This document shows positions 1 to 64,000 of a stretch of 64,000 bases of DNA, piece by piece. The translations under genes were made by a program, and so were the position numbers. The stretch is from sequence record NC_019408.1, one strand, 5' to 3'. The notes beneath the pieces were generated by a model. It saw only the letters and a list, made by a program, of their open reading frames with translations. It ran no database searches and was not told where the DNA came from. Numbering within the stretch: the first letter of the stretch is position 1; every line of letters starts with the position of its first letter.

Positions 1-2
1 GC

Positions 3-779
3 GCTCTGGGCGAAGTTTTGTGGGACTACTATGACTTGCATTACTTCAAACGGAAGCGCTCCGAGTGGAAGTACCAAAGATTTGCTTTGGTTTATCAACA
101 ACTTGCGGACGCCGCCTCGGACACGTCGATCGCGTCCAAGTTCCAGACCTACCAGCACCTGCCGCACCTGGACCCGAAGGTCCTCAAGGCGCGCATGGAC
201 GCGGGGCATGTTGACGATCGCGGCCGGCCGATCCCGGACCGCAAGGAGCACTTCCGCCGCATCGTGACCTCGGTCGACGCGGCCCAGAAAAAGGGCGCGC
301 GCAACGACTACACGGTCGTCCAGGTGTGGGGCGAGACCCACGATCGCAAGCACTACCTGATCTACCAGGAGCGCAAGAAGGTCGAGATCAACGACCTGAT
401 CGAGATGGTCGAGCGCATCTCCAAGCGCTTCGACGTCGACTCTATCCTGGTCGAGGACAAGGGCAACGGCACCGCCTACATCCAGGCGCGGGGCCAGACC
501 GACAGCCAGCGCCGGCTCGCGCCGGCCCCGATCGAGGCGATCCAGGTCCCCAGCACCTACTCCAAGGAGTTCCGCTTCAACGAGGTCATCCCGATGATCG
601 AGGCGCAAGAGGTCTACCTGCCCGACAAGGCGCCGTGGCTGGACCTGTTCATCCGCGAAGTCGGGCAGTTCCCCGAAGGCGCCCACGATGACCAAGTCGA
701 CGCCATGACGCAGTACCTCCGCTGGGCCAAGTCCAAGCGCTCGCGGTTCGGCGCGCGCAAGGTCGGCTCGATGGGCTGA
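3..779 (+). CDS. terL: Terminase large subunit, C-terminal nuclease domain (5' partial)
   Basis: RNase H-fold terminase motifs SVDAA, LVEDKGNG and HDDQVDA; frame is open from the window start. Confidence 0.92.
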   Translation, partial: ALGEVLWDYYDLHYFKRKRSEWKYQRFALVYQQLADAASDTSIASKFQTYQHLPHLDPKVLKARMDAGHVDDRGRPIPDRKEHFRRIVTSVDAAQKKGARNDYTVVQVWGETHDRKHYLIYQERKKVEINDLIEMVERISKRFDVDSILVEDKGNGTAYIQARGQTDSQRRLAPAPIEAIQVPSTYSKEFRFNEVIPMIEAQEVYLPDKAPWLDLFIREVGQFPEGAHDDQVDAMTQYLRWAKSKRSRFGARKVGSMG

Positions 780-843
780 TTAACCATCTTCGTTCACCCT
801 GTCCGGGCCTGTTAACCTTAACACACCGATGGTTAACAGGCCA

Positions 844-983
844 GGGACCCATCGAAATTAACCCTTGGGGACCCAGGGGAATCGTCAGCCGGGGACCCTG
901 GGAAATTAACCCTTGGGGACCCACCAAAATCAACCTTCGGGGACCCTAGCGAATCGTGGCTCGGGGACCCTGGCAAATCAAGG
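844..983. repeat. Six GGGACCC units at exact 24-bp period
   Basis: GGGACCC starts at 844, 868, 892, 916, 940, 964; spacers carry AAATTAACC, AAATCAACC, AAATCAAGG or GAATCGT. Confidence 0.92.
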
Positions 984-991
984 AGCCGGCG

Positions 992-1225
992 ATGGCCGAA
1001 CTCATGAGCCTGCTGTTCAACATCGCCCCGTTCCTGCTGCTGGCGATCGTCGTCTACCACGTCCTGGAGGCCGTCTGGGCGATCAGCCTGTGGGTCTACG
1101 GCCTGCGCACCCTGTGGAAGCTCCACCGCGACGACGTCAGCGAGGCCCTGACCCTGGAGCGGGCCTTGAGCCCCTTCTCCAGCCCTGGCCGCGACCGCAA
1201 CGGCAATCCCGTCCCGCCGGCCTGA
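992..1225 (+). CDS. Small membrane protein
   Basis: AGGAG RBS at 981; hydrophobic N-terminal half. Confidence 0.7.
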   Translation: MAELMSLLFNIAPFLLLAIVVYHVLEAVWAISLWVYGLRTLWKLHRDDVSEALTLERALSPFSSPGRDRNGNPVPPA

Positions 1226-1233
1226 CGACCTAT

Positions 1234-1257
1234 GTCACGGACTGTAGGTTTCATGAC
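1234..1257. promoter_or_regulatory. GTCAC-N14-ATGAC operator-like palindrome
   Basis: GTCACGGACTGTAGGTTTCATGAC; same geometry as the sites at 32127 and 38047. Confidence 0.5.
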
Positions 1258-1297
1258 AAGGTGGATTATTCCACAACGAAATCAAAGGCTTATCGCC

Positions 1298-1546
1298 ATG
1301 TCGATCCGCACCTTCTTCCACGACCTCGCCGTCCGTTTCGTCGTTTTGGGGTGGATTTTTGCCCAAAAACCCCAGAAATGGGCTCCAAAAGGGCATAATT
1401 TTCAGCCCATCCCGCCGGCCCAGGTCGAGCGGCAGGACCTCCGGGGGCGCGTGCTTCTCCTGAGGAGCTTCGGCGTCCTCGCCGCCGCATGCACAACCAT
1501 GGGCCTGTGTCAATACCTGCTCTGGCGCCGCGCGCCCATGTCATAG
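1298..1546 (+). CDS. Small membrane protein
   Basis: Two hydrophobic segments. Confidence 0.55.
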   Translation: MSIRTFFHDLAVRFVVLGWIFAQKPQKWAPKGHNFQPIPPAQVERQDLRGRVLLLRSFGVLAAACTTMGLCQYLLWRRAPMS

Positions 1547-1593
1547 ACCATCGCTTTCGTGACAGCTTCACGATCCCGTTACCGGACAACCCC

Positions 1594-1692
1594 ATGCCCC
1601 ACCTCGGTTTCTGGCTCTCCGCCGCCTGCATCGCCCTGGCCTGGGCGATCTGGGCGCTACGGCGGCTGATCGCCCCACCACCGCCCGCCTGA
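1594..1692 (+). CDS. Short hydrophobic peptide
   Basis: MPHLGFWLSAACIALAWAIWALRRL: one transmembrane helix. Confidence 0.4.
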   Translation: MPHLGFWLSAACIALAWAIWALRRLIAPPPPA

Positions 1693-1737
1693 CCCCGGCC
1701 GCGCGCGCCCGCGCCGCCGGTATCGCCCGGCCAAAGC

Positions 1738-1955
1738 GTCATATATGAGCCCTTAACCCCTCTAAGGTCGCATATATGAGACCTTACGGCCCTCTTGACG
1801 CCCTCGTGTTCCTCTGAACGCGGGGGCGTTTTGACGTCGGCGCATTTCCAACTCAACGCGCGGCCGTTTTGACGTCCGAGCGTTTTGACGCGAGCGCATT
1901 TTCGATTCGACGGGCGAGCGTTTTGACGTCCGACCGTTTTTCAACTTGACGTCGT
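1738..1955. repeat. CATATATGAG x2 and CGTTTTGACG x4 repeat cluster
   Basis: Direct repeats read from the sequence in a stretch with no convincing ORF. Confidence 0.75.
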
Positions 1956-1974
1956 TTCATTTACCAAGAGCGCC

Positions 1975-2165
1975 TTAAGGTTAACCGCCGAGCCTGGGAA
2001 GGGTTAAGGCCCGTTAACCATGTTTGTTAACCCTCAGGCCGTTAACCTATCACTCGTTAAGGTTAACGCGCCCGCCTCATTAACCCTTAGCGTGTTAAGG
2101 TTAACGCCCCGGCCCAGGCCGTTAAGGTTAACAAACATGGTTAACGGGCCAGACCGGCGTTAACC
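1975..2165. repeat. TTAA/GTTAAC-dense array with a perfect 25-bp inverted repeat
   Basis: 15 TTAA in about 190 bp; GGCCCGTTAACCATGTTTGTTAACC (2008-2032) is the reverse complement of 2126-2150. Confidence 0.88.
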
Positions 2166-2607
2166 CTAACGGCCGGCGCCCAGCCGCGCCCAGGCGCTCG
2201 CCGGCGAGCCCAGGCCCTACCGGGTATGACCTGCCGGCCATACCCGCCAGAGTGCGCCTCACGCGTCCGCGTCGGGCGACGCCGCCGCCCCGTAGTCGTG
2301 ATCATTCCAGAGTATGCCCAGAATTTCGTCAGGCCCGAACGACGGGAGAAGGGTTTGCAGGGCGTCGTATGTCTCGCGGAAGGCGCTCGCGTCGTCGTCC
2401 TGCATCCAGACCGACTCCTTGCCGGTCTTGTCGCGGAACGTGTACGCCGCGCCGTTCCCGTAGCTGTCGAGGGCGAAGCGTTCGCCCTCCGATATCCGAA
2501 GCGGTCCTGAGTACATGGGGCGTTCTCCAAGGGCGCGGGATGCGCCCGACCCGTGCAATCTGACAGCCAATTCTTAACAAAAGGTTACCGTGAGATTTTT
2601 CTTGCCG

Positions 2608-2640
2608 TTTACTTTTTGTTAAGAATTGGGGTCTAGTGTC
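2608..2640 (+). promoter_or_regulatory. CtrA-box early promoter (TTTA-N7-TTAA)
   Basis: Near-consensus CtrA site followed by a CTAG -10-like element. Confidence 0.7.
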
Positions 2641-2689
2641 CCTCTTGTCGGGGCCACCCCCGGCGCTCTTTGACATTGTGAGGCAACCC

Positions 2690-2878
2690 ATGATTCCCCA
2701 AGAAATCCTGAATCCGCGCGAGCACTGGACTCCCGTCGCCTCGCGCGAGGAAGCCGACAAGATCGCCGCGCGCTGCACCGAAGGCGACCCCGTCGGCCGC
2801 TACTATGTCGAGTCCAAGGGCGCCGGCTACGCTGTCGCCTATGACGACGAGACGGGCCAATTCGTCGCCTACCTCTAA
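2690..2878 (+). CDS. Hypothetical LTR protein
   Basis: Directly downstream of a repeated promoter; GC3-rich codon usage. Confidence 0.7.
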   Translation: MIPQEILNPREHWTPVASREEADKIAARCTEGDPVGRYYVESKGAGYAVAYDDETGQFVAYL

Positions 2879-2933
2879 CCCCGCGCCCCGGCCTCGCGCC
2901 GGGGCGCTCCGCCCCTCTTTCGGAGCCTTCCCC

Positions 2934-3326
2934 ATGCCCAGAAATTCCGGCCTCTTGCGCCTTATGGCCACCCATGCCGCCCCCGTCATCAAGGCTTATC
3001 ACGACGATTTCGCCGTGCATGACGCCAAGGTCATTGACGGACTGGAGGCGGGCGACGTGATCTTGTGGGCGCCCGACCCGTGCGGCTCGACTCTCATCGT
3101 CATGGCCCGCGCCGGGCGCCCTAATCACCGCGCCGCCGAACACTTCGAAGCCGCCCAGAGCGCCCGCAAGCCGCCCGCGTGGTTCGTCGCTTCGGTCTAT
3201 GACAACGGGGAGGCGGGCGGCTGGAATTTCGCCCCCGCCCCGGACGCGCCGGCCATTGTCGCGCGCTTCGCCGAACAAGCCGCCCGCGACCCCGCGCCCG
3301 ACCCGGTGCGCGAGCTACACCTTTAA
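2934..3326 (+). CDS. Hypothetical LTR protein
   Basis: GGAG RBS; phage-like codon usage. Confidence 0.7.
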   Translation: MPRNSGLLRLMATHAAPVIKAYHDDFAVHDAKVIDGLEAGDVILWAPDPCGSTLIVMARAGRPNHRAAEHFEAAQSARKPPAWFVASVYDNGEAGGWNFAPAPDAPAIVARFAEQAARDPAPDPVRELHL

Positions 3327-3352
3327 CCTTTTGTTAAGACATGGCCTCTATA
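3323..3352 (+). promoter_or_regulatory. CtrA-box early promoter
   Basis: Perfect TTAA-CCTTTTG-TTAA followed by CTCTATA. Confidence 0.8.
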
Positions 3353-3387
3353 CCGGGGCCATGTCCAACCCCTGGAGGCCCTGCCCC

Positions 3388-3927
3388 ATGTCCGCTATCG
3401 AAACCGCCAACCTCTCGCGCGGCCGTGTTCTCACGGTCGAAATCGACGACTGCGCCCAAGAGCCCTACGCGGGCGACAAGGGCGTGCGAATCGTCGTCCT
3501 GCATCGCCATTGGACGAACCCCGCCGCCGGCCTGCTGGACTCGGTCGCGGACGTTCAAGCCTTCGAGGCGGAGAACGCCGCGCCCGACTCCGAATGGGCG
3601 ATCTTTGAGCTATGGGTGATGGACCATAGCGGCCGGACCTTCAAGGCCGGCGCGCTGGGCGCCGGAAACCCGTTCGGCGCCGGACCCTACGCCCAATGGG
3701 ATAGCGGCCGGGTCGGAGTCATCGCCCTGGCGCGCGCCGAGTGGCCCGCCGCCGACCTCAAGACCGCCCAAGGCGTCGCCGACACCTACGGCGCATGGGC
3801 CGAAGGCGAGGTTTACCAATTCGTCATTTCGAACCGCCGGGGCGACGTGCTCGACTCGTGCGGCGGGTTCTACAGCGTCGCCGAAGCCCTGGCCGCCGGC
3901 CGCGACGCCGCCAAGGTGAAAGCGTGA
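3388..3927 (+). CDS. Hypothetical LTR protein
   Basis: GGAGG RBS; 179 aa. Confidence 0.75.
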   Translation: MSAIETANLSRGRVLTVEIDDCAQEPYAGDKGVRIVVLHRHWTNPAAGLLDSVADVQAFEAENAAPDSEWAIFELWVMDHSGRTFKAGALGAGNPFGAGPYAQWDSGRVGVIALARAEWPAADLKTAQGVADTYGAWAEGEVYQFVISNRRGDVLDSCGGFYSVAEALAAGRDAAKVKA

Positions 3928-4118
3928 GAGTCGCCCGCGAAAGCTTCGCCGTGTTCTGGACCCGCCCCGGCTGGCGCGTCCAGTTTCACGCCGACATGAA
4001 ACGGGCGCTGTACCCGACCGCCAAGGCCGCCGCCGACGCCTTCGCCGCCATGTTCCCGGCTGATCAGGTCAAGAGCGTGCGCGACGGCTCCGGCCGCTTC
4101 CTGGCCTTCAAGCGCTAG
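3924..4118 (+). CDS. Hypothetical LTR protein
   Basis: GTGA start/stop overlap with the upstream gene. Confidence 0.6.
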   Translation: MRVARESFAVFWTRPGWRVQFHADMKRALYPTAKAAADAFAAMFPADQVKSVRDGSGRFLAFKR

Positions 4119-4124
4119 ACCAGA

Positions 4125-4152
4125 CGCCCCGGAAAACTTTTCCGGGGCGTTT
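4125..4152 (+). terminator. Intrinsic terminator-like hairpin
   Basis: ACGCCCCGGAAA/TTTCCGGGGCGT stem followed by T residues. Confidence 0.6.
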
Positions 4153-4180
4153 ACTTTTTGTTAAGGAATGGCGTCTAGTG
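4150..4180 (+). promoter_or_regulatory. CtrA-box early promoter (TTTA-N7-TTAA)
   Basis: Near-identical to the 2608 promoter, including GTCTAGTGTCCCTCTTG. Confidence 0.75.
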
Positions 4181-4226
4181 TCCCTCTTGCCGCCGGGCAA
4201 TCCCGCCCGGCCTTGGAGTTCTTCCC

Positions 4227-4745
4227 ATGCCGGAATTTGTCCTAGATACGTCGGGCCAAGTCGCCCCGCCCGCCGCCGCCAAGCTTTGGCCGCACCCCCT
4301 GGCCTGGAATCAGTTGAGCGATTTTGCTCAAGGCTACATCGAGGCCCTGTTTTTCACCGAGTCGTCGCCGGCCTATGACCGCGCCGAATGGTTCGGCGCC
4401 GAGTGTCAAGAGGCCCTGACCGAAGGCACGGCGGACGGCAACATTCCGGGCGATGTCGGGTTTTCCGACCTCGCGCCCGACACCCTCAACCGCATCTTGA
4501 ACGACTGCGCCAACTTCAAGCGCGAGCACGCCGACACCCTGGCCAAGGCCTATGACCACGGCGGCGCGGCGGGCGACTATGACGAAACCCAAGCCGGCCG
4601 CGATTACTGGTACACCCGCAACGGCCATGGCGTCGGGTTTTGGGATCGCGGACTCGGCGAGATCGGCGAGGCCCTGAGCAAGGCCGCCCGCTACAGCGAG
4701 CAAAACGCCTCTTTCGAAGAGGACGGAAAAGTCTACCTGTTTTAA
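4227..4745 (+). CDS. Hypothetical LTR protein
   Basis: 172 aa; GRDYWYTRNGHGVGFWDRG motif typical of a phage hypothetical family. Confidence 0.8.
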   Translation: MPEFVLDTSGQVAPPAAAKLWPHPLAWNQLSDFAQGYIEALFFTESSPAYDRAEWFGAECQEALTEGTADGNIPGDVGFSDLAPDTLNRILNDCANFKREHADTLAKAYDHGGAAGDYDETQAGRDYWYTRNGHGVGFWDRGLGEIGEALSKAARYSEQNASFEEDGKVYLF

Positions 4746-4771
4746 CCTTTTGTTAAGACTTGGCCTCTAGG
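4742..4771 (+). promoter_or_regulatory. CtrA-box early promoter
   Basis: Perfect TTAA-N7-TTAA followed by CTCTAG. Confidence 0.8.
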
Positions 4772-4837
4772 GTCGAGTTGTCCCGGCGCCGGGGCTGGAA
4801 ACCCCGGCGCGTCCATTCCGTGAAAGGAATCCATACC

Positions 4838-5584
4838 GTGTCTTTTGGTCAATTCTCCGCCGACGCCCGCGCCCCGCTGTCGAAAGCCGCCATGCTGGAC
4901 GCCCTGCCCGCCGCCCGCCGCGACACTCTGGTCAAGGCCAGCAAGCCGGCGCGAAACACCCTCGATTACACGACGTCGGACGGCGTGCGCCGCGTGCGCC
5001 TGCATGACACCGACGTTCTGACCTTCCATGTCAACGGCGCCGTCGAGATCAACACGGGCGGCTGGAATACCCTGACCACGCGCGACCGCATCAACGCCTT
5101 CGCCCCGCCTCACGTGCGCGTCTACAGCGACAAGGGCCGCGCCATGGTCCGCGCCATGCCGGCCGGTAGCGAGGCCGTCACGTGGTCCAGCCCCGCCGCG
5201 TCCAAGCCGTTCGCCAAGCGCGCCACCGTCCACCCGGACGGCCGAATCGAAGTGGACGCCACCGTCAAGGAACTGGAGGCGATTCCTGCCCTCATCCGCC
5301 GCTATCTGGAGGCCTTCAAGGCCGGATTCCCGTTCAACTCGTCGGGCGACCCCTGGATGACGCCCGGCGCCCTCGTCGCCCCTGAAACGGCCCTGGATTG
5401 GCTGGGCGCCGACAGCGGCAAGCCGTACCTGTTCGACTCGATCCTGTTTCACGCCCATGTTGCGGCCGGCCTGACCGAAGAGGGCGCGGCCTATTACATG
5501 CGCGACGCCGCCCGGCGCGGGATCGACAAATTCAACCTTGGCCGCATCCGGCGCTATCTCAAGCGTTGCCTTCGCGAAGCCTAG
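4838..5584 (+). CDS. Hypothetical LTR protein
   Basis: AAGGAA RBS, GTG start; INTGGWNTLTTRDRINAF motif. Confidence 0.75.
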   Translation: MSFGQFSADARAPLSKAAMLDALPAARRDTLVKASKPARNTLDYTTSDGVRRVRLHDTDVLTFHVNGAVEINTGGWNTLTTRDRINAFAPPHVRVYSDKGRAMVRAMPAGSEAVTWSSPAASKPFAKRATVHPDGRIEVDATVKELEAIPALIRRYLEAFKAGFPFNSSGDPWMTPGALVAPETALDWLGADSGKPYLFDSILFHAHVAAGLTEEGAAYYMRDAARRGIDKFNLGRIRRYLKRCLREA

Positions 5585-5593
5585 GACCCTCCG

Positions 5594-5625
5594 GCCGCGC
5601 CTCCCCTGGCGCGGCCTTTCTTTTT
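5594..5625 (+). terminator. Intrinsic terminator
   Basis: GGCCGCGC/GCGCGGCC stem followed by TTTCTTTTT. Confidence 0.75.
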
Positions 5626-5636
5626 CCGTGTACGCG

Positions 5637-5667
5637 TTAACCTGTTGTTAAGACTTTATCCGCTAGT
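5637..5667 (+). promoter_or_regulatory. CtrA-box early promoter
   Basis: Perfect TTAA-CCTGTTG-TTAA followed by GCTAGT. Confidence 0.8.
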
Positions 5668-5714
5668 GTCCCTTTGCCGGCGCACTTCCGCGCCCTCACC
5701 TGGAGATTTTCCCC

Positions 5715-6335
5715 ATGGCCCGCCTGATCAAAGCCAAGACCGCCGCCGAACAAGCCGAAGCCCTCGCCAGCCTGCGCAAGATGATCAAGCCGGGCGACAC
5801 GGTTTATCCCGTGCTCCGCCACGTCTCGACCTCCGGCATGTTGCGGGTCATTGACCTGATTATCCCGGTCACCGTCACCCAAACCGACACCTTGCCGGCC
5901 GATGCGCGCGGCTTCAAGATCGGCGTTCAAGCCTATGCGACCCCGCCGGAGCGCAACGCCCCCCGCGCCTTCTCGACCGGAACCGTAACGGGTTTCGACG
6001 CCGACACCGTGACCATTGCCTATCAGGCCACCGCCGACGGCCGGGGCGACGCGGAGTCGGTGACGTGGCCCCGTGGTCAGGTCAAGTTCTACCGCAAGAG
6101 CACGCGCCCCGGCGTCCGCTCGATCGGCTGGCTTGCCGCGAAGGCCATGGGCGACACCTTCGACGCCGACCGCCAAGGAATCAAGGTCGGCGGGTGCGGT
6201 ATGGATATGGGCTTTCACCTCGTTTACAGCCTGGGCCGCACCCTGTGGCCGAACGGGACGAAAAAGCCCCATGGCTCGCGCAATGGCGAGCCGGACCGTG
6301 ACGGCGGTTATGCGCTGAAACATTCCTGGCTTTAA
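5715..6335 (+). CDS. Hypothetical LTR protein
   Basis: GGAG RBS; RHVSTSGMLRVI and GCGMDMGFHLVY motifs typical of a phage hypothetical family. Confidence 0.8.
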   Translation: MARLIKAKTAAEQAEALASLRKMIKPGDTVYPVLRHVSTSGMLRVIDLIIPVTVTQTDTLPADARGFKIGVQAYATPPERNAPRAFSTGTVTGFDADTVTIAYQATADGRGDAESVTWPRGQVKFYRKSTRPGVRSIGWLAAKAMGDTFDADRQGIKVGGCGMDMGFHLVYSLGRTLWPNGTKKPHGSRNGEPDRDGGYALKHSWL

Positions 6336-6362
6336 CTTTTTGTTAAGAGTTTAGCCGCTAAT
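6332..6362 (+). promoter_or_regulatory. CtrA-box early promoter
   Basis: Perfect TTAA-N7-TTAA followed by GCTAAT. Confidence 0.8.
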
Positions 6363-6412
6363 GTCTCCTTGCGGCCGGGCAATCCCGCCCGGCCGCACTC
6401 GGAACCAAGCCC

Positions 6413-6685
6413 ATGACCCGCGCTCAAGCCCTCGCTGAAATGAACGCCCTCCCCGGTATCATCGCCTCTTTCGAGCGCGAGACGGGCGAATATCGCGTCA
6501 CCCTGCGCTTTGGCCCCCTGCCGGGCGGCCGGGGCGCTCAAGAGTGGATGCACAAGCGCCGCGAAGCCGTCGCCAGCTACAGCGACGACAAGGCCGACGC
6601 CCTGGCCACCGCCCGCGACATGTCGGCCCGCTGGGAAGCCATGACGCCCGCGCAACGTGATCACCTGTACCGCCACCCCGCGTAA
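6413..6685 (+). CDS. Hypothetical LTR protein
   Basis: ORF directly downstream of a promoter. Confidence 0.7.
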   Translation: MTRAQALAEMNALPGIIASFERETGEYRVTLRFGPLPGGRGAQEWMHKRREAVASYSDDKADALATARDMSARWEAMTPAQRDHLYRHPA

Positions 6686-6712
6686 CCCTTCGTTAAGACC
6701 TCGCCGCCTAGA
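6682..6712 (+). promoter_or_regulatory. CtrA-box early promoter (GTAA-N7-TTAA)
   Basis: Same architecture; CCTAGA -10-like element. Confidence 0.7.
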
Positions 6713-6749
6713 GTGGCGGGGTCATCAACCCCCGCAAGGATCGCCCGAC

Positions 6750-7028
6750 ATGCGCAAGCCCCTCACCCAAGAGCAAAAGGCCCGCCGCCGCGCCCAACGC
6801 CGCGCCGCCCGCCTCAACTGGAGCGACGAACGCCGCGCGGCCGAATACGCCCGCCAATCGCGCTTTTTCCTGATGATCGCCGAACGCGCCCAAGCGGCGG
6901 GCGACGCCAAGGAAGCCGCCCGCCTCGCCACCGTCGCCCAACGCAAGGTCACTAACTGGCGCATGGCGCAAGCCTGCGCTCGCATCAACGCCCTTTCCGT
7001 CCACGCCTGGGCCGCTGTCGCGGCCTAA
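6750..7028 (+). CDS. Basic Arg/Ala-rich LTR protein
   Basis: AAGGA RBS. Confidence 0.7.
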   Translation: MRKPLTQEQKARRRAQRRAARLNWSDERRAAEYARQSRFFLMIAERAQAAGDAKEAARLATVAQRKVTNWRMAQACARINALSVHAWAAVAA

Positions 7029-7061
7029 GCCGCCGCGCCCGAACCGAAGGAACCCCGCCCC

Positions 7062-7385
7062 ATGCCCCCGATGACTCACCCTCACGCCCTGGCCTTGATC
7101 GCGCTCGCGGAAAAGGTCCTGCCCCTGACCCGGCTGGACCCGCTGAATCAGCGCGCCGCCGCTGTCGACCTGATCGGCGATCTTTACAGCCTCGCCGACT
7201 CCATCGACGCCACCGCCGGCCATCTGGTCGCCGCTGTCAACGGCGCCTTGCGTGACGGCTGCGAGGGCTACGCGCCCAAGAGCCGCGCCGCCGCCGCTGT
7301 CGCCACCGTCCGCGCCGACGAACTGCGCTCCGCCCTGGAAGCGTACACCGAAGCCGCCGCCCTGGCCCTGCCGAAGGTCGCCTAA
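7062..7385 (+). CDS. Hypothetical LTR protein
   Basis: AAGGA RBS; codon usage. Confidence 0.7.
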   Translation: MPPMTHPHALALIALAEKVLPLTRLDPLNQRAAAVDLIGDLYSLADSIDATAGHLVAAVNGALRDGCEGYAPKSRAAAAVATVRADELRSALEAYTEAAALALPKVA

Positions 7386-7386
7386 C

Positions 7387-7959
7387 ATGACCGTCACCCG
7401 CTACCGCCTCCCCGACATGACCGCTTACGGTAAGGGGCTTTCCGAAACGCTTTATGCGGCGTTCGAAGCCCTGAAAAATCCGCAAGCGCCCTACAAGCCG
7501 GGCGAACGCGCCCGCCTCATCGAGTCGCTGATCACCTACAGCGCCGGCGCCCATACGCCCAAGGCCCCCGACTCGGTCCTCGCAACCCTGCTTTGGGTTG
7601 TCGAAATGGCGCAAGAGCGCGCCACCGACTCCGACTTCAACACGGCGCGCGAGGCGCTGGACGAACACGCCGCCTTAGGGTTCGTCACCGATTGGCTAGA
7701 AGCGCACGGCTTGGACGTGGCCCGCATCCGGGGCGCGGAACTCAGCGCCGAAGCCCGCGCCTCTCTGGTTGAGGAAGCCGACGCCGAACAAGCCAAGCTG
7801 GACGCCCTGGAAGCCGCCCAGACGGGCGAAACGCCCGCCGACGTGATCACCGAAGCCCTCGCCCCGTTCCTGGGCTCCACGGTCGCGGAAAACCACTCTG
7901 ACGACGTGCTGGCGGCGCTGGACGCGGCCGGCTTCACCATCACCCGAAAGGACGCCTGA
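7387..7959 (+). CDS. Hypothetical LTR protein
   Basis: Tightly coupled to its neighbours. Confidence 0.7.
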   Translation: MTVTRYRLPDMTAYGKGLSETLYAAFEALKNPQAPYKPGERARLIESLITYSAGAHTPKAPDSVLATLLWVVEMAQERATDSDFNTAREALDEHAALGFVTDWLEAHGLDVARIRGAELSAEARASLVEEADAEQAKLDALEAAQTGETPADVITEALAPFLGSTVAENHSDDVLAALDAAGFTITRKDA

Positions 7960-7961
7960 GC

Positions 7962-8681
7962 ATGACCGCCCCCGCCCTGACCCGCGCCGCCGCCCTGGAA
8001 GCCCTGGAAATCGCCCGCGCCAACCTCGCCGCCGGCCCCGCCCTGGCCAAGGCCGCCGACGGCGTGACGGATGTGTGTCACTTCGCCCTGACCCGCGCCG
8101 CCATGCTCAAGGCCGCCGACATGATCGCCGCCGCCGCCCCGGCGCTGGACCTGGGCGCCGTCTCGACGGCCGATCTAATCGCCGAACTCTACCGCCGCCC
8201 CGTCGCGCTTTGCGTGTTCGAAGCCGCCGACGTGCTCACCGAAGCGCCCGGCGCTTTCGACGACGCCGACGACGCGGGCCAATGGCTGGCGAGCAAGTCC
8301 AGCTATATCGGCGACGCGATGAGCGGCGCCGGCTGGGACTCGGTGCGCTATCACCTGACCGCCGACGGCCGGGCGACCGATGACGACGAGGAAGGCGAGG
8401 AAGCCGACGACGAGGGCGACGCCCTCCCCGTCGCCGTGACCTTGGAGCAAGGCGACGCCGTCCCCGTGGTCGGGCGCTTCGCCACCGTGTCGGAGGCTGA
8501 AACCTTCCTGGCGTCGCCGATCCGTGATCAAGCCGCCCTCACCGCCGGGCGCTACGGTATCGACGCGCCGCACGGCGTGGCCAGCGACGACGACGCCGTG
8601 ACCCTGGCGCGCCGCCTGGGCTGGGCTGGCGTGGCGAACGCGGCCGAAGCCTTGCGCTTCCTGGCCAAAATCGAGCCTTAA
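7962..8681 (+). CDS. Hypothetical LTR protein with an acidic linker
   Basis: 239 aa; AAGGA RBS. Confidence 0.75.
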   Translation: MTAPALTRAAALEALEIARANLAAGPALAKAADGVTDVCHFALTRAAMLKAADMIAAAAPALDLGAVSTADLIAELYRRPVALCVFEAADVLTEAPGAFDDADDAGQWLASKSSYIGDAMSGAGWDSVRYHLTADGRATDDDEEGEEADDEGDALPVAVTLEQGDAVPVVGRFATVSEAETFLASPIRDQAALTAGRYGIDAPHGVASDDDAVTLARRLGWAGVANAAEALRFLAKIEP

Positions 8682-8691
8682 GCCCGGCTAA

Positions 8692-8715
8692 GTCATCAAA
8701 CCTATCGTCTATGAC
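8692..8715. promoter_or_regulatory. GTCAT-N14-ATGAC operator-like palindrome
   Basis: Same geometry; more TCACG/CGTGAC half-sites lie at 8718-8782. Confidence 0.45.
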
Positions 8716-8872
8716 ATGTCACGGGCTGAATACTTGGCTCGTGACGACTTCCCCTAGTAAAGCTCACGCCTGTTTTCGTGACATAGCGCAAGGAATTGAA
8801 ATCGTTGGAAAAACTCCTAGAGGGTCACAAAGTTCTGGTTTGGCTGCTGCTTCTGGCTTGCCTCTGGCGCTT

Positions 8873-8903
8873 TTAACCCTTTGTTAAGACTTTACCCGCT
8901 AGG
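8873..8903 (+). promoter_or_regulatory. CtrA-box early promoter
   Basis: Perfect TTAA-CCCTTTG-TTAA followed by GCTAGG. Confidence 0.8.
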
Positions 8904-8961
8904 GTGACTTTGCGGCCGGGCAATCCCGCCCCGCCGCCCTTCCTTCTCTGGAGCCGCTACC

Positions 8962-9402
8962 ATGCAAACCGCTTCCGTGATCCTCCCCGCCCAAACCCTG
9001 GCCGGCGCCGACCTTGGCCCCGTGCTGATGGTCTTCGCCCTGGAACTGTCGCAGCACTTCGGCGACGTCACCCAAGCCCCGACCGTCGAGCGCTGGACCG
9101 ATGAGGCCACGGGCGCCGAGTTCGTCGCCGACTGTGTGGCGTTCACGGTGTCGGCGGACTGGACCGCCAAGGGCGGGCGCATGGCGCGCCGCCTGGAGAA
9201 CATGGCCGCCCGCTACGCCGCCCCGTGCGAGGCCCCGGCCCTGACCGTCCAGCACGCCGACGGCTCAACCGTCTACGTCGCCGCCCTGGAGGCGCTGGCG
9301 CGCCCTGCCCCGGTGCAAGGCCCCTCGCGCATCGCAGACCCGGCTTTCCTCCCTCGCCAGCGTGAGGACAAGGCCGCCCGCTTCGAACGCCTGACCGCCT
9401 AG
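8962..9402 (+). CDS. Hypothetical LTR protein
   Basis: GGAG RBS. Confidence 0.7.
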   Translation: MQTASVILPAQTLAGADLGPVLMVFALELSQHFGDVTQAPTVERWTDEATGAEFVADCVAFTVSADWTAKGGRMARRLENMAARYAAPCEAPALTVQHADGSTVYVAALEALARPAPVQGPSRIADPAFLPRQREDKAARFERLTA

Positions 9403-9425
9403 GCCTTGGCCTAGCCTCTCCCCTA

Positions 9426-9458
9426 GCGCACCGCCTCGCAAGCGGTGCGCTTTTCTTT
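9426..9458 (+). terminator. Intrinsic terminator
   Basis: AGCGCACCGC/GCGGTGCGCT stem followed by TTTCTTT. Confidence 0.75.
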
Positions 9459-9463
9459 GCGTA

Positions 9464-9494
9464 TTAACTTGTTGTTAAGAGTTTAGCTGATAGT
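9464..9494 (+). promoter_or_regulatory. CtrA-box early promoter
   Basis: Perfect TTAA-CTTGTTG-TTAA followed by GATAGT. Confidence 0.8.
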
Positions 9495-9546
9495 GTCCCC
9501 TTGTTGGCGACGCATCCCGCGCCGCTCCTCTCTTGGATCGCTCCAC

Positions 9547-9939
9547 ATGGCCCGCCCTTCTGACCTGCTCAACGTCAACGCCGCCCGCGTCCTGGCTTGC
9601 CTGGAAGCCCTGGCCGGCGTCGTTAAGACCGCCCCGGAAACCGATCGCGCCGCCTTCTCCTACCTGCTGGACGCGGCCGAATTCGTCGCTTCCTGGCGCC
9701 GCAACCATACGGAAACCGATCGCCGTCGCGCCTACGGTGCAGCGTGCGCGGCGCAAGCCCTGGCCCTGACCAATGCCTATCAGCCCGCGACCATGCAAGG
9801 CGGGGCGGTGCGCCGCGCTCTGGGCGCCTATGCCGCCGCCCTTAAGCTGCTGCTGGACGGTGAGCCGGTGCAAGCCGTGCGCGCGGCCGAAGGCGCCGCC
9901 CAGAGCGTGCGCGGGCGCTTCGCTAACACCCGCATCTAG
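9547..9939 (+). CDS. Hypothetical Ala-rich LTR protein
   Basis: ORF between two promoters. Confidence 0.7.
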   Translation: MARPSDLLNVNAARVLACLEALAGVVKTAPETDRAAFSYLLDAAEFVASWRRNHTETDRRRAYGAACAAQALALTNAYQPATMQGGAVRRALGAYAAALKLLLDGEPVQAVRAAEGAAQSVRGRFANTRI

Positions 9940-9970
9940 TAACCTTCTGTTAAGACCCCCTGGCCTATAG
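9939..9970 (+). promoter_or_regulatory. CtrA-box early promoter (GTAA-N7-TTAA)
   Basis: Followed by CCTATAGT. Confidence 0.7.
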
Positions 9971-9996
9971 TCGGGGGGTCGCAAGGAGACACCCAC

Positions 9997-10188
9997 ATGA
10001 CCCGCCCCGGCCCCGCCTCGCTCCTCTCGCCCGCCGCCACCTTCTCGGCGCATAACCTGACCCTTCCGGGCGCTCGCCCTATGCCCCTGCCCAAGGCGCA
10101 AGGCCTGACCCTTCGCCAGTGCGTCGCCCTGGGCGCTGGCCTTGGCGCTCTGGCCTATGTCGCGTTGCGCGCGCTGGGCGTGCTCTGA
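9997..10188 (+). CDS. Small membrane protein
   Basis: AAGGAG RBS; C-terminal transmembrane helix. Confidence 0.7.
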   Translation: MTRPGPASLLSPAATFSAHNLTLPGARPMPLPKAQGLTLRQCVALGAGLGALAYVALRALGVL

Positions 10189-10645
10189 CCTGACCCCCGG
10201 CGCCCCCGGTCGCCTCGCGGTAGGGCTGTCCCATATTGAGACGGCCCTACCGGGGTAGTGTTTCTTTTTGGGACGAGGGACCCAAAGGCCCCCTACGTTA
10301 ACCATTTTTGGCGGCGCCCCCCGGCGCCTCAGGATAGCGTTGAACTTTTCGGTTGACATAATCAGACCCTCAGGCGAAGAAGGGCGCGTTCAGGCCGAGC
10401 GGCGCCCCCGACTAACCGCCGGTCCAGGCCCCATCCCTTCTCCCCACGTCCCAGTCCACGGGATGTAGGGACCGGGGGTGGGGCCTTTTTATTTTCCGGT
10501 CGGGGACCCGCCGGGAAGGCGTTTTCAAAACCCAAACGCTAAATCGACCCTCAAAAAATTTCCAAAATCATAAACCCGGTTGACAGAACCAGACTGGCTG
10601 CTAAGTGTTGCTCCACGACACGCCAACGCAAGCCCAGGAGGCTCC

Positions 10646-11386
10646 ATGACCGACACCAACACCACCAACACCACCGCCCGCTTCGCCCCGTTCGACTGGC
10701 GCGGCTTCATCGCCTTCCCGGCGGATGTCGACGTCGCCAAGATCGTCCAGAGCGTCTACGCCCGCAGCCAGCCGCGCGGCCTGGGCATGCTCCACTTCCA
10801 GGCCGGCCCGCTGGAAGCCGACCGCGTCGCCGGCGCCATCGCCCAGGCGGACGAGAAGTTCACCGCCGATCAGGCCGGTCCGACCCTCGACTATTCGGGC
10901 GAGCCCCGCGAGAGCAAGGCCACCTTCTTCGACTTCGACTATGTCGACGGCCGCTGCGTCAAGTTCCGCCTCTACCGCGACCTCAACACCGGCGCCTACT
11001 ACACCGACGTCGAATGGTACGACCACGTCTTCATCGACGTCCTGGCCCTGGTCGCCGACACCTTCGGCGTCAATGATACGCAGGCCTCCCAGATCATCGC
11101 CGACACCGAACTTGCCAAGAAGGCCAAGGCCAAGGACGAGTTCGACGTCAAGGCCGCCAAGGCGATGCCGCTGCTGCGCCAAATCCGCAAGGACGGCCCG
11201 TTGCGTTTCCTGCGCGACAGCGACGAGTTCAAGGCCATCGCCGCCAAGCCGAGCATCGAGTTCGCCTACGACCTCGACGGCGATCCGCTGCTGGCCACCA
11301 AGTACAACTACGACGACAACACCGTCACCTTCAACCTCGACGCCGGCGGCCACAAGCTGCTGGCCGCCGACACCGTCACGGCCTGA
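10646..11386 (+). CDS. Hypothetical protein
   Basis: AGGAGG RBS; upstream TTGACA-N17-TAAGTG promoter at 10580. Confidence 0.8.
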   Translation: MTDTNTTNTTARFAPFDWRGFIAFPADVDVAKIVQSVYARSQPRGLGMLHFQAGPLEADRVAGAIAQADEKFTADQAGPTLDYSGEPRESKATFFDFDYVDGRCVKFRLYRDLNTGAYYTDVEWYDHVFIDVLALVADTFGVNDTQASQIIADTELAKKAKAKDEFDVKAAKAMPLLRQIRKDGPLRFLRDSDEFKAIAAKPSIEFAYDLDGDPLLATKYNYDDNTVTFNLDAGGHKLLAADTVTA

Positions 11387-11394
11387 TCGTCACC

Positions 11395-12141
11395 ATGACC
11401 ACCGCCCCCGCCAACGACATCCTGACGAGCGATCCGAGCGGCTATGCCCTGCTCGCCGCGCGCGAGACCCTGGCCATCGCCCTGTTCAGCCAAAAGCAGT
11501 TGGTCAGCGCGCCGTCGAAGGTCTTCGGCGGCGGGGGCTACGGCCTGTCGACCTGGGCGCAAATCTCGCCTGAGCAGCGCAACGGCTGGCGGGTGGAGGC
11601 CGACAAGTACGTCACCGAGCAGGCCGGCGACGTCACCGCCGTGACCAAGGACCAGAAGCGCAACCTGGAGGAATGGGAGCGCGAGATGATGGCCCTGGCC
11701 GACGGCCACGATCCGGACGGCTATTTCGACGCCAAGGACGACCGCGCTGGCAAGACCATCGCCCAGCACTACCGCCAGGAGGTGCCCTACGCCCACAAGC
11801 TGACCGGCGACGAACTCCTCAAGGCCTGGGAGACCGCCGACAAGCTGGGCCGCCACCTGCCCGCCTTCCCGACCGACTATTTCGACCCGGTCATGGCTGA
11901 GAAGGTCGCCCGCCGGCAGTTGACCGAGTGGGAGGCCGCCATCATGGCCCACAAGGTCGGAGCCTCCATCAGCGCCTGGGCCGACTATCGTTTCGGCGTG
12001 CCGTTCCACTTCCACTTCCCCCTGGACGACATCAAGGTCTTCGAGACCTACATCGTCACGCCGGGCGGCATGGTCGCCTCCGTGCCAGCCATGACCGACG
12101 CCGACAAGGTCCGCTATGCCGGCGCCTGGGGCAAGGTCTGA
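11395..12141 (+). CDS. Hypothetical protein
   Basis: 248 aa; strong codon bias. Confidence 0.8.
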   Translation: MTTAPANDILTSDPSGYALLAARETLAIALFSQKQLVSAPSKVFGGGGYGLSTWAQISPEQRNGWRVEADKYVTEQAGDVTAVTKDQKRNLEEWEREMMALADGHDPDGYFDAKDDRAGKTIAQHYRQEVPYAHKLTGDELLKAWETADKLGRHLPAFPTDYFDPVMAEKVARRQLTEWEAAIMAHKVGASISAWADYRFGVPFHFHFPLDDIKVFETYIVTPGGMVASVPAMTDADKVRYAGAWGKV

Positions 12142-12224
12142 TGGATCGTCTCGACCGCTTCGTCCTCGCCGCCTTCGTCATCACCCTCGGCTGTTTCGCC
12201 GTTCAAGCCTGGATTCTCATCTGA
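12141..12224 (+). CDS. 27-aa membrane peptide
   Basis: Start/stop overlaps on both sides; hydrophobic. Confidence 0.5.
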   Translation: MDRLDRFVLAAFVITLGCFAVQAWILI

Positions 12225-12799
12225 TGAACCGCCGCAATTTCCTGACCGCCATCCTCGCCACGCCCTTCATCAGCGCGATCGCGCCGGGCGCCCTGGCGGC
12301 GGGCCACAAGACCATCGACCTGGGCGGTCAGCCGCTCAGCGTCTCCTTCCTGAAGGAGATCAGCCGCGAGCAGGGCGCGCTCGTGATGAACAAGCGCATG
12401 CGCAACCTCTTGTCGGCGTCGTCGCGCAATCCCGCGACGGAAGGCCAGATGGTCTGGGACAAGAACGAGTTCGGCCAGCGGATCATGAAGCTGGGTGACG
12501 TTCCGATCATCCCCACCGACTACACGGGCGGCCCGGTCGTCCAGCAGGTCATCGACTTCGAAGGCCCCGAGGACGACCTGCGCACGGAAATCCTGGTCCT
12601 GTCGCCCGAAGCGGCCAAGCTGGCACTGTCCTGGGAGACCGATTGGTCCAACCGCGTCGACGCGGCGGGCATGACGGACACCAACGAGGGTCCCTACGAC
12701 TACCGGGGCATGCCGGACGTCGCGGGCATCAACCTGCTCAAGAGCCGCTCCGACGTCCTTGTCCTCAAGGGCGTTCCGAAGAAGGCTCTGGTCGCCTGA
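12224..12799 (+). CDS. Tat-signal protein carrying a segment paralogous to the major capsid protein
   Basis: MNRRNFL...ALAA signal; MNKRMRNLL...WDKNEFG...QQVIDF aligns with the capsid protein's MSKRMRNLL...WDKDEFG...QQVIDF. Confidence 0.8.
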   Translation: MNRRNFLTAILATPFISAIAPGALAAGHKTIDLGGQPLSVSFLKEISREQGALVMNKRMRNLLSASSRNPATEGQMVWDKNEFGQRIMKLGDVPIIPTDYTGGPVVQQVIDFEGPEDDLRTEILVLSPEAAKLALSWETDWSNRVDAAGMTDTNEGPYDYRGMPDVAGINLLKSRSDVLVLKGVPKKALVA

Positions 12800-13077
12800 T
12801 GCGCTTCTTCGGCTTCCTCCTCACCGTGGCCCTGGTCACCCTGCCGTTCGCCCTGGCGGCGTGCGGCGGCCCGATCGAGACCACCGACAACGTCATCGCC
12901 ACCACCAAGGAAGGCTGCGCGGTCCACAAGATCGTCCGCCGCCAGGGCATGCTCTCCGAAGAGGTCTTCACGACCATCTGCCCGAACGGCGCGGCCCGCA
13001 CCGAGTGGGAGACCACGCGCATGATCGGCAAGACGGTGACCACCGAAAAGCACGCTGTCGACACCCCGGCCCGCTGA
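12799..13077 (+). CDS. Lipoprotein
   Basis: Signal peptide with lipobox LAAC. Confidence 0.75.
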   Translation: MRFFGFLLTVALVTLPFALAACGGPIETTDNVIATTKEGCAVHKIVRRQGMLSEEVFTTICPNGAARTEWETTRMIGKTVTTEKHAVDTPAR

Positions 13078-13535
13078 TGCCCAACCTCCCCTCGCGCTAC
13101 GATCACGAGCAGGTCATCGCCCTCTACGAGAGCGGCATGACCTTCATGGAGATCGCCGAAAAGATCGGAGGCCAGCACAACTCGCTGCGCACGATCGTCG
13201 CCAAGAAGGCGCCGCACCTGCTGCGCCCGGCTGGCCCGCGCCCGAAGTTCGACCACGCCGAGGCCGTCAACCTCTACCTGAGCGGCGAGGAGAACTACGA
13301 GACCCTGGCTCAGCGCTACGGCGTGTCGCGCTCGGCGGTCCAGCAGATCGTCAGCGGCAAGGCCAAGGGCCGTCGCCCGTCCAAGCGCCGGCCCTCGCCG
13401 CGCGCCAAGATCAGGATCGACGAACTGCTCGCCCTCAAGGCCAAGGGTCTGCGCAACGCCGATCTGGCGCGTCACTTCGGCTGCTCACCGGCCGCCATCT
13501 CCAACACCTTCAGGAAGCTGGAAGCCAAGACATGA
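13077..13535 (+). CDS. Multi-HTH DNA-binding protein
   Basis: Three HTH-like units: TFMEIAEKIG, YETLAQRYGVSRSAV, NADLARHFGCSPAAI. Confidence 0.8.
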   Translation: MPNLPSRYDHEQVIALYESGMTFMEIAEKIGGQHNSLRTIVAKKAPHLLRPAGPRPKFDHAEAVNLYLSGEENYETLAQRYGVSRSAVQQIVSGKAKGRRPSKRRPSPRAKIRIDELLALKAKGLRNADLARHFGCSPAAISNTFRKLEAKT

Positions 13536-13726
13536 GCAGCGAGTTCGACCGCAGCGCGCAGATCGAGGTCATCGCCATCGGGCTCTACGAGAGCAAGGTG
13601 CGCGCCCTGGGTCCCGACAGCGCCAAATACTGGCCCTCCTGGGAAGGGCAAGTCCCCCTGGAGCGCGCCCGTTGGCGCCAGCAGGCCAAACGCATGATCC
13701 TCGAAAGCCGGGACCAGAAAATCTGA
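13532..13726 (+). CDS. Hypothetical protein
   Basis: ATGA overlap; resembles the next gene (IAIGLYES vs LALGLYES). Confidence 0.65.
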   Translation: MSSEFDRSAQIEVIAIGLYESKVRALGPDSAKYWPSWEGQVPLERARWRQQAKRMILESRDQKI

Positions 13727-13965
13727 TGACCGTCACCTGCCCCGCCTGCCTCGCCCAATGGGACGGCCTGGACGAAGCCGTCTCCGTCGCCGAGGTCGAA
13801 CTCTTGGCGCTCGGGCTCTACGAGAGCCAGCAGCGCATGTTCGGCCCCGGCGTTGACGAGCCCCGCAAGTCCTGGTCCGAAGCGCGCCTGTCCACCCGTC
13901 AGACCTTCCGCGCCATGGCCATGAAGCTGATCGACGAGCACCTGGAAAACCGCGAGCCCGCATGA
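13726..13965 (+). CDS. Hypothetical protein
   Basis: TGATG overlap; CPAC motif. Confidence 0.65.
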   Translation: MTVTCPACLAQWDGLDEAVSVAEVELLALGLYESQQRMFGPGVDEPRKSWSEARLSTRQTFRAMAMKLIDEHLENREPA

Positions 13966-14174
13966 CCGACCACGCCTACTACCTGCCGGCCCTGCGCCGG
14001 ATGCGCAACGCCATCTACGAGATCAGGGATCAGGGGCTGCGCTCCTGGGCCGCCATCCAGTACAAGTTCGTGGAGTCGCGCCTGCGTGATCGGCGCTCCA
14101 CCGAGGCCGACATCGCCGTGCTCGAACTGCACATGACCGATGAGGACCGCGCCCGGCGGCCGTTGGCGGCATGA
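13962..14174 (+). CDS. Hypothetical protein
   Basis: ATGA overlaps. Confidence 0.65.
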   Translation: MTDHAYYLPALRRMRNAIYEIRDQGLRSWAAIQYKFVESRLRDRRSTEADIAVLELHMTDEDRARRPLAA

Positions 14175-14590
14175 ACATTTTCAAGCGCCTCCTTTACCGG
14201 ATCGCCGGCGTCGCGCCGATCAGCGTCCCCAAGACCGCCGCCCTGGTCGCCGCCGTCTGGTGGGCCACGCGTATGGACGTCGACAAGGCCGTCGATCCGG
14301 GCACCAGCGACGAGGAGAAGCTGCTCATCGTCGACACCTTCCAGGACGAGCTTTGCCGGCTGATCGACGGGCGGCTGCGCCGCATCGGCAAGAAGGACTG
14401 GTTCTCGCTTGACTTCGACTATACGCCCGACCCGTTACTGGCCGAGGCCCTGCGCAGGGCCGGCGTCTCCCGCAGCGTCTGGAGCGACTTGTGGCTCAAC
14501 AAAACCCGCATGACCGTCCAGCGCCATCAACTCAGCGTCAAGCCGGGCTACGGCCTGGAGCGCTACACCATCCCGATCGGAGAATCCTGA
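14171..14590 (+). CDS. Hypothetical protein
   Basis: LDFDYTPDPLLAEAL motif typical of phage hypothetical proteins. Confidence 0.7.
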   Translation: MNIFKRLLYRIAGVAPISVPKTAALVAAVWWATRMDVDKAVDPGTSDEEKLLIVDTFQDELCRLIDGRLRRIGKKDWFSLDFDYTPDPLLAEALRRAGVSRSVWSDLWLNKTRMTVQRHQLSVKPGYGLERYTIPIGES

Positions 14591-14592
14591 CC

Positions 14593-14883
14593 ATGGCCCT
14601 CTTCCGCAAGAAGCCCGTCGTCATCGAGGCCATCACCTTCGACGAACTGGTCCAGCACGGCCTTTCCGTCCACGGTGCCCATCTCGTCAACGGCATGCCC
14701 TGGTCGTTCACCTACAAGGGCCAGCCGATCACCCACGAGAATGACGACACCTACCTGATCCCGACCATGGAGGGCACCATGGCCTTCCGTCGCGGCGACA
14801 TGCTGATCACCGGCGTCAAGGGTGAAATCTACCCCTGCGAGAAGACCATCTTCGAGGCGACCTATGAGCAAGTCCAAGCCTGA
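14593..14883 (+). CDS. Conserved phage protein (RKKPVVIEA family)
   Basis: FRKKPVVIEA...IPTMEG...GD.LITGVKGEIYPC...IFEATYE. Confidence 0.85.
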   Translation: MALFRKKPVVIEAITFDELVQHGLSVHGAHLVNGMPWSFTYKGQPITHENDDTYLIPTMEGTMAFRRGDMLITGVKGEIYPCEKTIFEATYEQVQA

Positions 14884-15148
14884 TCTGCTGGCGGTCGGCG
14901 AGCGCCGGCACGAGACCTGCCGCTTTGGTCGCCTGACCGAGCAGTGGGAAGTCGATCCGCGCACCGGCAAGGAGACGCCGGGCACGGCCCCGCTCTGCAC
15001 CTGGGAGCCCGAGGGCGATGTGCCGCCGGCCCACAAGCGGGTCTGGGGCGGGATCATCGAGCTTGACCGCGACTGCGCCGTCTGCTTCGCCTACCGCGAG
15101 TTGCCGGCCGCGCGCTTTGTCCTGCCGCCCAAGGATGCCGCCGCGTGA
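14864..15148 (+). CDS. Cys-containing hypothetical protein
   Basis: ORF in the operon. Confidence 0.6.
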   Translation: MSKSKPDLLAVGERRHETCRFGRLTEQWEVDPRTGKETPGTAPLCTWEPEGDVPPAHKRVWGGIIELDRDCAVCFAYRELPAARFVLPPKDAAA

Positions 15149-15555
15149 CCCACGAAGACGCCGACATGTTCGAGGAGTTCTTCCCGGAGAACCGCCCGCC
15201 GGTCAAGTCGTGGGGCTTCTCCAAGCACCCGCGCTACCGCGCCCAGCGCGTGGGCTCGTCCGGCAGTAGCGCCCCGCCCTTCTTCGACTGGCGCGTCAGC
15301 CGGCGCCTGCCGCTGCCGTGGGTCAACATCTACGTCCCGCTGCGCCTGTGGGTCGTCGACAAGCCGGGCGAGATGCCCGTCAAGCGCTGGGCGCGCTACA
15401 ACACCTCCGAGGGGGCCGAGAAGTTCATCGCCACCAAGCCGGCCTTCTTCCCGAAGAAACCCATCGGCGTCCTCAACGACGTTCTCTACTTCAACGAGCA
15501 GGGCGCGGGCGTGATCCTCGGCGCCGCGAAGGTCCGCAAGGAGCGCCTCTATTGA
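15145..15555 (+). CDS. Hypothetical protein
   Basis: GTGA overlap. Confidence 0.65.
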   Translation: MTHEDADMFEEFFPENRPPVKSWGFSKHPRYRAQRVGSSGSSAPPFFDWRVSRRLPLPWVNIYVPLRLWVVDKPGEMPVKRWARYNTSEGAEKFIATKPAFFPKKPIGVLNDVLYFNEQGAGVILGAAKVRKERLY

Positions 15556-16229
15556 CCCATCTTCGCCTCGGCCAGTTCGACCGCGACTACGCCACTCAGA
15601 AGACCCAGTGGGTCCCGCGCGGCTTCTCCAAGCAGTCCGACCGCTACGTCTATCCCAACACCGGGTGGTCGTGGACCGACTGGGGCGGCGAGGTCAAGGA
15701 CACCTACGACACCCTGGAGCAGGCCAAGTCCGCGATCACCTCCGGCTACCTGAAGGACATGATCAAGGCCCAGGACATCGTCGACATCGTCTTCCTGGAG
15801 GTCAAGGTCGACCGCCAGATCGTCGAGAAGAAGTCGGTCAAGGCCTACACCGGCGCCGGCAAGCTCAAGGCCTTGACCGAGCCGGTCTTCCACGTGGGTC
15901 CTGGCAAGACGGCGCTCACCATGGGCGACTACGTCTTCCTCAACCTGAACGGCCGCAGCGAGCCCGACATCTTTGGCCGCGTGATGGCGATCCACAAGGA
16001 CATCGCCACCGTCTGGATATTGAACGGCGCCTGGACGCTGCTGATGCGCCTGGACGGCCTGGACCTCTTCATCGCGGCGGACGATCGCTCGGGCATGGGT
16101 GGCAAGCCCATCCATCTCCATTACGTCGGCCCGCTGCCCGATCCCACCATCGCCCCCCGCGACTACGAAGGCCAGCTTGAGGCCCTGCGCGGCATGCAGT
16201 CCAACGGCTGTCACTACAACAAGGCCTGA
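15552..16229 (+). CDS. Hypothetical protein
   Basis: TTGA overlap start; codon bias. Confidence 0.65.
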   Translation: MTHLRLGQFDRDYATQKTQWVPRGFSKQSDRYVYPNTGWSWTDWGGEVKDTYDTLEQAKSAITSGYLKDMIKAQDIVDIVFLEVKVDRQIVEKKSVKAYTGAGKLKALTEPVFHVGPGKTALTMGDYVFLNLNGRSEPDIFGRVMAIHKDIATVWILNGAWTLLMRLDGLDLFIAADDRSGMGGKPIHLHYVGPLPDPTIAPRDYEGQLEALRGMQSNGCHYNKA

Positions 16230-16233
16230 TCCC

Positions 16234-17088
16234 ATGACCGACCAACCCCTCGACCCGCTCGACCGCACCATCCTCGACCTCCTCCAGGAGGAAGGCGCCG
16301 AGGTCCTGATCGAGTTCGCCCCGCTCGTCGGCCGGCTGATCAAGGTCGCCTCCAAGGTCAAGCGCTTCGGCAACGGCCGCAATCCGTTCGAGCCCGACGC
16401 CAAGCCCAACTTCGAGCTTCTCCAGGACGAGGTCGGCGACTTCGAGGCCCTGGTCGACATCCTGATCGAGCGTGGCGTCCTGACCCGCGAGGGCATCGAC
16501 GCGCGCAAGGTCTGGAAGCGCGGCATGCTGCGCGAGCACAAGACCCTGCCGGACGCGGCTTTCCTGCCCCCGGTCAGCGTGCCGTCGCCGCTTGACGACT
16601 TCCCGCCCGGCAACCCGGTCGTCCAAGCGGCCAAGGCCGCGCGCAACGGCGGCTATGTCGCCCTGTTTGGCGGGCACGCGCCGTCGGCCTTCCCGGATTA
16701 CGACCTGCCGCCGTTGGAGATACGCCGGGCGGTCCCCGATGAGCCGGGCTTCCACTCGACCACCGACGGGGTCACCGTCGAGCGCTTCGACGTGCGCCCG
16801 CCGAGCCCTGCGGTGACCGGCAAGGACCTCTACGAGGCCTATTACACCAAGGCGCGTGTCGCCGACCATCTGCCCTCCTGGGATGATCTGCCGCCGGACA
16901 ACCAGCGCCTGTGGGATGAAGCGGCCAAGAAGGGGCTGACCAAGCCTGAGTCGCGCGGCAAGGCCCTCTACACCCGCTACTGCGACACCCAGGGCATCCA
17001 CTCCAACCGCTTCCCCGGCTGGAGCGAACTGTCGGCCGAGAACCAGCGCCTGTGGGACGAAGCCGCGAAAGCCGGGGTTAACCTGTGA
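16234..17088 (+). CDS. MazG-like NTP pyrophosphohydrolase domain plus repeated C-terminal module
   Basis: LQEEGAEV...LQDEVGDFEALVDIL (EEXXE/EXXD); two copies of GKxLY...PxWxxL...NQRLWDEAAK. Confidence 0.6.
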   Translation: MTDQPLDPLDRTILDLLQEEGAEVLIEFAPLVGRLIKVASKVKRFGNGRNPFEPDAKPNFELLQDEVGDFEALVDILIERGVLTREGIDARKVWKRGMLREHKTLPDAAFLPPVSVPSPLDDFPPGNPVVQAAKAARNGGYVALFGGHAPSAFPDYDLPPLEIRRAVPDEPGFHSTTDGVTVERFDVRPPSPAVTGKDLYEAYYTKARVADHLPSWDDLPPDNQRLWDEAAKKGLTKPESRGKALYTRYCDTQGIHSNRFPGWSELSAENQRLWDEAAKAGVNL

Positions 17089-17321
17089 TCGAAGAGACCC
17101 TCGTCACCGCGCCGATCGACCCCGTGGATCGCAAGGAGCGCTTCCGCAAGTACGCCAAGGCCCGTCACCTGCACGAGACCGACTTCGGCTGCTCGGCCTG
17201 GAGCCCTGAGGAGCAGGAGCAGTTTCGCGACGGCGTCAAGGCGCGCATCGCCCGGATCGAGGCGTCCGATCCGGACTTCCCGGCCCTGTTCGAGGAGACC
17301 CGGATGCGGAGGGCGTCGTGA
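17085..17321 (+). CDS. Hypothetical protein
   Basis: GTGA overlap. Confidence 0.6.
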   Translation: MIEETLVTAPIDPVDRKERFRKYAKARHLHETDFGCSAWSPEEQEQFRDGVKARIARIEASDPDFPALFEETRMRRAS

Positions 17322-17536
17322 AGCGCGCCCAGTGCAAGGCCGGGCGGCTCCTGCTGGGCTGGACCCAGGCTGAACTTGCCGACGCCGCCGGCTGCGCGGT
17401 CTCCACCGTCGCCGACTACGAGCGCGGCGCCCGGCGCACCGATGAGAGCATCATCCGCCGCTTCGTCGACTCCTTCTCCCGCCGGGGCGTGCGCTTCACC
17501 CGCACCTCCGTCATCCACCCTGAGTTCAAGGCCTGA
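17318..17536 (+). CDS. XRE-family HTH regulator
   Basis: AGRLLLGWTQAELADAAGCAVSTVADYERG. Confidence 0.85.
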   Translation: MKRAQCKAGRLLLGWTQAELADAAGCAVSTVADYERGARRTDESIIRRFVDSFSRRGVRFTRTSVIHPEFKA

Positions 17537-17538
17537 TC

Positions 17539-17697
17539 ATGAGCTATGCTGAGCCCGACCTGGAGAACGACGTCGATCTCCTCCGCCACGTCGCCGAGCG
17601 CCTGATGCACCTCCCACCGGCGGTCATGGGCATGAACGGCTACCACATCGACCGGCTGAACGAGATCGCCAGCAAGCTGGAGAAGGGTGAGGCGTGA
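17539..17697 (+). CDS. Hypothetical protein
   Basis: 52 aa; fills the gap with start/stop overlaps. Confidence 0.55.
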   Translation: MSYAEPDLENDVDLLRHVAERLMHLPPAVMGMNGYHIDRLNEIASKLEKGEA

Positions 17698-17897
17698 CCG
17701 ACATCTACGCCCGCATCATGGCGAGCCCGCCGACCGGGTCCTGCGACATGTGCAAGACCGCGCCGGCGATCCGCTGGTTCGGGCAGTCCTCTGTTGCCCA
17801 CTGCGGCGCCCAGGCCTGCATCGACGCCTGCAACGCCCAGGCGCGGGAGACCCTGGCGCGGATCGAGCGCGAGCAGCAGCCGCAGGAAGAGTCATGA
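17694..17897 (+). CDS. Zn-finger-like protein
   Basis: CxxC...C...C. Confidence 0.6.
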   Translation: MTDIYARIMASPPTGSCDMCKTAPAIRWFGQSSVAHCGAQACIDACNAQARETLARIEREQQPQEES

Positions 17898-18112
17898 TCC
17901 CCTACGAGGTCCGCCAGCAGCACGATGAGTGGGGCAACGCCGGGCATCTACTGTCGGTGATGGACGCGGGCAAGCTGCGCGACAACGACTGGCGGCGGGT
18001 CTCGGGCGATTGCACTTGCGAGACCTGCGGCAAGCTCTACTATGACCATCCGCCCGTCCTGGGCGCCCTTTGGCTCAACCGCATCTGCAACGGCGATCTG
18101 GTGAAATTGTGA
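17894..18112 (+). CDS. Zn-finger-like protein
   Basis: CTCETCGK...C. Confidence 0.65.
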   Translation: MIPYEVRQQHDEWGNAGHLLSVMDAGKLRDNDWRRVSGDCTCETCGKLYYDHPPVLGALWLNRICNGDLVKL

Positions 18113-18393
18113 CTCAAGTCCCTGAACCCGCCCTGCGCGATCTCTTCGTCGCGGTCGAGCGCCAGAAGCTGCGGCTGGCCTTCCTGCCGGACGCCTTCTA
18201 CGACGTGCGCATCAGGGGCCAGGACACCTTCGCGCGCGACGACATCGAGGCGATGTACCAGCGCTTTGCTCGCGATGCCCGCCACTTCCTGAGCGGCTGG
18301 GACGCGGGCGTCCATCACGCCCTCGACTACAACGATGGCGGGTCCGAGACCCAGCGCCTGACCGCGCTGCGCAACGCCCTGGGGGTTCTGTGA
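18109..18393 (+). CDS. Hypothetical protein
   Basis: GTGA overlaps. Confidence 0.6.
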   Translation: MTQVPEPALRDLFVAVERQKLRLAFLPDAFYDVRIRGQDTFARDDIEAMYQRFARDARHFLSGWDAGVHHALDYNDGGSETQRLTALRNALGVL

Positions 18394-18602
18394 CCGATCT
18401 GCGCGAGCGCTACGAATCCTGGGTGATCACCAACACCCTCAAGTCGTGCGAGAAGAAGGGCATGTCCTGGGTCACCGAGGACAGCATCCGCACGTCGATC
18501 CTCATGCGCGCGGCCGAGCGCCCGGAGGAGTACGAGATCAACGACATCCAGGCCGGCTACGTCGGCTTCCTGGCGGGCTATCGCTTGAGGGACGCCGAGT
18601 GA
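18390..18602 (+). CDS. Hypothetical protein
   Basis: GTGA overlaps. Confidence 0.6.
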   Translation: MTDLRERYESWVITNTLKSCEKKGMSWVTEDSIRTSILMRAAERPEEYEINDIQAGYVGFLAGYRLRDAE

Positions 18603-18796
18603 ACCGTGACGGCATCTTGATCAAGACCTGGGAGGTCCACTGCCGGGCCTGCCAGCAGCCCAACCTCGGCATCCGGGGCGACAACACGGCCGCGCAGGTG
18701 CAACTCCGCAAGGAGGGCTGGCGCATCCGGGGCGAGCGCTGGGTCTGTGGGGATTGCGTTGACCACGTGCCAATCGGCCACCGGTGGCCAATTTGA
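18599..18796 (+). CDS. Zn-ribbon protein
   Basis: Two CxxC motifs. Confidence 0.6.
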   Translation: MNRDGILIKTWEVHCRACQQPNLGIRGDNTAAQVQLRKEGWRIRGERWVCGDCVDHVPIGHRWPI

Positions 18797-18845
18797 GGCC
18801 GAATGGCTTACCTATCGTCCATATAGGGCCGATATGCCTTACGTA

Positions 18846-19052
18846 TCAGGCGCCGGCCATGAACCGGCGGACCTGGAGGTAGCGGCCGAGCAGGTCGTGC
18901 AACACCTCGGCCTCCTTGAGCGTGATGATCTGCTCGCCGAGCGACGTGGGGCCTTCCAGGGCGACCAGCACCTGCTCGTCGACCGCGTCCTCGACCGTGA
19001 CCAGGATCGGGTTGCCGAGTTCGTTGATGAAGGCCTTCTGGATCGTGCGCAT
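18846..19052 (-). CDS. Hypothetical protein
   Basis: MRTIQKAFINELGNP; GGAG RBS; co-oriented with the BTLCP gene. Confidence 0.65.
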   Translation of the reverse strand: MRTIQKAFINELGNPILVTVEDAVDEQVLVALEGPTSLGEQIITLKEAEVLHDLLGRYLQVRRFMAGA

Positions 19053-19054
19053 GG

Positions 19055-19795
19055 CTACTCCTTGAGATACCCGGCCTTGATCGCCTCGGCCCGCGTGTCG
19101 GCCTTGCTGAGAATAGTGTCGCCGCCCCGGCGGATTAACTTGACGCCCTCGTAAAGCTGGACCTCCAGCTTGCCGTCCATCTGGATGCGCCCCAGGCGCA
19201 CCGGGCCGCCGGCGTAGGGCTCGGGCGGATCGCCCACGCCGATCTCGATCATGCCCTTGTCGGCCGTCTGCACCAGGAGCGTGGCGTGCCCGCCGATCCA
19301 CACCGGGTTCCAGATTACGAGCCACATCGAGCCTCCGTCAGCGCCCGCGTCGCTCAGCCGGCGCGCCAGGGTCAGCGCGTAGTCCTCGCAGTCGCCGCAG
19401 AAGCCGTTTTCGGCGTAGAAATCGCTCCTCTGGTAGAGGATGTCGTCCGAAACGTAGGTGTAATGGCTCCGAAGGGCCGAATCCTGCGCCGAAACCTCCG
19501 AAAACGTCAATTTTCGGCCGGCTTTTGCCTTGCAGAGCGGATTTTCGGTGAATTTTTGACAGAATTCAGTGATTCCGTCGATCGAGACCTCGACTTTGCC
19601 CCCGTAGTCGCGTTTTTCCTCGCCGCTCGCGGCGATCAGCTTGACTTGAGGACAATGACCGGCGTCGCGGGCCGGCGCGGTGATGATCGGGACATCCTGG
19701 CCGCCGGCGACGACCTGATGGGTGCTCCAGGCGAACCAGCCGAGCGGCAGGAGCAGGCCGAGCGAGAAAAAGACGATCGCGATCCAGCGCCACAT
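19055..19795 (-). CDS. Secreted or membrane-anchored transglutaminase-like cysteine protease (BTLCP, peptidase C93)
   Basis: N-terminal signal or transmembrane helix; GDCEDYALT...GHATLLVQT catalytic Cys/His motifs. Confidence 0.8.
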   Translation of the reverse strand: MWRWIAIVFFSLGLLLPLGWFAWSTHQVVAGGQDVPIITAPARDAGHCPQVKLIAASGEEKRDYGGKVEVSIDGITEFCQKFTENPLCKAKAGRKLTFSEVSAQDSALRSHYTYVSDDILYQRSDFYAENGFCGDCEDYALTLARRLSDAGADGGSMWLVIWNPVWIGGHATLLVQTADKGMIEIGVGDPPEPYAGGPVRLGRIQMDGKLEVQLYEGVKLIRRGGDTILSKADTRAEAIKAGYLKE

Positions 19796-20106
19796 GACGA
19801 CACCCCCGAAATGTCATTAACCATGACACAGGATGTCGTGACGCGCAACATTCTCGCATAAGAAGAGCCCCGCCAGTAAGCCTAGCGGGGCTTGTTGCTG
19901 CTACAGGAGTTCAGGGAAGAAGAGCGGCCTCCTGGGTGTTCGGCCGCCCCACTTCTCGTCAAGGCTACTTCATACCGGTCTCCTTCCATGGTCTGTCGTT
20001 TTCAAGGGCCTACCCTGGCCCTGCTTGAGAGATTTCACGCTAGAGCTAGGCGAAACGGCCGTCAAGGGCAAAGTGTGTTGCCAGACCACTTTTCTACCCG
20101 CCAAAT

Positions 20107-20145
20107 GTCGTGAATCTTGACAACCGCACGTTAACCATGCCATTT
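20107..20145 (+). promoter_or_regulatory. GTCGTGAATC-TTGACA promoter upstream of the portal gene
   Basis: Conserved 16-mer; TTAACCAT in the spacer; -10 element weak. Confidence 0.65.
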
Positions 20146-20230
20146 TCCGGCTCACCTGCCTCATCCGGCGGGCTTCCCACGTCAAACTTCGGGGAGGATT
20201 CGTCCTCCCCGCCTCTTTCTCGGGCGCCGA

Positions 20231-22138
20231 ATGGCCGGTCAGACTCCGAACTCCACGAACATCTCGCGGGTCGCCCGCGCGACCTCGCAGGCGATCTATC
20301 TGGTCACCCATCCCGAGTACCAATACTGGCGCCCGGAGTGGACGAAGCTGCGCGACGTGATGGCGGGGCAGCGCGAGATCAAGCGCAAGGCCGAAGCCTA
20401 CCTGCCGGCCATGAAGGGCGCGGACGGCGACGACTACGCCATCTACCTCCAGCGCGCGACCTTCTTCAACATGCTGGCCCAGACCCGCGACGGCATGACC
20501 GGGATGGTCTTCCGCCGCGACCCGATCGTCAAGAACCTGCCGCCCAAGTTCAAGGACGCCGTGCGGCGCTTCGCCAAGGACGGCTCCTCGCACGCGACGT
20601 TCGCCAAGGCCGTGCTGTCCGAGCAGGCCGGCGTCGGCCGCTTCGGCGTCCTGGTCGACGTGGTCGACAACCCGCGCAAGGGCGCGGTCGCAACCAGCTT
20701 CGCCGTCGGCTACTCGGCCGAGAACATCCTCGACTGGGACGAAGTCGTCGACATGGGCGGCTTCTACGTCCCCAGCCGCGTGCTGCTGCGCGAATTCGTC
20801 CGCGACCTGCGCTGGAAGTCCGACATCGAGCCTCTGACCACCGCCCAGGCCCGCAAGGCGCGCGCGGCGGCCCTGGCCTCGGGTAGCGCCAGCAGCCCGA
20901 TGGTCCGTCAGACCGCCCGCACCCTGGGCGGCTACAGCTACATCACCGTCTACCGCGAACTCAAGCTCGAAGAGATCGAGTGGCCGTCCGGCGAGGTCAA
21001 GCTCGCCTACGTCCAGTACCTCTACGAAGAGGACCCCGAGAGCCGGCCGATCGCCCGCATCGTCCCGACCGTCCGGGGCGAGCCGCTCGACTTCATCCCC
21101 TTCAAGTTCTTCGGCGCCTCGGGCAACACCGCCGACGTCGAAAAGCCGCCGCTGCTCGACATCTGCGATCTGAACCTGTCGCACTACCGCACCTACGCCG
21201 AACTCGAATACGGCCGCCTGTTCACCGCCCTGCCGGTCTACTACGCGCCGGGCACCGACAGCGAGGGCACGGGCGAATACCACATCGGCCCGAACATGGT
21301 CTGGGAAGTCCCGCAGGGCTCCGAGCCGGGCATCCTCGAATACACGGGCCAGGGCCTGAAGGCGCTCGAAACCGCCCTCAACGACAAGGAGCGGCAGATC
21401 GCCGCGATCGGCGGCCGGATGATGCCGGGCGCCTCCAAGTCGGTCTCCGAGAGCAACAACCAGACCGTCCTTCGCGAGGCCAACGAGCAGTCGCTGCTCC
21501 TCAACATCATCCAGGCCTGCGAGTCCGGCATGACCGACGTCGTGCGCTGGTGGCTGATGTGGCGCGACGTGCCGCTGGCCGACACCGAGAACCTGCGCTA
21601 CGAGGTCAACACTGACTTCCTGTCGACGCCGATCGGCGCGCGCGAGATGCGCGCCATCCAGCTTATGGCCAACGACGGTCTGCTGCCCGACCCGGTCTTC
21701 TACGAGTACATGCGCAAGGCCGAGGTCATCTCGTCCGACATGACCTTCGAGGAATTCCAGGCCCTGCGCGCCGACGAGAACTCGTTCATCAACAACCCCG
21801 ACGCCCAGGCCCGCCAGCGCGGTTACACCAACCGTGGCCAGGAACTGGAGCAGTCGCGCATGGCGCGCGAAGCCGACTTCACCCAGCAGAAGATCGACAT
21901 CCAGGAGCGCAGCGTCGCGGTCCAGGAAGGTCACGCCGAGGTGGCGCACGCCGCCGGCTCGACCTCGATCTCCGGCTCGCGCAAGCTGGGCGACCCCGAG
22001 CAGGCCAAGCCCGCCGTGGCCGATCAGGCAACCATCGACAACGCCAAGAAGCAGACGGCGAACGCGGCGAAGGTCGCCGCCCAGCCGCCGGCTCCGGCCG
22101 CGCCGGGCGCTCCGCCCACCAATCGTCGCCCGACCTGA
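20231..22138 (+). CDS. Portal protein
   Basis: HPEY..WRPEW.K.RD, YLP, YL.RA.FFN and PPLLDI..LN.SHYR motifs of DUF4055-type portals; position in the head module. Confidence 0.88.
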   Translation: MAGQTPNSTNISRVARATSQAIYLVTHPEYQYWRPEWTKLRDVMAGQREIKRKAEAYLPAMKGADGDDYAIYLQRATFFNMLAQTRDGMTGMVFRRDPIVKNLPPKFKDAVRRFAKDGSSHATFAKAVLSEQAGVGRFGVLVDVVDNPRKGAVATSFAVGYSAENILDWDEVVDMGGFYVPSRVLLREFVRDLRWKSDIEPLTTAQARKARAAALASGSASSPMVRQTARTLGGYSYITVYRELKLEEIEWPSGEVKLAYVQYLYEEDPESRPIARIVPTVRGEPLDFIPFKFFGASGNTADVEKPPLLDICDLNLSHYRTYAELEYGRLFTALPVYYAPGTDSEGTGEYHIGPNMVWEVPQGSEPGILEYTGQGLKALETALNDKERQIAAIGGRMMPGASKSVSESNNQTVLREANEQSLLLNIIQACESGMTDVVRWWLMWRDVPLADTENLRYEVNTDFLSTPIGAREMRAIQLMANDGLLPDPVFYEYMRKAEVISSDMTFEEFQALRADENSFINNPDAQARQRGYTNRGQELEQSRMAREADFTQQKIDIQERSVAVQEGHAEVAHAAGSTSISGSRKLGDPEQAKPAVADQATIDNAKKQTANAAKVAAQPPAPAAPGAPPTNRRPT

Positions 22139-22164
22139 TGACCATCCAGCAAGCCTGAGTTCAG

Positions 22165-22347
22165 ATGCCGCGTTCCTACGATTCCTTCGAAGACCTGATC
22201 CATGACCTCGACCACGAGGGGATCGTCGACGCTGACGGCATCGCCGAACTGGACGACGAGGACCTGTCCTTGCTCGCCCCGCCGGTGATCCGCAAGGCCC
22301 CCGCCGCCCCGGCCAAGAAGCGCGGGCGCCCGAAGAAAGCGGCCTGA
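22165..22347 (+). CDS. Acidic protein with an AT-hook-like tail
   Basis: C-terminal KKRGRPKK. Confidence 0.65.
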   Translation: MPRSYDSFEDLIHDLDHEGIVDADGIAELDDEDLSLLAPPVIRKAPAAPAKKRGRPKKAA

Positions 22348-22772
22348 TGCGCCACGCCACCGCCTGCTGGAACGTCCTGACCGTCCGCCTGGACGGCATC
22401 GCCCACTGGGTCGACGAGGTCGACGTCTCCATCATCGACCTGGAGACGGGCGAGCACCCGCGCGGCGACGACGGCGTGTTCCTGCCGATCCTGTCGGCCA
22501 CCGAGACGACCATCAACCTCTACGGCGGTCAGACCATCGACGGCCGCTACGAGATCACCTCCAGCCTGCCCGAGGCTTCCATGACCGACCCCGTCCTGAT
22601 CGGCGACCCCGCCGCCGAGCGCACCATCGAAGTCCTGGCCCTGCACCCCGACGAGGCCGCCGAGTTCGTGCCCTCGCCCGAGCAGGCCGCCAAGATCGCG
22701 GCCGGCGACATGATCATCGGCATCATCCGCTACGCCATGCCCGAGGACCTGGAGCAAATCCTCACGTCGTGA
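22347..22772 (+). CDS. Hypothetical protein
   Basis: TGATG overlap. Confidence 0.7.
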   Translation: MRHATACWNVLTVRLDGIAHWVDEVDVSIIDLETGEHPRGDDGVFLPILSATETTINLYGGQTIDGRYEITSSLPEASMTDPVLIGDPAAERTIEVLALHPDEAAEFVPSPEQAAKIAAGDMIIGIIRYAMPEDLEQILTS

Positions 22773-22804
22773 ATCTTGACACCCAGAGTCAGGTGTGATG
22801 ACAT
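22766..22804 (+). promoter_or_regulatory. GTCGTGAATC-TTGACA promoter
   Basis: 16-mer; N17; TGACAT -10; CGTTAACCA downstream. Confidence 0.7.
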
Positions 22805-22832
22805 CGCCCTCGTTAACCACGAGGGCTTTTTC

Positions 22833-23093
22833 ATGACCACCGCCGTCTCCATCACCGCTGCCGGTCACAACCTCATCGTCTACCTGAACGATGCCTACGA
22901 GCCCTCGAACGGCGGCGAACTGGTCGAGACCGAGACCATCGAGTTCGTGACCAAGAGCACCCAGCGCACCTTCCACGTCCACCAGACGCGCGACCTCTAC
23001 GTCACCGAGGTCCGCGATGGCGAGACCGATCTCAACGGCCTGATCGACGCCGGCGACTTCGACGCCGCGCGCGCGTACATCCAGGCCGGCTAA
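22833..23093 (+). CDS. Hypothetical protein
   Basis: Downstream of a promoter. Confidence 0.7.
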   Translation: MTTAVSITAAGHNLIVYLNDAYEPSNGGELVETETIEFVTKSTQRTFHVHQTRDLYVTEVRDGETDLNGLIDAGDFDAARAYIQAG

Positions 23094-23279
23094 AGTTCTA
23101 CGGCGCCCTAATTGCCAGCCGGCGCATACGGACACGGGCTGGATAAATCGGCAGCGATGCGAAGCGCTTGGGGCGAGGGGCCACGGGCGTGAGTCACAGG
23201 AGGGGGCGCCGCTGGGTCACCGGCCCGGTCCTTTCACCTCCCAATCGCCGCAAGTCCGCACCCTTCCAAGAGGCCCTCG

Positions 23280-23918
23280 ATGAGCGACGATTTCGACAAG
23301 CAGTTCGACGACAAGGTCCGCGCGCGTGACGCCGCCGCCGTCGACGAGCAGCTTCGCCTTGCCCTGCCCGAGCCGGGCGTCTCCAGCAAGACGGTGGCGG
23401 AGTTGATTCAGCGCATCGCCCTGGGGCAGAGCGGGGAAGTCATCTTCGAGGTGAACGATCCGCCCTACGAGGCCGAGGTCGAACAGGCCGTGGAGATCGA
23501 GACCGCCCAGCGCCGCGACGGCAAGCCGGACGCGGTCTTCACCGAGCAGGACTACCTCGACCAGTCGGTCGACAAGTGCGCGGCCAAGTTCCTCGACACG
23601 CCGCTGGGCGGCCTGCCGTTCAAGCCGACGCCGGACGGCAAGGGCTACGTCTACGCGCGCGAGTTGGCCGGGCAAGCGGCGCCCAAGATCACGATCTCGG
23701 TCTACCTCAACAACGGCACGGTCCGCGAGTACGACGTCGCCGACGCGGCGACCGCGCGCGAGCATGCCTTCGAGATCATCCAGACCGGCTACCGCAGCGT
23801 CGACCAGGATGCGCCCAACGTGCTCGTCCACTGGCCGCCGCACGAGATCAAGAAGGTCAAGCTGACCGCCAGCGAGCCGCTCAAAACCACCTACTTCGAC
23901 CGCGTCCGGGGGACCTGA
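23280..23918 (+). CDS. Hypothetical protein
   Basis: GAGG RBS; 212 aa. Confidence 0.75.
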   Translation: MSDDFDKQFDDKVRARDAAAVDEQLRLALPEPGVSSKTVAELIQRIALGQSGEVIFEVNDPPYEAEVEQAVEIETAQRRDGKPDAVFTEQDYLDQSVDKCAAKFLDTPLGGLPFKPTPDGKGYVYARELAGQAAPKITISVYLNNGTVREYDVADAATAREHAFEIIQTGYRSVDQDAPNVLVHWPPHEIKKVKLTASEPLKTTYFDRVRGT

Positions 23919-23921
23919 CCC

Positions 23922-24314
23922 ATGCCCACCATCCAATTTGATTCGATCGGCCTCGTGCCGGAAGGCCTTCGTGCATATGCCAAGGTCGCCGGCGACTACG
24001 AAGGTGAAGCCGTCTCGGTCGACGTCGTGCCGGCCGTCAGGATCGACGAATTCCGCGAAGCCAACATCCGCCTGGGCAAGGAGCGCGACGAGCTTGCCGA
24101 GCGCCTCGTCCAGGCTGACCGCCACGCCCAGGCCCTGGCCCAGGAACTCGTCGAGGCCGACGAGCGCATCCAGGTCCTTACCGACGATCTGGCTGCGAGC
24201 ACCCGGCAGACGACGGTCCTGGCGGAATACATCGACGCCAACATCGATCTCGAAGCCGTGCGCAGCCATGTCAACGAGGTGATCATGATCGTCGACACCT
24301 GCGTCGAGGCCTGA
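23922..24314 (+). CDS. Paralog of the scaffold protein N-terminus plus coiled coil
   Basis: VPEGLR...VVPA..IDEFR..NI...KERD.L.ERL is shared with 31200-31991. Confidence 0.8.
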   Translation: MPTIQFDSIGLVPEGLRAYAKVAGDYEGEAVSVDVVPAVRIDEFREANIRLGKERDELAERLVQADRHAQALAQELVEADERIQVLTDDLAASTRQTTVLAEYIDANIDLEAVRSHVNEVIMIVDTCVEA

Positions 24315-24316
24315 TC

Positions 24317-24682
24317 ATGTGCGTCGTCTCCGCCGTTATGGATCACGGCCGCCAGCAGTGGCCTGATCTGATGGAGCCCAAGTTCTGGCCGCTCCCCACC
24401 CCGGTCGTCCCGGCGCATCCGGGCATGAAGCTCTGGCCGCCGCAGGAGCCCAAGCTCCCGACCAAGGCGGAGATCGAAGCGTTCCTGGCGCTCTACAAGG
24501 CCGCCCAGGAATACGACGCCAAGACCGGCCAGCCGCACTGCGAGGACCCCGAGAAGATCAAGCTCCTCGACGCCATCAACCGGCTCGCCGATCGCCTGGA
24601 GGCGATTGAAAAGCGCCTCGGCGCCCAGGACGCGGCAGAGGCCGAGGACGCGGCGGCGATCGCCGCCTCCGTCAAGACGTGA
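24317..24682 (+). CDS. Hypothetical protein
   Basis: MCVVSAVMDH...YDAKTGQPHCEDPEK motifs. Confidence 0.75.
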   Translation: MCVVSAVMDHGRQQWPDLMEPKFWPLPTPVVPAHPGMKLWPPQEPKLPTKAEIEAFLALYKAAQEYDAKTGQPHCEDPEKIKLLDAINRLADRLEAIEKRLGAQDAAEAEDAAAIAASVKT

Positions 24683-24927
24683 GCGTCTTCGACCTGCCGG
24701 CCGACGGCTTTGACCGCCGCAAGCCGCTCTTCCGCGTCTTCGACATCGACGGCGAGACCCAGTGGTGGACGGTGATCGCCGCGCTCAACGCGCCCGGCCG
24801 CCGCTGCACCCCCGAGGAGGAAGCGCGGATCGTCGAGCGCCTCCAGGCCAAGTCCTGGGCCGACAAGTTCTGGACCTGCTACCACCTGAGCGGCAAGGCC
24901 ACCATCTACGAAAGCACCCCGGAATGA
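24679..24927 (+). CDS. Hypothetical protein
   Basis: Start/stop overlaps. Confidence 0.6.
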   Translation: MSVFDLPADGFDRRKPLFRVFDIDGETQWWTVIAALNAPGRRCTPEEEARIVERLQAKSWADKFWTCYHLSGKATIYESTPE

Positions 24928-25208
24928 AGCTGACCATCAGCGGCCAGGACATGAGTGGCGAGGCCACCGTCTATTTGATGCTGGTCCCGCGCGCGGGCGT
25001 GCGCATGCAGAATGACGTGCCCGTCGCCCTCACCTTCGAGGCTCTGCCGGGCGCGGCCGGCGATGTGCGCCTGGACGCCATGACCGAGGTCTCCCTGTCG
25101 GACGCGCCGCCGCCGGGCACGCTCGTCTTCCTGCCGGGGGAGGCCGAGAAGGTCTTCTTCATCAACACCGCCGGCCCGTGGAAGCTCACGTTCCGGGAGA
25201 CGCCGTGA
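24924..25208 (+). CDS. Hypothetical protein
   Basis: Start/stop overlaps. Confidence 0.6.
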   Translation: MKLTISGQDMSGEATVYLMLVPRAGVRMQNDVPVALTFEALPGAAGDVRLDAMTEVSLSDAPPPGTLVFLPGEAEKVFFINTAGPWKLTFRETP

Positions 25209-25444
25209 ACGCCAACCAGCACATGCCCGACAACATGCCGTTCGGCCTCAAGGGGTTCCCCAAGGTCGAGCGGATCGACGGCGTGCGCAACATCGTCTAC
25301 CTGACCTGCGGCGACAGCGTGCCGATCGTCCACTACATGGCGGGCGGCGAGGAGTGCGGCAATCCGCTGCGGGCCGACACCCTGGTCGCCGGCCCCTATC
25401 AGGACAAGTGGCTGGTCCTGCCGATCCCGGACGGCGCCCTGTGA
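25205..25444 (+). CDS. Hypothetical protein
   Basis: Start/stop overlaps. Confidence 0.6.
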   Translation: MNANQHMPDNMPFGLKGFPKVERIDGVRNIVYLTCGDSVPIVHYMAGGEECGNPLRADTLVAGPYQDKWLVLPIPDGAL

Positions 25445-25683
25445 CCCGGCCGCTCAACGCCACCGAGGTCCTCTGCGACGCCTTCCGCGACCTTTTGACC
25501 AAGGGCTTCTACGTCACCGACGAGCACGGCGAGGTTCACGGACCGGGCACCCCGCTGGGCGATGCGGCCCTGGCGGCGACCAAGGCGTGGCGCGGCGACC
25601 TGTGGAAGGCCTTCCGCCCGATCGACGACAGCATGTGCCCGGTGCGGGTTCACGAGCGCGAAGCGGCCAAGCGCGCGGGCTGA
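25441..25683 (+). CDS. Hypothetical protein
   Basis: Start/stop overlaps. Confidence 0.6.
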   Translation: MTRPLNATEVLCDAFRDLLTKGFYVTDEHGEVHGPGTPLGDAALAATKAWRGDLWKAFRPIDDSMCPVRVHEREAAKRAG

Positions 25684-25684
25684 A

Positions 25685-25835
25685 CATGTCCGGATATGTC
25701 CGGATTTGGCCGGCAAATGTCCGGCAAGCACCACCGCTCATTGATTTCATTGAACTTTTAGTCTCGACCGGTGTCCAGCAAATGTCCGGCAATGGCCGGA
25801 TTAAGGTTTGGCCGGATGACCGGATCGCCGGCCGG
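25685..25835. repeat. ATGTCCGG / TGGCCGG short-repeat patch
   Basis: ATGTCCGG x4 and TGGCCGG x3 in an intergenic stretch. Confidence 0.7.
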
Positions 25836-25848
25836 TTTCGAAAGTGGT

Positions 25849-25887
25849 GTCGTGATTCTTGACACCCCATGTCGTCTGTGGTGACAT
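25849..25887 (+). promoter_or_regulatory. GTCGTGATTC-TTGACA promoter
   Basis: Variant that keeps GANTC; TGACAT -10; CGTTAACCA downstream. Confidence 0.7.
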
Positions 25888-25915
25888 CCCCTCGTTAACC
25901 ACGACGGGCTCTCCG

Positions 25916-26257
25916 ATGATCCGCCTGACCCAGACCAAGCACATGAGCAACGAGGCCTCCAGCGACCAGCGTTGGTTCCTCGACCACACCCTGCGGTTCG
26001 AGGTGCATCCGATCCGCAACGAGGCCCAGGTCAAGGCTTGGCCGGGTGCCAGGGCGGCGGTCGTGGTCCACGGCGAAGCCCACTACGTCGACGAGACGCC
26101 CGAGCAGGTCATGTCTCTGCTGAAGGTCGTGCGCCATCCGCACGCCTACCGGCTTCAGGACGAAGCAGGTCACCTGATCGCGCCGGACGATCTGATCTGG
26201 ATCGGCATGGACGGCGAGGGCGTCCTGGAATTCGGTCTGACCGAGATCAAGGGGTAG
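25916..26257 (+). CDS. Hypothetical protein
   Basis: VDETPEQV motif. Confidence 0.65.
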   Translation: MIRLTQTKHMSNEASSDQRWFLDHTLRFEVHPIRNEAQVKAWPGARAAVVVHGEAHYVDETPEQVMSLLKVVRHPHAYRLQDEAGHLIAPDDLIWIGMDGEGVLEFGLTEIKG

Positions 26258-26260
26258 GCC

Positions 26261-26941
26261 ATGACCTTCAATCTCGTCAACCAGCGCGAGTACGAGGCGC
26301 TGACCTACGCCAAGATCGTGGCCGACGGCGGCGTGCTGGCGGAGAGCGAGGTCAGGGTCCTGGCCAACGCCCTGCTGCGCGAGGAAGCGCGCTACGAGGA
26401 CCGGCGCCTTGCCTTCATGCACCCGTCGATCCTCTGCGCGAACGGCGAGTATTACGACTTCACCAACCCGGACGCCTTCTCCTGGGACATCCAGGTGATC
26501 GCCGCCGGCCTGCGCGCGCCGCGCTTCACGGCCCAGACCCGCAGCAAGGGCACCTACTCGATCGCCCAGCACTCGCTTCTGGCCAGCTACATCGTGCCCA
26601 AGGGCTTCGAACTGGAGGCCCTGCTGCATGACGCTCAGGAGAGCGTGCTGGGCGACAAGGCCACGCCGTTCAAAATCCTGCTGCCCGACTACAAGCACTA
26701 CGAGGACATCGCCGAGGCCTCCGTGCGGCGCCGGTACGGCCTGCCGCCGACGATGAGCCCGGAGGTCAAGCACGCCGACCTCGTCATGCTCGCCACCGAG
26801 AAGCGCGACATCATGCCCAACCCCGAGGACGAGTGGGCGATGCTCAAGGGCGTCGAGACCCTGCCCTTCGAGATCGAGGTCTGGGACGTCGAGCGCGCCC
26901 GCGACGCCTTCATCGCCCGCTTCGCCGACCTGACGGCCTGA
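26261..26941 (+). CDS. HD-domain phosphohydrolase (YfbR-like 5'-deoxynucleotidase)
   Basis: RF.AQ...YSIAQHS...ALLHDAQE..LGD...P.K...VKHADLVMLATE.RD. Confidence 0.85.
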   Translation: MTFNLVNQREYEALTYAKIVADGGVLAESEVRVLANALLREEARYEDRRLAFMHPSILCANGEYYDFTNPDAFSWDIQVIAAGLRAPRFTAQTRSKGTYSIAQHSLLASYIVPKGFELEALLHDAQESVLGDKATPFKILLPDYKHYEDIAEASVRRRYGLPPTMSPEVKHADLVMLATEKRDIMPNPEDEWAMLKGVETLPFEIEVWDVERARDAFIARFADLTA

Positions 26942-26973
26942 CGTCCGCTCCTGACGTAGAACGATACGAGAAC

Positions 26974-27315
26974 ATGCCCATGATCCCCGCCCTGACCGAC
27001 CAGCCTGCGATCCTTTCCGCCGAGCAGGCCCGCGAATTGACGGCCGGCATTTCGACCGACCGCCTGATCGAGGCGATCAAGAACGCGGTGATCGCCGCCG
27101 CGACCGCCGGCCTGAGCCGTGCGGTGATCGGCAAGGACGTTGTGCGCGGCGTGCCTGACTGGAACGGCGACGCCGACGACACCGTGATCGGCCGGGCCGC
27201 CAAGCAGGCGCGCGCCGCCGGCTACACGGTCAAGAAAGGCATGGACGGCGACCTCGTCATCGAGTGGAAGGCCGCTTCTCGCCCGACGGGCGGGCTGGGC
27301 TATCTCGACCGCTGA
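26974..27315 (+). CDS. Hypothetical protein
   Basis: Codon bias. Confidence 0.65.
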   Translation: MPMIPALTDQPAILSAEQARELTAGISTDRLIEAIKNAVIAAATAGLSRAVIGKDVVRGVPDWNGDADDTVIGRAAKQARAAGYTVKKGMDGDLVIEWKAASRPTGGLGYLDR

Positions 27316-27319
27316 TCCG

Positions 27320-27523
27320 ATGTCCACCCGCGTCCAGCCCCATGACCTGCGCCTGGAGTCGGCCTTCGCCGACTTCCACGAGCGCAACCTGATGTGTCCG
27401 GAGCCGGATTGCGACTGGGGCGTGATCGACACCGGCGAGACCGACCCCGACACCTGCATCCCCATCACCAAGTCCTGCCCGGTCTGCGACGGCAAGGGCT
27501 TCATGCCTAGGAAGGCCGCCTGA
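27320..27523 (+). CDS. Zn-finger protein (DnaJ-like CxxCxGxG)
   Basis: CPEPDC...CPVCDGKG. Confidence 0.65.
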   Translation: MSTRVQPHDLRLESAFADFHERNLMCPEPDCDWGVIDTGETDPDTCIPITKSCPVCDGKGFMPRKAA

Positions 27524-27963
27524 TGGTGGAGGTGGATCGGGCCTACCTCGCCGGCCTTATTGATGGCGAGGGGTGTATTTCCGTCAGTCGGACGCACTCG
27601 AACGCCTCGGCTAAGGGGTGCCGTCGGGGTTACGCGTACAGGTCGAGTGTCTCGGTAGCGATGACCAACAAGGAGGTTCTGCTCTGGGCGTCTGAGACTA
27701 CGGGCTTTGGTAAGATTTGCCCCAAGAAAACTAAACCGCACCACCGTCCAGCATGGACTTGGACGGTTTGGAGCAAGCAGGCGGCAGAGCTTTTGAAGGC
27801 TCTTCAACCCTACCTCAGGATCAAGGCTGAACAGGCCAAGGCCCTGATCGAGTTCCAGCAAGCTATGCGTCAGCCGGGAAGCAAGGGCCTCTCGGATGAA
27901 GAATGGGAAAATCGGGAGCGCTCTTATGAGGCCTTCCGTCAAATGAACAAGAGAGGCCTATAA
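27523..27963 (+). mobile_element. Free-standing single-motif LAGLIDADG homing endonuclease
   Basis: AYLAGLIDGEGC motif; lower GC and atypical codons. Confidence 0.88.
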
Positions 27964-29012
27964 TGACCGATGCTTACGCCCCCGATCTTTGCCTCTATCA
28001 CGGGTCGTGCGCCGACGGCTTCACCGCCGCCTGGGCGGTTTACCAGCGCTTCGGCGGCCTGACCCAGTACCTGCCGGCGACCTACGGCCGGCCGATCAGC
28101 GACGACGTCGTCCTGGGCCGCCACATCCTGCTGGTCGACTTCTCCTTCAAGAAGGAGGAGTTGAAGCGCATCGCCCGGATCGCCGCCTCGGTGACCATCA
28201 TCGACCACCACAAGTCGGCGGCCGAGGACCTGCGCGAGTTCATCGTCAGCGACGCGCTGATGGACCTGACCCCGAACGAGTACGCCGAACTGAGCCACTT
28301 CGCCGGCAAGCTGCCGATCCGCGCCATGTTCGACATGGACCGCTCGGGCGCGGGCATGGCCTGGGACTTCTTCATGCGCTCCAGCCCGCGCATGAAGATC
28401 ATCAACTACGTCGAGGACCGCGACCTCTGGCGCTTCGACCAGGAAGGCTCGCGCGAGGTCTCGGCCTACATCTTCGCCCACGACTACACGTTCGACAACT
28501 GGAACGCCCTGGCCGGCGAGATCGAGATCGACCTGCCCACGGTGATCTCCGCCGGCGCGGCGATCGAGAAGAAGCACCACAAGGACATCGGCGAGCTTCT
28601 GCGCCAGACCAAGCGCGAGATGATCATCGGCGGCTACCGCGTGCCGGTCGCCAACATGCCCTACACCCTGGCCAGCGACGCGGCCAATAAGATGGCCTCG
28701 ACCCCGAACGAGGACGGCACCATGCCGGCCTTCGCCGCCTGCTACTTCGACAACAACGCCGGCAAGCGGGCCTTCTCGCTGCGGGCGATCGACGGCGGCG
28801 CCGACGTGTCCCAGGTGGCGTCCAGCTACGGCGGCGGCGGCCATGCCAAGGCTGCTGGCTTCTCGGCCCCGCAGGGCTGGGAAGGCGAGGACGGTGACGA
28901 CCACATCACCGCCCAGATCAAGCGCGCCCTGGCCGACCCGCGTCCGGGCATCCCCGCCGCCCAGGTCGAAGCCGAGTTCGCCGCCCGTCGCGCGGGCAAG
29001 ACCAATGCCTGA
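27963..29012 (+). CDS. DHH/DHHA1 phosphoesterase
   Basis: YHGSCADG, LVDFS, IIDHHKS, FDMDRSGA, GGGGHAKAAGF. Confidence 0.9.
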   Translation: MTDAYAPDLCLYHGSCADGFTAAWAVYQRFGGLTQYLPATYGRPISDDVVLGRHILLVDFSFKKEELKRIARIAASVTIIDHHKSAAEDLREFIVSDALMDLTPNEYAELSHFAGKLPIRAMFDMDRSGAGMAWDFFMRSSPRMKIINYVEDRDLWRFDQEGSREVSAYIFAHDYTFDNWNALAGEIEIDLPTVISAGAAIEKKHHKDIGELLRQTKREMIIGGYRVPVANMPYTLASDAANKMASTPNEDGTMPAFAACYFDNNAGKRAFSLRAIDGGADVSQVASSYGGGGHAKAAGFSAPQGWEGEDGDDHITAQIKRALADPRPGIPAAQVEAEFAARRAGKTNA

Positions 29013-29175
29013 CGCCGTCCCCGCGCTCTCGGACGCCTCCAAGGCGGTGCTGGTCCTGGAGGACCGCTATGCCTGCTCCGAGGCCAAGAAGGTGGCGCTG
29101 CGGCAGTTCCGCAGCGCGATCGGCGAACTCGGCCGGGTCGCCAACCAGTTTGAGCAGGAGGTCGGCGGTGGCTGA
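29005..29175 (+). CDS. Hypothetical protein
   Basis: Overlap-coupled. Confidence 0.5.
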   Translation: MPDAVPALSDASKAVLVLEDRYACSEAKKVALRQFRSAIGELGRVANQFEQEVGGG

Positions 29176-29632
29176 CGAAAGCACCCTGCCGGCGCCGCCC
29201 GAGCCGCCGGCCTACGATTTCCGCAAGGACGTCCTCCTGGTCGACCGCGCCCGGATGATCGCCAACGGCCTGCTCTCGGGCCAGCGCATCCTCCACGGGG
29301 ACGAGCACACCCTGGCGCGCGCCTTGATCGTCCTGCTGGAAGATCGCGAAGCGCGCGCCAACCCGCCTTGCACCTTGCTGGTGGTCGAGGGCGTCGTAGA
29401 ACGCGATCGGCTCCAGTGGATGCTCGATCCGACCGCCAGGGCCGTCCACGTCATCACGCCGATGCAGCGCGGACACGCCACGGTCGGCCGGCGCTACGCC
29501 GCGATCTTCGTTCGCTATCCCACCGCCGCGTGGTTCGAGGCCAAGAAGGTCGAGACCCACGAGTTCCAGCAATGGGAACGCGAACACCTCTATCCCCGCC
29601 TGACCAAGGGCGGCCACTTCCAGCACATCTGA
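29168..29632 (+). CDS. Hypothetical protein
   Basis: AGGAGG RBS; GTG start. Confidence 0.65.
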   Translation: MADESTLPAPPEPPAYDFRKDVLLVDRARMIANGLLSGQRILHGDEHTLARALIVLLEDREARANPPCTLLVVEGVVERDRLQWMLDPTARAVHVITPMQRGHATVGRRYAAIFVRYPTAAWFEAKKVETHEFQQWEREHLYPRLTKGGHFQHI

Positions 29633-29638
29633 GGTCCC

Positions 29639-29800
29639 ATGGAACCCGAAGTCTTCACCGTCGACGCCGCCCCGGCTGACATCCCCGCCCCGAAGCCCAA
29701 GCCGCGCGCCCGGCCCTACGAGCCCCAGCGCTTCAACAGCTTCAAGGCTGCGCTGTTCGGCACCTCGTCGCTGGTCCAGATCACCTTCTACGCCGGATGA
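29639..29800 (+). CDS. Hypothetical protein
   Basis: GAGG RBS; 53 aa. Confidence 0.55.
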   Translation: MEPEVFTVDAAPADIPAPKPKPRARPYEPQRFNSFKAALFGTSSLVQITFYAG

Positions 29801-30066
29801 CCCCGTCCCGCCGCAAGGCGCTCCAAGCCCAGATCGAGACGTGCAAGGAGTCGAGCTTGGTGGTCGAGGAGTCCACCAAGCACTGGCGGCGCGACTACGA
29901 GGCCTACCATCACATCATGGTCTCGGGCGAGGTGGGGCGCTATTCCGACGAGGCCCTGAAGGCGATCAGCCTGAGGGCCTCGGCCACCTACGAGGCGCTC
30001 TTGGACGCGCTCCGTGTACACGCCAACAACCTGGACCGCCTGAGGTCCATCAAGGGCTCCTTCTGA
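29797..30066 (+). CDS. Hypothetical protein
   Basis: Start/stop overlaps. Confidence 0.6.
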   Translation: MTPSRRKALQAQIETCKESSLVVEESTKHWRRDYEAYHHIMVSGEVGRYSDEALKAISLRASATYEALLDALRVHANNLDRLRSIKGSF

Positions 30067-30509
30067 TGCGCTACTTCCTGGACACCGAGTTCAACGCGTT
30101 CGGCGGCGACCTGATCTCGCTGGCCCTGGTCCGCGAGGACGGGGCCTACATCTACCTCATCTACCCCAAGCTCGACGAGTACGATCCCTGGGTCGCCGAG
30201 AACGTCCTGCCCAAGCTGCGCCCGACCGGCATCGCCTGCACCGAGGTCGACCAGCAGCAGGGGGCCGTCCACATCGCCGAGTTCCTGAAGGGCGATCCCT
30301 CGCCGATGATCGTCACCGACTGGCCCGACGACATCCGCTACTTCTGCGCCGCGATCATCACCGGCCCTGGGCAGATGGCGCCGATCCCCGGTCTGGCCTT
30401 CCAGATGATCCGCATCGACGCCTACCCGACCAAGCTGGCGGGCGCGACCGAGATGCAGCACAACGCCCTGTGGGATGCGCGCGCCCTGCGCTATCTGCTG
30501 CTGTCGTGA
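30066..30509 (+). CDS. DEDD 3'-5' exonuclease (RNase AS-like)
   Basis: MRYFLDTEF...HNALWDAR. Confidence 0.82.
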   Translation: MRYFLDTEFNAFGGDLISLALVREDGAYIYLIYPKLDEYDPWVAENVLPKLRPTGIACTEVDQQQGAVHIAEFLKGDPSPMIVTDWPDDIRYFCAAIITGPGQMAPIPGLAFQMIRIDAYPTKLAGATEMQHNALWDARALRYLLLS

Positions 30510-30556
30510 GGCCGACCAGCCGGCGGGGGCGCAAGAAGCCCCCGCGCAACTACCGG

Positions 30557-31039
30557 ATGATGGCGGCGACCTCGACGGTCGGGGCGTCCGCCACCCACCG
30601 TACCTATCCGGGCAAGCTGGTCGCGCCCGCGCCGGGCCACTGCCGCTGGTGCAACGCCGGCATCTTCAAGCCGGACGGCACGATCAATCGCCGCAAGACC
30701 TTCTGCTCGCAGGTCTGCGTCTCCCACTACCTCCTGCGGGCCGATCCCTCCGAGATGCGCCGCCACGTCTTCTTCCGCGACCAGGGGGTCTGCGGCATGT
30801 GCGGACAGCGCTGGCTCTACCTGGACGATAAGTGGCAAGCCGACCACATCGAGCCGTTGTTTATGGCCTTCGGGGACATCTCCTACTGGGAGCCCGAGAA
30901 CGTCCAGGTCCTCTGCACCGACCCCTGCCACAAGGAAAAGTCGGCCTCCGACATGCGGAAATACGGCTTCGTCCTGAAGATGACCAAGCCTGCCAAGCAG
31001 GCCCAGCCCCACCGGCACCTAGCCGAAAGGTTGGGGTGA
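30557..31039 (+). CDS. HNH endonuclease
   Basis: CRWC...FCSQVC; RDQGVCGMC...ADHIEP...NVQVLC..CHKEKS. Confidence 0.85.
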   Translation: MMAATSTVGASATHRTYPGKLVAPAPGHCRWCNAGIFKPDGTINRRKTFCSQVCVSHYLLRADPSEMRRHVFFRDQGVCGMCGQRWLYLDDKWQADHIEPLFMAFGDISYWEPENVQVLCTDPCHKEKSASDMRKYGFVLKMTKPAKQAQPHRHLAERLG

Positions 31040-31053
31040 GTCAAGCGCGAAAA

Positions 31054-31092
31054 GTCGTGAATCTTGACATTCCACGAATTTTTTGCTAGAAC
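31054..31092 (+). promoter_or_regulatory. GTCGTGAATC-TTGACA promoter for the scaffold/capsid genes
   Basis: TTGACA-N17-TAGAAC; GCTAGAAC matches the Caulobacter sigma70 -10 consensus GCTANAWC. Confidence 0.8.
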
Positions 31093-31199
31093 TCCCAGCA
31101 TCCCGATTGAGGCTGGCGCCCATCCCCGACAAAGCCAGTCGTCTCGCAACGCGACGGGTCGTCGCCCACTCCACGGGGTCCGTGGAAAGAGAGAAACCT

Positions 31200-31991
31200 A
31201 TGCCTGTTCTTACGTATGATACCCTCGACATGGTCCCCGAGGGCCTGCGCGAGGTGGCGAAGCAAGTCGATGGCAGCGACAAGTTCAGCGTGAACGTCGT
31301 TCCGGCCAAGACGATCGACGAGTTCCGCGACAACAACATCAAGATTTCGAAGGAGCGTGACTCGCTCCTGGAACGGCTGGGCGTTCTGGAGCCCATCGTC
31401 GGGGAAGACCCCGCCGGCTTCCAGGCCAAGCTCGCCGAACTTCAGTCGATCGCCCAACGGGTGGCCGACGGTGACCTGAAGGAAGGCCGCACCCTCGAAG
31501 AAGCGCTTCAGAAGCGCACCGAGGAAATGCGGAAGCAGTACGACGAGCAGCTTCAGAAGACGGGCAAGGACCGCGCCGCGTGGCAGTCCAAGCACGACGA
31601 CCTGGAGCGCCGCTTCAAGCAGTCGCTGGTGTCGAACGCGATCACCGCCGCTGCGATGGCGCAGGGCTCGGGCGTCGATCCGACGGCCATCGGCGACGTG
31701 GTCCGCTCGGGCCTCGACGTCTTCAAGGTCGACGATCAGGGCCGCCTGACCCCCTATGCGGGCGATGCTCCGATCTACGGCGCCGACGGCGTCACGCCGA
31801 TGACCGCCAAGGAGTGGCTGGCCAAGCTGAAGGAGGAGAAGCCCTACTTCTTCCTCAACAGCAGCGGCGGCGGCGCCGGTGGCGACAAGACCAAGACGGT
31901 CCATGGCGTCTCGGCCGAGAAGCTGAAGGGCATGTCGGCGGCCGAACGGCTGGCGATCGCCAACAACGAGAAGTCGGCGCGTCTGCGCTAA
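31200..31991 (+). CDS. Capsid scaffold protein
   Basis: Coiled coil immediately upstream of the capsid gene; KEEKPYFF..SSGGGAGG and MSAAERL C-terminus. Confidence 0.75.
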   Translation: MPVLTYDTLDMVPEGLREVAKQVDGSDKFSVNVVPAKTIDEFRDNNIKISKERDSLLERLGVLEPIVGEDPAGFQAKLAELQSIAQRVADGDLKEGRTLEEALQKRTEEMRKQYDEQLQKTGKDRAAWQSKHDDLERRFKQSLVSNAITAAAMAQGSGVDPTAIGDVVRSGLDVFKVDDQGRLTPYAGDAPIYGADGVTPMTAKEWLAKLKEEKPYFFLNSSGGGAGGDKTKTVHGVSAEKLKGMSAAERLAIANNEKSARLR

Positions 31992-32015
31992 GTCACGAAA
32001 CCCTGGTTTTGTGAG
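31992..32015. promoter_or_regulatory. GTCAC-N14-GTGAG operator-like palindrome
   Basis: GTCACGAAACCCTGGTTTTGTGAG. Confidence 0.7.
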
Positions 32016-32126
32016 ATGCGCCCTTCGGGGCAGGAGTTGCCGGGCTCTCCTAAAAGCCCGGAGCCAATTCGCCTGAACGGGCATCGGAGCTTGAGCGCCT
32101 AGCTGGCGATCGCTCGCACAAGTCAA

Positions 32127-32150
32127 GTCACGAAACCCTGGTTTCGTGAC
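32127..32150. promoter_or_regulatory. GTCAC-N14-GTGAC operator-like palindrome
   Basis: GTCACGAAACC-CT-GGTTTCGTGAC, perfect 11-bp arms. Confidence 0.8.
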
Positions 32151-32249
32151 AAGAGAATTCCCTCGGTGACTGCCGGTCGACCGAGGGACAGACCGAGACG
32201 GGGTCCGTCTCTCAACACGGCCGGCGCGAACACCAAAAGGAGCAAGCCA

Positions 32250-33185
32250 ATGGCTGCTGTGACCCTGCTGCAAGCGTCCGAAATGGCGCTCGGCAACGAC
32301 GAAGTCAAGCGCGCCGCGATCATCGAGCTTTTCGCGACGCCCGACATCCTGCGCGTGATCCCGTTCCTGGACATCCAGGGCGGCGCGTACACCTACCTGC
32401 AAGAAGGCCAGCTCTCGGGCGTCGCCTTCCGGGGCATCAACGAGTCCTACGACACGTCGACCGGCGTGATCAACCCGCAAGTCGAGCGCCTGCGCATCGT
32501 CGGCGGTGACCTGGACGTCGACAAGGCCCTGCTGAAGACCCACGGCGCCAACGTCCGCTCGCAGCAGGAGCGCATGAAGGTCAAGGCTCTGAGCCTGTAC
32601 CTCGCCGGCAAGATCGTCAACGGCGACTCGGAAAACGACCCGCGTGAGTTCGACGGTCTGCGCAAGCGCATCACCGGCTCGCAACTCTTCCCGGCCGGCA
32701 ACACCTCGGGCGGCGACGCCCTGTCGCTGGCCGTCCTGGACGAAGCCATCGACGCGGTCGACGGTGCGACGCACCTGATCATGTCGAAGCGCATGCGTAA
32801 CCTGCTCGCGCAGTCGGCCAACAACCCCAACGTCACCGGCTACGTGACCTGGGACAAGGACGAGTTCGGCATGCGCGTCATGCGCTACGCCGACCTGCCG
32901 ATCCTGGTGACCGACTACGACGACAAGAACCAGCAGGTCATCGACTTCAACGAAGCCAACCCCGGCGGTGGCGCCGCTGTCGGCACCTCGATCTACGTCG
33001 TCAACATCGGCGACGAAGGCGTGGTCGGCCTCCAGAACGGCATCATGGAGATCGAAGACCTCGGCGAGATCGACGCCAAGCCGGTTCTGCGTACCCGCGT
33101 GGAATGGCTGGTTTCGCTGGCCGTCCTGAGCGGCCGTGCTGCCGCTCGCGTCTGGGGCATCAAGAAGGCCGCTGTCACCCGCTAA
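32250..33185 (+). CDS. Major capsid protein (HK97 fold)
   Basis: AAGGAG RBS; FRGINE..., GGDLDVDK, PREFDGL and final R.RVEW motifs; position. Confidence 0.92.
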   Translation: MAAVTLLQASEMALGNDEVKRAAIIELFATPDILRVIPFLDIQGGAYTYLQEGQLSGVAFRGINESYDTSTGVINPQVERLRIVGGDLDVDKALLKTHGANVRSQQERMKVKALSLYLAGKIVNGDSENDPREFDGLRKRITGSQLFPAGNTSGGDALSLAVLDEAIDAVDGATHLIMSKRMRNLLAQSANNPNVTGYVTWDKDEFGMRVMRYADLPILVTDYDDKNQQVIDFNEANPGGGAAVGTSIYVVNIGDEGVVGLQNGIMEIEDLGEIDAKPVLRTRVEWLVSLAVLSGRAAARVWGIKKAAVTR

Positions 33186-33261
33186 GGGTGATGGCTCAGG
33201 GGGCTTCGGCCCCCTGACCTTCCTGGACCTCGTCAACCCCATCTAAGCAGGAACTCCCCAG

Positions 33262-33708
33262 ATGGAATCCAAGATTCGTCACCAGTACGACGCGCTCCTG
33301 GCGCTTCAGCCGGTCGGCACCGCTGCGGTCACCGCTGACGGTTCGTCCGTGAATTCGGTCGACCTGTACCGCATCGCCAACGGTCGCGGCGACATCGCCG
33401 GCCGCTACGGCATCGGTTCGTTCGACATCGTCTTCAACTTCAAGGCGATCACCACCGGCGGCACCGTCGCTGAGACCTACTCGGTCTCGGTCGTGACCAC
33501 CGACGCGGCCGGCGCCAACCCGGTTGTCCAGCACACCTTCACGGTGGACGCTGGTCTGATCGGCGACCCCTACGTCCTGGCCTTCCACCCGGCTTCGCTG
33601 AAGCTGAAGGATGCCGACGCGGCCAAGGTGAAGCTGACCATCGACGTCGCGGGCACCGCCCCGTCGCTCGACTTCTTCGCCTTCGTGGCTCCGCACTCGC
33701 ACCAGTAA
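33262..33708 (+). CDS. Minor capsid / decoration protein
   Basis: Beta-rich 148 aa directly after the capsid gene. Confidence 0.6.
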   Translation: MESKIRHQYDALLALQPVGTAAVTADGSSVNSVDLYRIANGRGDIAGRYGIGSFDIVFNFKAITTGGTVAETYSVSVVTTDAAGANPVVQHTFTVDAGLIGDPYVLAFHPASLKLKDADAAKVKLTIDVAGTAPSLDFFAFVAPHSHQ

Positions 33709-33743
33709 TGGGCGAGCCGGACCACCGGCAAGTCGACCAAGTC

Positions 33744-33777
33744 AAACCCCGGACCTCGCGGTCCGGGGTTTTTCTTT
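33744..33777 (+). terminator. Intrinsic terminator
   Basis: AAACCCCGGACC-TCGC-GGTCCGGGGTTT followed by TTCTTT. Confidence 0.85.
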
Positions 33778-33804
33778 GGACCCAGCCCGGAAGCTCTCCG
33801 GACT

Positions 33805-33843
33805 GTCGTGAATCTTGACACAAGGCCCGTTTCATGCCAGAAG
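33805..33843 (+). promoter_or_regulatory. GTCGTGAATC-TTGACA promoter
   Basis: 16-mer immediately after the terminator. Confidence 0.7.
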
Positions 33844-33907
33844 TCAAGGTCTCTTTTGCGCGCGTCTTTTTAGGCGCGCCGGCCTTCCCCGAAACGGATA
33901 TTTCCCC

Positions 33908-34267
33908 ATGAGCAACAAGAACCTCGTCGAAGTCTTCTCGCCCGAAGGCAAGCGCGAACTGCACTCCCGCCTGAACGCCAACGATCTGGTCAACGGCGCC
34001 GGCTGGACCTGGAAGAAGAACGCCAGCCCGGACGTCACGCCGGCCGCGCACGCGCCCTACCGCTCGACCGCCAAGAACGGTCCCGAGCCGGCCCAGGCCG
34101 TCCTCGACATGGCGGGTCACCGCAACGATCGCACGATCGAAGAAGTCACCGGCGCCGCCGACGCTGACGACACCGAAGTCGAGGACGAAGTCGTCGAGCC
34201 GGCCGCCGAGGAAGAAGCCCCGGCCGCTGCTCCGGCGCGCGGTCGCGGTCGCAAGGCGGGCGCCTAA
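33908..34267 (+). CDS. Hypothetical protein, acidic with a basic RGRGRK tail
   Basis: Codon bias. Confidence 0.7.
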   Translation: MSNKNLVEVFSPEGKRELHSRLNANDLVNGAGWTWKKNASPDVTPAAHAPYRSTAKNGPEPAQAVLDMAGHRNDRTIEEVTGAADADDTEVEDEVVEPAAEEEAPAAAPARGRGRKAGA

Positions 34268-34270
34268 GCC

Positions 34271-34552
34271 ATGCTGGAACTCGGCTACTTCGCAAAGACC
34301 TGGGTGCTCGACGTGACGTCGGCCTCGGACGCGTTCGACAATCCGGGCAACGGCCAGACGTTCGTCGTCCGCGCCGACCGCAAGGTGCATCTGGCGCGCT
34401 CGAACGATGCGGGGGCCGAGGCGACCACGGACGATTGTCCGCTGCTGGAAAACGAAGCCGCGCGCTTTGCGATGGAGGCTGGCGGCTCGCTGGCCTTCAT
34501 CCTGGCGGACGGCGAGACCGACGGCAAAATCTACATCACCCAGGTGAACTAA
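34271..34552 (+). CDS. Putative virion protein
   Basis: Beta-rich; in the structural operon. Confidence 0.6.
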   Translation: MLELGYFAKTWVLDVTSASDAFDNPGNGQTFVVRADRKVHLARSNDAGAEATTDDCPLLENEAARFAMEAGGSLAFILADGETDGKIYITQVN

Positions 34553-34555
34553 CCC

Positions 34556-34948
34556 GTGGCCAACCAGTCCTACAAGCTCCACGACGTCATCATCGCCTAC
34601 GTCAAGGCCGGCAACCCGGAACTCGGGTTGCTGACCGCTGCCCCTAACCCGGACGGCACTGGCGTGGTCGAGCCCAACAGCGTCTTCGGCTATGGACGCC
34701 AAGCCATCTCCTTCGGCTCGACCGTCCGCATGACGGGCGTCGACGCCGGCAAGTCCTCGATCTCCAACACCGTGCCGATCGTCTTCGGCCCGACCGTCAC
34801 CGATGGCTGGCCCACCGTCACCCACTGGGGCGTGTTCAACGAAGACGGCGACCTGCTCGATTACGGCCCGCTGCCGGCCACCCGCACCCTGCCGGTCGGG
34901 GACTCGATCTCGTTCGGCGTGGGCGCGGTGCAACTGCGCTACGCCTAA
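34556..34948 (+). CDS. Putative fibre-associated structural protein
   Basis: GYGRQAI...IVFGPT...WPTVTHWGVF...GDLL..GPL family motif. Confidence 0.65.
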   Translation: MANQSYKLHDVIIAYVKAGNPELGLLTAAPNPDGTGVVEPNSVFGYGRQAISFGSTVRMTGVDAGKSSISNTVPIVFGPTVTDGWPTVTHWGVFNEDGDLLDYGPLPATRTLPVGDSISFGVGAVQLRYA

Positions 34949-34951
34949 CCC

Positions 34952-36895
34952 ATGGCTCGCGTCTGGACTGCACGCGCCGGCGCCGTTGTCCGCTCCGAAG
35001 CGGTCATGGTGTCGAACATCGAGCAGGCGACTTCGTTCGTCGGCGAGATCGCGTTCGAGTCCACGCTCAAGCCGCTGGCGGGCCAGACCGCCGCTTTCGT
35101 CGCCGAGTTCGGCATCGACGGCGACTCGGTCTGGTGGCCCGGCTACCCGGTCGCCTTTGATCCGCCGTTCCGGATCATCGGCGAGTTCGGGCTTAGCCTG
35201 TCCAAGAGCGGCGGCTCGATCTTCCCGTTCGAGTTCGACCGGGGCATCGACGACAAGGACGCCCTGGTCCAGGCCCTCAACGACGCGGGCTATGAGGGCG
35301 GAGGCGGCGGCACCCCGTTCGACGACAGCTTCGACATCGTCCTGAGCGACGGCGACGAGGATGTCTCGCAAGGGGCCATTGATCTGACGGGGCTGTCGGT
35401 CGGCGAGTCGATCGTCAACCTCGACGTCCTCCTGGGCAAGCTGATCCCGCCGCAGCCGCCGGCCTTCCCGAACGGCACGCTCTCGATCAGCAACGTCTCG
35501 GGCAACGACCCGCGACTGGCGATCGGGTTCACCGACAACACCGCCTCGGGCCTGACGGCGGGGACTTCGGTCTCCCGGATCACGGCCTCGGGGGTTTCGA
35601 CCTTCACGTTCAACGACATCGGTCCGGGCAAGGAAGGCACGCTCGCCGCGCTCCTCAACGGCGCCGAGGCCGCCAGCCGGGTCCTGACGGGCACGGACGA
35701 GGGCACCTACTCGGGTCTGGTCATCGCCGACCAGAAGGACTACCCGGCCGATCGCCCCGGCTTCTGGAAGTCGATGGACGTCAGCCTGAACCTCCTGGCG
35801 GTCCCGGTCGGCGTCAACAAGATCAAGCTGACCCATTCGGCGGCGGGGCAGACCAACGAAGCGGTGTTCATCCGCGACACCCTGACGGCGGTCCCGACGG
35901 TCTCGGCCGGCAGCGTCGTCCAGGAAGTCGCCGGTGCCCTGGCCTACTCGTCGAGCGTCCCACACTACGGCACGGGCGCCTCGCTGACGGTGGGGATGTC
36001 CTACAACAACCTCGCGGGCGAGACCTACTATGGCGGGTCGGACCCGGTGACGATCTCGGGCTCCAACTCGATCATCGCCGCCAAGTCCCTGAGCTACGGC
36101 TCGATCGGCTTCGTCACGCCGTTCGCGCGTAACACCACCGCCGCCCAGGCGATCAGCGCTCAGTCGATCGCCATCGACGGGACCAACGTCCACACCTCGG
36201 GCGTCATCCAGGGCGTGGCGCGTAACGTCAACGGCGCATCCGCCACGGTCACCCTGTCGTCGACCATCATCCTGGTCAAGCGCGGGACCGCGACGGGCAA
36301 GATCGACGAGCTTTCGGTGCCGGTCACCGGCATGGGCTCGACCCCCAACGGCCTCAACGCCCTGCGCGTGGGCCTGGGGGCGGGCGACACGCCGGCGGGC
36401 ACGCCCCAGTCCTGGGATCAGACGGCGGCTCTGGCGACCCATGAAGCGGCCTGCGTCGCCGGCATCATGGGGCACAACCAGAACAACTACGCCACCGGCT
36501 ATCTGCCCCAGGGGCCGAACCTGTCGGTGGGGCGCTCGGGCGCCCAGTACGTCACCCTGTCGTTCAAGCGCGCGGCGCGCTCGACCTTCAGGATCGCCAT
36601 CACCGGCTCCTACGCCGGCTGCTGGGTCAAGCTGCCGGGCGTCTCCACCGCCCAGCCCAACGCCCCGAACGGCTGGTGGAACGGTTTCCAGGCCTACGAC
36701 GGCGCCGGTATTCCGGGCGAGGCCGGGGACCCCAACGCCGGCTGCGCCCTGGGCGCGGTCATGAACGGGACCTCCGGGACCTTCCAGATCACCTTCGGCA
36801 CGGAGTCGTCGACCAACGCGACCAACAACGAAATCCTGGTCCGCCTGAAGTTCGTCGCCGGGCAGACGCTCACGGCGCTGAGCTTCACGAACTAA
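34952..36895 (+). CDS. Large putative virion structural protein
   Basis: 647 aa; Ser/Thr/Gly-rich beta composition. Confidence 0.75.
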   Translation: MARVWTARAGAVVRSEAVMVSNIEQATSFVGEIAFESTLKPLAGQTAAFVAEFGIDGDSVWWPGYPVAFDPPFRIIGEFGLSLSKSGGSIFPFEFDRGIDDKDALVQALNDAGYEGGGGGTPFDDSFDIVLSDGDEDVSQGAIDLTGLSVGESIVNLDVLLGKLIPPQPPAFPNGTLSISNVSGNDPRLAIGFTDNTASGLTAGTSVSRITASGVSTFTFNDIGPGKEGTLAALLNGAEAASRVLTGTDEGTYSGLVIADQKDYPADRPGFWKSMDVSLNLLAVPVGVNKIKLTHSAAGQTNEAVFIRDTLTAVPTVSAGSVVQEVAGALAYSSSVPHYGTGASLTVGMSYNNLAGETYYGGSDPVTISGSNSIIAAKSLSYGSIGFVTPFARNTTAAQAISAQSIAIDGTNVHTSGVIQGVARNVNGASATVTLSSTIILVKRGTATGKIDELSVPVTGMGSTPNGLNALRVGLGAGDTPAGTPQSWDQTAALATHEAACVAGIMGHNQNNYATGYLPQGPNLSVGRSGAQYVTLSFKRAARSTFRIAITGSYAGCWVKLPGVSTAQPNAPNGWWNGFQAYDGAGIPGEAGDPNAGCALGAVMNGTSGTFQITFGTESSTNATNNEILVRLKFVAGQTLTALSFTN

Positions 36896-36905
36896 GGGGG
36901 CGGCC

Positions 36906-37604
36906 ATGGCGATCAATAGCACTGAACTCGTCGACCGCCTGATCAAGCTGGTCGCCTTCGGGGTCACCAAGACCGGCAAGGCGTCCGACAAGAGCGGCTC
37001 GAACGAATCGATCCCCTCTCCGTCCGTGGTGTTCCCCGAGAACATCTGGAACGAGAAGGGCCTCCTGCCGGCGCTGCCGCCGACCAGCGACAGCGCCCAG
37101 GTCAAGGTCTACTCGGGCGCCACGCGCATCCGGGCGACCGCCGATCCCACGGCCCAGCCCAACGAGACGTGGCTGGCCACCTCGACCTTCGGAACGCCGT
37201 CGACGCGGCTGACCAATTTCATCGCCCCCTCGGTGGGTGGCTCGGGCTACGCCGCCCGCGTCTTCATCGGGGACCCCAACACCGGCCCGGCCGCCCGCAT
37301 CTTTCCCGACACCACCGGGGAAGAGTGGACCTTCGACTACATGGCCGGCGTCCTCAACTTCCCGACCGCCGTGCCGGGAGCCAAGACCGCAACCATCGGC
37401 TCCGGCTCCGTCAGCATCGCGGCCAACGGCATCTATCTCGAACTCTACCGCTACATCGGCGCGACCGGCGGCGGCGGAGGCGGGGTCGACCCCGACAGCC
37501 TGGGCACCATGGCGTACCAGGATGCCGATGACGTCGACATCACCGGCGGAGCGATCCGCAACGTCGTCTTCACCAACGTCACCATCGACGGCGGTACGTT
37601 CTAA
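36906..37604 (+). CDS. Putative virion protein
   Basis: WTFDYMAGVLNF; LGTMAYQDADDVDITGG fibre-type motif. Confidence 0.7.
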   Translation: MAINSTELVDRLIKLVAFGVTKTGKASDKSGSNESIPSPSVVFPENIWNEKGLLPALPPTSDSAQVKVYSGATRIRATADPTAQPNETWLATSTFGTPSTRLTNFIAPSVGGSGYAARVFIGDPNTGPAARIFPDTTGEEWTFDYMAGVLNFPTAVPGAKTATIGSGSVSIAANGIYLELYRYIGATGGGGGGVDPDSLGTMAYQDADDVDITGGAIRNVVFTNVTIDGGTF

Positions 37605-37622
37605 CCCTCAGGAGCCCCAACC

Positions 37623-38039
37623 ATGGCCTCGCTCGTCTACAACTCCATGCTGCACGATCTGGTCAATGGCGACATCGCCTTTGACACCGACACCTTCAAG
37701 GTCATGCTGGTGACCTCGGCCTACACGCCGAACAAGGACACCCACACCCGCAAGAACCAAGTCACCAACGAAGTGACCGGCGCGGGCTACACCGCCGGCG
37801 GTCAGGCCTCGGCCGTGACCATCACGCCCGACACCGCCAACGACCGCGAGGACCTGTCGTTCGCGACCGTGACCTGGACCAGCGCCACCATCACCGCCCG
37901 CGCGGCCGTGATCTACAAGGACACCGGCACGGCCTCGACCTCGCCGCTGGTCGCCTACGTCGACTTCGGCACGGACGTGTCGTCGACCAACGCGAACTTC
38001 GCCGTGTCGTTCTCGTCGCCGCTGCGCTTCCAGAACTAA
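37623..38039 (+). CDS. Putative fibre-associated structural protein
   Basis: DTDTFKVMLVTSAYTP...EVTGAGYTAGG...PLVAYVDFG family motif. Confidence 0.7.
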   Translation: MASLVYNSMLHDLVNGDIAFDTDTFKVMLVTSAYTPNKDTHTRKNQVTNEVTGAGYTAGGQASAVTITPDTANDREDLSFATVTWTSATITARAAVIYKDTGTASTSPLVAYVDFGTDVSSTNANFAVSFSSPLRFQN

Positions 38040-38046
38040 TCCCTAG

Positions 38047-38070
38047 GTCACGAAACCAGGGTTTTGTGAC
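38047..38070. promoter_or_regulatory. GTCAC-N14-GTGAC operator-like palindrome
   Basis: CTAG-GTCACGAAACCAGGGTTTTGTGAC-CTAG. Confidence 0.8.
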
Positions 38071-38110
38071 CTAGCCCTCCCGTCCATCCTCCCGTCAAAG
38101 GTCTCCCGCG

Positions 38111-41100
38111 TTGGTCGATCTCGTCGCCGGCACGCCCGCTTCCGTTGCCTATTCCGGCAGCGCGGTGGAGTATGTCGTCAAGGCTGCGGGTCAGGTCGAC
38201 ATCTACCTGTGGGGTGGCGCGGGCTCGGGCGGCTACTATGCCAACGGTTCGGGCAACGCCAACAAGTTCGGCGGCGCGGGCGGCTACACCAATGCCCGCT
38301 TCATGGTCGATGTCGGCGACATCATCACCGTCGAGGTGGGCCAGGGCGGGCGCGTCCCGACCGGCTCGGGCACCACCGCGTCTGCCGGTGGCCTGGGCGG
38401 CTGGCCTGATGGCGGCTTCGGGGCGATCAACTCTGGCGCGGCTTGGGTTGCTCCTGGCGGCGGCGGCGGTTCGACCCGCATCTATAAGAACGGCGATCTG
38501 GTCGCCGTCGCGGGCGGCGGCGGCGGCGCCACGGGCTTCTACAGCGGCGGCAACGGCGGCGGCGCGCTCGGCATGGCGTCGACCGACGCCTCGTCCGGCG
38601 CGGGCGGCACGCAGCTTGCCGGCGGCGTGGCCGGCTCGGGCACGCTGGCTGTCCAGTCCGGCGGCTACTTCCGGGGCGGTCAAGCCAGCACCGCCGCGAA
38701 CGTCTCCAACGCCTACACGGGCGGCGGCGGCGGCGGCGGCTTCTATGGCGGCGCGTCCAACGGCGGCGGCTCGGGCGCGCACGGCTCGGGCGGCGGCGGC
38801 TCGGGCTGGCTGTCCCAGGCCACCGACGTCGCGGGCGCGTGCCGTGTTGCGCCGCAGGACGGCACGGGCGCTCCGATCAACCCGGCGGGCATCACCATTC
38901 CGGCCGGCACCGCGCAAGGCGGGGTCGGCCCCACGGTCGCAAGCACGGGCTGGGCCTCGATCACGCCGGGCGGCAACGGCTTTGCCTACCTCGCCCTGAC
39001 CGACATCGGGGCCACGGCCTCGGCCCTGCCGTCGGGCAGTAGCACGCTCAGCTATACCGGAACCCGGCAGGTCTACGAGGTCACCGACATCTGCTCGGTC
39101 GACTTCGAGATGTGGGGCGGCGGCGGCGGCGGCGGCTTCTATACCTCTGGCGGCAACGCCGCGCGCTTCGGCGGCGCGGCCGGCTACACCAAGCTCACCC
39201 GCATCCTCTATCCGGGCGACATCGTCGAGGTCGAGGTCGCCCAGGGCGGTCAGGCCCCGAGCGGCGTCAGCCAGACCGGCGGCGCGGGCGGCTGGCCCAA
39301 TGGGGGCTCCGGCGGACGCCCGGCGGCGGCGGCGCCCAACTTTGGTGGCGGCGGCGGCTCGACCAACGTCTGGGTCAACGGACGTCTGCTGGCGATCGCG
39401 GCCGGCGGCGGCGGCTCGACCGGCTTCTACTACGGCGGTGTGGGCGGCGGGCGCTTTGGCCTCCAGTCGACCGACCAGACGACCAACAACGGCACCGGCG
39501 GCACCTGGGGCGGCGTCAACGCGGTCAGCAGCCAGGGTCGCGGCTATTTCCTGCAAGGCGGCCACGGCTCGCCGATCGAATCCCCGACCGTCGCGATCGC
39601 CACGGCTGGCGCGGGCGGCGGCGGCGGCTATTACGGCGGCGGGGGCGCCAAGGGCGGCTCGGGCACGCACGGCTCGGGCGGCGGCGGCTGCGGCTACACC
39701 TCGGGCGATAACACCTACAACCGCGTTATGCAGGCGGGGACGCCTGCCACCGGCGCGCCCTACGATCCGGGCACCAAGCCGGCTGGCGTGGGCGTGGGCG
39801 GAACGGGCGGCTCGTCGGCTGGCACCACCGGCCCTGGCGGCGACGGTGCGATCAACCTGACCGTCACCCCCCTGACGAGTCTGCCGACCCTGCCGACTGG
39901 CAAGACGGTCTTCAGCTTCACCAACGCGGCTGAGCATTACGTCGCCGGAACCACGGGCCTGATGGCCCTGAAGGTCTGGGGCGCGGGCGGTGGCGGCTGC
40001 ACGCGCTCGTCTGGCACGCTGCGGCGCGGCGGCGGCGGCGGCTTCTTCAAGGTCGACATCGTCAAGATCAACCAGGGTGACATCGTCACCTTCGTGGTCG
40101 GCGAGGGCGGCAAGGGCATGCCCGGCCCGAACCTGGGCGGACGCGGTGGCTTCCCGAACGGCGAATACGGCAACGCCGGCGACGCCACGGGTGGCAACGC
40201 CGGCGGCGGCGGCTCCTCCCACGTCTACATCAACGGCAAGCTTGTTGGGGTCGCGGGTGGCGGTGGCGGTGGCGCGATCTCGTTCGACGGCGGCACGGCG
40301 GGTCTGGCGTCCTATCCGCCCAGCGGCGACGGCTTTGGCCCCTCCGGCTCGTCCCTCTTCTATGGCGGCTTCTCGCCCCAGCGCGGCGCGGAAGGCAACA
40401 ACCGTGGCGTCTTTATGCTGGCCGGCATCGGTCAGATTGACGGCGGCACGATCGACACGCCCAACAACCTCGCGGGCGGCGGCGGTGGCGGCGGCTACTG
40501 GGGCGGCGCCGGCTCGGCGCCCAACAACTCCCGCTTCCAGCCCGGCGGCCCTGGCTCCACCTACATCACCGCCAACTATGTGGGCACCCAGCAGGCGGGC
40601 ACCACCAGCGGCACCAACCTGTCCGATCCCGATTGGGGGTCCTCGGCCAGCGTGGGTGGCCAGGGCTCTAACACGCCCGGCAACTCCGTCACCAATGGTG
40701 GGCACGGGCGCATCGTCTGCTCGTTCGACATCCCGACTCTGCTGAACGAAAGCGTCAGCGCCAACGTCCCCGTGGCCTCGGCGGTCCAGACCTTCATGGT
40801 CGGCAACGACGGCACCATCACGCTCAAGGCCTGGGGCGCGGGCGGCGGCGGCTCGATGATGACCGCCAACAGCGGCTCGGAACTGGCCGGCGGCGGCGGC
40901 TATGCGGCGGCGACGCTCGACCTCAAGAAGGGCCAAATCCTGCGCGTCTATAACGGCGCGGGCGGCAATGGCGCGGTCTATACCAGCGGCGTCTCTGGGG
41001 CCTTCGTTGGCACCGGCGGTCCCGGCGGCTGGCCCGATGGTGGTCAGGGCGGCATGCACGTCTCGGGCATCTTCGGCGGCGGCGGCGGCTCCTCGCGCGT

Positions 41101-44100
41101 CTATGTCGACGACATCCTGCTTCTGGTCGCGGGCGGCGGCGGCGGCGGCGGCATCCATACGGCCACGACCACCGCCGGCGGCGGCGGTGGCACGACGGGC
41201 GGCAACTCCGACACCGTCACGGTCTTCAACACCGGCGGCCAGACCTATCGCGGCGGCTGGAACACCGGCCGCACGACCGACGCGACCACCTCGGGCAGCG
41301 GTTTCAAGGGCGGCGCGGGCTATCTGGCAGGCAGCACGGCCTCGACCAGCAACATCGCCCATGGTGGCGGTGGCGGCGGCGGCCTCTATGGCGGTTCGGG
41401 CTCCGGTTCCACCAACGCCTCCTCGACCGGCTGGCTGGGCGGCGCCGGCGGCTCGGGCTTCGTCGCGGACGGCTGGGACGTCACCGAGTACGACTACCTG
41501 CGCGACTACGTGGTCTTGCAGTATAGCTTCGACACGCCCAGCGGCGTGGCCGACGATGCGCGCAAGCTGAACACCCTGCTGCTCGATACGGCCCCGACGA
41601 CGACGACCTCCGGCCCGAAGTTCGGCACCACCTGCCTGACCATGTCTGCCGGCCACTTGACGACGGACATCCCGGCGATCGGCCAGCAGGACTTCACCCT
41701 GGAAGGTTGGTTCAACCCCGCGTCCTTGACGACCGGGGTCATGATGATCATCGGGGACCAGAGCATCAACGGCCTGTCCCTGCACTACTACCCCTCGGCC
41801 ACGGTCCTGGGCCTGCGGTACAACAACGCCGATCCCTCGGGCGCCACGCTCGACACCAAGTACACCGACTCTGCGCGCGCCGCCAACGTCTGGGCGCACT
41901 ATGCGATCTCGCGCGACATCAACGGCACGCGCGTCTACAAGGACGGCATCCTCGTCTCGACGACGACCGGCTCGCCGTTCTCGATCACCGCCACCACCCT
42001 GACCCTGGGCAACTACCGGTCGATCGCGGGGGCCAGCACGCGCTTCGTCGGCAAGATCGACGAGGTGCGCCTGACGGTGGGTGTCGCCCGCTACCGCCAG
42101 AACTTCAAGCCCCAGCAGTTCCGCAACAAGCGCACCCTGGGCCTGACGGGTGCGAGCACGGTCCAGGCCGGCAGCAGCGGCAACGGCCTGCCGGCCTCCA
42201 CGGGCGTCTCGGGCTATGCCGCCGGTCGCGGTGTCGGCGCGGCCGTCAAGACCACGCCCGCCAATGGCAACCCTGGCGGCGACGGGCAGATCAACTATTT
42301 CCTGGCGACCTCGACGGTCGCGGCGACGGGTCCGATCGGCACCGTCCAGGTCGGTGGACTGATCACGGCCGCCGCCGGCGCCTTCTATCCGCTGCCGGCG
42401 GCCGGCACCACCGTCGTCCATCCCTATACCGGCTCGCGCTACAACTACTCGGTCGACGATCCGGGTGGGGCGCGCATCAAGGTCGAGATGTGGGGCGCGG
42501 GCGGCGGCGGCTGCTCGGCGACCAACTCCAGCACCTCGACGGGTGGCGGCGGCGGCGGCTATACCGTCTACGAGATGGACCTTGTCCAGGGTGACAAGAT
42601 CACGCTCCAGACGCCGTCCGGGGGCTTCGGCTCCAACACCGCCGGCGGCAGCGACGCCTCGGGCATCAATGCCGGCGGCTATCCCGACGGTGGCAACGGC
42701 TATCGCCCCGCCTTCACCGCGTTCAACGGCGGCGGCGGCGGCTCTGCGCGCATGTGGGCGGGCGGCGATCTGGCGGCCGTGGCGGGCGGCGGCGGCGGCG
42801 GCGCCTATGGCTCGGTCGCCTATGACTTCGCGGGCGGCCCCGGTGGCGGTTCGTCGGGCGGCTCGGGTGGCTACGACGGCGTCAACGCGACCTTCCCCAA
42901 CACCGGCGGCACCCAAAGCGTCGGTGGCACGGGCACGCCCAACGGTGTCTCGGGCTCGTTCATGCAAGGCGGCGTGGGCGGCACCACGATCAGCGTCGCC
43001 AACAACGGCCCCGGCGGCGGCGGTGGCTATTACGGCGGCGGCGGCGGCGGCGCCTACAAGGCGGCCGGCGGCGGCTCGGGCTACATCAACACCACCCTGA
43101 GCGGCTATCGCACCGGCTCGACCTCGGGCGGCTCGGGCAACCTGCCGGGCGGCATGGGCTCGCCCAACTACGCCTCGGGCATCGGGGTCGGTTCGAACGG
43201 CAAGGCGGGCGTTCGCGACGGCGGCAACGGCCGGATCGTCCTGACGGTCATCACGCCCACGCCCGGCAACGCCGCCGGTCTGATCGGCACCGTCAACGTC
43301 TCGGGCCTGAACACCTTCGGCACCCTGGTCGGCACCCCGACCGGCGCGATCGGCACGGTCAATGTCGTCGTCCCGGTCGGCACGTCCGGTCAGCCGGCCT
43401 TTGCGTCGGGCGTCCTGCCGGTCATCGGGCTGGGTCCGCCCGAGACGATCCCGCAGGCCCAGGCGATCGTCATCGTTCCGATCAACGACCAGACCTCGCT
43501 CCTGGTCAGCCCGCCCGATCACGCGCCGTTCGCCATCGACGCCGAGGGCACGGGTGATCTGGGCACGATCACCGTCACGTCGTTCAACTCGACCCAGACG
43601 GCCGCCGCCAACGCCACCCCCGCCCTGCCGACGGTCACGCTCACCGCGCCCGAGGCTGACGCGGTCGAAATCCCGCCGGTCCTGGCGTCGGGCGCGCTCG
43701 TCACCATCCCGGTCACCGCGCCCGAGGCGTCCACCCAGGTCATCCCCCCGGTCGAGACCAGCGGCGACATCGGCACGATCACGCTCGTCACGCTCAACGG
43801 CGACGCCTCGACCAACAACAACGTCGCCACCTCGGGCGACATCGGCACGATCACGCTCACCGCGCTGGATGGCAGCGCCCAGGGTGATGATCTGGCCGAG
43901 GGCCTGATCGGTACGATCACGGTCACCGTCCCCACGGCGGTCGTTCAGCAGAGCGCCGAGGCGACCGGCGACATTGGCACCATCTCGGTCTACGCGATCG
44001 AAGGGGGTCAACCGGCTGACGCCAGCGGCGACATCGGCACGATCCAGATCGTCCCGCTGGGCGTCTCGGTCAACGCCAGCAGCGGCGACGACGTCAACCT

Positions 44101-46528
44101 CTACGTCGATCCGGGCCTGATCTATGTCGTGGCCCCGTTCGGCCAGGGCTTCTGGATTTCCGAGGACAACTTCGTCCACGCCCTGCCCGATCCGCTGGTC
44201 GTGTCGGTCACCACGCCGACCGGCAGCGCGCGCGGCGACGTGCGCATGGTCGGCTCGTTCGCGCCGATCATCCTGTCCAAGCTGGATGGATCGGCTGGCG
44301 GCGACGGCCTCGCCGAGCCCTATACGGGCGACTGGATCATCCTGGTCTCGCCGCCGGTTCCGCAAACGGAACTGAACGCCAACGTCAACGTGGCGATGCC
44401 GCCGCCGATCGTCATCAACGGCAACGACGCGGAAGCCTCGCTCGACATCACCGTGCCGTTCAGCGACACGGCGGTGTTCATCACCGGCCCCGAGGCGTTG
44501 GGTCTGGGCTTCCACGGCGGGCAACTGGGTCCGCCGATCCTGGTCACGCCCCCGGCGGGCGGCCCGGAGATCAGCGCCAACGGCATCGGCCAGATCGGCA
44601 CGATCGGCGTTGAGCCGCCGCGCTTCCACTACATCCCGCCGATCACCGTCATCCCGCCCGAAGGCGTGGCGCTGGACGCCAAGTCGGCCCAGGCCTCCGG
44701 CTCGCTGGGCACGATCACCATCGGCGTGCCGACGGGCGGCTATCAGGCCGCTGTCGCCATCAACCTGCCGCTGCCGACGATCTTCGTCACCACGCCGCAG
44801 GCCATGGTCTTCGCCTCGGTCGCCATCAGCGGCGCCCTGAGCACGATCACGCTCACCCCGCCCGTCGCCAGCCTGACGGCCGGCGCGAACGCGTCCTTCA
44901 CTCTGCCCGGTCCCATCGTCCTGACCTCGCCCGAGGCGACGGCGACGGCCGGCACGGCGGCCTCGACCTCCGGCGCACTGACCACCATCACCCTGACGGC
45001 GCCGACTGGTTCGGTCGCGACCGGCAGCGCCGCCTCGGCCACCGGCTCGATCGGCACGATCACGGTCACGCCGTTCGACGGCAGCGTCTTCATCTCCTAC
45101 CCCGGTTTTGCCACGGGCGCGATCGGCACGATCACCCTGACGCCGCCGGCCGCGACCGTCAGCAACGGCCGTAACCTCTCGCTCGCTTTCCCCGGCCCGA
45201 TCGTCGTCACCTCGCCGGTCGCCGTACCGCGCGGCTCGGTCGCCATCACCGGCACCATCGGCACGATCACGCTCACCGCGCCCATCGGCACGGCGACCGG
45301 CGACACCATCTTCGGCACCGGCGACATCGGCACGATCACCGTCACGGGGATCAATGGCGCGGCGACCGGGCGCGGCCTGGGCACGGGCGCGATCGGCACG
45401 ATCGTCGTCACCCCGCCGGCCGCGACGCTCACCACCGGCGCCAACAAGTCCGTCGCCCTGCCCGGCCCGATCGTCGTCACCGCCCCGACGGGCGTGGGCC
45501 GCGTGCCCAGCGCTACCTCGGGCGCGCTCGGCACGATCACGATCACCAGCACGCCCGAGGCTACGGTCTCGGCCGGGCAGGGTCTGTCGGGTCAGATCGG
45601 CACGATCACGATCACCCCGCCCGAGGCGCAAGGCCAGGGCGCGGTCTTCATCCAGGCGACCGACGAACTCGTCGTTCAGACCCTGCCGCCGCAGGCGATC
45701 CTCTTCCAGGAAGCCACGGTCATCGTCGGCTTCCCGACGATCTACCTTGTCGCGCCCGAGGCGATCACCTACTCGCTGGCCGAGTTCGCCTCGATCACCC
45801 TGCTGCCGCCGGACGCCTATGTGACCGTGCCGCTGCCGCTGGGCAAGAACCGCATCCGCTATCGCCGCAACAACACGGCGGGACATGCGCCCGCGAGCCT
45901 GCTGCCCCACGAGATCGCGCTGAACGAGACCGACGGCCTGCTGTTCACCCGCGACGGCGCGGGCGCGGTCAAGTCCACGCCGCTGGGCTTCATGCACGGC
46001 GAAGGCCTTCCGCCGCCGGCCACCGACGATGGCAAGGTGCTGTCGGGCGGGATGTCCTGGGAGACGCCGTTCACCCAGTACCTGCTCCCGGTCCGCAACG
46101 CCCCGCCGGCCGGCGCGCGCATCGCCCTGGCCGAGGGCGTGGTCGGCACCACGACCTTCACGCCGACGCTCGACGTCACCTACACCCGTCCGTTCTTCGT
46201 GGCCAAGACCATCGACATCCAGGCGCTGTCGATCGAGGTCGTGGGCACCGCCGTCTCGACGGCCGAACTGGGCCTGATCGGCTGGTCGCTCACCGGCACG
46301 CCGGGCGCGGCGATCGTCACCGGCACGGTCAGCACCAGCACGGCGGGCGTCAAGTCCGCCGCCGGCACGGCCACGGTCTTGACGCCGGGCTGGTACGCCG
46401 CCACCTTCAAGGTCACCGGCGCGGCGGGGGCTTCGTTCCGGGCTCCCACCACCCCGACGGCGATCGCGCCGGACTTCACCACCGCGCCGGGCGCGCCCGC
46501 GCCGGTCATGGCGACCCTGGAGACCTAA
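38111..46528 (+). CDS. Giant glycine-rich fibre protein with a LamG/ConA-like domain and Thr-rich repeats
   Basis: Repeated WGAGGGG / GGWPDGG / VAGGGGG modules; FTLEGWF...WAHYAI.R...GKIDEVR LamG; (I)GTIT(L/V)T repeats. Confidence 0.85.
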   Translation: MVDLVAGTPASVAYSGSAVEYVVKAAGQVDIYLWGGAGSGGYYANGSGNANKFGGAGGYTNARFMVDVGDIITVEVGQGGRVPTGSGTTASAGGLGGWPDGGFGAINSGAAWVAPGGGGGSTRIYKNGDLVAVAGGGGGATGFYSGGNGGGALGMASTDASSGAGGTQLAGGVAGSGTLAVQSGGYFRGGQASTAANVSNAYTGGGGGGGFYGGASNGGGSGAHGSGGGGSGWLSQATDVAGACRVAPQDGTGAPINPAGITIPAGTAQGGVGPTVASTGWASITPGGNGFAYLALTDIGATASALPSGSSTLSYTGTRQVYEVTDICSVDFEMWGGGGGGGFYTSGGNAARFGGAAGYTKLTRILYPGDIVEVEVAQGGQAPSGVSQTGGAGGWPNGGSGGRPAAAAPNFGGGGGSTNVWVNGRLLAIAAGGGGSTGFYYGGVGGGRFGLQSTDQTTNNGTGGTWGGVNAVSSQGRGYFLQGGHGSPIESPTVAIATAGAGGGGGYYGGGGAKGGSGTHGSGGGGCGYTSGDNTYNRVMQAGTPATGAPYDPGTKPAGVGVGGTGGSSAGTTGPGGDGAINLTVTPLTSLPTLPTGKTVFSFTNAAEHYVAGTTGLMALKVWGAGGGGCTRSSGTLRRGGGGGFFKVDIVKINQGDIVTFVVGEGGKGMPGPNLGGRGGFPNGEYGNAGDATGGNAGGGGSSHVYINGKLVGVAGGGGGGAISFDGGTAGLASYPPSGDGFGPSGSSLFYGGFSPQRGAEGNNRGVFMLAGIGQIDGGTIDTPNNLAGGGGGGGYWGGAGSAPNNSRFQPGGPGSTYITANYVGTQQAGTTSGTNLSDPDWGSSASVGGQGSNTPGNSVTNGGHGRIVCSFDIPTLLNESVSANVPVASAVQTFMVGNDGTITLKAWGAGGGGSMMTANSGSELAGGGGYAAATLDLKKGQILRVYNGAGGNGAVYTSGVSGAFVGTGGPGGWPDGGQGGMHVSGIFGGGGGSSRVYVDDILLLVAGGGGGGGIHTATTTAGGGGGTTGGNSDTVTVFNTGGQTYRGGWNTGRTTDATTSGSGFKGGAGYLAGSTASTSNIAHGGGGGGGLYGGSGSGSTNASSTGWLGGAGGSGFVADGWDVTEYDYLRDYVVLQYSFDTPSGVADDARKLNTLLLDTAPTTTTSGPKFGTTCLTMSAGHLTTDIPAIGQQDFTLEGWFNPASLTTGVMMIIGDQSINGLSLHYYPSATVLGLRYNNADPSGATLDTKYTDSARAANVWAHYAISRDINGTRVYKDGILVSTTTGSPFSITATTLTLGNYRSIAGASTRFVGKIDEVRLTVGVARYRQNFKPQQFRNKRTLGLTGASTVQAGSSGNGLPASTGVSGYAAGRGVGAAVKTTPANGNPGGDGQINYFLATSTVAATGPIGTVQVGGLITAAAGAFYPLPAAGTTVVHPYTGSRYNYSVDDPGGARIKVEMWGAGGGGCSATNSSTSTGGGGGGYTVYEMDLVQGDKITLQTPSGGFGSNTAGGSDASGINAGGYPDGGNGYRPAFTAFNGGGGGSARMWAGGDLAAVAGGGGGGAYGSVAYDFAGGPGGGSSGGSGGYDGVNATFPNTGGTQSVGGTGTPNGVSGSFMQGGVGGTTISVANNGPGGGGGYYGGGGGGAYKAAGGGSGYINTTLSGYRTGSTSGGSGNLPGGMGSPNYASGIGVGSNGKAGVRDGGNGRIVLTVITPTPGNAAGLIGTVNVSGLNTFGTLVGTPTGAIGTVNVVVPVGTSGQPAFASGVLPVIGLGPPETIPQAQAIVIVPINDQTSLLVSPPDHAPFAIDAEGTGDLGTITVTSFNSTQTAAANATPALPTVTLTAPEADAVEIPPVLASGALVTIPVTAPEASTQVIPPVETSGDIGTITLVTLNGDASTNNNVATSGDIGTITLTALDGSAQGDDLAEGLIGTITVTVPTAVVQQSAEATGDIGTISVYAIEGGQPADASGDIGTIQIVPLGVSVNASSGDDVNLYVDPGLIYVVAPFGQGFWISEDNFVHALPDPLVVSVTTPTGSARGDVRMVGSFAPIILSKLDGSAGGDGLAEPYTGDWIILVSPPVPQTELNANVNVAMPPPIVINGNDAEASLDITVPFSDTAVFITGPEALGLGFHGGQLGPPILVTPPAGGPEISANGIGQIGTIGVEPPRFHYIPPITVIPPEGVALDAKSAQASGSLGTITIGVPTGGYQAAVAINLPLPTIFVTTPQAMVFASVAISGALSTITLTPPVASLTAGANASFTLPGPIVLTSPEATATAGTAASTSGALTTITLTAPTGSVATGSAASATGSIGTITVTPFDGSVFISYPGFATGAIGTITLTPPAATVSNGRNLSLAFPGPIVVTSPVAVPRGSVAITGTIGTITLTAPIGTATGDTIFGTGDIGTITVTGINGAATGRGLGTGAIGTIVVTPPAATLTTGANKSVALPGPIVVTAPTGVGRVPSATSGALGTITITSTPEATVSAGQGLSGQIGTITITPPEAQGQGAVFIQATDELVVQTLPPQAILFQEATVIVGFPTIYLVAPEAITYSLAEFASITLLPPDAYVTVPLPLGKNRIRYRRNNTAGHAPASLLPHEIALNETDGLLFTRDGAGAVKSTPLGFMHGEGLPPPATDDGKVLSGGMSWETPFTQYLLPVRNAPPAGARIALAEGVVGTTTFTPTLDVTYTRPFFVAKTIDIQALSIEVVGTAVSTAELGLIGWSLTGTPGAAIVTGTVSTSTAGVKSAAGTATVLTPGWYAATFKVTGAAGASFRAPTTPTAIAPDFTTAPGAPAPVMATLET

Positions 46529-46531
46529 GGC

Positions 46532-47200
46532 ATGTCGACCGACATCACCATGCCGCCTGACACGACGATCTTCGCGGACGTCAAGCTCAATGGCGGCGCC
46601 GGCGCGCCCGTCGATCTGGCCGATGGCGAACTCTACATCGACGAGGCTGGACGCAAGCTCTATGTCGAGACCGTGGTCGGCGTCCAGCCGATCCCGCTCG
46701 ACGTCGGCTACATCCCGCGCCGGCCCAGCGGCACGCCGCTCGACCACGTGGTCACCAAGACCGCCACCGGCTCCGAGTGGGGGCCGCTCCAGGGCGGCGC
46801 GGGCGGCTCTCCGTTCGACGCGGCTGAGTTCCGCGTGCCGGGCATCGCGCCCACGGGCCTGGACACGGTCGTTCTGCCGGGCGCGTCCGGTGGCATGGCT
46901 CTCTTCGAGATGCCGCTCCAGGACGTCCTCCTGAGCGTGCGTGTACACGCCTCCGCCGGCGTCGGCGCGGTAACCCTGGGACTCTACCCGTTCAACGGCT
47001 CCCTGGGCTCGGAAATCTTCGCCCAGACCCTGACGTTCACCGCGCCCGAGACCCAACTGGTGCCCGTCTCCCTGGCCTTGACGCCGGGGGTGTACGCCTG
47101 GGTGTGGACGGGGGCGTCCTCCGTGACTCTGGACGCGGTCAAGGGCTCCCTGCCCTGGGCGACGAGCGAGCAGGTCCACCCCGTGGCGATGAAGTTCTAA
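46532..47200 (+). CDS. Fibre-associated protein
   Basis: LADGELYIDEAGRKLYV resembles the C-terminal module of the giant protein. Confidence 0.7.
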   Translation: MSTDITMPPDTTIFADVKLNGGAGAPVDLADGELYIDEAGRKLYVETVVGVQPIPLDVGYIPRRPSGTPLDHVVTKTATGSEWGPLQGGAGGSPFDAAEFRVPGIAPTGLDTVVLPGASGGMALFEMPLQDVLLSVRVHASAGVGAVTLGLYPFNGSLGSEIFAQTLTFTAPETQLVPVSLALTPGVYAWVWTGASSVTLDAVKGSLPWATSEQVHPVAMKF

Positions 47201-47976
47201 TGGCTATCCAGAACCCCCACTCCACCACGCCGGGCGTCATGCCCCACCTGACGCCGGGCGAGATCGGCGTCAACAAGGCCGATGACATCCTCTGGTTCCG
47301 GTCCGAGGGCCGCCGCGTGCCGATCATCCTGAGCGATCTGGATCGGGCGCCGCCGCTCGACGGCCTGACCGGCGCGCCGCTGACCCTGGAAGGTGGCCAG
47401 CCGATCTGGAACGCGCATCTGGCCCCGTCCTCCGTGGTCAATGGGCAGGTCAAGGTCGATCTGCCGCCGGCGACGGGCCTGCACGCCATGCCCAGCGTCC
47501 TGCTGCAAGGCCTGGGAGCCGATCGCGCCCTGGCGGCCAACGATCTGGACCTCTCGCCCTTCTACGTCCGGTCCGACTCCATCACCCTGACCCAGTTGGC
47601 GTTCAGCGTCCGCTCGGCGGGCGCGCCGGCCATGCGGGTGGGGATCGTCGACAGCTTCGGCGTGGTCCAGGCCGACATTCTGGTCGCCGCGCCCGTGGTG
47701 GGCGCCAACGTGGTCAACCTCTCGCCGGTGCTGACGCTCCAGCGCGGCGTCTACCGCACGATCCTGGCAACCACCGGCGCGGTGACGATCGGGGTGGTCA
47801 CGGGCGCGCGCATGGAGCAGGGCTGGGACATCATCGGGGACACGCCCTCCTTCATCCACGGCTACAGCGGCTCGAAGAACACCGGCGGGGGGATCGGCAG
47901 TTTGCCGGGCCTGACCGCGCGGCGCTCGGGCGTGCCGGGTCAGGATCATTCGGTCCTGATGCGCTGGACGGCGTAG
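47200..47976 (+). CDS. Fibre-associated protein
   Basis: TTPGVMPHLTPGEIGVNKADDILWF, same module. Confidence 0.7.
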   Translation: MAIQNPHSTTPGVMPHLTPGEIGVNKADDILWFRSEGRRVPIILSDLDRAPPLDGLTGAPLTLEGGQPIWNAHLAPSSVVNGQVKVDLPPATGLHAMPSVLLQGLGADRALAANDLDLSPFYVRSDSITLTQLAFSVRSAGAPAMRVGIVDSFGVVQADILVAAPVVGANVVNLSPVLTLQRGVYRTILATTGAVTIGVVTGARMEQGWDIIGDTPSFIHGYSGSKNTGGGIGSLPGLTARRSGVPGQDHSVLMRWTA

Positions 47977-48081
47977 TGGGGAGAGCCGGGTGGGGCTTTG
48001 TATCGCTGGGGGAGCGAGGGACGGGCCGCTCCCCGGCGGCCCACCCGCTCTTTATAGACGGCCCTTTCCCGGCCCGCAAGA

Positions 48082-48118
48082 CGTGAATCTTGACATGGTG
48101 GAAGATCGGGGTTAACCT
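48082..48118 (+). promoter_or_regulatory. CGTGAATC-TTGACA promoter
   Basis: TTGACA-N17-TAACCT. Confidence 0.75.
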
Positions 48119-48148
48119 GCGCGCTCATCTGGAGTTTCGAGCGCCACC

Positions 48149-48412
48149 ATGGCTGAGCTTGTCCGCATCTATCACCCTGAGACGAACGAGCCGTTCGACG
48201 TGATCCCGTCGACCGCCGAACGTCTGCGCCTGGGTGATGGTCCCGACGGGCTGGTCTGGCTCTCGCAGCCCTTCGAGCGCGTCGCTGTCGAAGCCGCGCC
48301 GGAAGCCCCCAAGGGGCGAGGTCGTAAGCGCGTCAGCGCGCCCGTCTCGGAAGAAGCCGAAGACGACGGGTGGCGTGACGTGCCGACCGAGGAAGATCGC
48401 GAAGCCGCGTAA
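48149..48412 (+). CDS. Hypothetical protein
   Basis: 87 aa; codon bias. Confidence 0.65.
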   Translation: MAELVRIYHPETNEPFDVIPSTAERLRLGDGPDGLVWLSQPFERVAVEAAPEAPKGRGRKRVSAPVSEEAEDDGWRDVPTEEDREAA

Positions 48413-48465
48413 GCCGCGTAAGGCGCTTCGTCTTCCACTCTGCTGAAATTCGGTCTCAGTCCCAT

Positions 48466-48541
48466 GTCGGTCTAGCTCATGGGGTAGAGCGGCGGTCTCC
48501 AAAACCGCGCGTGGCAGGTTCGAGTCCTGCGTCCGGCGCCA
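48466..48541 (+). tRNA. tRNA-Trp(CCA)
   Basis: GCGGT-CTCCAAA-ACCGC arm; TTCGA T-loop; encoded CCA. Confidence 0.9.
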
Positions 48542-48546
48542 TTTCG

Positions 48547-48620
48547 CATCCGTAGTATATAGGTGATTACAGCGCGTTGCCAACGCGTAGAGTCGGGTTC
48601 GAGTCCCGACGGATGCTCCA
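48547..48620 (+). tRNA. tRNA-Gly(GCC)
   Basis: GCGCG-TTGCCAA-CGCGT. Confidence 0.9.
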
Positions 48621-48624
48621 TTTC

Positions 48625-48698
48625 GCGGGTATAGCTCAAAGGGAGAGTTGCTGCCTTCCAAGCAGAAGATGCGAGTTCGAGCCTCGCTATCCGCTCCA
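48625..48698 (+). tRNA. tRNA-Gly(TCC)
   Basis: CTGC-CTTCCAA-GCAG. Confidence 0.9.
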
Positions 48699-49006
48699 AC
48701 CTCGTGGTGAGGTGAGAACGCCCTCCTCATGCACCGCTTCGGCGGTAAAGTAGGCTCCAGCCGAAGAGATGCGGGACCAGGGGACCCCGCCACCACGAAC
48801 GAAGTGCGCCCCAGGTACGCCTCTGACCGAGAAAGCCCGCTGGCCGTGGGTGAAGTGTATGGTCAAGCGTCTGGGTCCCCGTCCGCCAGGACCGGCGAAG
48901 GCCATATGCGCCGAATTCCTGGACCGGATCGTAGGAGGGGAGCGTTGGCGCCGGCCCAGCAGGGAAGGGTGAAGAGCCCAGCCGGCAATTTTCTTCAACA
49001 ACAAGC

Positions 49007-49035
49007 TTGACAGCCGTCGAGTTTCGTGAGAGCCT
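49007..49035 (+). promoter_or_regulatory. Sigma70-type promoter P1
   Basis: TTGACA..CGTCG....GTGAGAGC, nearly the same as P2. Confidence 0.7.
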
Positions 49036-49045
49036 CCTCAACATT

Positions 49046-49108
49046 ATGACGCACCTCCTCACCCGTTACGAACGCGAGGCCACCGGCCTCGATACCACCA
49101 CCGCCTAA
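49046..49108 (+). CDS. Candidate leader peptide MTHLLTRYEREATGLDTTTA
   Basis: Near-leaderless ATG after P1; stop codon lies in a hairpin loop; upstream of tRNA-Glu and tRNA-Asp. Confidence 0.5.
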   Translation: MTHLLTRYEREATGLDTTTA

Positions 49109-49140
49109 AAGCGGTTTTGGTCCGAGGCCTCTTGTGATGT

Positions 49141-49218
49141 GGCCCGGTCGTCTAGCGGTTTGCAGGATTCCTGACTTTCAATCAGGAGAGCGGAGTTCGA
49201 GTCTCCGTCGGGCTTCCA
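49141..49218 (+). tRNA. tRNA-Glu(TTC)
   Basis: CCTGA-CTTTCAA-TCAGG. Confidence 0.9.
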
Positions 49219-49243
49219 CACCCCCAACTCATCTCTGAGCTTT

Positions 49244-49318
49244 GGTGCCGTCGTATATGGGTTATTATCACCGGCTGTCTCCCGGTGGAAACGGGTTCGA
49301 GTCCCGTCGGCATCGCCA
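49244..49318 (+). tRNA. tRNA-Asp(GTC)
   Basis: ACCGG-CTGTCTC-CCGGT. Confidence 0.9.
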
Positions 49319-49381
49319 GCCCTCGCAGCAAATCCAGGTTCCAGCGCGGCTGTTCCGCGCGCCTGCATGCACGAGGCTACC

Positions 49382-49603
49382 ATGTTTTTCGATCCCTCCT
49401 CGCAGTCGAGCGACGCGCTCCTGCGCCACGTCTCCACCCAATCTCCGTATGCGGAAGCGGCTCGCACCGAGTTGCTGTCCCGAGGCCTCGTTCCGCTCCT
49501 GACGCGGTTCAACGGCTGGCGCCTCGCCCCGAGCGCGCCGTTTCCGCAGCACCTCATCCCGCGCCCCGATCCGCTCGCGAAGTACACGTGGCGGGCGGGA
49601 TGA
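49382..49603 (+). CDS. Hypothetical protein
   Basis: GAGG RBS; 73 aa. Confidence 0.5.
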   Translation: MFFDPSSQSSDALLRHVSTQSPYAEAARTELLSRGLVPLLTRFNGWRLAPSAPFPQHLIPRPDPLAKYTWRAG

Positions 49604-49622
49604 AAAATATTCACCACGACGC

Positions 49623-49651
49623 TTGACATCCGTCGGGAGTTGTGAGAGCTT
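49623..49651 (+). promoter_or_regulatory. Sigma70-type promoter P2
   Basis: TTGACATCCGTCGGGAGTTGTGAGAGCTT. Confidence 0.7.
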
Positions 49652-49744
49652 ATGGACTGTCACGGATCACGACACTCCTCGGAGTGCAAAAGCGTGATCC
49701 TTCGTTTTTCACGGCCGCCAGCGGGTGGCCAGTCGAGAGTTGTC

Positions 49745-49882
49745 ATGTTCGCCTTGTCGCATCTCAGCCTGAGCACGAAAGCCGCCTCCCCGGCGACGCT
49801 TTCGCTTGCCCTGCTGGCGACGGCCGCGAAGCCCTCGACCAAGCCGACCACCTCGGCCTCGCACTCGACGGAGACCCACTAG
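49745..49882 (+). CDS. Leader peptide of tRNA array A (45 aa)
   Basis: 42 of 44 codons after Met encode P/T/K/L/H/A/S, the amino acids of the 14 downstream tRNAs. Confidence 0.8.
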   Translation: MFALSHLSLSTKAASPATLSLALLATAAKPSTKPTTSASHSTETH

Positions 49883-49946
49883 GGCTCTCGTCTCGGGTGC
49901 AGGCCTTGGAGCCGCACCCGCTACCTACATCCTGTAGACCTAGCGC

Positions 49947-49985
49947 AAGGCGGCTCCTCACCAGGGAGACCGCCTTTTCTTTTTC
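49947..49985 (+). terminator. Attenuator terminator before array A
   Basis: AAGGCGGCTCC/GGAGACCGCCTT stem followed by TTCTTTTT. Confidence 0.85.
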
Positions 49986-49996
49986 GCGTTGATCAT

Positions 49997-50072
49997 CGGG
50001 GTGTAGCTCAGTCGGTAGAGCGCTCGGTTCGGGACCGAGAGGCCGTGGGTTCGAGTCCCGCCACCCAGACCA
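49997..50072 (+). tRNA. tRNA-Pro(CGG)
   Basis: CTCGG-TTCGGGA-CCGAG. Confidence 0.9.
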
Positions 50073-50079
50073 ACGCCAT

Positions 50080-50156
50080 CGGGATGTAGCTCAGTTTGGG
50101 AGAGCGCGCGGCTGGGGGCCGCGAGGCCGCAGGTTCAAGTCCTGCCACCCCGACCA
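50080..50156 (+). tRNA. tRNA-Pro(GGG)
   Basis: CGCGG-CTGGGGG-CCGCG. Confidence 0.9.
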
Positions 50157-50161
50157 ACAAC

Positions 50162-50234
50162 GCTGTTGCGCGTGGCTTCGCGCCCACCCCTTGGTATGGG
50201 GCGGTAGAAGGTTCAATTCCTTCCAGCAGCACCA
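50162..50234 (+). tRNA. tRNA-Thr(GGT), reduced D-arm
   Basis: CCCC-TTGGTAT-GGGG; GCTGTTG/CAGCAGC acceptor. Confidence 0.75.
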
Positions 50235-50239
50235 ACAAC

Positions 50240-50309
50240 GCCGATGCCTCTGGGAGGACGCGCCTTTCGTAAGGGTGCGAGGTGGGTTCAATCCCCACTT
50301 TCGGCTCCA
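50240..50309 (+). tRNA. tRNA-Thr(CGT), compact
   Basis: CGCGCCT-TTCGTAA-GGGTGCG; 3-nt D-loop. Confidence 0.72.
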
Positions 50310-50364
50310 TCAAACAGCCTGCGGGCTATATCGGAGATCAAGTTTCATAGCCTCCAGGCTATAT

Positions 50365-50451
50365 GGATGTGTCACCTCAGTGGCGAGAGGAACGGGCTCT
50401 TAATCCGTCAGCGCAAGCTCACCGTGGGTTCGAGTCCCACCACATCCTCCA
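50365..50451 (+). tRNA. tRNA-Lys(CTT), long variable arm
   Basis: ACGGG-CTCTTAA-TCCGT. Confidence 0.85.
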
Positions 50452-50456
50452 ACAAT

Positions 50457-50546
50457 GCACAAGTGACCCGAGCGGCGAAGGGCGTCGACTTTTAATCGAC
50501 TAGGCGTCCAGCCTCACCGAGGGTTCGAGTCCCTCCTTGTGCTCCA
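50457..50546 (+). tRNA. tRNA-Lys(TTT), long variable arm
   Basis: GTCGA-CTTTTAA-TCGAC. Confidence 0.85.
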
Positions 50547-50549
50547 TGT

Positions 50550-50636
50550 GCGAATGTGGCGGAACTGGTAGACGCGCCGGCCTCAGGTGCCGGTGCCCTT
50601 CGGGGCGTGTGGGTTCGAGTCCCACCTTTCGTACCA
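50550..50636 (+). tRNA. tRNA-Leu(CAG)
   Basis: CCGGC-CTCAGGT-GCCGG. Confidence 0.9.
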
Positions 50637-50643
50637 ACGACAT

Positions 50644-50731
50644 GCCTTGCTGGCGGAAGTGGTAGACGCACTGTTCTCAAAAAGCAGGCCGGGCGACCGG
50701 GCTCTGGGTTCGATCCCCAGGTGAGGCACCA
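50644..50731 (+). tRNA. tRNA-Leu(CAA)
   Basis: CTGTT-CTCAAAA-AGCAG. Confidence 0.9.
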
Positions 50732-50738
50732 AGACTGA

Positions 50739-50826
50739 TGCGAAGTGGCGGAAACTGGTAGACGCACCGGCATGAGAGGCCGGCGCCCTTCGGGGCGTGA
50801 GGGTTCGAGTCCCTTCTTCGCGACCA
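50739..50826 (+). tRNA. tRNA-Leu(GAG)
   Basis: CCGGC-ATGAGAG-GCCGG. Confidence 0.88.
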
Positions 50827-50906
50827 ATGTCCCGATCGGGAAGATTCCAGGCGGCGCGGCGCTCGCGACACCCGGATTTTCCCGATCGGGAAGACGACGA
50901 GATTAT

Positions 50907-50977
50907 GCTGATCGCCGCTGGGCGGGGAGCGGGTTGTGTCCCCGCTAGGCACGGTTCGATCCCGTGGGTCAGTACCA
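50907..50977 (+). tRNA. tRNA-His(GTG), compact, no G-1, A73
   Basis: AGCGGG-TTGTGTC-CCCGCT; absence of G-1 matches the Caulobacter-type tRNA-His. Confidence 0.75.
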
Positions 50978-50982
50978 GATAC

Positions 50983-51053
50983 GGGGTATGCGCAGGGCGC
51001 AGGCATCCTTTGCAAGGAAGTCGGGGTGGGTTCGAGTCCCACATACTCCACCA
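50983..51053 (+). tRNA. tRNA-Ala(TGC), compact D-arm
   Basis: CATCC-TTTGCAA-GGAAG; GGGGTAT/ATACTCC acceptor includes G3-U70. Confidence 0.75.
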
Positions 51054-51057
51054 ACAT

Positions 51058-51147
51058 GGAAGGTCAACCGGACAGGCGCGCCGGGACTGCCTCGAAAGCA
51101 GATCGCACTCTCCGGGGTGTGGGGATCGAGACCTCGGCCTTCCTCCA
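51058..51147 (+). tRNA. tRNA-Ser(CGA)
   Basis: CTGC-CTCGAAA-GCAG; long variable arm. Confidence 0.88.
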
Positions 51148-51151
51148 ATAT

Positions 51152-51241
51152 GGTGAGCGAACGGGACAGGCGTGCCCGGTCCGCCTGGAAAGCGCGACGC
51201 ACTCTCCGGGGTGTGGGATTCGAGTTCTCCGCTCACCGCCA
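51152..51241 (+). tRNA. tRNA-Ser(GGA)
   Basis: CGC-CTGGAAA-GCG; long variable arm. Confidence 0.88.
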
Positions 51242-51245
51242 ACAG

Positions 51246-51336
51246 GGTAGGCGAACCGGACAGGCGCGCCGGCGCCGTTTGCTAAACGAGCGGCACTCTC
51301 CGGGGGTGTGGGATTCAAGCTCTCCGCCTACCGCCA
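51246..51336 (+). tRNA. tRNA-Ser(GCT)
   Basis: CGT-TTGCTAA-ACG; long variable arm. Confidence 0.88.
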
Positions 51337-51612
51337 TTTTGATGTTGACGCCGGCCAGCACCGATGTCATACGTCACGACAGAGCCAACGCCCTCGGCCG
51401 GGTTGGTGGATGTGCCGGTTGCATCGCGCCCCGTCGAGCCCTAGTAGCTCTTGCCGTGGAGTTTTCCGCCTCCCTCCCAGACAAGGAGGCGGACCCCTAC
51501 ATCGCGATCCAGTGATCGTCGGCGACGGGCGCCGTCAGAGCCCCTTGCGCGCGGGAACGCTGCGGAGGGGATCGTCCCGACCACATTTTTCGACCCACGT
51601 TAACTTTTCTTC

Positions 51613-51641
51613 TTGACCTTCCCGAAAACGTAGTGTAGCTT
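51613..51641 (+). promoter_or_regulatory. Sigma70-type promoter P3
   Basis: TTGACC-N17-TAGCTT; predicted start site about 51648, so the ATG is leaderless. Confidence 0.75.
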
Positions 51642-51648
51642 TCCCGTC

Positions 51649-51744
51649 ATGAGCAAGTCGTACCGTCAATTCGTGCAGATTCAGGTCGTCCGGAATTTCC
51701 GGGCGGGCCGTTCGCGCATGGATGATGGCGGGACCTTTATCTAG
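51649..51744 (+). CDS. Leader peptide of tRNA array B (31 aa)
   Basis: Codons 5-18 (YRQFVQIQVVRNFR) are all read by tRNAs of the downstream array. Confidence 0.8.
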   Translation: MSKSYRQFVQIQVVRNFRAGRSRMDDGGTFI

Positions 51745-51770
51745 GTCCAGACACCTCAACCCAATTCGCG

Positions 51771-51810
51771 AAAGGCCCGCCTGGACACCCAGGCGGGCCT
51801 TTTTCTTTTT
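51771..51810 (+). terminator. Attenuator terminator before array B
   Basis: AAAGGCCCGCCTGG-ACAC-CCAGGCGGGCCTTT followed by TTCTTTTT. Confidence 0.9.
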
Positions 51811-51867
51811 CCGTTTCGCTGATCCGCAGGAGATCGCAGATGAACAACGGGGGCTAGTCCTCCACAT

Positions 51868-51952
51868 GGATGCTTAAAGCTGGAGGGCTCCAGCCGGGGG
51901 CTGTAAACCCCCTCTCTTCGGAGGAGTGGTTCGATCCCACAAGCATCCACCA
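51868..51952 (+). tRNA. tRNA-Tyr(GTA)
   Basis: GGGGG-CTGTAAA-CCCCC; long variable arm. Confidence 0.88.
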
Positions 51953-51957
51953 ATCAT

Positions 51958-52033
51958 GGACTCGTAGCTCAGCAGGTAGAGCGCCGGCTTGAAACCCCGG
52001 AGGTCGGAGGTTCGATTCCTCCCGTTTCCACCA
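51958..52033 (+). tRNA. tRNA-Phe(GAA)
   Basis: Canonical spacing gives loop TTGAAAC; C31-C39 mismatch. Confidence 0.85.
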
Positions 52034-52038
52034 ACAAC

Positions 52039-52114
52039 GCCCGATGAGCCAGATGGGAAGGCACCGCTTTGACATGGCGGCATTGAGAAGGTTCGATTCC
52101 TTCATCAGGCACCA
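52039..52114 (+). tRNA. tRNA-Val(GAC)
   Basis: CCGCT-TTGACAT-GGCGG. Confidence 0.88.
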
Positions 52115-52119
52115 ACCAC

Positions 52120-52195
52120 GCAAGTGTAGCTCAGTTGGTAGAGCAGCGGACCGATAATCCGCCCGTCCCTGGTTCGAGTCCAGGCATTTGCACCA
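52120..52195 (+). tRNA. tRNA-Ile(GAT)
   Basis: GCGGA-CCGATAA-TCCGC (C33). Confidence 0.88.
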
Positions 52196-52202
52196 TTTCT
52201 GA

Positions 52203-52278
52203 TGTGGCATAGCTCAGGGGTCAGAGCGCGCGCTTGATAAGCGTGAGGTCGGTGGTTCGAGACCACCTGTCACTACCA
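52203..52278 (+). tRNA. tRNA-Ile(GAT)
   Basis: CGCGC-TTGATAA-GCGTG. Confidence 0.88.
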
Positions 52279-52312
52279 ATTCCCAGGCCCGGTGGAGATG
52301 CGCCGGTTCTGT

Positions 52313-52386
52313 AGGCGATTAGCTCAATGGTAGAGCAGGGGTGCCACATACCTCGGTCGTAGGTTCGATTCCTACATCGCCCACCA
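52313..52386 (+). tRNA. tRNA-Val(CAC), atypical G32/C33
   Basis: GGGGT-GCCACAT-ACCTC. Confidence 0.78.
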
Positions 52387-52392
52387 ACATGT

Positions 52393-52466
52393 TGAGGGTT
52401 CGTCTAACGGTAGGACGCCTGGGTCTGGTCCAGGTAATCTAGGTTCGAGTCCTAGCCCCTCATCCA
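52393..52466 (+). tRNA. tRNA-Gln(CTG)
   Basis: CCTGG-GTCTGGT-CCAGG. Confidence 0.88.
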
Positions 52467-52472
52467 AGTTGT

Positions 52473-52547
52473 TCTCGGGTCGTCTAATGGTAAGACATCT
52501 GGTTTTGGTCCAGAGGATTGGGGTTCGATTCCTTGGCCGAGAGCCAA
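52473..52547 (+). tRNA. tRNA-Gln(TTG)
   Basis: TCTGG-TTTTGGT-CCAGA. Confidence 0.88.
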
Positions 52548-52563
52548 CTGCTTTAGAGTTCAT

Positions 52564-52637
52564 TCCAGTCAATGCACAAGGTGTGCAGCGGCACTGTTAA
52601 TGCCTGTGAGCCCGGTTCGATTCCGGGGTCTGGAGCC
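52564..52637 (+). tRNA. tRNA-Asn(GTT)
   Basis: GGCA-CTGTTAA-TGCC. Confidence 0.88.
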
Positions 52638-52663
52638 AACACGCCGGCCAAGGCCGGTCATGC

Positions 52664-52746
52664 GCCCTGGTAACCGAGGGGGATTACGAATCCCTTAGTC
52701 GTAGCAGGAGTTGAAAAGGGTGGTTCGAATCCACTCCAGGGTGCCA
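52664..52746 (+). tRNA. tRNA-Arg(ACG)-like, no D-arm, long variable region
   Basis: GCCCTGG/CCAGGGT acceptor; GGGA-TTACGAA-TCCC; intact T-arm and CCA. Confidence 0.6.
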
Positions 52747-52753
52747 AATCTAT

Positions 52754-52836
52754 AGCGCGCAGGCCGATCAGGATCATCGTCAGGCGTCGCCCTCCGAAGG
52801 CGAAGAGGCCCGGTTCGAGTCCGGGGCGCGCTGCCA
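52754..52836 (+). tRNA. tRNA-Arg(CCG), enlarged D-loop
   Basis: TCGCC-CTCCGAA-GGCGA. Confidence 0.8.
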
Positions 52837-52839
52837 ACT

Positions 52840-52917
52840 GCGCGGGTAGCTCAACGGAACCAGAGCAGCCGTCTTCTACACGGTGGGTTGGGGGTTCGAG
52901 TCCCTCCCCGTGCGCCA
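52840..52917 (+). tRNA. tRNA-Arg(TCT)
   Basis: GCCGT-CTTCTAC-ACGGT. Confidence 0.88.
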
Positions 52918-53254
52918 AAACTTGACGGGCAATGCCGAATCGCCCAACTTCGACCCTGGCTCTCGGTGGGCCACGATTGCACGCCGTCGGTGCCCTGGCC
53001 GTACACCCAGGGAGCAGCCCGGCGGCGTTCCAACACGGTTTCTGGACGATCTTCGAACGCGGCTTGCCGTGGAGGGGTGCTGGATAGGGCCGAGGTAGGA
53101 GGAACCATCGAGCATCTCCTAATCCCGGCCTGGGCCTCCTGGGGGCTCCGCTGGGTCGATCAGGGCCTGACCCGACCCCGGAGATGCGCCGACCTAGATC
53201 ACCCAGGATCGCTGGGTCGGTTGAAAGGGTCTGAAATTTTCTGGCTCCTATGTG

Positions 53255-53285
53255 TTGACACGCATTTCGGAGCCGGCTACAACCC
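53255..53285 (+). promoter_or_regulatory. Sigma70 promoter with no downstream ORF
   Basis: TTGACA-N17-TACAAC (GCTACAAC). Confidence 0.7.
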
Positions 53286-53424
53286 TCCTCGTAGAGCGGC
53301 GCTGGGGCCTGAAGGCCCCAATCGTTGAGCCTCTGCGTTGTCGTCAGAAACGGCCCGCCGGCATCCCGCCGCGCGGGCCGTTTCGTCATGGGCGTCATGC
53401 GACCTTGAGTCCACCGTGGGTAGT

Positions 53425-53463
53425 GTCGTGAATCTTGACTTTCGACCACCTTTCCGGTAGCTT
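53425..53463 (+). promoter_or_regulatory. GTCGTGAATC-TTGACT promoter
   Basis: N17 then TAGCTT. Confidence 0.75.
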
Positions 53464-53508
53464 CCCCTTCATCACCAACGCTCATAAGTCGGGGACTAGA
53501 GAGCCGAT

Positions 53509-53907
53509 ATGTCGCAAGACCACACCGGCTCCGCAACGCAGAGCCAAGAACACATCTTTCGTAAGCTGGATGAGCTTGGCGCAATGCACATGCGTACCCG
53601 CGAGGACATGGCCGAAGTCAAGGAGAAGGTGAAGACCATCGCCTCCTCTCAGGAGCGCTTTGAGCGCGACGTTTGGCGCGAGATGGACATTCGCCACGCC
53701 GAGACCAAGGAGCAACTGGCCGCCATCAAGAATCAAACCGCCGATCGGATCGACGAGATCGAGGCCAAGGTGAACACCATTCGCGAGGAGCGGATCGCCG
53801 AAAAAGCCCAGTGGCGTGGCCCCGAGAAGGTCATTGCCGGCATCGTCGCCCTGGCGGGCGGCGTCACCGCGATCGGCGTTCTCTGGAGCATCTTCAAACC
53901 CCACTAA
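53509..53907 (+). CDS. Coiled-coil protein with a C-terminal transmembrane helix
   Basis: Helical body; IAGIVALAGGVTAIGVLWSIF. Confidence 0.7.
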   Translation: MSQDHTGSATQSQEHIFRKLDELGAMHMRTREDMAEVKEKVKTIASSQERFERDVWREMDIRHAETKEQLAAIKNQTADRIDEIEAKVNTIREERIAEKAQWRGPEKVIAGIVALAGGVTAIGVLWSIFKPH

Positions 53908-53941
53908 GCCTACAGTCAAGCTTGTTCGCCTGCGGCCAGAA

Positions 53942-53982
53942 GTCGCGGTTCTTGACACCCCCCAGCGGCCCGAGCTAACCAT
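53942..53982 (+). promoter_or_regulatory. Variant promoter GTCGCGGTTC-TTGACA
   Basis: GCTAACCAT -10; GANTC absent. Confidence 0.55.
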
Positions 53983-54012
53983 AGGGTCATCTGTTCCTGG
54001 GGAGTTTCCTAG

Positions 54013-54234
54013 ATGGCTGCTGCGCTTACCCTCGTCTCCTGCGAGACGAACTTTTCGACCACCACGGACACCGATCCGGACGCGGCGCACGAGCGCCTCA
54101 TTCTGGTCCTCAACACCGCCTCAGAAGCGGGCCTTGGTGAAATGACGTTGGAAGTCAAAGAAGAGATCGAGGCCCTGCTCAAGCAGGCGTCTATCGAACT
54201 CTCGAACTGCCGGATCGTGGGGGGAGTTCCTTAA
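54013..54234 (+). CDS. Hypothetical protein
   Basis: GGAG RBS. Confidence 0.6.
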   Translation: MAAALTLVSCETNFSTTTDTDPDAAHERLILVLNTASEAGLGEMTLEVKEEIEALLKQASIELSNCRIVGGVP

Positions 54235-54256
54235 TCGCCATCCCAGAGGGAGCGAC

Positions 54257-55123
54257 GTGTCCGAGTCTTCCGAATTCAACCCGCTCGACCAATCCCAGTT
54301 CCCTCCTCGCCTCACCAAGGCTGCTGCGCGTCAGGCGCGGCGCCAGGAGCGCAGCCAGAAAAAGGACCCCACGGCGAACAAGCCCAACTACAAGGCGCTC
54401 GAAGCCAAGACTGAACGCCAGAAGCGCTACATCCAGGCGCTGAAGGCCGGCGAGAGCGCCATCGCCATCGGCGGGGCCGGCACGGGGAAGACCTACATCC
54501 CGTCCCGGCTCTTCGCCAAGAAGCTGATCGAAGGCAAGACCGAACGCCTGATCATCGCCCGCGTCACCGCCTCGCGGGCCAAGCACGCCCTGGGCTTCCT
54601 GCCCGGCAAGCTCGAAGCCAAGCTGGCCCCGTGGCTGGTGCCGGTGATCGAGGGCGTCAAGGCGGAAATGAACGCCCAGACCTATACGCAGTTGCAGGAG
54701 GCCGGCAAGATCGAGTTCGCCTCCTTCGAGCACATGCGCGGCCGGACCTTCGGCGAGTGCTGCGTCCTGCTGGACGAGGCCCAGAACGCCGACTACAAGG
54801 ACCTGAAGATGGTCCTGACCCGTTGGGGTGAGAACGCCCAGTACGCGGTCACCGGCGACGTCGACCAGATCGACGTGGACGACTCCGGGCTGGACACGGT
54901 CATCGACATCGTCGAGGCCAACGACATCCCCATCCACGTCATCGAGTTCACCGACGAAGACGTCGTGCGCTCGCCCATGGCCAAGGCCTGGGTCAAGGCC
55001 TTCTCCGCCCACGAGGGCAAGGACGGCCGGCCCCGGCGCTTCCACCGCCCGGCTGTCAGGAATCTTGACGCTTTGCCGGCGTTCATCGATAATGGCCATG
55101 TCACGAAACCCGTGGCATCGTGA
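54257..55123 (+). CDS. phoH: PhoH-family ATPase
   Basis: GGAGTGKT Walker A; LGFLPG.L..KL.PW; MRGRTF; LLDEAQN; LTRWGE; GDVDQID. Confidence 0.93.
   Translation: MSESSEFNPLDQSQFPPRLTKAAARQARRQERSQKKDPTANKPNYKALEAKTERQKRYIQALKAGESAIAIGGAGTGKTYIPSRLFAKKLIEGKTERLIIARVTASRAKHALGFLPGKLEAKLAPWLVPVIEGVKAEMNAQTYTQLQEAGKIEFASFEHMRGRTFGECCVLLDEAQNADYKDLKMVLTRWGENAQYAVTGDVDQIDVDDSGLDTVIDIVEANDIPIHVIEFTDEDVVRSPMAKAWVKAFSAHEGKDGRPRRFHRPAVRNLDALPAFIDNGHVTKPVAS
55055..55093 (+). promoter_or_regulatory. GTCAGGAATC-TTGACG promoter inside the phoH 3' end
   Basis: N17 then GATAAT. Confidence 0.6.
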
Positions 55124-55124
55124 C
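55100..55124. promoter_or_regulatory. GTCAC-N15-GTGAC operator-like palindrome
   Basis: GTCACGAAACCCGTGGCATCGTGAC. Confidence 0.55.
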
Positions 55125-55140
55125 AAAGACGTAGAGCACC

Positions 55141-55662
55141 ATGGCCTTCACCTTCGTTGTTGAGACCGGCGCCGGCGACCCGGCCGCGAACTCGTACTGC
55201 GACGTGCAGTTCGCGGACGACTACATCTACGCCAACGTCTACTCGAACACCGCCTGGGCCGCCTTGGAGGACGAGGACAAGGAACGCTTCCTGGTCCGCG
55301 CCTCCAAGTACCTGGACCGGACGGTGCAATGGGCGGGGGAGAAGATCGAGGAGGACTCCGGCCTGCGCTGGCCGCGCGCCGGGGTCTATGACGTCGACGG
55401 CTTCCTGATCCCCAGCGACGCCATCCCGCAGCAGTTGATGGAGGCCACCGCCGAAATGGCGGCGGCGCTCCTCAACAACGACTGGACCTCGCCGCAGACC
55501 ACGCGCGGCATGAAGGAAATCCAGGTCGACGTCATCGAACTGAAGTTCGACACCGAGGTCCAGCGCGGCTCGATGCCGGACATCGTCATGCAAATCCTGG
55601 AGGGCCTGGGCGTGGTCAAGACCGGCCAGCGCCCGGCCTTCAAGAAGATCATCCGGCACTAA
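55141..55662 (+). CDS. Head-tail connector/adaptor protein
   Basis: VETGAG..AANSY..V..AD.Y...A..YLD...W.G.......L.WPR.G family motif. Confidence 0.75.
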   Translation: MAFTFVVETGAGDPAANSYCDVQFADDYIYANVYSNTAWAALEDEDKERFLVRASKYLDRTVQWAGEKIEEDSGLRWPRAGVYDVDGFLIPSDAIPQQLMEATAEMAAALLNNDWTSPQTTRGMKEIQVDVIELKFDTEVQRGSMPDIVMQILEGLGVVKTGQRPAFKKIIRH

Positions 55663-56054
55663 TGGCGCTCGAAGCGTTCATCCAGTCGCAGGTCCTGGTT
55701 GCCTTCAACCAGCTTGACGACCTCTGCAAGCGCTGGACCTATGTCCAGCGTTCGGGGACTGGCGTGCGCGACGTCGAGAGCGGCAAGACCGTCTACCCCA
55801 CGACCGAGATCGACATCCCCAAGGCCGTGCGGGTGCGCTTCAAGAAGGACGAGAAGGACAAGACCGGGCAGGTCCTGGTCGGCGAGAAGCTCCTCTTCCC
55901 GCGCGTCTACCTGCCCAAGGGCTTCGAGACCAAGACGTCCGACTACCTCATCGACGAGGCGGACGTGATCTGGGAGATCATGAGCGACCTGTCGGACCCG
56001 GCCAAGGCCGTGGCGATCCTCCAGGTGCGCACCTCCCGGATCGTGACGCCGTGA
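55662..56054 (+). CDS. Putative head closure protein
   Basis: Position and size. Confidence 0.55.
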   Translation: MALEAFIQSQVLVAFNQLDDLCKRWTYVQRSGTGVRDVESGKTVYPTTEIDIPKAVRVRFKKDEKDKTGQVLVGEKLLFPRVYLPKGFETKTSDYLIDEADVIWEIMSDLSDPAKAVAILQVRTSRIVTP

Positions 56055-56524
56055 AGGTAGGCGGCGCCAAGCTCAACTTCTACACCGACGGGAACCTGGA
56101 GGCGGCGTTCAAGCGCTTCTTCGCCACCGCCGAGAAGCGTTACGACGAGCGCGCCGACCGGTTGCTGATCCGGCTGAACGAACTGATCCTCTCGCGCACC
56201 CCGGTGTGGGAGGGCGACACGATCCACAACTGGCGCTGGTCGACCCGCGCGCCGGACATGCGTCACGAAGACCCGATCGGCGGCGTCGACCCTGGCCGCA
56301 CCAACGACATGCCCCTGGGCGTGGAGCCCCGGCGCCGCGCCAACGAGGCCCGCCCCCGCCAGTCGCTGGCCGGCGCGCTGCGGGCCAAGGAGCCGATCGA
56401 CATCTACCTGACCAACACCGCCGAGAGCGCGGTCGATCTCGAATACGGGCTGCTGCCGACCAAGGCCCAGAGCCGTAACAGCATGGGGATGGTCCGAATC
56501 TCGGTTAAAGAGGTGTTCGGGTGA
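56051..56524 (+). CDS. Putative neck/tail completion protein
   Basis: RTPVWEG....NW; IYLTN...AVDLEYG (HK97 gp10-like). Confidence 0.65.
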   Translation: MKVGGAKLNFYTDGNLEAAFKRFFATAEKRYDERADRLLIRLNELILSRTPVWEGDTIHNWRWSTRAPDMRHEDPIGGVDPGRTNDMPLGVEPRRRANEARPRQSLAGALRAKEPIDIYLTNTAESAVDLEYGLLPTKAQSRNSMGMVRISVKEVFG

Positions 56525-56595
56525 TCCCCGCGTTCATCATTCTGCCGCGCGTCTATCTCGCGGCGTGGGTTTCGTTCTGGCTCGGGGAGGACTAG

Positions 56596-57051
56596 ATGCT
56601 CGAACACGACATGCTCCGTCAAGTCCTGGAACAGCAGGCGCTCGCCGCCGCCGTCCTGGCCAACCTCGACCTGAAGTTCGACAACTCCCAGTTCGTCCAG
56701 CCGACCGACGGACGCCACTGGGCGGAGTTCTGGCACAAGACCGGCGCGACCAAGGCCTGCGAGGTCGCTGGGCCGAAGGGCTATGAGAAGACCGCTGGGC
56801 TGCTGCAATTCACCCTCAAGGCCCCCGAGGAGGAAGGCAACGGCGCGATCATCCGCGCCGGCGGTCTCGTCAAGCGGGCGCTGAACCGCAAGCAGTTGGT
56901 GATCCCGCCCGACGGCTGGGTCACGCTCGATCCGATCTCGGTCGACATGCACGGCAAGCCGATCGACGGCTTCTTCAACGTCATCGTCTGGGCGACGTTC
57001 GACTTCTACCACCGCGATCCCGACGCGCCCGATCACTGGCTCCGGGGTTGA
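56596..57051 (+). CDS. Putative tail terminator
   Basis: Precedes the tail tube gene; GLLQFTLKAP..EG motif. Confidence 0.65.
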   Translation: MLEHDMLRQVLEQQALAAAVLANLDLKFDNSQFVQPTDGRHWAEFWHKTGATKACEVAGPKGYEKTAGLLQFTLKAPEEEGNGAIIRAGGLVKRALNRKQLVIPPDGWVTLDPISVDMHGKPIDGFFNVIVWATFDFYHRDPDAPDHWLRG

Positions 57052-57075
57052 CGGCGGAGCTTCACGGCTGCTATA

Positions 57076-57114
57076 GTCGTGAATCTTGACATTCCGCGAA
57101 GTCTAGGGTAGGTT
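57076..57114 (+). promoter_or_regulatory. GTCGTGAATC-TTGACA promoter for the tail tube gene
   Basis: N17 then TAGGTT. Confidence 0.78.
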
Positions 57115-57166
57115 CACCACACTTGCGATGCAGGGCCGGGTCGGCGCGCTCGCTACCCTTCCTTTT

Positions 57167-57190
57167 GTCACAAAACCCTGGATTGGTGAC
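57167..57190. promoter_or_regulatory. GTCAC-N14-GTGAC operator-like palindrome
   Basis: GTCACAAAACCCTGGATTGGTGAC, just before the ATG. Confidence 0.7.
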
Positions 57191-57196
57191 CTGCAC

Positions 57197-59029
57197 ATGG
57201 CTGCATCGTTCTTCGCCGACTCCAACCGCGCGCGGATGCGCTACATCAAGGAAAACAACGTCATCTGGGGTGTCACCCCGGCGACGGGCGTTTCCCGCGA
57301 ACTGCGGTACACCGGCTCCACCGTCAACGCCCAGAAGGACACGACCCTCTCGGAAGAAATCCGTGCTGACCGCATGGTGTCCGAGATCGTCGAGGTCGCT
57401 GCGCGCACCACTGGCGAAATCAACGTCGAATTCTCGGCTGGCTCGCACGACGACCTGCTCGAAGCCTTCATGTACGGCGCGTGGACGCGCCCGATGACCT
57501 TCGACTCGGTCCAGGGCGTCTCGCTCGAATGGTCCGACACCGACACCCTGTACGTCAAGGGCAAGGACGTCACCCCCTACTTCTTCGCGGGCCGCCGCGT
57601 CCGCACGCAGGGCTTCATCAACGTCGCGAACAACGGCTACTGGCAGATCGCCACGATCACGTTCAACGCCGGCGCCAACCGCACCGAGATCAACATGTCC
57701 GCGTCGACGGCTGTCGCCGAGCGCGGCACCGCCTACTCGGCGATGTATGACGCCAACGACGTCATCGTCCTGAACAACGTCGCGATCCGCGCGGGCACCT
57801 CGGGCGAAGCTGCGTTCGACTCCAACGGCACCAACGCCTTCGCCGCCGCGATCGCTGCCGGCCAACTGCTGGTCGGTCAGAAGATTTTCGTCGAGGGCCT
57901 GGGCTTCGAGACGGGCACCGTCACCCTGGCTGATCTGCCGGCGGCTGGCGCGCGCGTCAAGATCGCCGACGGCGCCAAGGACGTCACCTTCCAATTCGGC
58001 GGCAGCGCCTCCCAGCCGATCGTCGTCGTGCCCCTGGGCACCGACGAAATCGACACCGCCCAGAACCTCGCTGACGCCATCAACAAGCTGCGCGTCCGCA
58101 AGCAACTGGAAGTGGGGGCCTCGGCCGCTGCCGGCGTCGTGACGCTGCGCAACCTGCTGGTGACGGGCGGCTCGGTCACCGAGACCGTCGCCGACGCCAA
58201 CGTGACCGTCGCCAACTTCTCGGGCGGCAACGCCACGGTGCGCGGCATCTTCACCATCGAGTCGCTGACCGATGACAAGATCGGCGTCAACCCGGCTCCG
58301 ACCACGCTGAACAACTCGACGGCCAAGGTCAACATCAAGGCCTCGACCCTGCGCAACCCGTCCGACCCGGACGTCATCACCGCGCAGTCGTTCACCTTCG
58401 AGACCGGCTTCGAAGACGTCGACCAATACTACCTCGCCGACGGCATGCGGATCGGTACGATCGGCCTGAACATCGCGGCCAACTCGATCCTGACGGGCTC
58501 CTACGGCCTGCAAGGTCGCGCCTCGACCCGCCAGAACGAGACCAAGCTGGGCGCTTCGCCCTACGTTGCGCTCCAGACGACCGCGACCCCGGTGGCCAAC
58601 GCCACGGTCAACGTCGGCAAGATCGCGATGAACGGCGAGGAACTCTCGACGGCCGTCCAGTCGATCGCCATCAACGGCACGAACAACCTGCGCGACCAGA
58701 TGGCCGTGGGCTACAAGTTCCCCGCCGGCATCGGCGCGGGCCGGATGGAAATCTCGGGCTCGCTGGTCGCCTACTTCGCTGATGGCAACCTGTGGGACAA
58801 GTTCATCAACCACGAGACCGTCTCGGTGAGCTTCCCGCTGACCGACGTGCTGGGCAACCACTACGAGTTCACGATCCCGGCGGCGAACTTCTCGACCGAC
58901 ACCGTGAACCCGGCCGGCGGCAACCAGGACATCATGGAGAACCTGGAGTACACCGCCAAGCGCGACCCGGTCACCGACTGCCAGTTCCAGATCGACCGCT
59001 ACTCCTCGATCTTCGCGAACACGAACTAA
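57197..59029 (+). CDS. Major tail tube protein with an inserted domain
   Basis: SEEIRADRMVS...GEINVEFS; GRMEISGSLVAYFAD..LWDKFIN; GN.YEFTIPA. Confidence 0.88.
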   Translation: MAASFFADSNRARMRYIKENNVIWGVTPATGVSRELRYTGSTVNAQKDTTLSEEIRADRMVSEIVEVAARTTGEINVEFSAGSHDDLLEAFMYGAWTRPMTFDSVQGVSLEWSDTDTLYVKGKDVTPYFFAGRRVRTQGFINVANNGYWQIATITFNAGANRTEINMSASTAVAERGTAYSAMYDANDVIVLNNVAIRAGTSGEAAFDSNGTNAFAAAIAAGQLLVGQKIFVEGLGFETGTVTLADLPAAGARVKIADGAKDVTFQFGGSASQPIVVVPLGTDEIDTAQNLADAINKLRVRKQLEVGASAAAGVVTLRNLLVTGGSVTETVADANVTVANFSGGNATVRGIFTIESLTDDKIGVNPAPTTLNNSTAKVNIKASTLRNPSDPDVITAQSFTFETGFEDVDQYYLADGMRIGTIGLNIAANSILTGSYGLQGRASTRQNETKLGASPYVALQTTATPVANATVNVGKIAMNGEELSTAVQSIAINGTNNLRDQMAVGYKFPAGIGAGRMEISGSLVAYFADGNLWDKFINHETVSVSFPLTDVLGNHYEFTIPAANFSTDTVNPAGGNQDIMENLEYTAKRDPVTDCQFQIDRYSSIFANTN

Positions 59030-59036
59030 GGGCTAT

Positions 59037-59060
59037 GTCACGATTCCCCCGGATCGTGAC
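59037..59060. promoter_or_regulatory. GTCAC-N14-GTGAC operator-like palindrome
   Basis: GTCACGATTCCCCCGGATCGTGAC. Confidence 0.7.
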
Positions 59061-59183
59061 AGCCCCCTCCAGCTTCCCCCGATAGACGAACGTCCACAGG
59101 ACAGTTGTCTCAGCGCTGAGCACGGGCCGCCCGGAAATCGGGGCCGGGCGGCCCACCCTCCCCGATACATGGACTCCCCGAAA

Positions 59184-59612
59184 ATGACCGACAAGATCAA
59201 GATCGACATGCTGGACCTCTTCTCGACCGACCGCGAGTCGGAAGAAGCCGGCACCTGGATTTTCCTGGACGAGGCCGAGGAAGTCGGCTTCAAGATTCGC
59301 GCTCTGGGCGCCAAGGCCGTCCTGGACCTGCGCGACGACCTGACCAAGAAGTACCAGTCCCTGCTCCGGGCCGGCGGCAAGCTGCCCGACGAGAAGGTCG
59401 AAGAAATCAACCTGAAGGTCATCGCCGGCGGCGTGCTGGCGGACTGGAAGGGCATCGTGGTCGGTGGGGAGGAAGTTCCCTACAGCCCCGACAACGCCTA
59501 TGCGGTCCTGAGCAACCCGAAGCTGGGCAAGATGGCCGGCTTCATCGCCCAGCACTCGACGGACGCCCAGAACTATCGTGACGGCACCCGCGAGGACGCC
59601 GCAAAAAACTAA
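59184..59612 (+). CDS. Tail assembly chaperone (G)
   Basis: Between tail tube and tape measure; VLADWKGI...VPYSPDNA. Confidence 0.82.
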   Translation: MTDKIKIDMLDLFSTDRESEEAGTWIFLDEAEEVGFKIRALGAKAVLDLRDDLTKKYQSLLRAGGKLPDEKVEEINLKVIAGGVLADWKGIVVGGEEVPYSPDNAYAVLSNPKLGKMAGFIAQHSTDAQNYRDGTREDAAKN

Positions 59613-60064
59613 CGGCGGCTCTTGAGTTCGCGCTGAACCAGAAGCAGGGCGGGAGCGGCCGAGTCAAATCGGCCGCCAAGTCCAACGAGTCCACCGACGA
59701 TTGGCTCGCCCGCTTCAAGCAGCAGAAGGCTTCGGTCCCTGACCCCGAGGATGAAGCCGAGGACTCCGAGCCGCAGGGGGTCCAGCCCTATCCCGACCTG
59801 ATGTGGGTCTGGGACGGCTTCTGGCGCCTCTCCAACAAACGCCCTCAAGGCATGGCCGGCCCGGCGCGGATTCCCACCTCGGAGATCGAGGCTTTCACCC
59901 GCATCCGCCGCTGGGGCTACGCCAAAAGCAACGAGTTCCTCTACTTCGTTGACCTGATGGATGAGGTCTACATGGCCTACGTCGCAAAGGTCCTCGAAGA
60001 GCAGGAGCGGCAACGAGAAACCGCCAGCCAGAAGCCCCAGACCCATAGACGGGGCCGCCGATAG
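59603..60064 (+). CDS. -1 frameshift extension of the chaperone (G-T)
   Basis: Slippery A AAA AAC at 59603-59609; -1 frame open to 60064; WVWDGFWRLS..R...IP.SEI motif. Confidence 0.82.
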   Translation, partial: KKLTAALEFALNQKQGGSGRVKSAAKSNESTDDWLARFKQQKASVPDPEDEAEDSEPQGVQPYPDLMWVWDGFWRLSNKRPQGMAGPARIPTSEIEAFTRIRRWGYAKSNEFLYFVDLMDEVYMAYVAKVLEEQERQRETASQKPQTHRRGRR

Positions 60065-60069
60065 GATCA

Positions 60070-63000
60070 ATGGACAGCGAAGCCCTCAAGCTTAAGATCG
60101 ACTCTTCGCAGGCGCGCCAGGACCTGGATGCGCTTGCGCGGAGCCTCGACCGTGCTTCCAAGGCCGCCGGCTCCATGCAGTCGAACCTCGCCAAGGGGGT
60201 CGACAAGTCCAACGACGCGCTGGTGCGCGGCGCCAAGAACATCGAGAAGTTCGCCCGCGTCACCGCCGAACTCTCGAAGGTCAAGCTCTCGGGCGATCCC
60301 GCCAAGCAGTTGACCGAATTCGCCAACGCCGTCTCGGCCGTGGCGCGCGCGCGGGAAATCTCCGCCGCCAAGCTGACCGGCCTGTCGAAGTTTGTCCAGG
60401 TCGGCGCCCAAATCTCCAAGCTCAAGTTCAGCGCCGAGTCGTTCTCGGGGCTGCGCGCCTTCACCCAGGCGATGGACGAGGCCGGCCGCGCGCGCGCCGT
60501 CTCGGGCGCCAAGCTGAAGGCCTGGGTCGATTTCATCGACGTCTCGGCGCGCGCCTCGCGCCTGCGCTTCCCCTCTCAGACCACCTCGTCGATCAAGGCG
60601 CTGGCCGAGGCCATGGACGCCATCGCCAAGGTGCGCACGCTCAGCCCCTCGCGGCTGGCCTCGATCAAGGAAATGTTCACCGTCCTGGCTTCGGCCAAGG
60701 GCATCAACGGCGCCAACGGCATCGCTCGGGACCTCGACGCCATCGCCGGCGCGGCGACGCGCGCGGCCAAGGCGATGAACGAACTGAAGGGCGCGCGCTC
60801 GGGCATGGGCGGCGCGCGCGGCTCGGGTGGTGGAAGTGGCGGGATCAGCGCCGGCTCGGCCGCGACCGTCAAGCGCTTCAACGAAGAGGTCGCCAAGACC
60901 TCCCAGCACACCGCCACCGCCAAGAAGGGCCTCACGGGTCTGGGCGAGGGCCTGACGGGTCTGTCGGGCCGGTTCAACCTCGCCTATCAGGCCGGGACGC
61001 TGTTCAGCGCCATGTTCTCCTCGTTCACCTTCGGCGGGCTGATCAAGGGCATCTACGACACCTCGGTCTCGTTCCAGAAGCTGAACAAGGCCATGCTGTT
61101 CGTCACCGGCACCTATGACGGCGCCAAGAAGGCGTCGCAGGACTTCATCGACATCTCGGTGCAACTGGGCGCATCCGTCGAGGACAACGCCGACGCCTAC
61201 TCGCGCTTCGCCATCTCGTCGGCCGCCGCCGGCCTGAAGCTGAACGACGTCAACAAGATTTACAAGTCGACCCAACTCGCCCTGACCGCCGTCGGCGCGA
61301 ATAGCGAACAGGTCGGCTACGCCTTCTACGGCCTGTCGCAAGCCATGGCCAAGGGCAAGATTTCGTCCGAAGAGTTCAACCGCCAGATCGGCGAGCAAAT
61401 CCCCGGCAACGCCCAGGCGGGTGCGCGCGCCCTGTCGAAGCTGACGGGCCAGCAGAAGTCGGTCGCCGACCTCTTCGACGAGATGCGCAAGGGCACGCTC
61501 CAGTCCGCGCCGTTCCTGAAGGCCTGGGCCGATGAAGTCAGCCGCATGTTCGCGCCGCTGCTGCCGGAAGCTGAGAAGCGCCCCGACTTCCAACTGAACA
61601 AGGTCAAGACCGCCTTCTCCCTGTGGAAGAAGGAAGTGGGCCAGTCGCAGTTCATCGGCGCCCTCACCACGCAGTTCAAGCGCCTGTCGGACATGCTCAT
61701 CGTGGTCAAGGGCGACCACTACGTCCTGACCGATCGCGGCAAGAAGCTGGCTGACTCGTTCGGCAAGGGTCTGGCCCAGGCCGTCAACATCCTGGGCAAC
61801 GCCCTGGCGTGGCTGGCGGACAACATGGACAAGGTCGTGTCGGTGATCAAGGTCATCGGCGCCCTGGCGATCGGCAATGAGTTCGCCAAGTGGGGCTCCC
61901 AGGTCGCCAAGTTCGCCGACAACATGCTGGGCGTGAAGAAGGCGATCGAGGAAGTCTCGGCCGCTGAGTCGACCGCCCAGGCCAAGCGCGCCGTCGTCAA
62001 CAAGTCCGGCGCGGTCAACACCGCCGCGTCGCTGGCGACCGATCGCATGGCGATGGCGACCAACCGCAGCCGTGACGCCGTCATGGGCGGCACCTTCGTG
62101 GGCTCGGCCGCCGCGCCGGCCGTGCGTCAGGCTCCGGCCTTCTCGCAACTGTCCTACCTGACCGGCGCTCCGACGGAGGCTGCGCGCGGACGCGCGACCT
62201 TCGGCCAGCGCCAGCCCTTCACCGGCAACTCCACCTTCGACGCGCGCCCGGCCGCGCGCGGTAACATGCTGGGCGGCCTGATGGGCGCGGCAAGCGCCGG
62301 CGCTGCCACGGCGGCGACCACCGCGTTCAGCGGCCTGCGTAAGGTCATCAACCTCCTGCCCGGCGTTGCGCTGACGGCGGCCGTTGCCCTGGCGATCTTC
62401 GGCAACAGCATGACCAAGCTGAACGACAAGGCCGTCTCCTACAACAACATCGCCGCCGGCGCCCTGGGCACGGCAGGCGATCAGGTTGGCATGGGCCTGA
62501 CCGGGCTGTTCAACGGCATCCGGGGCCTGCTGGGCGCCCAGCAGAAGGCCGCCGGCACCGGCGACTGGCTGGTCGACATCTCCGCCTCGCTGATCGTCTT
62601 CGGCAAGACCATCTTCACCCTGGCCTCGACCCTGGGCAAAATCCTCGGCACGATGATGTCCAACATCATCATCCCCTGGATCGACCTGGGTCAGAAGCTG
62701 TCCTCGGGCGACCTGAAGGGCGCTGCGGCGGCCTCGGGTGAAATCCTGCTGGGTCAGTTCGGCAAGGAGAGCCGCAAGCGCTGGGGTGACCTGGGCAAGG
62801 AACTGGGTCAGGACTGGGGCAAGGCCCTGGACTACGCGGGCACGCGCAAGTCGATCGTCGACGGCGCCCTGAAGTCGGCCGCCGGCGACACGGCCGCCAC
62901 GCAAGGCGCCAACGCCGCCCAGAAGATGACGGAAGCGGCCCTCGCCCAGATGAAGGCCGCCGACGATCAGGCCCTGGCTGCGGCTGACCTGAAGGACGCC

Positions 63001-64000
63001 ACGGCGAACTTCAAGAAGGACCTCGCGCCGCTCAACTTCAACGACCTCTTCAAGCGCGCCCAGGCCCTGGCCGACGGCACCTTCCAGCGCACGGCCGCCG
63101 CCTCCAAGCCGGGCAGCGCGCTGATGGCTCCGTCGCCGGCGCAGACCCAGGCCAATGCCGCTGCCGTCAAGGCGACCATCGCCTCGATGGGCGATCGCGT
63201 GTACGCGACGGCTGGCCAGCACATGGGGCAGACCGCCGCCAAGGACGGCGCCTCGCTGCAAGCCTACTTCAAGGCCAACGGCGTCACCATCGACCCCAAG
63301 AAGTTGTCCTGGTGCGCGGCCTTCGTCAACGCGGTCCTGGCTCAAAACGGTCTCTCGGGCACGGGCTCGCTCGCGGCGTCGTCGTTCAAGGACTACGGCT
63401 CGGAAGTCAGCCGCGCCGACGCCAAGAAGGGCGACATCGTCGTCCTCAAGCCGCAGGACAAGCTCAAGCGCACGACGGGTCACGTTGGCTTCCTGGACGG
63501 CTTCAACAGCGACGGCAGCGTCCGCCTGCTGGGCGGTAACCAGGGCGGCGGCGTCAAGGTCTCGAACTTCAAGGCCGATCAGGTCGTCTCCTTCCGCCGC
63601 ACCGGCACGGGCGGTGCTTCGGGCGCTGATCCCAGCTTCCTGGGCGGCGCGATCAAGGACGGCCAGGGCGAAGAGGGAGGCTCGCGCTACGAGCGCCGCA
63701 TGAACGCCTTCAAGGCCCTGGGCACCATCACCGGCCAATCCTCGCCGGCCGCCGACGCCCTGTCCGACTACCAGGGCAACCTCGAAAAGCTGCGCGACAT
63801 CATCGTCTCGGAAGAGAAGCTGATGACCGACGTCGGCTCCGACGGGCAGTCGTTCTTCAACAAGACCAACCTCGAAGCCCTGGCGGCCACCCAGAAGAAG
63901 TGGAACCGCTCGATCGTCGAGGCGCTGAACCCGATCGCCAAGGAAGCGCGTCTGCTGTCGGAAGGCAACGACGTGCTGGAACTGCGCGCCAAGGGTCTGT
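60070..64000 (+). CDS. Tape measure protein (3' partial) with an embedded CHAP/NlpC-P60-like domain
   Basis: MDSEALKLKIDSSQAR start; GKISSEEFNRQIGEQIPG tape-measure motif; SWCAAFVN...GHVGF at 63307-63495; missing from the ORF track because there is no stop in the window. Confidence 0.9.
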   Translation, partial: MDSEALKLKIDSSQARQDLDALARSLDRASKAAGSMQSNLAKGVDKSNDALVRGAKNIEKFARVTAELSKVKLSGDPAKQLTEFANAVSAVARAREISAAKLTGLSKFVQVGAQISKLKFSAESFSGLRAFTQAMDEAGRARAVSGAKLKAWVDFIDVSARASRLRFPSQTTSSIKALAEAMDAIAKVRTLSPSRLASIKEMFTVLASAKGINGANGIARDLDAIAGAATRAAKAMNELKGARSGMGGARGSGGGSGGISAGSAATVKRFNEEVAKTSQHTATAKKGLTGLGEGLTGLSGRFNLAYQAGTLFSAMFSSFTFGGLIKGIYDTSVSFQKLNKAMLFVTGTYDGAKKASQDFIDISVQLGASVEDNADAYSRFAISSAAAGLKLNDVNKIYKSTQLALTAVGANSEQVGYAFYGLSQAMAKGKISSEEFNRQIGEQIPGNAQAGARALSKLTGQQKSVADLFDEMRKGTLQSAPFLKAWADEVSRMFAPLLPEAEKRPDFQLNKVKTAFSLWKKEVGQSQFIGALTTQFKRLSDMLIVVKGDHYVLTDRGKKLADSFGKGLAQAVNILGNALAWLADNMDKVVSVIKVIGALAIGNEFAKWGSQVAKFADNMLGVKKAIEEVSAAESTAQAKRAVVNKSGAVNTAASLATDRMAMATNRSRDAVMGGTFVGSAAAPAVRQAPAFSQLSYLTGAPTEAARGRATFGQRQPFTGNSTFDARPAARGNMLGGLMGAASAGAATAATTAFSGLRKVINLLPGVALTAAVALAIFGNSMTKLNDKAVSYNNIAAGALGTAGDQVGMGLTGLFNGIRGLLGAQQKAAGTGDWLVDISASLIVFGKTIFTLASTLGKILGTMMSNIIIPWIDLGQKLSSGDLKGAAAASGEILLGQFGKESRKRWGDLGKELGQDWGKALDYAGTRKSIVDGALKSAAGDTAATQGANAAQKMTEAALAQMKAADDQALAAADLKDATANFKKDLAPLNFNDLFKRAQALADGTFQRTAAASKPGSALMAPSPAQTQANAAAVKATIASMGDRVYATAGQHMGQTAAKDGASLQAYFKANGVTIDPKKLSWCAAFVNAVLAQNGLSGTGSLAASSFKDYGSEVSRADAKKGDIVVLKPQDKLKRTTGHVGFLDGFNSDGSVRLLGGNQGGGVKVSNFKADQVVSFRRTGTGGASGADPSFLGGAIKDGQGEEGGSRYERRMNAFKALGTITGQSSPAADALSDYQGNLEKLRDIIVSEEKLMTDVGSDGQSFFNKTNLEALAATQKKWNRSIVEALNPIAKEARLLSEGNDVLELRAKGL

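Follow-up and report, generated by a model that had tools for sequence, protein, structure and literature searches.

Palindromes of 24–28 bases at the borders of the capsid, fiber and tail-tube genes of Caulobacter phage CcrRogue, a relative of phiCbK, may fold into hairpins within the sense-strand late mRNAs rather than serve as double-stranded operators, a reading to which we assign, from sequence comparison, a probability of about one half; as such, they would probably help to set the amount of each virion protein. Comparison of the copies shows that selection maintains the complementarity of the arms while the inner sequence changes. The window analyzed comprises bases 1–64000 of the CcrRogue genome (64,000 nucleotides). 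Every copy is positioned at a gene border, between same-strand genes of the late operons, and would be transcribed in the sense direction of its neighbors; the copies are few and almost confined to the structural block.

A pattern scan of the window for GTCAC-N14/15-GTGAC identified 5 exact matches against 0.25 expected, and none of 100 shuffled sequences reached five, indicating that the recurring GTCAC/GTGAC palindrome reported in a preliminary description of this DNA is real. The relaxed pattern GTCAY-N14-RTGAC gave 7 matches in the window, with 0.18 expected; the pattern search could recover only copies with intact outer arms. Of the copies listed previously, those at 32127, 38047, 57167 and 59037 (N14) and 55100 (N15) are exact, whereas that at 31992 carries one mismatch; the weaker copies at 1234 and 8692 fit the outer pattern but barely fold (z about 0), and a good N18 copy at 8718 and a decayed copy at 1540 had been missed. 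In agreement with the placement described, the GenBank annotation puts the palindromes where the scaffold, capsid, giant lectin-like and tail-tube genes meet their neighbors. In the rest of the CcrRogue genome (149 kb), a covariance model yielded only one weak copy. The elements of the window are as follows:

1234–1257, + strand: decayed copy, 8 nt past the gp001 stop codon, with a family-like right half and a diverged left inner half (-3.2 kcal/mol)
1540–1563, + strand: decayed copy, overlapping the gp002 stop codon (-2.2 kcal/mol)
8692–8715, + strand: decayed copy, GTCAT-N14-ATGAC, 10 nt past the gp016 stop codon and adjoining the 8718 copy (-1.4 kcal/mol)
8718–8745, + strand: GTCAC-N18-GTGAC with a 12-bp stem, in the terminal repeat, 36 nt past the gp016 stop codon (-16.3 kcal/mol, z -7.3)
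31992–32015, + strand: site A, beginning at the base after the TAA stop codon of the scaffold gene and ending in GTGAG, with one G·U pair
32127–32150, + strand: site B, a perfect 24-nt palindrome and the first hairpin of the capsid-gene leader, 99 nt 5′ of the ATG (-13.1 kcal/mol, z -4.8)
32159–32211, + strand: leader hairpins 2 (32159–32188) and 3 (32195–32211), 3′ of site B
38043–38074, + strand: site C (core 38047–38070), extended by CTAG/CTAG to a 14-bp stem (about -19.8 to -20.5 kcal/mol), beginning 3 nt past the gp077 stop codon and 36 nt ahead of the giant lectin-like gene
55065–55124, + strand: promoter TTGACG-17-GATAAT (55065–55093), then 6 nt, then site D, a 25-nt hairpin (55100–55124) overlapping the stop codon of PhoH and ending 16 nt 5′ of gp087
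57167–57190, + strand: site E, which fits the pattern with pairing in the outer 5 bp alone, ending 6 nt before the tail-tube ATG
59030–59065, + strand: site F (core 59037–59060), with a GGGCU/AGCCC extension (about -21.9 to -22.9 kcal/mol); the extended stem opens at the first base past the tail-tube stop codon (59027–59029) and the core lies 7 nt past it

The core hairpins have stabilities of -9 to -16 kcal/mol, and the extended stems of sites C and F reach about -20 to -23 kcal/mol. Site A folds at -9.1 kcal/mol on the + strand and -5.1 on the - strand, and at -17.0 when its flanking GCGC/GCGC extension is included; for site D, the - strand gives the more stable fold (-12.5 kcal/mol, compared with -9.7 on the + strand). 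Site E does not fold stably (-3.4 kcal/mol, z 0.2), and the tail-tube gene likely uses its 3′ arm, GGTGAC, as ribosome-binding site; the left arm of site E is GTCCC in BL57, and the site is absent from a 225-kb metagenomic relative. In the decayed copies (1234, 1540, 8692 and E), the outer arms are retained at N14 but the inner arms do not pair, a pattern that also fits recognition of two half-sites. In phiCbK, the orthologue of the 1234 copy is an exact GTCAC-N14-GTGAC that folds at -7.5 kcal/mol, the 1540 copy is kept at the same place, and the 8718 copy is kept with its sixth pair swapped from G-C to C-G.

No curated Rfam family accounts for these elements: among the covariance models, the gathering score was reached in the window only by tRNAs and skipping-rope RNA, and the region 31900–32300 gave a single weak sub-threshold match to a mammalian lncRNA model (E = 0.029, opposite strand), which lies at 32047–32126, in the stretch that separates sites A and B, and overlaps neither palindrome. 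A scan of 185,579 species genomes (596 Gb) for the commonest inner-stem form, GAAAC/GTTTC, found it in two metagenome-assembled genomes (MAGs), of Cloacimonadota and Chthoniobacteraceae, and in no Caulobacter genome, consistent with the previous remark that the palindrome matches no host motif.

Positional conservation, on which the earlier proposal had been made to depend, was found to be strong. The phages phiCbK, Karma, Swift, CcrBL10 and BL57 carry all six main sites (A–F) at corresponding positions; site B is kept, with co-varying inner stems, in six metagenomic relatives (L009, L010, L019, L020, L024 and L026) with capsid proteins 77–86% identical to that of CcrRogue, and, taking sites B and F, retention extends to uncultured relatives in which the capsid or tube proteins are only 59–86% identical, including a phage with a 59%-identical tube protein that carries a site F-type copy with a different inner stem 8 nt past the tube stop codon. 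Among 30 instances, the only changes in the outer 5 bp are transitions that leave a G·U pair on the + strand, and pairing is retained in 91.3% of cells, compared with 82.7% in shuffles (0 of 500). Double-sided changes number 18, compared with 5.5 in shuffles (0 of 500), and the covariation score is 0.218 against 0.088, with every slid control lower. The tenth pair is C-G, G-C, A-U or U-A depending on the lineage, and the inner stem of site C is GAAACC/GGTTTT in CcrRogue and GATCCC/GGATC in BL10, Karma, phiCbK and Swift. Spacers of 14, 15, 16 and 18 occur at orthologous or paralogous sites; in BL57, three sites are longer by one C-G pair (N16). The copies of a given genome also evolve in concert: CcrRogue has the T19 variant at sites A and C, and BL10 has it at A and B. 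The palindromes carry no intrinsic orientation; on the + strand, G·U cells number 12 and A·C cells 6, which is at most suggestive of this strand (p = 0.12, several of the cells not being independent). Since changes in the inner 5 bp compensate each other and the spacer is variable, these observations fit a folded single strand rather than a rigid dimer operator, and the alternative offered in the preliminary description, in which the sites set stoichiometry as RNA hairpins or points of processing, emerges as the better-supported reading.

The main proposal of that description was a double-stranded operator, in which a dimeric phage or host regulator would bind GTCAC-N14-GTGAC, and possibly also the TCGTGA of the promoter, to control late transcription. 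The invariant outer 5-bp inverted repeats are what conserved half-sites would look like, N14 is the dominant spacing and is retained with the outer arms in the decayed copies, site D occupies +1 to +25 of a promoter, four GTCAC-like elements are clustered at 8692–8847, 5′ of the gp017 promoter, and the phage encodes HTH proteins, including gp025 and gp036. However, protein contacts give no reason for inner positions to vary and yet remain complementary, the double-sided changes indicate that the half-sites do not evolve independently, and spacings of 14, 15, 16 and 18 would turn one half-site around the helix relative to the other. In addition, 5 of the 7 good sites have no promoter nearby, sites A, C and F follow stop codons, and site D (55100) is the only palindrome that overlaps a promoter start. 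The hexamer TCGTGA is indeed part of a promoter motif, GTCGTGAATCTTGAC, but this motif is found in both the structural and replication blocks and is not late-specific, and the conserved core of the palindrome is GTGAC rather than TCGTGA (site E at 57167 and the L020 copy). The Brevundimonas phage Bajun carries the promoter motif eight times in 37.5 kb, and no GTCAC palindrome was found in that sequence; unrelated hairpins are located at the same junctions, with conserved flanking leader sequence, and the Bajun counterpart of site D shows the same promoter-hairpin geometry with an unrelated hairpin. Because Bajun keeps the motif and the junction hairpins without GTCAC, the resemblance of the palindrome to the promoter TCGTGA is probably a coincidence. 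The published ChIP-seq matrix of the phiCbK XRE factor TgrL (core roughly CAACC) is also unlike the palindrome. An operator is therefore unlikely, and its postulated link to the promoter through one regulator is unsupported.

Three other explanations accept the palindromes as RNA elements or as repeats. In one, which we regard as doubtful, they are non-canonical terminators, attenuators or pause sites that would halt a fraction of the polymerases once the scaffold, head and tube genes have been read and so reduce downstream expression. Sites A, C and F separate genes for abundant proteins, whose stop codons they follow, from genes with products required in smaller quantity, the stems are stable and G+C-rich (-9 to -23 kcal/mol), very much so when extended at C and F, and the site C orthologue is recorded as a predicted terminator (TransTermHP) in CcrSwift. 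Nevertheless, no U-run follows the stems, their tails being AAGAGAAT, CTAGCCC, AGCCCCC, ATGCGCC and AAAGACG; strong expression is required of the genes whose leaders hold sites B, D and E; the phiCbK record marks no terminator at any of the six sites; and a terminator scan lists none of the palindromes yet finds a textbook terminator at 33744–33771, where the phage needs one. Cleavage of the hairpins, or of a duplex between sites A and B, by RNase III or a phage nuclease that would separate the cistrons appears quite improbable. In the phiCbK group, A and B can alternatively pair around a 110-nt spacer in a duplex of 22–25 bp with a small internal loop, which is the minimum-energy fold in five phages, beats the two local hairpins by 9–12 kcal/mol and would have the usual size of an RNase III substrate (about two turns, or roughly 20 bp or more, of dsRNA); in BL57, A and B are both 2 nt longer, so that the duplex stays in register, and a sequence-specific nuclease could make use of the fixed stem base. 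Against this, the A:B pair alone reaches such a length, the single hairpins of 10–15 bp being short for RNase III, the local hairpins should form first during transcription, only A and B have partners, and site C, which has none, also grew in BL57. Highly improbable is a selfish or relic palindromic unit that spread by recombination and is now decaying, functionless or serving as a recombination site for module exchange. The co-evolution within genomes (T19 and the three N16 copies of BL57), the GAAACC type of site C in CcrRogue as opposed to the GATCC type in relatives, and the decayed copies accord with it, but orthologous sites persist at 59–86% protein identity while the flanks diverge, pairing is under selection, as the compensatory changes show, essential genes would be lost if copies recombined with each other, and the commonest form is absent from the Caulobacter genomes scanned.

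The hairpin reading is best understood if stems without a U-tract protect or define transcript ends. It is established that 5′-terminal and intercistronic stem-loops stabilize bacterial mRNA segments. Copies past stop codons (A, C and F, at 0–8 nt, and 8718) would block 3′-to-5′ exonucleases or mark processing points, so that the upstream message (scaffold, head genes and tail tube) would outlast what follows, and the message downstream of the leader copies (B and D) would begin with a hairpin cap that protects its 5′ end. The site D hairpin starts at the transcription start predicted from the promoter, 6 nt after the -10 element, and promoter and hairpin are conserved in six phages. Together, the hairpins would tune the molar ratios of the virion proteins inside long late operons. 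Terminating ribosomes would open hairpins that begin 0–8 nt past a stop codon. Passive end protection needs no shared sequence, and the invariant GUCAC/GUGAC base is left unaccounted for by it; this base and the co-evolution within genomes suggest a sequence-specific partner, either a protein or a nuclease. A stronger version, to which we give a low probability, is an RNA regulon in which a dedicated phage or host protein reads the GUCAC/GUGAC base on late mRNAs and co-ordinates the stability or translation of the capsid, fiber and tail-tube messages; it could serve, for example, in assembly feedback, and the copies would then co-evolve with the protein, with Bajun-like lineages, which have unrelated hairpins, lacking it.

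In the capsid leader, hairpins 2 and 3 are conserved across the subfamily, including phages without the GTCAC motif, and show covariation (pair 111–121: AU 7, GC 6, GU 4). The capsid gene most likely starts 3′ of this structured leader, at a conserved ribosome-binding site and the ATG at 32250, rather than at the upstream GTG of the phiCbK record, and the ATG would correct that annotation. The palindromes themselves should carry neither an operator nor an intrinsic-terminator label. In the Caulobacter model system, phiCbK serves as the standard phage; its late region of roughly 60 kb yields very different amounts of scaffold, capsid, fiber, tube and chaperone, and the conserved hairpins at these gene borders are concrete places to inspect in existing infection RNA-seq data, and the fixed stem base with a free upper stem points to a specific partner.

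Several known systems resemble these palindromes in part. Rho-independent terminators likewise have a G+C-containing stem-loop past a stop codon, as annotated for the CcrSwift orthologue, but differ in their U-tract, and the canonical terminator at 33744–33771 in the same operon looks quite unlike the palindromes. Like the palindromes, the RNase III sites of T7 separate late or early cistrons in a lytic phage; their cleavage leaves protective hairpins, and the A:B duplex has the right length, but typical sites are much longer than the individual hairpins. The leaders of E. coli ompA and of the T7 capsid gene recall site D at the predicted +1 and site B at the head of the capsid-gene leader; unlike these stem-loops, the phage sequence family is also used past stop codons. 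The REP hairpins of E. coli malEFG and the puf hairpins of Rhodobacter capsulatus similarly lack a U-tract and lie just past the most abundant cistron of a polycistronic operon, and the proposed effect, differential stability leading to protein stoichiometry, would be shared. Unlike those intercistronic hairpins, some phage copies sit in 5′ leaders, and REP units form a family across the host genome, whereas the species-genome scan found the commonest phage form only in the two non-Caulobacter MAGs and not as many copies in a host chromosome. Cluster O mycobacteriophages carry 17-bp dyad repeats near gene borders and a stem-loop right past the major tail subunit gene (PMC4351075). Their repeats have invariant 7-bp arms and more than 30 copies in both gene blocks (PMC4351075), fitting DNA binding, in contrast to the few copies with co-varying inner arms, almost only in the structural block, of CcrRogue; both are nonetheless prolate-headed siphophages that combine border palindromes with a stem-loop after the major tail gene.

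The Caulobacter phage CcrRogue (JX100814.1, 223,720 bp, genus Poindextervirus), a relative of phiCbK whose record coordinates are those of the window (1–64000), carries in this stretch the left terminal repeat (1–10321), a small-gene block, and modules for the head, tRNAs and tail, nearly all on the + strand. A pattern count for GTCAC-N13–16-GTGAC yielded five palindromes in the window against 0.25 expected, a number reached in none of 100 shuffles, which confirms the recurrence claimed in the preliminary description. The relaxed pattern GTCAY-N14-RTGAC gave seven matches (0.18 expected); these take in 1234 and 8692, previously listed as weak sites, which match this pattern but barely fold in CcrRogue. 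A good N18 copy at 8718 had been overlooked, and a decayed copy is also present at 1540. The remaining CcrRogue genome contains no further N14/15 copy, and a covariance model trained on 30 instances detected a single weak additional copy in 213 kb (93388–93411), flanked by two replication genes and lying on the sense strand of both. Single GTSAC words are not enriched in intergenic DNA apart from the palindromes themselves. A CRISPR-like array was ruled out because the spacing is irregular and up to kilobases long. The copies are positioned at gene borders, as follows.

Palindromic sites in the window and their positions relative to genes
Site A, 31992 (last base deviates from the exact palindrome): at the first base after the scaffold stop codon
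Site B, 32127 (exact, N14): 99 nt upstream of the capsid ATG
Site C, 38047 (exact, N14): 7 nt past the gp077 stop codon and 40 nt ahead of the gene for a 2805-residue lectin-like protein
Site D, 55100 (exact, N15): overlapping the PhoH stop codon, 16 nt ahead of gp087
Site E, 57167 (exact, N14): ending 6 nt ahead of the tail-tube ATG
Site F, 59037 (exact, N14): 7 nt past the tail-tube stop codon
8718, 8692, 1540 and 1234: each at, or at most 36 nt past, a stop codon

The first gene past site D, gp087 (55141–55662), matches Pfam DnaT_2, a putative DnaT-like ssDNA-binding protein (E = 1e-43).

Sites A–F all have counterparts at the corresponding junctions of phiCbK, Karma, Swift, CcrBL10 and BL57, and site B is also kept in six uncultured relatives with capsid proteins 77–86% identical to that of CcrRogue, where GTCAC/GTGAC is retained around inner stems that include GAAAG/CTTTC, CATAC/GTGTG, GAAAA/TTTTC and GAAAT/ATTTC. 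A counterpart of site F, again with a different inner stem, lies 8 nt past the tube stop codon in a metagenomic phage of 225 kb with 59% identity in the tube protein; this was the sole yield of an IMG/VR scan with 14 specified bases, the at least 119 stretches returned being mostly chance matches or true terminators of unrelated phages. At site C the inner stem is GAAACC/GGTTTT in CcrRogue versus GATCCC/GGATC in four relatives, one pair of the 8718 copy is swapped from G-C in CcrRogue to C-G in phiCbK, and in BL57 sites A, B and C are each 26 nt long, owing to an extra C-G pair. Covariation was counted over an alignment of 30 instances (A3) with 500 shuffles and slid controls. Paired cells amounted to 91.3% (82.7% in shuffles), cells changed on both sides to 18 (5.5 in shuffles) and the covariation score to 0.218 (0.088 in shuffles); none of the 500 shuffles reached any of these values, and the slid controls were all lower. 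Pairs 6, 8, 9 and 10 co-vary, and the outer five pairs show no change other than to G.U. These palindromes make up a genuine and conserved family.

As RNA, the cores of A, B, C, D, F and 8718 fold at −9.1, −13.1, −11.0, −9.7, −13.1 and −16.3 kcal/mol, respectively, with z-scores from −2.5 to −7.3, and pairing of the flanks extends site C to a 14-bp stem (−20.5 kcal/mol) and site F to −22.9 kcal/mol; site E folds at −3.4 kcal/mol (z 0.2). The best reading, to which a probability of about 0.5 is assigned, is that the palindromes form hairpins in the sense-strand mRNA at the borders of cistrons, where they define or protect the ends of transcripts and so help to set virion-protein stoichiometry. 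A putative specific partner is suggested by the unchanging GUCAC/GUGAC base and by the way the copies evolve in concert. The PhoH-like ATPase was rejected as that partner: the Brevundimonas phage Bajun has PhoH without GTCAC hairpins, so there is no correlation with PhoH.

Of the two forms of the original proposal, operator or RNA hairpin, the second has proved the better supported. A regulator binding the duplex palindrome is unlikely, as the inner changes are compensatory, the spacing is variable, most sites have no promoter, and the published TgrL (the phiCbK XRE factor) and host XRE matrix is unrelated to the palindrome; nothing connects either HTH protein, gp025 or gp036, to the sites. 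Such a regulator would nonetheless suit the invariant outer arms, which the decayed copies also retain (the search being limited to such copies), the predominance of N14, the overlap of site D with a promoter start and its better folding on the − strand, the clustering of several GTCAC-like elements upstream of the CtrA-dependent gp017 promoter, and a weak strand test, in which G.U outnumbered A.C on the + strand by 12 to 6 (p = 0.12), several of the G.U pairs looking like one variant copied between sites. Publications on the phiCbK genome, CtrA in these phages and XRE/TgrL give no account of the palindrome.

The operator is also disfavored by its separation from the promoter motif. GTCAC palindromes are absent from Bajun and from the Bertelyvirus phages CcrBL9 and CcrSC. 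The Bajun capsid protein is 91% identical (capsid-region DNA, 78.5%), and the corresponding junctions are occupied by unrelated G+C-rich hairpins; around site B the flanking sequences persist, GCACAAGTCAA before the hairpin and AGAGATTCC after it, and the hairpin itself has been swapped out. Within 37.5 kb, Bajun nevertheless retains eight copies of the promoter motif GTCG(T/C)GAATCTTGAC, and palindrome and motif are therefore evolutionarily uncoupled, so that a single regulator acting through a shared TCGTGA half-site is not borne out. Nor is the motif late-specific, as had been supposed, since its approximately 25 copies in CcrRogue precede structural- and replication-block genes alike. In its extended form, GTCGTGAATCTTGAC(A), it occurs about 25 times in the window (20108–57090) and elsewhere in the genome, without exception on the coding strand, with a likely −10 (NANNNT) 17 nt downstream. 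It is kept in Bajun, and its block ahead of the −35 hints at contact with an activator or of the UP type. A host-derived element was likewise rejected: among 185,579 species genomes scanned for the GAAAC/GTTTC form, the commonest, only two matches were found, both in non-Caulobacter MAGs, in agreement with the initial failure to recognize any host motif.

A terminator or attenuator lacking a U-tract is improbable. No T run follows any of the palindromes, and a terminator scan did not list them, though it found a textbook terminator (33744–33771) after the minor capsid gene, with a 12-bp stem followed by TTTTTCTTT, directly ahead of the promoter at 33806; one orthologue is labelled a predicted terminator in the CcrSwift record. 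Many more strong hairpins without a U-tract were seen when the intergenic gaps of the late region were surveyed, and the GTCAC family is therefore a recognizable subset of a general hairpin design. Selfish relic repeats are a very unlikely explanation of this family, whose copies stand at the same junctions across phages. Processing by a nuclease is quite improbable.

Sites A and B are near-perfect copies of one palindrome and so could also pair mutually. The lowest-energy fold of the region in five phages is a 22–25-bp A:B duplex that contains a small internal loop; it betters the two local hairpins by 9–12 kcal/mol and can be considered a possible alternative to them in the messenger. RNase III substrates are usually of this length.

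The capsid leader, conserved across the subfamily, contains three hairpins, of which site B is the first. Hairpins 2 (32159–32188) and 3 (32195–32211) also occur in phages lacking the GTCAC motif, their range taking in phiCbK-like phages, Bertelyvirus, Bajun and relatives known from metagenomes; they covary themselves, and after them come a ribosome-binding site, likewise conserved, and the ATG at 32250, which argues that the whole scaffold-capsid spacer may act as RNA. Rfam contains no family matching these leader hairpins, and gives no match to the palindromes at gathering or E-value thresholds. In the phiCbK record the capsid gene starts at an upstream GTG (L017 2081), with an ORF running through the leader hairpins (32166–32250); the conserved AAGGAG and the ATG at 32250 of the CcrRogue record are more likely the capsid start. 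More distant relatives (capsid protein about 57–60% identical to that of CcrRogue) have another conserved structured leader. A distant relative (capsid protein 57% identical to that of CcrRogue; L037 1527–1547) carries a GTCACGAA-GGCC-TTTCGTGAC core in a palindrome of approximately 20 bp between two tRNA genes, possibly tied to the GTCAC family. Upstream of site B, the sequence (CACAAGTCAAGTCAC) is close to the −10/start region of promoter 33806, with no properly spaced −35, and a promoter directly ahead of site B is a possibility. The word AAGTCAA(G) occurs at 31033, 32119, 33739 and 33843, beside hairpins and the −10 regions of promoters.

Other elements were observed in the window. Six TTAA-N7-TTAA boxes in the terminal repeat (3323, 4742, 5637, 6332, 8873 and 9464), each near a gene start, match CtrA sites reported in phiCbK-like phages (PMC9437464), and the box at 8873 precedes gp017, the orthologue of the tested CbK_gp018 promoter. 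A 570-nt non-coding stretch (1693–2258) with four or five GTTTTGACG repeats (1830–1930) and a dense array of at least 10 TTAACC/GGTTAA words (1975–2165) may be an origin or regulatory hub. Within the tRNA array, 48702–48798 matches the Rfam skipping-rope RNA (RF02924; 45.8 bits, gathering score 36.7).

The reading of the palindromes as mRNA hairpins also bears on site D, where each of the six phages of the phiCbK group has a conserved promoter, TTGACG-17-GATAAT, that ends 6 nt ahead of the hairpin's first G. Bajun has equal promoter–hairpin geometry with another hairpin, despite the differing PhoH C-terminal residues encoded there. RNA initiated here would carry the site D hairpin at its very start, and a hairpin at the 5′ end of a transcript guards the mRNA against 5′-end-dependent decay.

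Follow-up and report, generated by a model that had tools for sequence, protein, structure and literature searches.

Putative CtrA-activated promoter cassettes in the direct terminal repeat of phage CcrRogue

Genes and cassettes of the left terminal repeat

The window studied here, a stretch of 64,000 nucleotides, comprises CcrRogue bases 1-64000 and is 100% identical to the JX100814 record, in which the left direct terminal repeat (DTR) is annotated, without a strand, at 1..10321 (10,321 bp). This repeat contains every one of eleven putative promoter cassettes, for which the proposed order of elements is often a terminator, the box (T/G)T(A/T)AC-N5-GTTAA, 11-12 nt, the hexamer TAnnGT, about 8 nt, a GC-rich hairpin, GGAG, and a start codon.

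Cassettes 1 and 2 are divergent, with 19 bp separating their boxes. Cassette 1 (2516..2588, minus strand) has the box GTAAC-N5-GTTAA at 2574-2588 pointing at gp004, the -10-like sequence CAGATT at 2557-2562, a hairpin with an ATCCC loop at 2531-2547, GGAG, and the gp004 ATG at 2516; from the box onward downstream it is homologous to the phiCbK gp005 promoter cassette that has been tested by EMSA. The other ten are on the plus strand. Cassette 2 (2608..2692) has a box with a TTTAC half-site at 2608-2622, the -10 TAGTGT at 2634-2639, a hairpin at 2647-2664, and the ATG of gp005 at 2690; gp006 comes after gp005 without a box of its own. The perfect box of cassette 3 (3323..3390) lies at 3323-3337 over the gp006 stop codon and is followed by a weak -10, TATACC, at 3349-3354 and by the ATG at 3388 of gp007, then gp008. 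Cassette 4 (4122..4229) begins with a terminator hairpin at 4122-4152, the T-tract of which merges into the box at 4150-4164, and continues with TAGTGT at 4176-4181, a hairpin with an AATCCC loop at 4192-4211, and the ATG of gp009 at 4227. Cassette 5 (4742..4840) has a perfect box at 4742-4756 over the gp009 stop, TAGGGT at 4768-4773, a hairpin at 4786-4810, and the start of gp010 at 4838. In cassette 6 (5593..5717) a terminator at 5593-5616 with its T-run precedes a perfect box at 5637-5651, TAGTGT at 5664-5669, a hairpin at 5679-5694, and the gp011 ATG at 5715.

Cassette 7 (6332..6415) has a perfect box at 6332-6346 over the gp011 stop, TAATGT at 6359-6364, an 11-bp hairpin with an AATCCC loop at 6370-6397 (z = -6.2), and the ATG of gp012 at 6413. 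The box of cassette 8 (6682..6752), at 6682-6696 over the gp012 stop, has a GTAAC half-site; its -10, TAGAGT at 6709-6714, is bracketed by an inverted repeat (6697-6705 / 6715-6723), and the ATG at 6750 opens gp013, with gp014-gp016 behind it. Cassette 9 (8873..8964) consists of a perfect box at 8873-8887, TAGGGT at 8900-8905, a hairpin with an AATCCC loop at 8912-8937, and the gp017 ATG at 8962, and is the orthologue of the phiCbK gp018 promoter (88% column identity, with 71% identity between the encoded proteins). Cassette 10 (9425..9549) has a terminator at 9425-9451 with a T-run, a perfect box at 9464-9478, TAGTGT at 9491-9496, a hairpin with an ATCCC loop at 9506-9526, and the gp018 ATG at 9547. 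Cassette 11 (9939..9999) again has a GTAAC half-site, in a box at 9939-9953 abutting the gp018 stop, and an inverted repeat (9954-9960 / 9974-9980) around its -10, TATAGT at 9966-9971; the ATG of gp019 follows at 9997.

The proteins of the 16 genes behind the cassettes had no above-threshold match in Pfam, their PHROGs families are all labelled "unknown function", and a PDB sequence search with four of the largest returned nothing below E = 0.1. Rfam gave only sub-threshold matches to microRNA precursors, at 2007-2151 in either orientation, which stem from a large palindrome there and not from a known RNA. An array of 15 TTAA tetramers in 190 bp, off promoter positions, lies at 1975-2165.

Distribution, geometry and conservation of the boxes

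An exact search for TTAA-N7-TTAA found six perfect boxes, beginning at 3323, 4742, 5637, 6332, 8873, and 9464, where 0.06 were expected from 100 dinucleotide-preserving shuffles. Allowing at most one mismatch gave 11 boxes against 1.02 expected (shuffle maximum 3), a count of sites that exceeds the number of independent events, since the cassettes have evidently been duplicated from one another. The five additional boxes are at 2608, 4150, 6682, and 9939 and, on the minus strand, at 2574-2588. The original prediction had listed ten sites, six perfect and four with one mismatch; all ten exist at the positions given, and the minus-strand box, which had been missed, brings the number to eleven. 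In the whole 223,720-bp CcrRogue genome, all 22 sites with no more than one mismatch are inside the two DTR copies, and there are none in the approximately 203 kb of unique sequence between them. A weight matrix made from the cassettes of other phages only recovers precisely these 11, at 26.6-50.5 bits, while the runner-up across the 213-kb unit genome scores 10.6. CcrRogue thus has the signature described as "LPEG", with skewed positions and intergenic boxes confined to the DTR; at five boxes there is contact with the stop codon of the gene before.

All 11 boxes face a gene, with the start codon 58-96 nt downstream. A conserved -10-like element had also been proposed, and a TAnnGT hexamer does occur 11-12 nt past the box in nine of the eleven; the exceptions, at the same distance, are TATACC (3323) and CAGATT (2574, minus strand). 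These two weak -10s count against the promoter reading. The cassette is conserved in nine relatives and in CcrPW, and the spacing from box to -10 is 11 or 12 nt in 83/83 unique cassettes from ten phages. If the standard 7-nt gap from the -10 hexamer to the start of transcription is assumed, the 5' base of the box is at -38/-39. The proximal half-site GTTAA is intact in all 11 Rogue boxes and 98-100% conserved across unique cassettes. The distal half-site deviates from TTAA (as TTTAC or GTAAC) in five of the eleven, another point against the CtrA reading, and is 84-100% conserved at four of its five positions; spacer positions 6-8 are variable.

A pattern scan of IMG/VR for the cassette gave 118 matches, mostly single, with several cassettes per contig only in contigs of CcrPW and CcrBL10; the matches L010, L014, and L057 have 29-32% G+C. 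A search of sequencing runs found no RNA run containing CcrRogue, only wastewater assembly contigs with 6-14% of its words, a kind of data that does not reveal transcript starts.

A scan for the sigma-70 consensus detected none of the cassettes in the orientation facing the gene, and the sole match overlapping a box runs from 2622 to 2595 on the minus strand, heading away from gp005. The sequence 17 bp upstream of the -10 is ACCTTT or ACTTTT, unlike TTGACA; in the absence of a TTGACA-like -35, RNA polymerase should need the help of an activator.

Probable CtrA activation and the alternatives

Mascolo et al. 2022 (PMC9437464) reported that the CtrA sites of phiCbK-like phages cluster in their DTRs, and that paper places CcrRogue in the "LPEG" class with 23 matrix-predicted sites and includes its DTR in the alignment of Figure 9. 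The CtrA-box pattern in this phage group, CcrRogue included, has therefore been known since 2022, and the moderate novelty first claimed for it does not stand. In phiCbK, a sister phage, the gp005 and gp018 promoters bound CtrA~P in EMSA, binding was abolished by changing TTAA to GGCC, and in a ctrA-ts strain the fusions were down >29-fold (gp005) and 5-fold (gp018); the assays that the prediction had proposed have thus already been performed there (PMC9437464). The phages, the region, and the motif are the same as here, with no difference in kind, except that binding and dependence were assayed on phiCbK promoters while CcrRogue is known here from its sequence. The point that a lytic phage exploits its host's master cell-cycle regulator to turn on some sixteen genes without known function was likewise made and tested in that study. 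Searches within that paper turned up no mention of transcription starts or of a 5' hairpin.

Full-site CtrA promoters of the host, such as ccrM, fliQ, fliF, ctrA P2, divK, and ftsQ, are built on TTAA-N7-TTAA as well (Zhou et al. 2015, PMC4287350), and the 5' base of their motif is at -38 to -40, where that of the phage boxes is predicted to be. Of the 44 mapped transcription start sites listed with a full CtrA motif in the S5 dataset, 31 have it at that position. Phage and host promoters have in common one site per promoter and no good -35 hexamer. The phage boxes are nearer to consensus and far more uniform, being TTAAC-N5-GTTAA with a T-rich spacer, and the cassettes, unlike the host promoters, have no full SciP motif upstream and are followed by a 5' hairpin.

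The motif statistics, the rigid distance to the -10, the predicted host-like position at -38/-39, and the published EMSA and ctrA-ts data for phiCbK together support the promoter reading. The view that the Rogue boxes are the -35 regions of CtrA-activated promoters, as first proposed, is well supported, with the CtrA dependence of each judged by extension from these lines. A CtrA~P dimer on both TTAA half-sites, at approximately -38 to -24, would supply the help that the polymerase needs, in the same mode of activation as at the host ccrM, fliQ, and ctrA P2 promoters. Very probably, then, the cassettes are eleven promoters of the CtrA-activated class, used by host RNA polymerase and together driving 16 of the 19 DTR genes; their starts, their CtrA dependence in Rogue, and their timing are inferred. 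The whole terminal-repeat programme had been described as wired to CtrA; this would apply to those 16 genes, whereas gp001-gp003 and the non-coding region 700-2260 have no CtrA-box promoter.

Two other readings would make activation by CtrA unnecessary or secondary. The cassettes might be plain sigma-73 promoters in which TTGTTAA serves as a short-spaced -35, with the likeness to a CtrA box resulting from duplication of the cassette. The TTG at box positions 9-11 is indeed conserved at 90-98%, more than the scan demanded, and the shared flanks suggest duplication, but only 12-13 bp would separate TTGTTA from the -10, and the distal half-site, of no use to such a -35, is nonetheless conserved. 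As mutation of a half-site ended CtrA binding, and as two phiCbK cassettes built in this way lost their expression in the ctrA-ts strain (PMC9437464), this reading is highly improbable. The boxes could also act as a sink for CtrA~P, with the 22 full sites per genome and the TTAA array, amplified by replication, titrating CtrA and lifting the G1 block on host replication while transcription is secondary. The DTR, 4.8% of the unit genome, contains 47% of its TTAA tetramers, including the 15 off promoter positions, which would suit a sink. A pure sink would have no need for full sites locked 11-12 nt from a -10 and oriented to genes, and no pair in the half-site array has the canonical 11-nt start-to-start spacing; a sink as the main function is improbable.

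Firing of the promoters right upon entry of the repeat into a swarmer cell, the type that the phage infects and that contains CtrA~P, is a guess, and one that we favour slightly; the original prediction's label "early" and its link to swarmer cells are conjectural in the same way. Host promoters with the full motif at -38/-39 reach their peak at 80-120 min, and at 0 min, in swarmer cells, their activity is <=0.29 of the maximum (PMC4287350); this speaks against firing as soon as a cell is infected. The same observation agrees with the "lytic deferment" of Mascolo et al. 2022 (PMC9437464), a published hypothesis in which the CtrA-dependent cassettes are silent in the swarmer cell and fire when CtrA is re-synthesized in the predivisional cell, so that lysis is delayed until the host is among dividing cells. 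The silence of the host promoters in swarmer cells is partly circular, however, because the "full motif" group was defined through an expression cluster. In swarmer cells, promoters that CtrA activates can be blocked by SciP, but the full SciP motif GCGNC-N5-GNCGC, expected at -60 to -90, is absent upstream of all 11 cassettes and half motifs there are at background density (31 per kb); co-regulation of the cassettes by SciP was rejected for want of a full motif. In addition, during phiCbK infection phage mRNA already makes up 14% of transcripts at 15 min, the time point at which 41% of phage genes have their peak, figures that cover the phage genes as a whole (PMC10688885). Deferment is a serious candidate that we consider rather less than an even chance.

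The predicted 5' hairpin and comparison with other phages

In most cassettes a GC-rich hairpin coincides with the predicted start of the mRNA, with a loop that is often (A)AUCCC and stems that differ (25 different stem sequences). Perfect stems of 7 bp or more are present in 26% of 86 unique cassettes compared with 3% of GC-matched controls, and the mean MFE is -15.9 kcal/mol for cassettes and -12.4 kcal/mol for controls. Covariation is moderate, with 69.8% of cells paired against 62% when shuffled, or 40-50% when partners were slid. The background is 66-70% G+C, in which hairpins arise easily. By analogy with known 5'-terminal stem-loops, a hairpin with which each mRNA begins would most likely guard against decay that depends on the 5' end. 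Two other roles were discarded: an intrinsic attenuator, because there is no T-run 3' of the hairpin, and a pseudoknot between the loop and the Shine-Dalgarno sequence, for which a few cases looked compensatory by eye, although any pyrimidine-rich loop complements GGAG. It is conceivable, but rather unlikely, that the cassette has two layers, with initiation gated by CtrA and a conserved 5' stem-loop on every DTR mRNA as a common post-transcriptional handle, either stabilizing or allowing joint shut-off by a phage or host factor. No mention of such a stem-loop in phiCbK-like phages was found in the portions of the literature searched.

Coliphage T5 shares with this phage group a non-permuted terminal repeat of about 10 kb with small genes of no known function and promoters for the host polymerase (Gill et al. 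2012, PMC3556154). The likeness to the T5 pre-early (first-step-transfer) region is limited to the architecture of the repeat: two-step DNA transfer is a feature of T5, the phiCbK homologue of A1 is situated outside the repeat (PMC3556154), and the pre-early promoters of T5 are of the strong, constitutive sigma-70 kind, with no host response regulator to gate them. Regulators that sense the state of the host are read at early phage promoters in phi29 (Spo0A sites) and in several phages with LexA sites, much as CtrA would be here; Spo0A and LexA repress those promoters, whereas CtrA activates, at least in phiCbK.

CtrA boxes and the genes they would serve

Bases 2400-10400 of the window are 100% identical, with equal coordinates, to Caulobacter phage CcrRogue (JX100814/NC_019408; 223,720 bp), of which the window represents bases 1-64000. 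According to the record's annotation, bases 1-10321 form the left copy of the direct terminal repeat (DTR), and the promoter span at 2608-9970 lies entirely within it. An exact search found six perfect TTAA-N7-TTAA sites (3323, 4742, 5637, 6332, 8873, and 9464) where the original prediction had placed them, with 0.06 expected from shuffles, and a one-mismatch search recovered its four imperfect sites (2608, 4150, 6682, and 9939) together with one more at 2574-2588, raising the claimed ten to 11 sites with at most one mismatch (1.02 expected). The added box is on the minus strand (GTAAC-N5-GTTAA) and points to gp004, the sole minus-strand gene among the DTR genes. Genome-wide, 22 sites deviate from the box by no more than one base, and all of them are in the two DTR copies; the whole-genome search found none in the approximately 203 kb between them. 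When a weight matrix built only from the cassettes of other phages (a cassette is the CtrA box, a -10-like hexamer, and mostly a hairpin before the gene, named by the box start) was run on the CcrRogue unit genome (213 kb, one DTR copy), the eleven sites scored 26.6-50.5 bits and the next best 10.6. TTAA is scarce in CcrRogue (66% G+C), with 92 occurrences per unit genome, 43 of them within the DTR. The pattern of eleven DTR-confined CtrA boxes is real and far above chance.

Alignment of the eleven sites shows a conserved unit extending beyond the CtrA box. Read toward the gene, the box consists of (T/G)T(A/T)AC, a mostly T-rich spacer of five bases, and GTTAA; a G comes next, and the hexamer follows at a distance of exactly 11 or 12 bases. 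The -10-like element predicted for every site is TAnnGT in most cassettes (TAGTGT, TAGGGT, TAATGT, TAGAGT, or TATAGT), but weaker at 3323 (TATACC) and 2574(-) (CAGATT). About eight bases, often CCCTTG, separate the hexamer from a GC-rich hairpin and then GGAG or GGA, with the start codon 25-64 nt 3' of the hexamer. A terminator hairpin with a T-run precedes cassettes 4150, 5637, and 9464, and boxes 3323, 4742, 6332, 6682, and 9939 either overlap the preceding gene's stop codon or adjoin it. These cassettes recur in the repeats of phiCbK, Swift, Karma, Magneto, CcrBL10, Ccr29, Ccr10, and BL57, and the terminal repeat of the 308-kb phage CcrPW has more than 25 further copies. In each of 83 unique cassettes, 11 or 12 bases separate box and hexamer. 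Conservation is 98-100% across the promoter-proximal half-site GTTAA; in the distal half-site, position 1 can be G (14%) and position 3 can be T (36%), and the bases at spacer positions 6-8 are variable. This conservation is partly imposed by the search criteria, which did not impose the T's at spacer positions 9-10 or the fixed spacing.

The predicted promoter units are gp004; gp005(-gp006); gp007-gp008; gp009; gp010; gp011; gp012; gp013-gp016; gp017; gp018; and gp019. The cassettes would therefore serve 16 of the 19 DTR genes rather than the whole LTR programme, as had been proposed, and gp001-gp003 have no such promoter. All 19 genes are small and annotated "hypothetical protein." For the 16 cassette-served proteins, Pfam gave no above-threshold match and PHROGs matched families of unknown function only, while a PDB sequence search with four of the largest gave no match; a published statement likewise holds that function assignment was not possible.

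Promoter geometry, predicted CtrA dependence, and timing

If the usual seven bases separate the -10 hexamer from the start, each box is predicted to have its 5' base at -38 with an 11-base spacer or at -39 with a 12-base one. Of 44 rows for mapped host starts taken from the Zhou et al. 2015 S5 dataset, 31 have the full CtrA motif beginning at -38, -39, or -40, with ccrM at -38 and fliQ, fliF, divK, ftsQ, and ctrA P2 all at -39 (PMC4287350). Applied to the phage, the host distance puts the start 6-8 nt 3' of TAnnGT, so the predicted phage positions agree with the host measure without fitting. The sequence 17 bp upstream of the hexamer is ACCTTT or ACTTTT, unlike TTGACA, and a sigma-70 consensus scan recovered no cassette in the gene-facing orientation, its one box-overlapping match being on the minus strand and directed away from gp005; both suggest that these promoters should need an activator.

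That CtrA sites in these phages had been reported before is confirmed by Mascolo et al. 2022, where predicted sites are concentrated in phiCbK-like terminal repeats upstream of genes of unknown function, the Rogue DTR is included in the Figure 9 alignment, and CcrRogue is tabulated with 23 matrix-predicted sites in the CtrA-site class "LPEG" (PMC9437464). For the sister phage phiCbK, the same source reports that CtrA~P shifts probes upstream of gp005 and gp018, that changing TTAA to GGCC abolishes the shift, and that lacZ fusions of both promoters are strongly expressed in wild type. The Rogue 8873 cassette has 88% column identity with the phiCbK gp018 promoter region (downstream proteins 71% identical), and the 2574(-) cassette is homologous to the phiCbK gp005 cassette from the box onward. 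Since the experiments proposed with the original prediction are published for the sister phage, one on an orthologous promoter, the CtrA-box promoters of the DTR are already known. The core of the CtrA-box reading is supported, largely by these published experiments on orthologous promoters, while CtrA dependence in Rogue itself is predicted and the labels "early" and "swarmer" are tentative.

It is very improbable that the cassettes are CtrA-independent sigma-73 promoters with TTGTTAA as the -35 element; the spacer would then be 12-13 bp, and this reading conflicts with both the mutated phiCbK sites and the drop of both fusions in a ctrA-ts strain. That the boxes are mainly a CtrA sink is unlikely, as a pure sink explains neither the fixed -10 distance nor the gene-facing orientation. 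The timing of CtrA-activated firing is more evenly balanced. Immediate firing in the infected swarmer cell is slightly favored; the published hypothesis of "lytic deferment," the opposite of the swarmer expression assumed in the original prediction (PMC9437464), is somewhat less probable and has the promoters silent in the swarmer until CtrA reappears at the predivisional stage, when they fire. Host full-site starts among the rows listed in the S5 dataset are indeed at most 0.29 of maximum at 0 min, which Zhou et al. attribute to SciP, a host factor blocking CtrA-activated promoters in swarmer cells, bound at -60 to -90 (PMC4287350). However, the host full-site group is itself defined by expression cluster, the full SciP motif GCGNC-N5-GNCGC is upstream of 0 of 11 Rogue cassettes, and half motifs occur there at background density. 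When phiCbK infection was followed over time, 14% of total mRNA was of phage origin at 15 min, the time point at which 41% of phage genes peaked (PMC10688885).

The 5' hairpin

A GC-rich stem begins 0-6 nt after the predicted start in 8 of 11 Rogue cassettes. The loop is (A)ATCCC in five, and no ATCCC-loop hairpin with a stem of at least 6 bp occurs elsewhere in the Rogue unit genome. Perfect stems are more frequent in 86 unique cassettes than in random windows drawn from the same loci and matched for GC, both at 7 bp or longer (26% vs. 3%) and at 5 bp or longer (62% vs. 26%); the cassettes include 25 different 5' arms, most of which start 8-12 nt past the hexamer. Folding energy averages -15.9 kcal/mol in cassettes and -12.4 in controls (Mann-Whitney p = 1e-9, not a true probability because the sequences are related). 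A covariance model from 34 cassettes, re-aligned over all loci, has 69.8% paired cells, a share that falls to 62% after shuffling and to 40-50% once partners are slid; double changes occur in 8 of 10 pairs. Covariation support is only moderate, in part because cassette types differ in loop length and internal mismatches.

A terminator role was rejected because the hairpin lacks a following T-run. In bacteria, a stem-loop right at the 5' terminus shields the mRNA from RNase E attack that depends on the 5' end, and by analogy stabilization of the DTR messages is the most likely role. Conservation of the loop hints that a factor may recognize it; a specific regulatory role is rather doubtful. The common hairpin is possibly a modest addition to the published picture; a term search of the PMC9437464 text, as far as it was covered, found no mention of a 5' hairpin, early expression, or transcription starts.

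Other repeats and local features

The boxes at 2574-2622 are back to back with 19 bp between them, driving divergent gp004 and gp005, and such pairs also occur in Swift, BL57, and repeatedly in CcrPW (locus L076: 177/211, 1208/1242, 6156/6190). Around the box of the gp005-type cassette, phiCbK (L002:2575-2640) and BL57 (L008:2585-2650) have an 8-10 bp inverted repeat with arms CTGGCGCC/GGCGCCAG and CCCTGACAGC/GCTGTCAGGG, respectively; Rogue keeps only the downstream arm (2560-2568), adjoining the inverted gp004 cassette. At 2879-2963, no CtrA box serves gp006 separately, and the gene looks like an insertion in Rogue, since Swift lacks it and has the next box directly at the stop codon of Swift gp005. 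A GC-rich hairpin without a T-run is present there at approximately 2881-2905. In gp013-type and gp019-type cassettes (6697-6723 and 9954-9980), a 7-9 bp inverted repeat surrounds the -10 hexamer, as in BL57 (L008:7245-7273 and 10319-10347) and Karma (L004, near 9867), with compensatory arms between phages: GACCCCC/GGGGGTC in Rogue, GACCTCCCG/CGGGAGGTC in BL57, and ACCTCCCG/CGGGAGGT in Karma. As RNA, this repeat would fold into a hairpin only in transcripts that read through from the gene upstream; as DNA, it would form a cruciform. An unannotated 58-codon frame at 8711-8887, ending within the 8873 box, is broken in Swift but open in the other 8 of the 9 compared phages; it may be non-coding given the strong DNA-level conservation of the region.

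Near the left end, 15 TTAA words occupy 190 bp (1975-2165), most of them within GTTAAC or TTAAGGTTAAC, and the stretch includes a perfect 25-bp inverted repeat (arms 2008-2032 and 2126-2150); similar arrays occur in phiCbK, Swift, BL57, and Ccr10. No TTAA pair in the array has the canonical 11-nt start-to-start CtrA spacing, and Rfam matched its palindrome only to below-threshold microRNA-precursor models on both strands. Candidate roles for the array are origin, packaging signal, and CtrA half-site cluster. Right after the terminase stop codon (779), six GGGGACCC words with a 24-nt period occupy 844-981, with TTAAC words interspersed at 780-910. Five iteron-like TTTTGACG(T/C)C copies are irregularly spaced at 1826-1962, and upstream of them are two CATATATGAG copies in palindromic arrangement (1739-1786). 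TGTCA-N16-TGACA occurs at 1232-1257 and 1539-1564, just upstream of gp002 and gp003, which have no CtrA box, and may be an operator for another regulator.

Follow-up and report, generated by a model that had tools for sequence, protein, structure and literature searches.

A predicted twin-arginine signal joined to a capsid A-domain in gp023 of Caulobacter phage CcrRogue

In phages, gene transfer agents, satellites and encapsulins, proteins of the HK97 capsid fold are known for building shells in the cytoplasm. Why, then, would a phage gene join a piece of such a protein to what looks like an export signal? The question is raised by gp023 of Caulobacter phage CcrRogue, a 223.7-kb phiCbK-like siphophage of the genus Poindextervirus. 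The window analyzed here comprises bases 1–64000 of CcrRogue (JX100814/NC_019408), which are the left 64 kb of the genome; positions 10500–14000 match that record with 100% identity at unchanged coordinates. The GenBank label for gp023 is only "putative TAT signal protein". A first-pass annotation made from the sequence proposed that a domain of the phage's own capsid protein had been repurposed for periplasmic export, for example as a decoy for capsid-sensing defences or for superinfection exclusion. The features considered are the following.

12141–12224, + strand: gp022, a hydrophobic 27-aa single-span membrane peptide upstream of gp023 (annotated hypothetical)
12224–12799, + strand: CcrRogue gp023, 191 aa, predicted Tat-type signal and capsid A-domain (open reading frame and translation)
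12224–12298, + strand: predicted twin-arginine signal peptide, residues 1–25 of gp023 (RRNFL, uncharged h-region, A-L-A)
12323–12559, + strand: residues 34–112 of gp023, conserved A-domain block (helix-strand-helix, three strands) homologous to residues ~155–234 of the major capsid protein (MCP)
12560–12796, + strand: residues 113–191 of gp023, comprising an A-domain strand, two helices and a C-terminal strand (from alignment and comparison of the model with a paralog model)
12799–13077, + strand: gp024, a 92-aa lipoprotein downstream of gp023 (lipobox L-A-A-C; GenBank "putative lipoprotein")
32250–33185, + strand: CcrRogue MCP gene (phrog_212 and PF20911 matches)

The N-terminus of gp023 is MNRRNFLT, in which residues 2–7 (N-R-R-N-F-L) fit the Tat consensus (S/T)-R-R-x-F-L-K. 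The stretch of 23 residues after the twin arginines contains no D, E, K or R, and the A-L-A at positions 23–25 conforms to an A-x-A signal peptidase site. When a loose Tat-like filter was applied to the 1672 candidate N-termini in six frames of the window, four passed and gp023 was the sole clean case in a real gene. The Tat-signal HMMs TIGR01409 and PF10518, both short and insensitive models, reported no match to gp023. The protein is devoid of cysteine and so has no lipoprotein lipobox; that motif is in the neighboring gp024. The Tat assignment for gp023 rests on the motif and on its conservation across the family described below, every member of which has an RR or KR pair, and the twin-arginine signal read as RRNFL...ALA at first pass is retained here as a prediction.

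A tblastn search of the window with gp023 recovered one other place, positions 32709–32948 on the + strand, inside the major capsid gene. The capsid alignment of about 80 residues that was perceived at first pass is real: residues 34–112 of gp023 and the MCP are identical at 42 of 82 positions (51%, 5 gap positions, E 2e-19), and pairwise BLASTP of gp023 with the Rogue MCP gave E 7e-22. The similarity also extends further than was first described, as the C-terminal MCP strand is matched in the alignment by the last ~12 residues of gp023. In profile searches, gp023 matched positions 148–225 of phrog_212 (E 9.5e-8). The CcrRogue MCP itself matched phrog_212, 'major head protein' (E 1e-85), and the Pfam family GP7 (PF20911). 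It has no signal peptide and begins MAAVTLLQ, the usual type of N-terminus among the 73 ordinary MCPs that were examined; an alternative GTG start for this reading frame is at 32166. The protein, Rogue gp70, is tabulated as the counterpart of phiCbK gp68, which was detected by mass spectrometry in virions as part of the published virion proteome of that phage (Gill et al., 2012, PMC3556154). The gp023 gene is absent from phiCbK.

The first-pass view that the domain was taken from the capsid protein of the same phage did not withstand comparison with other phages. The shared block has 51% identity with the Rogue MCP and 52–55% with the corresponding proteins of CcrPW, Colossus, BL57 and several Brevundimonas phages, which places gp023 at about the same distance from every MCP of this phage group. 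Within the block, gp023 and the MCP gene of CcrRogue share 68% DNA identity, and third codon positions are only 56% identical despite a GC3 of ~0.9 in both genes, which we read as synonymous sites near saturation. These values indicate that the divergence of gp023 from the MCP is old and that the gene is not a recent copy of the Rogue MCP gene; it belongs instead to an older paralog family. Most likely, gp023 descends from a full-length capsid paralog with a Tat signal, of the kind present in BL57, Colossus, Kabachok and Papperlapapp, rather than from the capsid gene of Rogue. The protein does not correspond to a complete capsid fold: the A-domain block and the C-terminal strand alone align, and the aligned residues cover 0% of the E-loop region of the MCP and approximately a quarter of its N-arm and spine regions.

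Sequence searches of PDB chains found no match to either gp023 or the MCP, and domains therefore were mapped by predicted models. The AlphaFold2 model of gp023, built from a 22-sequence alignment, had a pLDDT of 82.3 and a pTM of 0.75. Confidence was low only in the signal peptide, and the A-domain block (residues 34–112) had pLDDT values of 83–93. The model proceeds through a strand (29–32), helix (40–47), strand (52–56) and helix (57–66), and then strands at 76–80, 86–90, 93–98 and 120–126. The same order is found in the model of the full-length paralog BL57_025 (strand 151–154, helix 162–171, strand 177–181, helix 182–195, and strands 198–203, 209–214, 222–227 and 251–257). The latter model had 132 PDB matches at E≤0.001, including HK97, capsids of gene transfer agents (GTA) and encapsulins, and clearly is of the HK97 fold as predicted. 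Where full-length BL57_025 has five P-domain strands, gp023 has helices at 128–148 and 166–174; the terminal strand that aligns with the MCP C-terminus is in both models. The gp023 model has neither a spine helix nor an E-loop. On our understanding of the HK97 gp5 map, in which we take the A-domain to consist of one long segment and the extreme C-terminus, the modeled gp023 is a complete A-domain in which the P-domain excursion has been exchanged for a helical linker.

Foldseek searches with the gp023 model gave concordant results. Major capsid proteins were the top matches in BFVD (E 1.3e-4, probability 1.00, rmsd 3.5 Å, 116 columns). The top three matches in the PDB were HK97-fold encapsulin shells, which were weak (E 3e-3 to 9e-3, TM 0.35). 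Thus, the superposition on a capsid A-domain that the first-pass annotation had called for was borne out with AlphaFold2 and Foldseek, with modest scores against the PDB. Proteins of 175–178 aa in CcrBL10 and phiCbK that were weak Foldseek matches were not taken as relatives of gp023. The 175-aa gp022 of BL10 and its homolog in RBC8, which are nearby in the genome, lack a signal and do not resemble gp023 in sequence; BL10 gp022 may not be the protein matched by Foldseek.

Relatives of gp023 were sought with an HMM in an exhaustive scan of 1.84 billion representative proteins, by tblastn in phage genomes and by two profile searches. Together these yielded 17 distinct proteins with MCP-derived sequence behind an N-terminal export signal, of which ten have the full capsid length and seven are reduced to the A-domain. 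The full-length members (321–365 aa) are Colossus gp036, BL57_025, Kabachok_02020, Papperlapapp_03650, P0006, P0007, P0009, P0010, P0011 and P0025, and all ten have RR signals such as MNRRTFF, MNRRSFL and MHRRDLL. Among the shortened members (157–214 aa), gp023, P0002 and P0003 have RR and P0008, P0013, P0028 and P0039 have T-K-R, so that RR accounts for 13 and KR for four of the 17 signals. By inspection, the h-regions of the paralogs end in small residues, mostly Ala. The first eight residues of P0009 are those of gp023, and this protein passed TIGR01409 (17.6 bits, cut-off 16.7); P0003 was just below with 15.7 bits, and PF10518 gave sub-threshold matches in four paralogs. In all seven shortened forms the mature protein starts just before the first A-domain strand. 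A homolog of gp023, P0002 (196 aa), was found in a search of 5.8 billion proteins; it begins M-D-R-R-S-F-L-T, is 50% identical to gp023 over the full length, and is encoded on a phage-like 9.7-kb contig with many small genes (L005). Long repetitive surface proteins, namely P0004 with 16 Big_3 repeats, P0015, P0017 and P0020, were judged repeat-summed artefacts of a two-sequence profile and were set aside.

All family members that could be placed on genomes are in phiCbK-like jumbo phages or phage-like contigs, and scans of genome contigs and metagenome contigs detected ordinary MCPs only, with no cellular copy of the signal-bearing family. A census of MCP-homologous reading frames in the fetched loci, 82 of which were distinct, separated the two classes. 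The Tat-like motif was present in nine of nine paralogs, each with RR, two hydrophobic residues and an uncharged stretch, and in none of 73 ordinary MCPs. The ordinary proteins are 40–100% identical to the Rogue MCP, and either have an M-A-x-T-L-L-type start or align to within a few residues of the start of the reading frame. A canonical MCP also is present in Rogue, BL64, BL57, Colossus, Kabachok and Papperlapapp. Thus, gp023 displays the three features by which we propose to recognize the family: an RR/KR signal, a domain derived from the MCP and a canonical MCP encoded elsewhere in the genome. In CcrPW, a second MCP-like place was noted outside the first 41.5 kb of the genome, with a score worse than E 1e-10.

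The paralogs differ from MCPs in what has been lost and in rate of change. The E-loop region is of complete length in three full-length paralogs, has lost a third to half in the other seven and is wholly lost from the shortened forms. In most members, the block corresponding to MCP residues 155–234 ranks with the best-preserved parts of the protein (43–63% identity). Colossus gp036 is an exception, with 30% identity and a deletion in the block, and consequently no single core is common to the whole family. Branch lengths are 0.015–0.16 for four MCPs of the phiCbK group and 0.04–1.4, mostly >0.4, for the signal-bearing paralogs. The tree comprised 25 proteins; its basal branching was unresolved and gave no order of events. 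When all 15 of the signal-bearing proteins in the test were constrained to one clade, the AU test gave no rejection (p 0.585) and the constrained tree was as likely as the free tree. In this small family, a common origin with repeated later trimming is possible, and descent of gp023 from a full-length Tat paralog is likewise not rejected. Comparison of the Kabachok and Papperlapapp paralogs gave dN/dS values of 0.29 over the whole length and 0.23 in the mature protein. Their signal regions change fast with the RR pair kept, which we take as typical of signal peptides.

Among 50,697 phage records searched, gp023 was carried by Rogue and BL64 only. The two copies differ at 10 nucleotides, nine changes being synonymous and one nonsynonymous (dN/dS 0.035, binomial p 2.5e-5), a pattern which indicates that gp023 is a real gene under purifying selection. 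The gene is absent from most phages whose MCPs are 96.5–100% identical. Papperlapapp, Kabachok and Domovoi are one species (PMC10070969), and Domovoi has only one MCP-like place, which implies that the paralog borne by the other two is dispensable. From its distribution, gp023 likewise is judged to be an accessory gene of CcrRogue that most relatives are without.

The genes flanking gp023 are as described at first pass: the membrane peptide gp022 upstream and the lipoprotein gene gp024 downstream, the latter matching phrog_902, a family without an assigned function. From gp021 to gp025, five consecutive genes are joined pairwise by TGATG stop/start overlaps, which suggests translational coupling within one operon. 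The operon starts just inside the 10.3-kb terminal repeat; a scan of positions 9800–17500 for promoters and terminators found nothing above shuffled expectation. The slot between gp022 and gp024 varies among relatives. Rogue and BL64 have gp023 there and CcrBL10 has another small membrane reading frame, while in RBC8 an unannotated gp022 homolog directly precedes the lipoprotein gene. The hexamer CTGATG occurs at both gp023 junctions. On this comparison, gp023 is interpreted as a one-gene cassette inserted in a variable slot.

Envelope-related genes also surround other family members. The full-length paralog of BL57 lies in the same left-arm neighborhood, at 12.4–13.4 kb. Colossus gp036 adjoins gp037, a transglutaminase-like cysteine peptidase that has a lipoprotein-type signal; this peptidase is matched by a Peptidase_C93 gene of L133, a 266-kb contig which has a portal gene and encodes P0039. 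In this contig P0039 is preceded by two Tat-signal proteins and followed by small membrane proteins, a trypsin-like protein with a signal-like N-terminus, the Peptidase_C93 homolog and a GH26 gene. Two genes upstream of the Papperlapapp paralog is another Tat-signal protein, and a 2-TM protein is downstream. As gp022 and gp024 genes also are present in phages without gp023, the envelope-type neighbors of gp023 are read as context and not as a proven system. PADLOC-DB gave no match for gp023, its neighbors or the full-length paralogs.

Taken as a whole, the best explanation of gp023, and one that we consider probable, is that of a functional accessory gene whose product unites a predicted Tat signal with a capsid A-domain and would be exported to act at the cell envelope. 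The reading as an exported, repurposed capsid domain is well supported in silico. In this scheme, gp023 would be translated by coupling inside the left-arm operon, with the predicted Tat signal peptide leading straight into the A-domain of a capsid protein of the HK97 fold. The protein has lost the N-arm, the E-loop and the spine-helix region, has two helices where P-domain strands would be, and retains the C-terminal A-domain strand, so that the mature part should be a self-contained domain of about 18 kDa. Unlike Sec, Tat carries proteins and complexes that are already folded, which suits a domain that would fold in the cytoplasm before export over the inner membrane of C. crescentus, which we take to possess a Tat system. 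Signal peptidase may then free the protein into the periplasm, or an uncut signal may serve as an anchor. As the A-domain makes contacts around capsomer axes in capsids, the surfaces kept in gp023 probably mediate protein-protein binding, in this case in the periplasm. Conflict at the level of the envelope, for example by exclusion of superinfecting phages or by envelope remodeling, is favored as our best guess on the basis of the accessory distribution and the envelope-gene neighborhood; superinfection exclusion, which fits that neighborhood, is conjecture.

The alternative that survives best places the action of gp023 in the cytoplasm or at the point of exit from it. The A-domain would mimic the capsid and capture a host factor that recognizes capsids, either before export or by carrying it out through Tat as a 'hitchhiker'. 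The shortened forms do keep the best-conserved block of the MCP, the gene is in a non-structural left-arm operon, and the capacity of Tat for folded complexes would accommodate such cargo. Against this, no capsid-sensing system was identified for the host and PADLOC gave no matches, the family-wide retention of the export signal suggests action outside the cytoplasm, and relatives of Rogue have identical MCPs without gp023. The capsid-sensing defences known to us are cytoplasmic, and the simple decoy suggested at first pass is less likely for a protein that carries an export signal. We regard decoy or eviction as improbable overall.

Very improbable is a role in morphogenesis, in which the signal would remain uncleaved and a membrane-tethered capsid paralog would take part in assembly of the very long prolate head, for example by nucleating it, occupying its vertices or serving as a chaperone. 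MCP paralogs are vertex proteins elsewhere, as with T4 gp24, and the complete E-loop regions of three full-length paralogs would suit an assembly role. The distribution and the loss of the E-loop make it unlikely: the gene is missing from most phages with near-identical or identical MCPs, Domovoi manages with one MCP-like place in the same species as Papperlapapp (PMC10070969), and the E-loop region is short in seven of the ten full-length paralogs and absent from the shortened ones. Moreover, the paralogs evolve much faster than the MCPs, and the gene is outside the structural module.

The gene also might be a recombination relic, that is, a non-functional chimera of a Tat-signal gene and a capsid gene that arose by illegitimate recombination and is carried in a variable region. 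The hypervariability of the slot among close relatives, the occurrence of the gene in just two sequenced phages and the repeated 6-base CTGATG at the junctions accord with such an origin. Nevertheless, the preponderance of synonymous changes between Rogue and BL64 and the conservation of P0002, with equal length and a retained signal, speak against a non-functional relic, as do three more lineages of shortened forms whose mature parts begin at this same boundary of the domain, and the compact, confident model, in which a novel helical linker substitutes for the P-domain strands. This explanation is considered highly improbable. Least credible is that a Tat-targeted, self-associating capsid domain clogs the host translocase as a means of host takeover, since, although gp023 combines a Tat signal with a normally oligomerizing domain and nothing else, the shortened forms have lost most assembly interfaces and the other, ordinary-looking Tat-signal proteins of the same phages would be blocked too.

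The favored reading of gp023 as an exported accessory protein can be taken further, in a proposal to which we assign only a small chance: that phiCbK-like jumbo phages maintain Tat-exported HK97-fold capsid paralogs for a job outside the cytoplasm, which would make these the first periplasmic capsid-fold proteins. In one version, the A-domain would bind a component of the incoming virion or an envelope structure and superinfection would be blocked. In a more radical version, gp023 would fold around a host factor that recognizes capsids, and Tat would carry it out of the cytoplasm and so disarm the defence.

Comparison with known systems delimits what is particular to gp023. With the MCP of phiCbK-like phages (phiCbK gp68 and Rogue gp70; phrog_212, PF20911 GP7, NF045672), gp023 shares the A-domain block, the C-terminal strand and the predicted local fold. 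It differs in the added Tat signal, in lacking the N-arm, E-loop and spine-helix region, in having two helices for the P-domain strands, in its accessory left-arm position and absence from most relatives, and in a long branch like those of other signal-bearing paralogs. The full-length paralogs resemble gp023 in twin-arginine signal, MCP ancestry, accessory distribution and envelope-directed neighbors, but have the whole HK97 fold, often with a short E-loop region, where gp023 has the A-domain only. Encapsulins, the top PDB matches for the gp023 and BL57_025 models, likewise put the HK97 fold to non-virion use. They are cellular, cytoplasmic, self-assembling shells that load cargo, whereas gp023 is phage-encoded, has an export signal and is without the shell-building parts; no cargo-type gene is evident near gp023, and the likeness is at the level of fold only. 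The T4 vertex protein gp24 and Ccm of SaPI/PICI elements are, like gp023, duplicated and diverged HK97-fold capsid genes in mobile elements, but retain the full fold and a cytoplasmic role in capsid assembly, and we know of no specialized capsid paralog of this type with an export signal. Finally, T4 Sp and Imm, T5 Llp and TP-J34 Ltp resemble gp023 as small, envelope-targeted, dispensable phage proteins from variable accessory regions. They have no sequence or fold kinship with gp023, for which exclusion activity is conjecture.

Part of this picture was already known. The gp023 product was annotated as a Tat-signal protein in 2012, and one full-length paralog, Colossus gene 36, was noted solely as a diverged, translocated MCP duplicate in a paper whose text contains neither "TAT" nor "twin-arginine" (Gill et al., 2012, PMC3556154). 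Database labels for the full-length paralogs are 'major capsid/head protein' or 'hypothetical'. No paper linking an export signal to capsid paralogs was found in the searchable literature, in which the association of a Tat signal with capsid sequence, and the family of signal-bearing HK97-fold paralogs including A-domain-only forms, appear to be undescribed.

We rate gp023 as a probable exaptation of the capsid fold for use as a phage accessory envelope protein. The combination of a capsid domain with an export signal is unexpected, and the question can be tested directly and easily in a model host: the host and several phages are culturable, the gene is small, and Rogue and BL64, which have it, provide a natural contrast with RBC8 and BL10, which do not. 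Paralogs labeled "major capsid protein" could mislead capsid-based phylogenies or gene calls, and these labels are corrected here. If the proteins are exported, this conserved family would extend the uses of one of the commonest protein folds on Earth and would draw attention to an unstudied level of conflict, between phage and host or between phages, in the envelope of Caulobacter, a genetically tractable model.

Full-length paralogs of the major capsid protein (MCP) with an N-terminal twin-arginine signal are encoded at the following positions of the fetched loci:

L006:17495-18460, minus strand, CcrColossus gp036
L014:12401-13420, BL57_025
L012:2497-3507, Papperlapapp_03650
L013:2497-3507, Kabachok_02020

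The database names of these proteins are either 'major capsid/head protein' or 'hypothetical', and a signal-less canonical MCP also is present in each of the Colossus, BL57, Papperlapapp and Kabachok genomes. A weak second MCP-like place was detected by tblastn in CcrPW (MH588545.1) with an E value between 1e-5 and 1e-10. This place is absent from the first 41.5 kb of CcrPW, in which no gp036 homolog was found although the gp037-type peptidase is kept.

The region corresponding to Rogue gp022-gp023 includes small ORFs in two relatives:

L003:~2132-2215, RBC8, small unannotated ORF
L004:~2122-2300, CcrBL10, small unannotated ORFs

An unannotated homolog of gp022, a 27-residue membrane peptide, is common to RBC8 and BL10, and the slot of gp023 in BL10 is occupied by a second membrane peptide of ~31 residues. 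Unlike Rogue gp021, its BL57 homolog BL57_023 (L014:11238-12125) possesses an Arg/Pro-rich C-terminal tail, which seems to have arisen where the frame shifted or the gene became fused into the region of the lipoprotein gene.

The Rogue MCP gene has a possible alternative start at a GTG located 28 codons upstream of the ATG (window 32166-32249). As all 73 ordinary MCPs that were compared align from the ATG-type N-terminus, the shorter form seems more likely. Elsewhere, 24 tRNA genes are clustered on the plus strand at 48466-52917 in a stretch of lower GC content (about 60-63% compared to about 66% elsewhere). Very long ORFs occupy both strands at 38048-47179 (3043 aa, minus; 2805 aa, plus), where GC content is 70-73%. 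The plus strand ORF is probably a glycine-rich head-filament candidate of the type described for phiCbK gp76 (Gill et al., 2012, PMC3556154).

Further Tat-signal proteins adjoin signal-bearing MCP paralogs in Papperlapapp and in the phage-like contig L133:

L012:1581-2111, Papperlapapp_03670, MNRRTLFK...
L133:4324-5184, ...TTRRSLFG...
L133:5188-5991, ...TTRRQLFG...

Clusters of predicted exported proteins seem to be encoded by these jumbo phages. The window itself contains a peptidase gene:

19055-19795, minus strand, transglutaminase-like cysteine peptidase, homolog of Colossus gp037 and the L133 Peptidase_C93 gene (36-41% identity)

The gene diverges from a 635-aa ORF taken to be the portal gene and is situated upstream of it, at a distance of ~440 bases. 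Its product, which belongs to the LapG/BTLCP family, bears a hydrophobic N-terminal anchor and would be one more envelope-directed phage protein.
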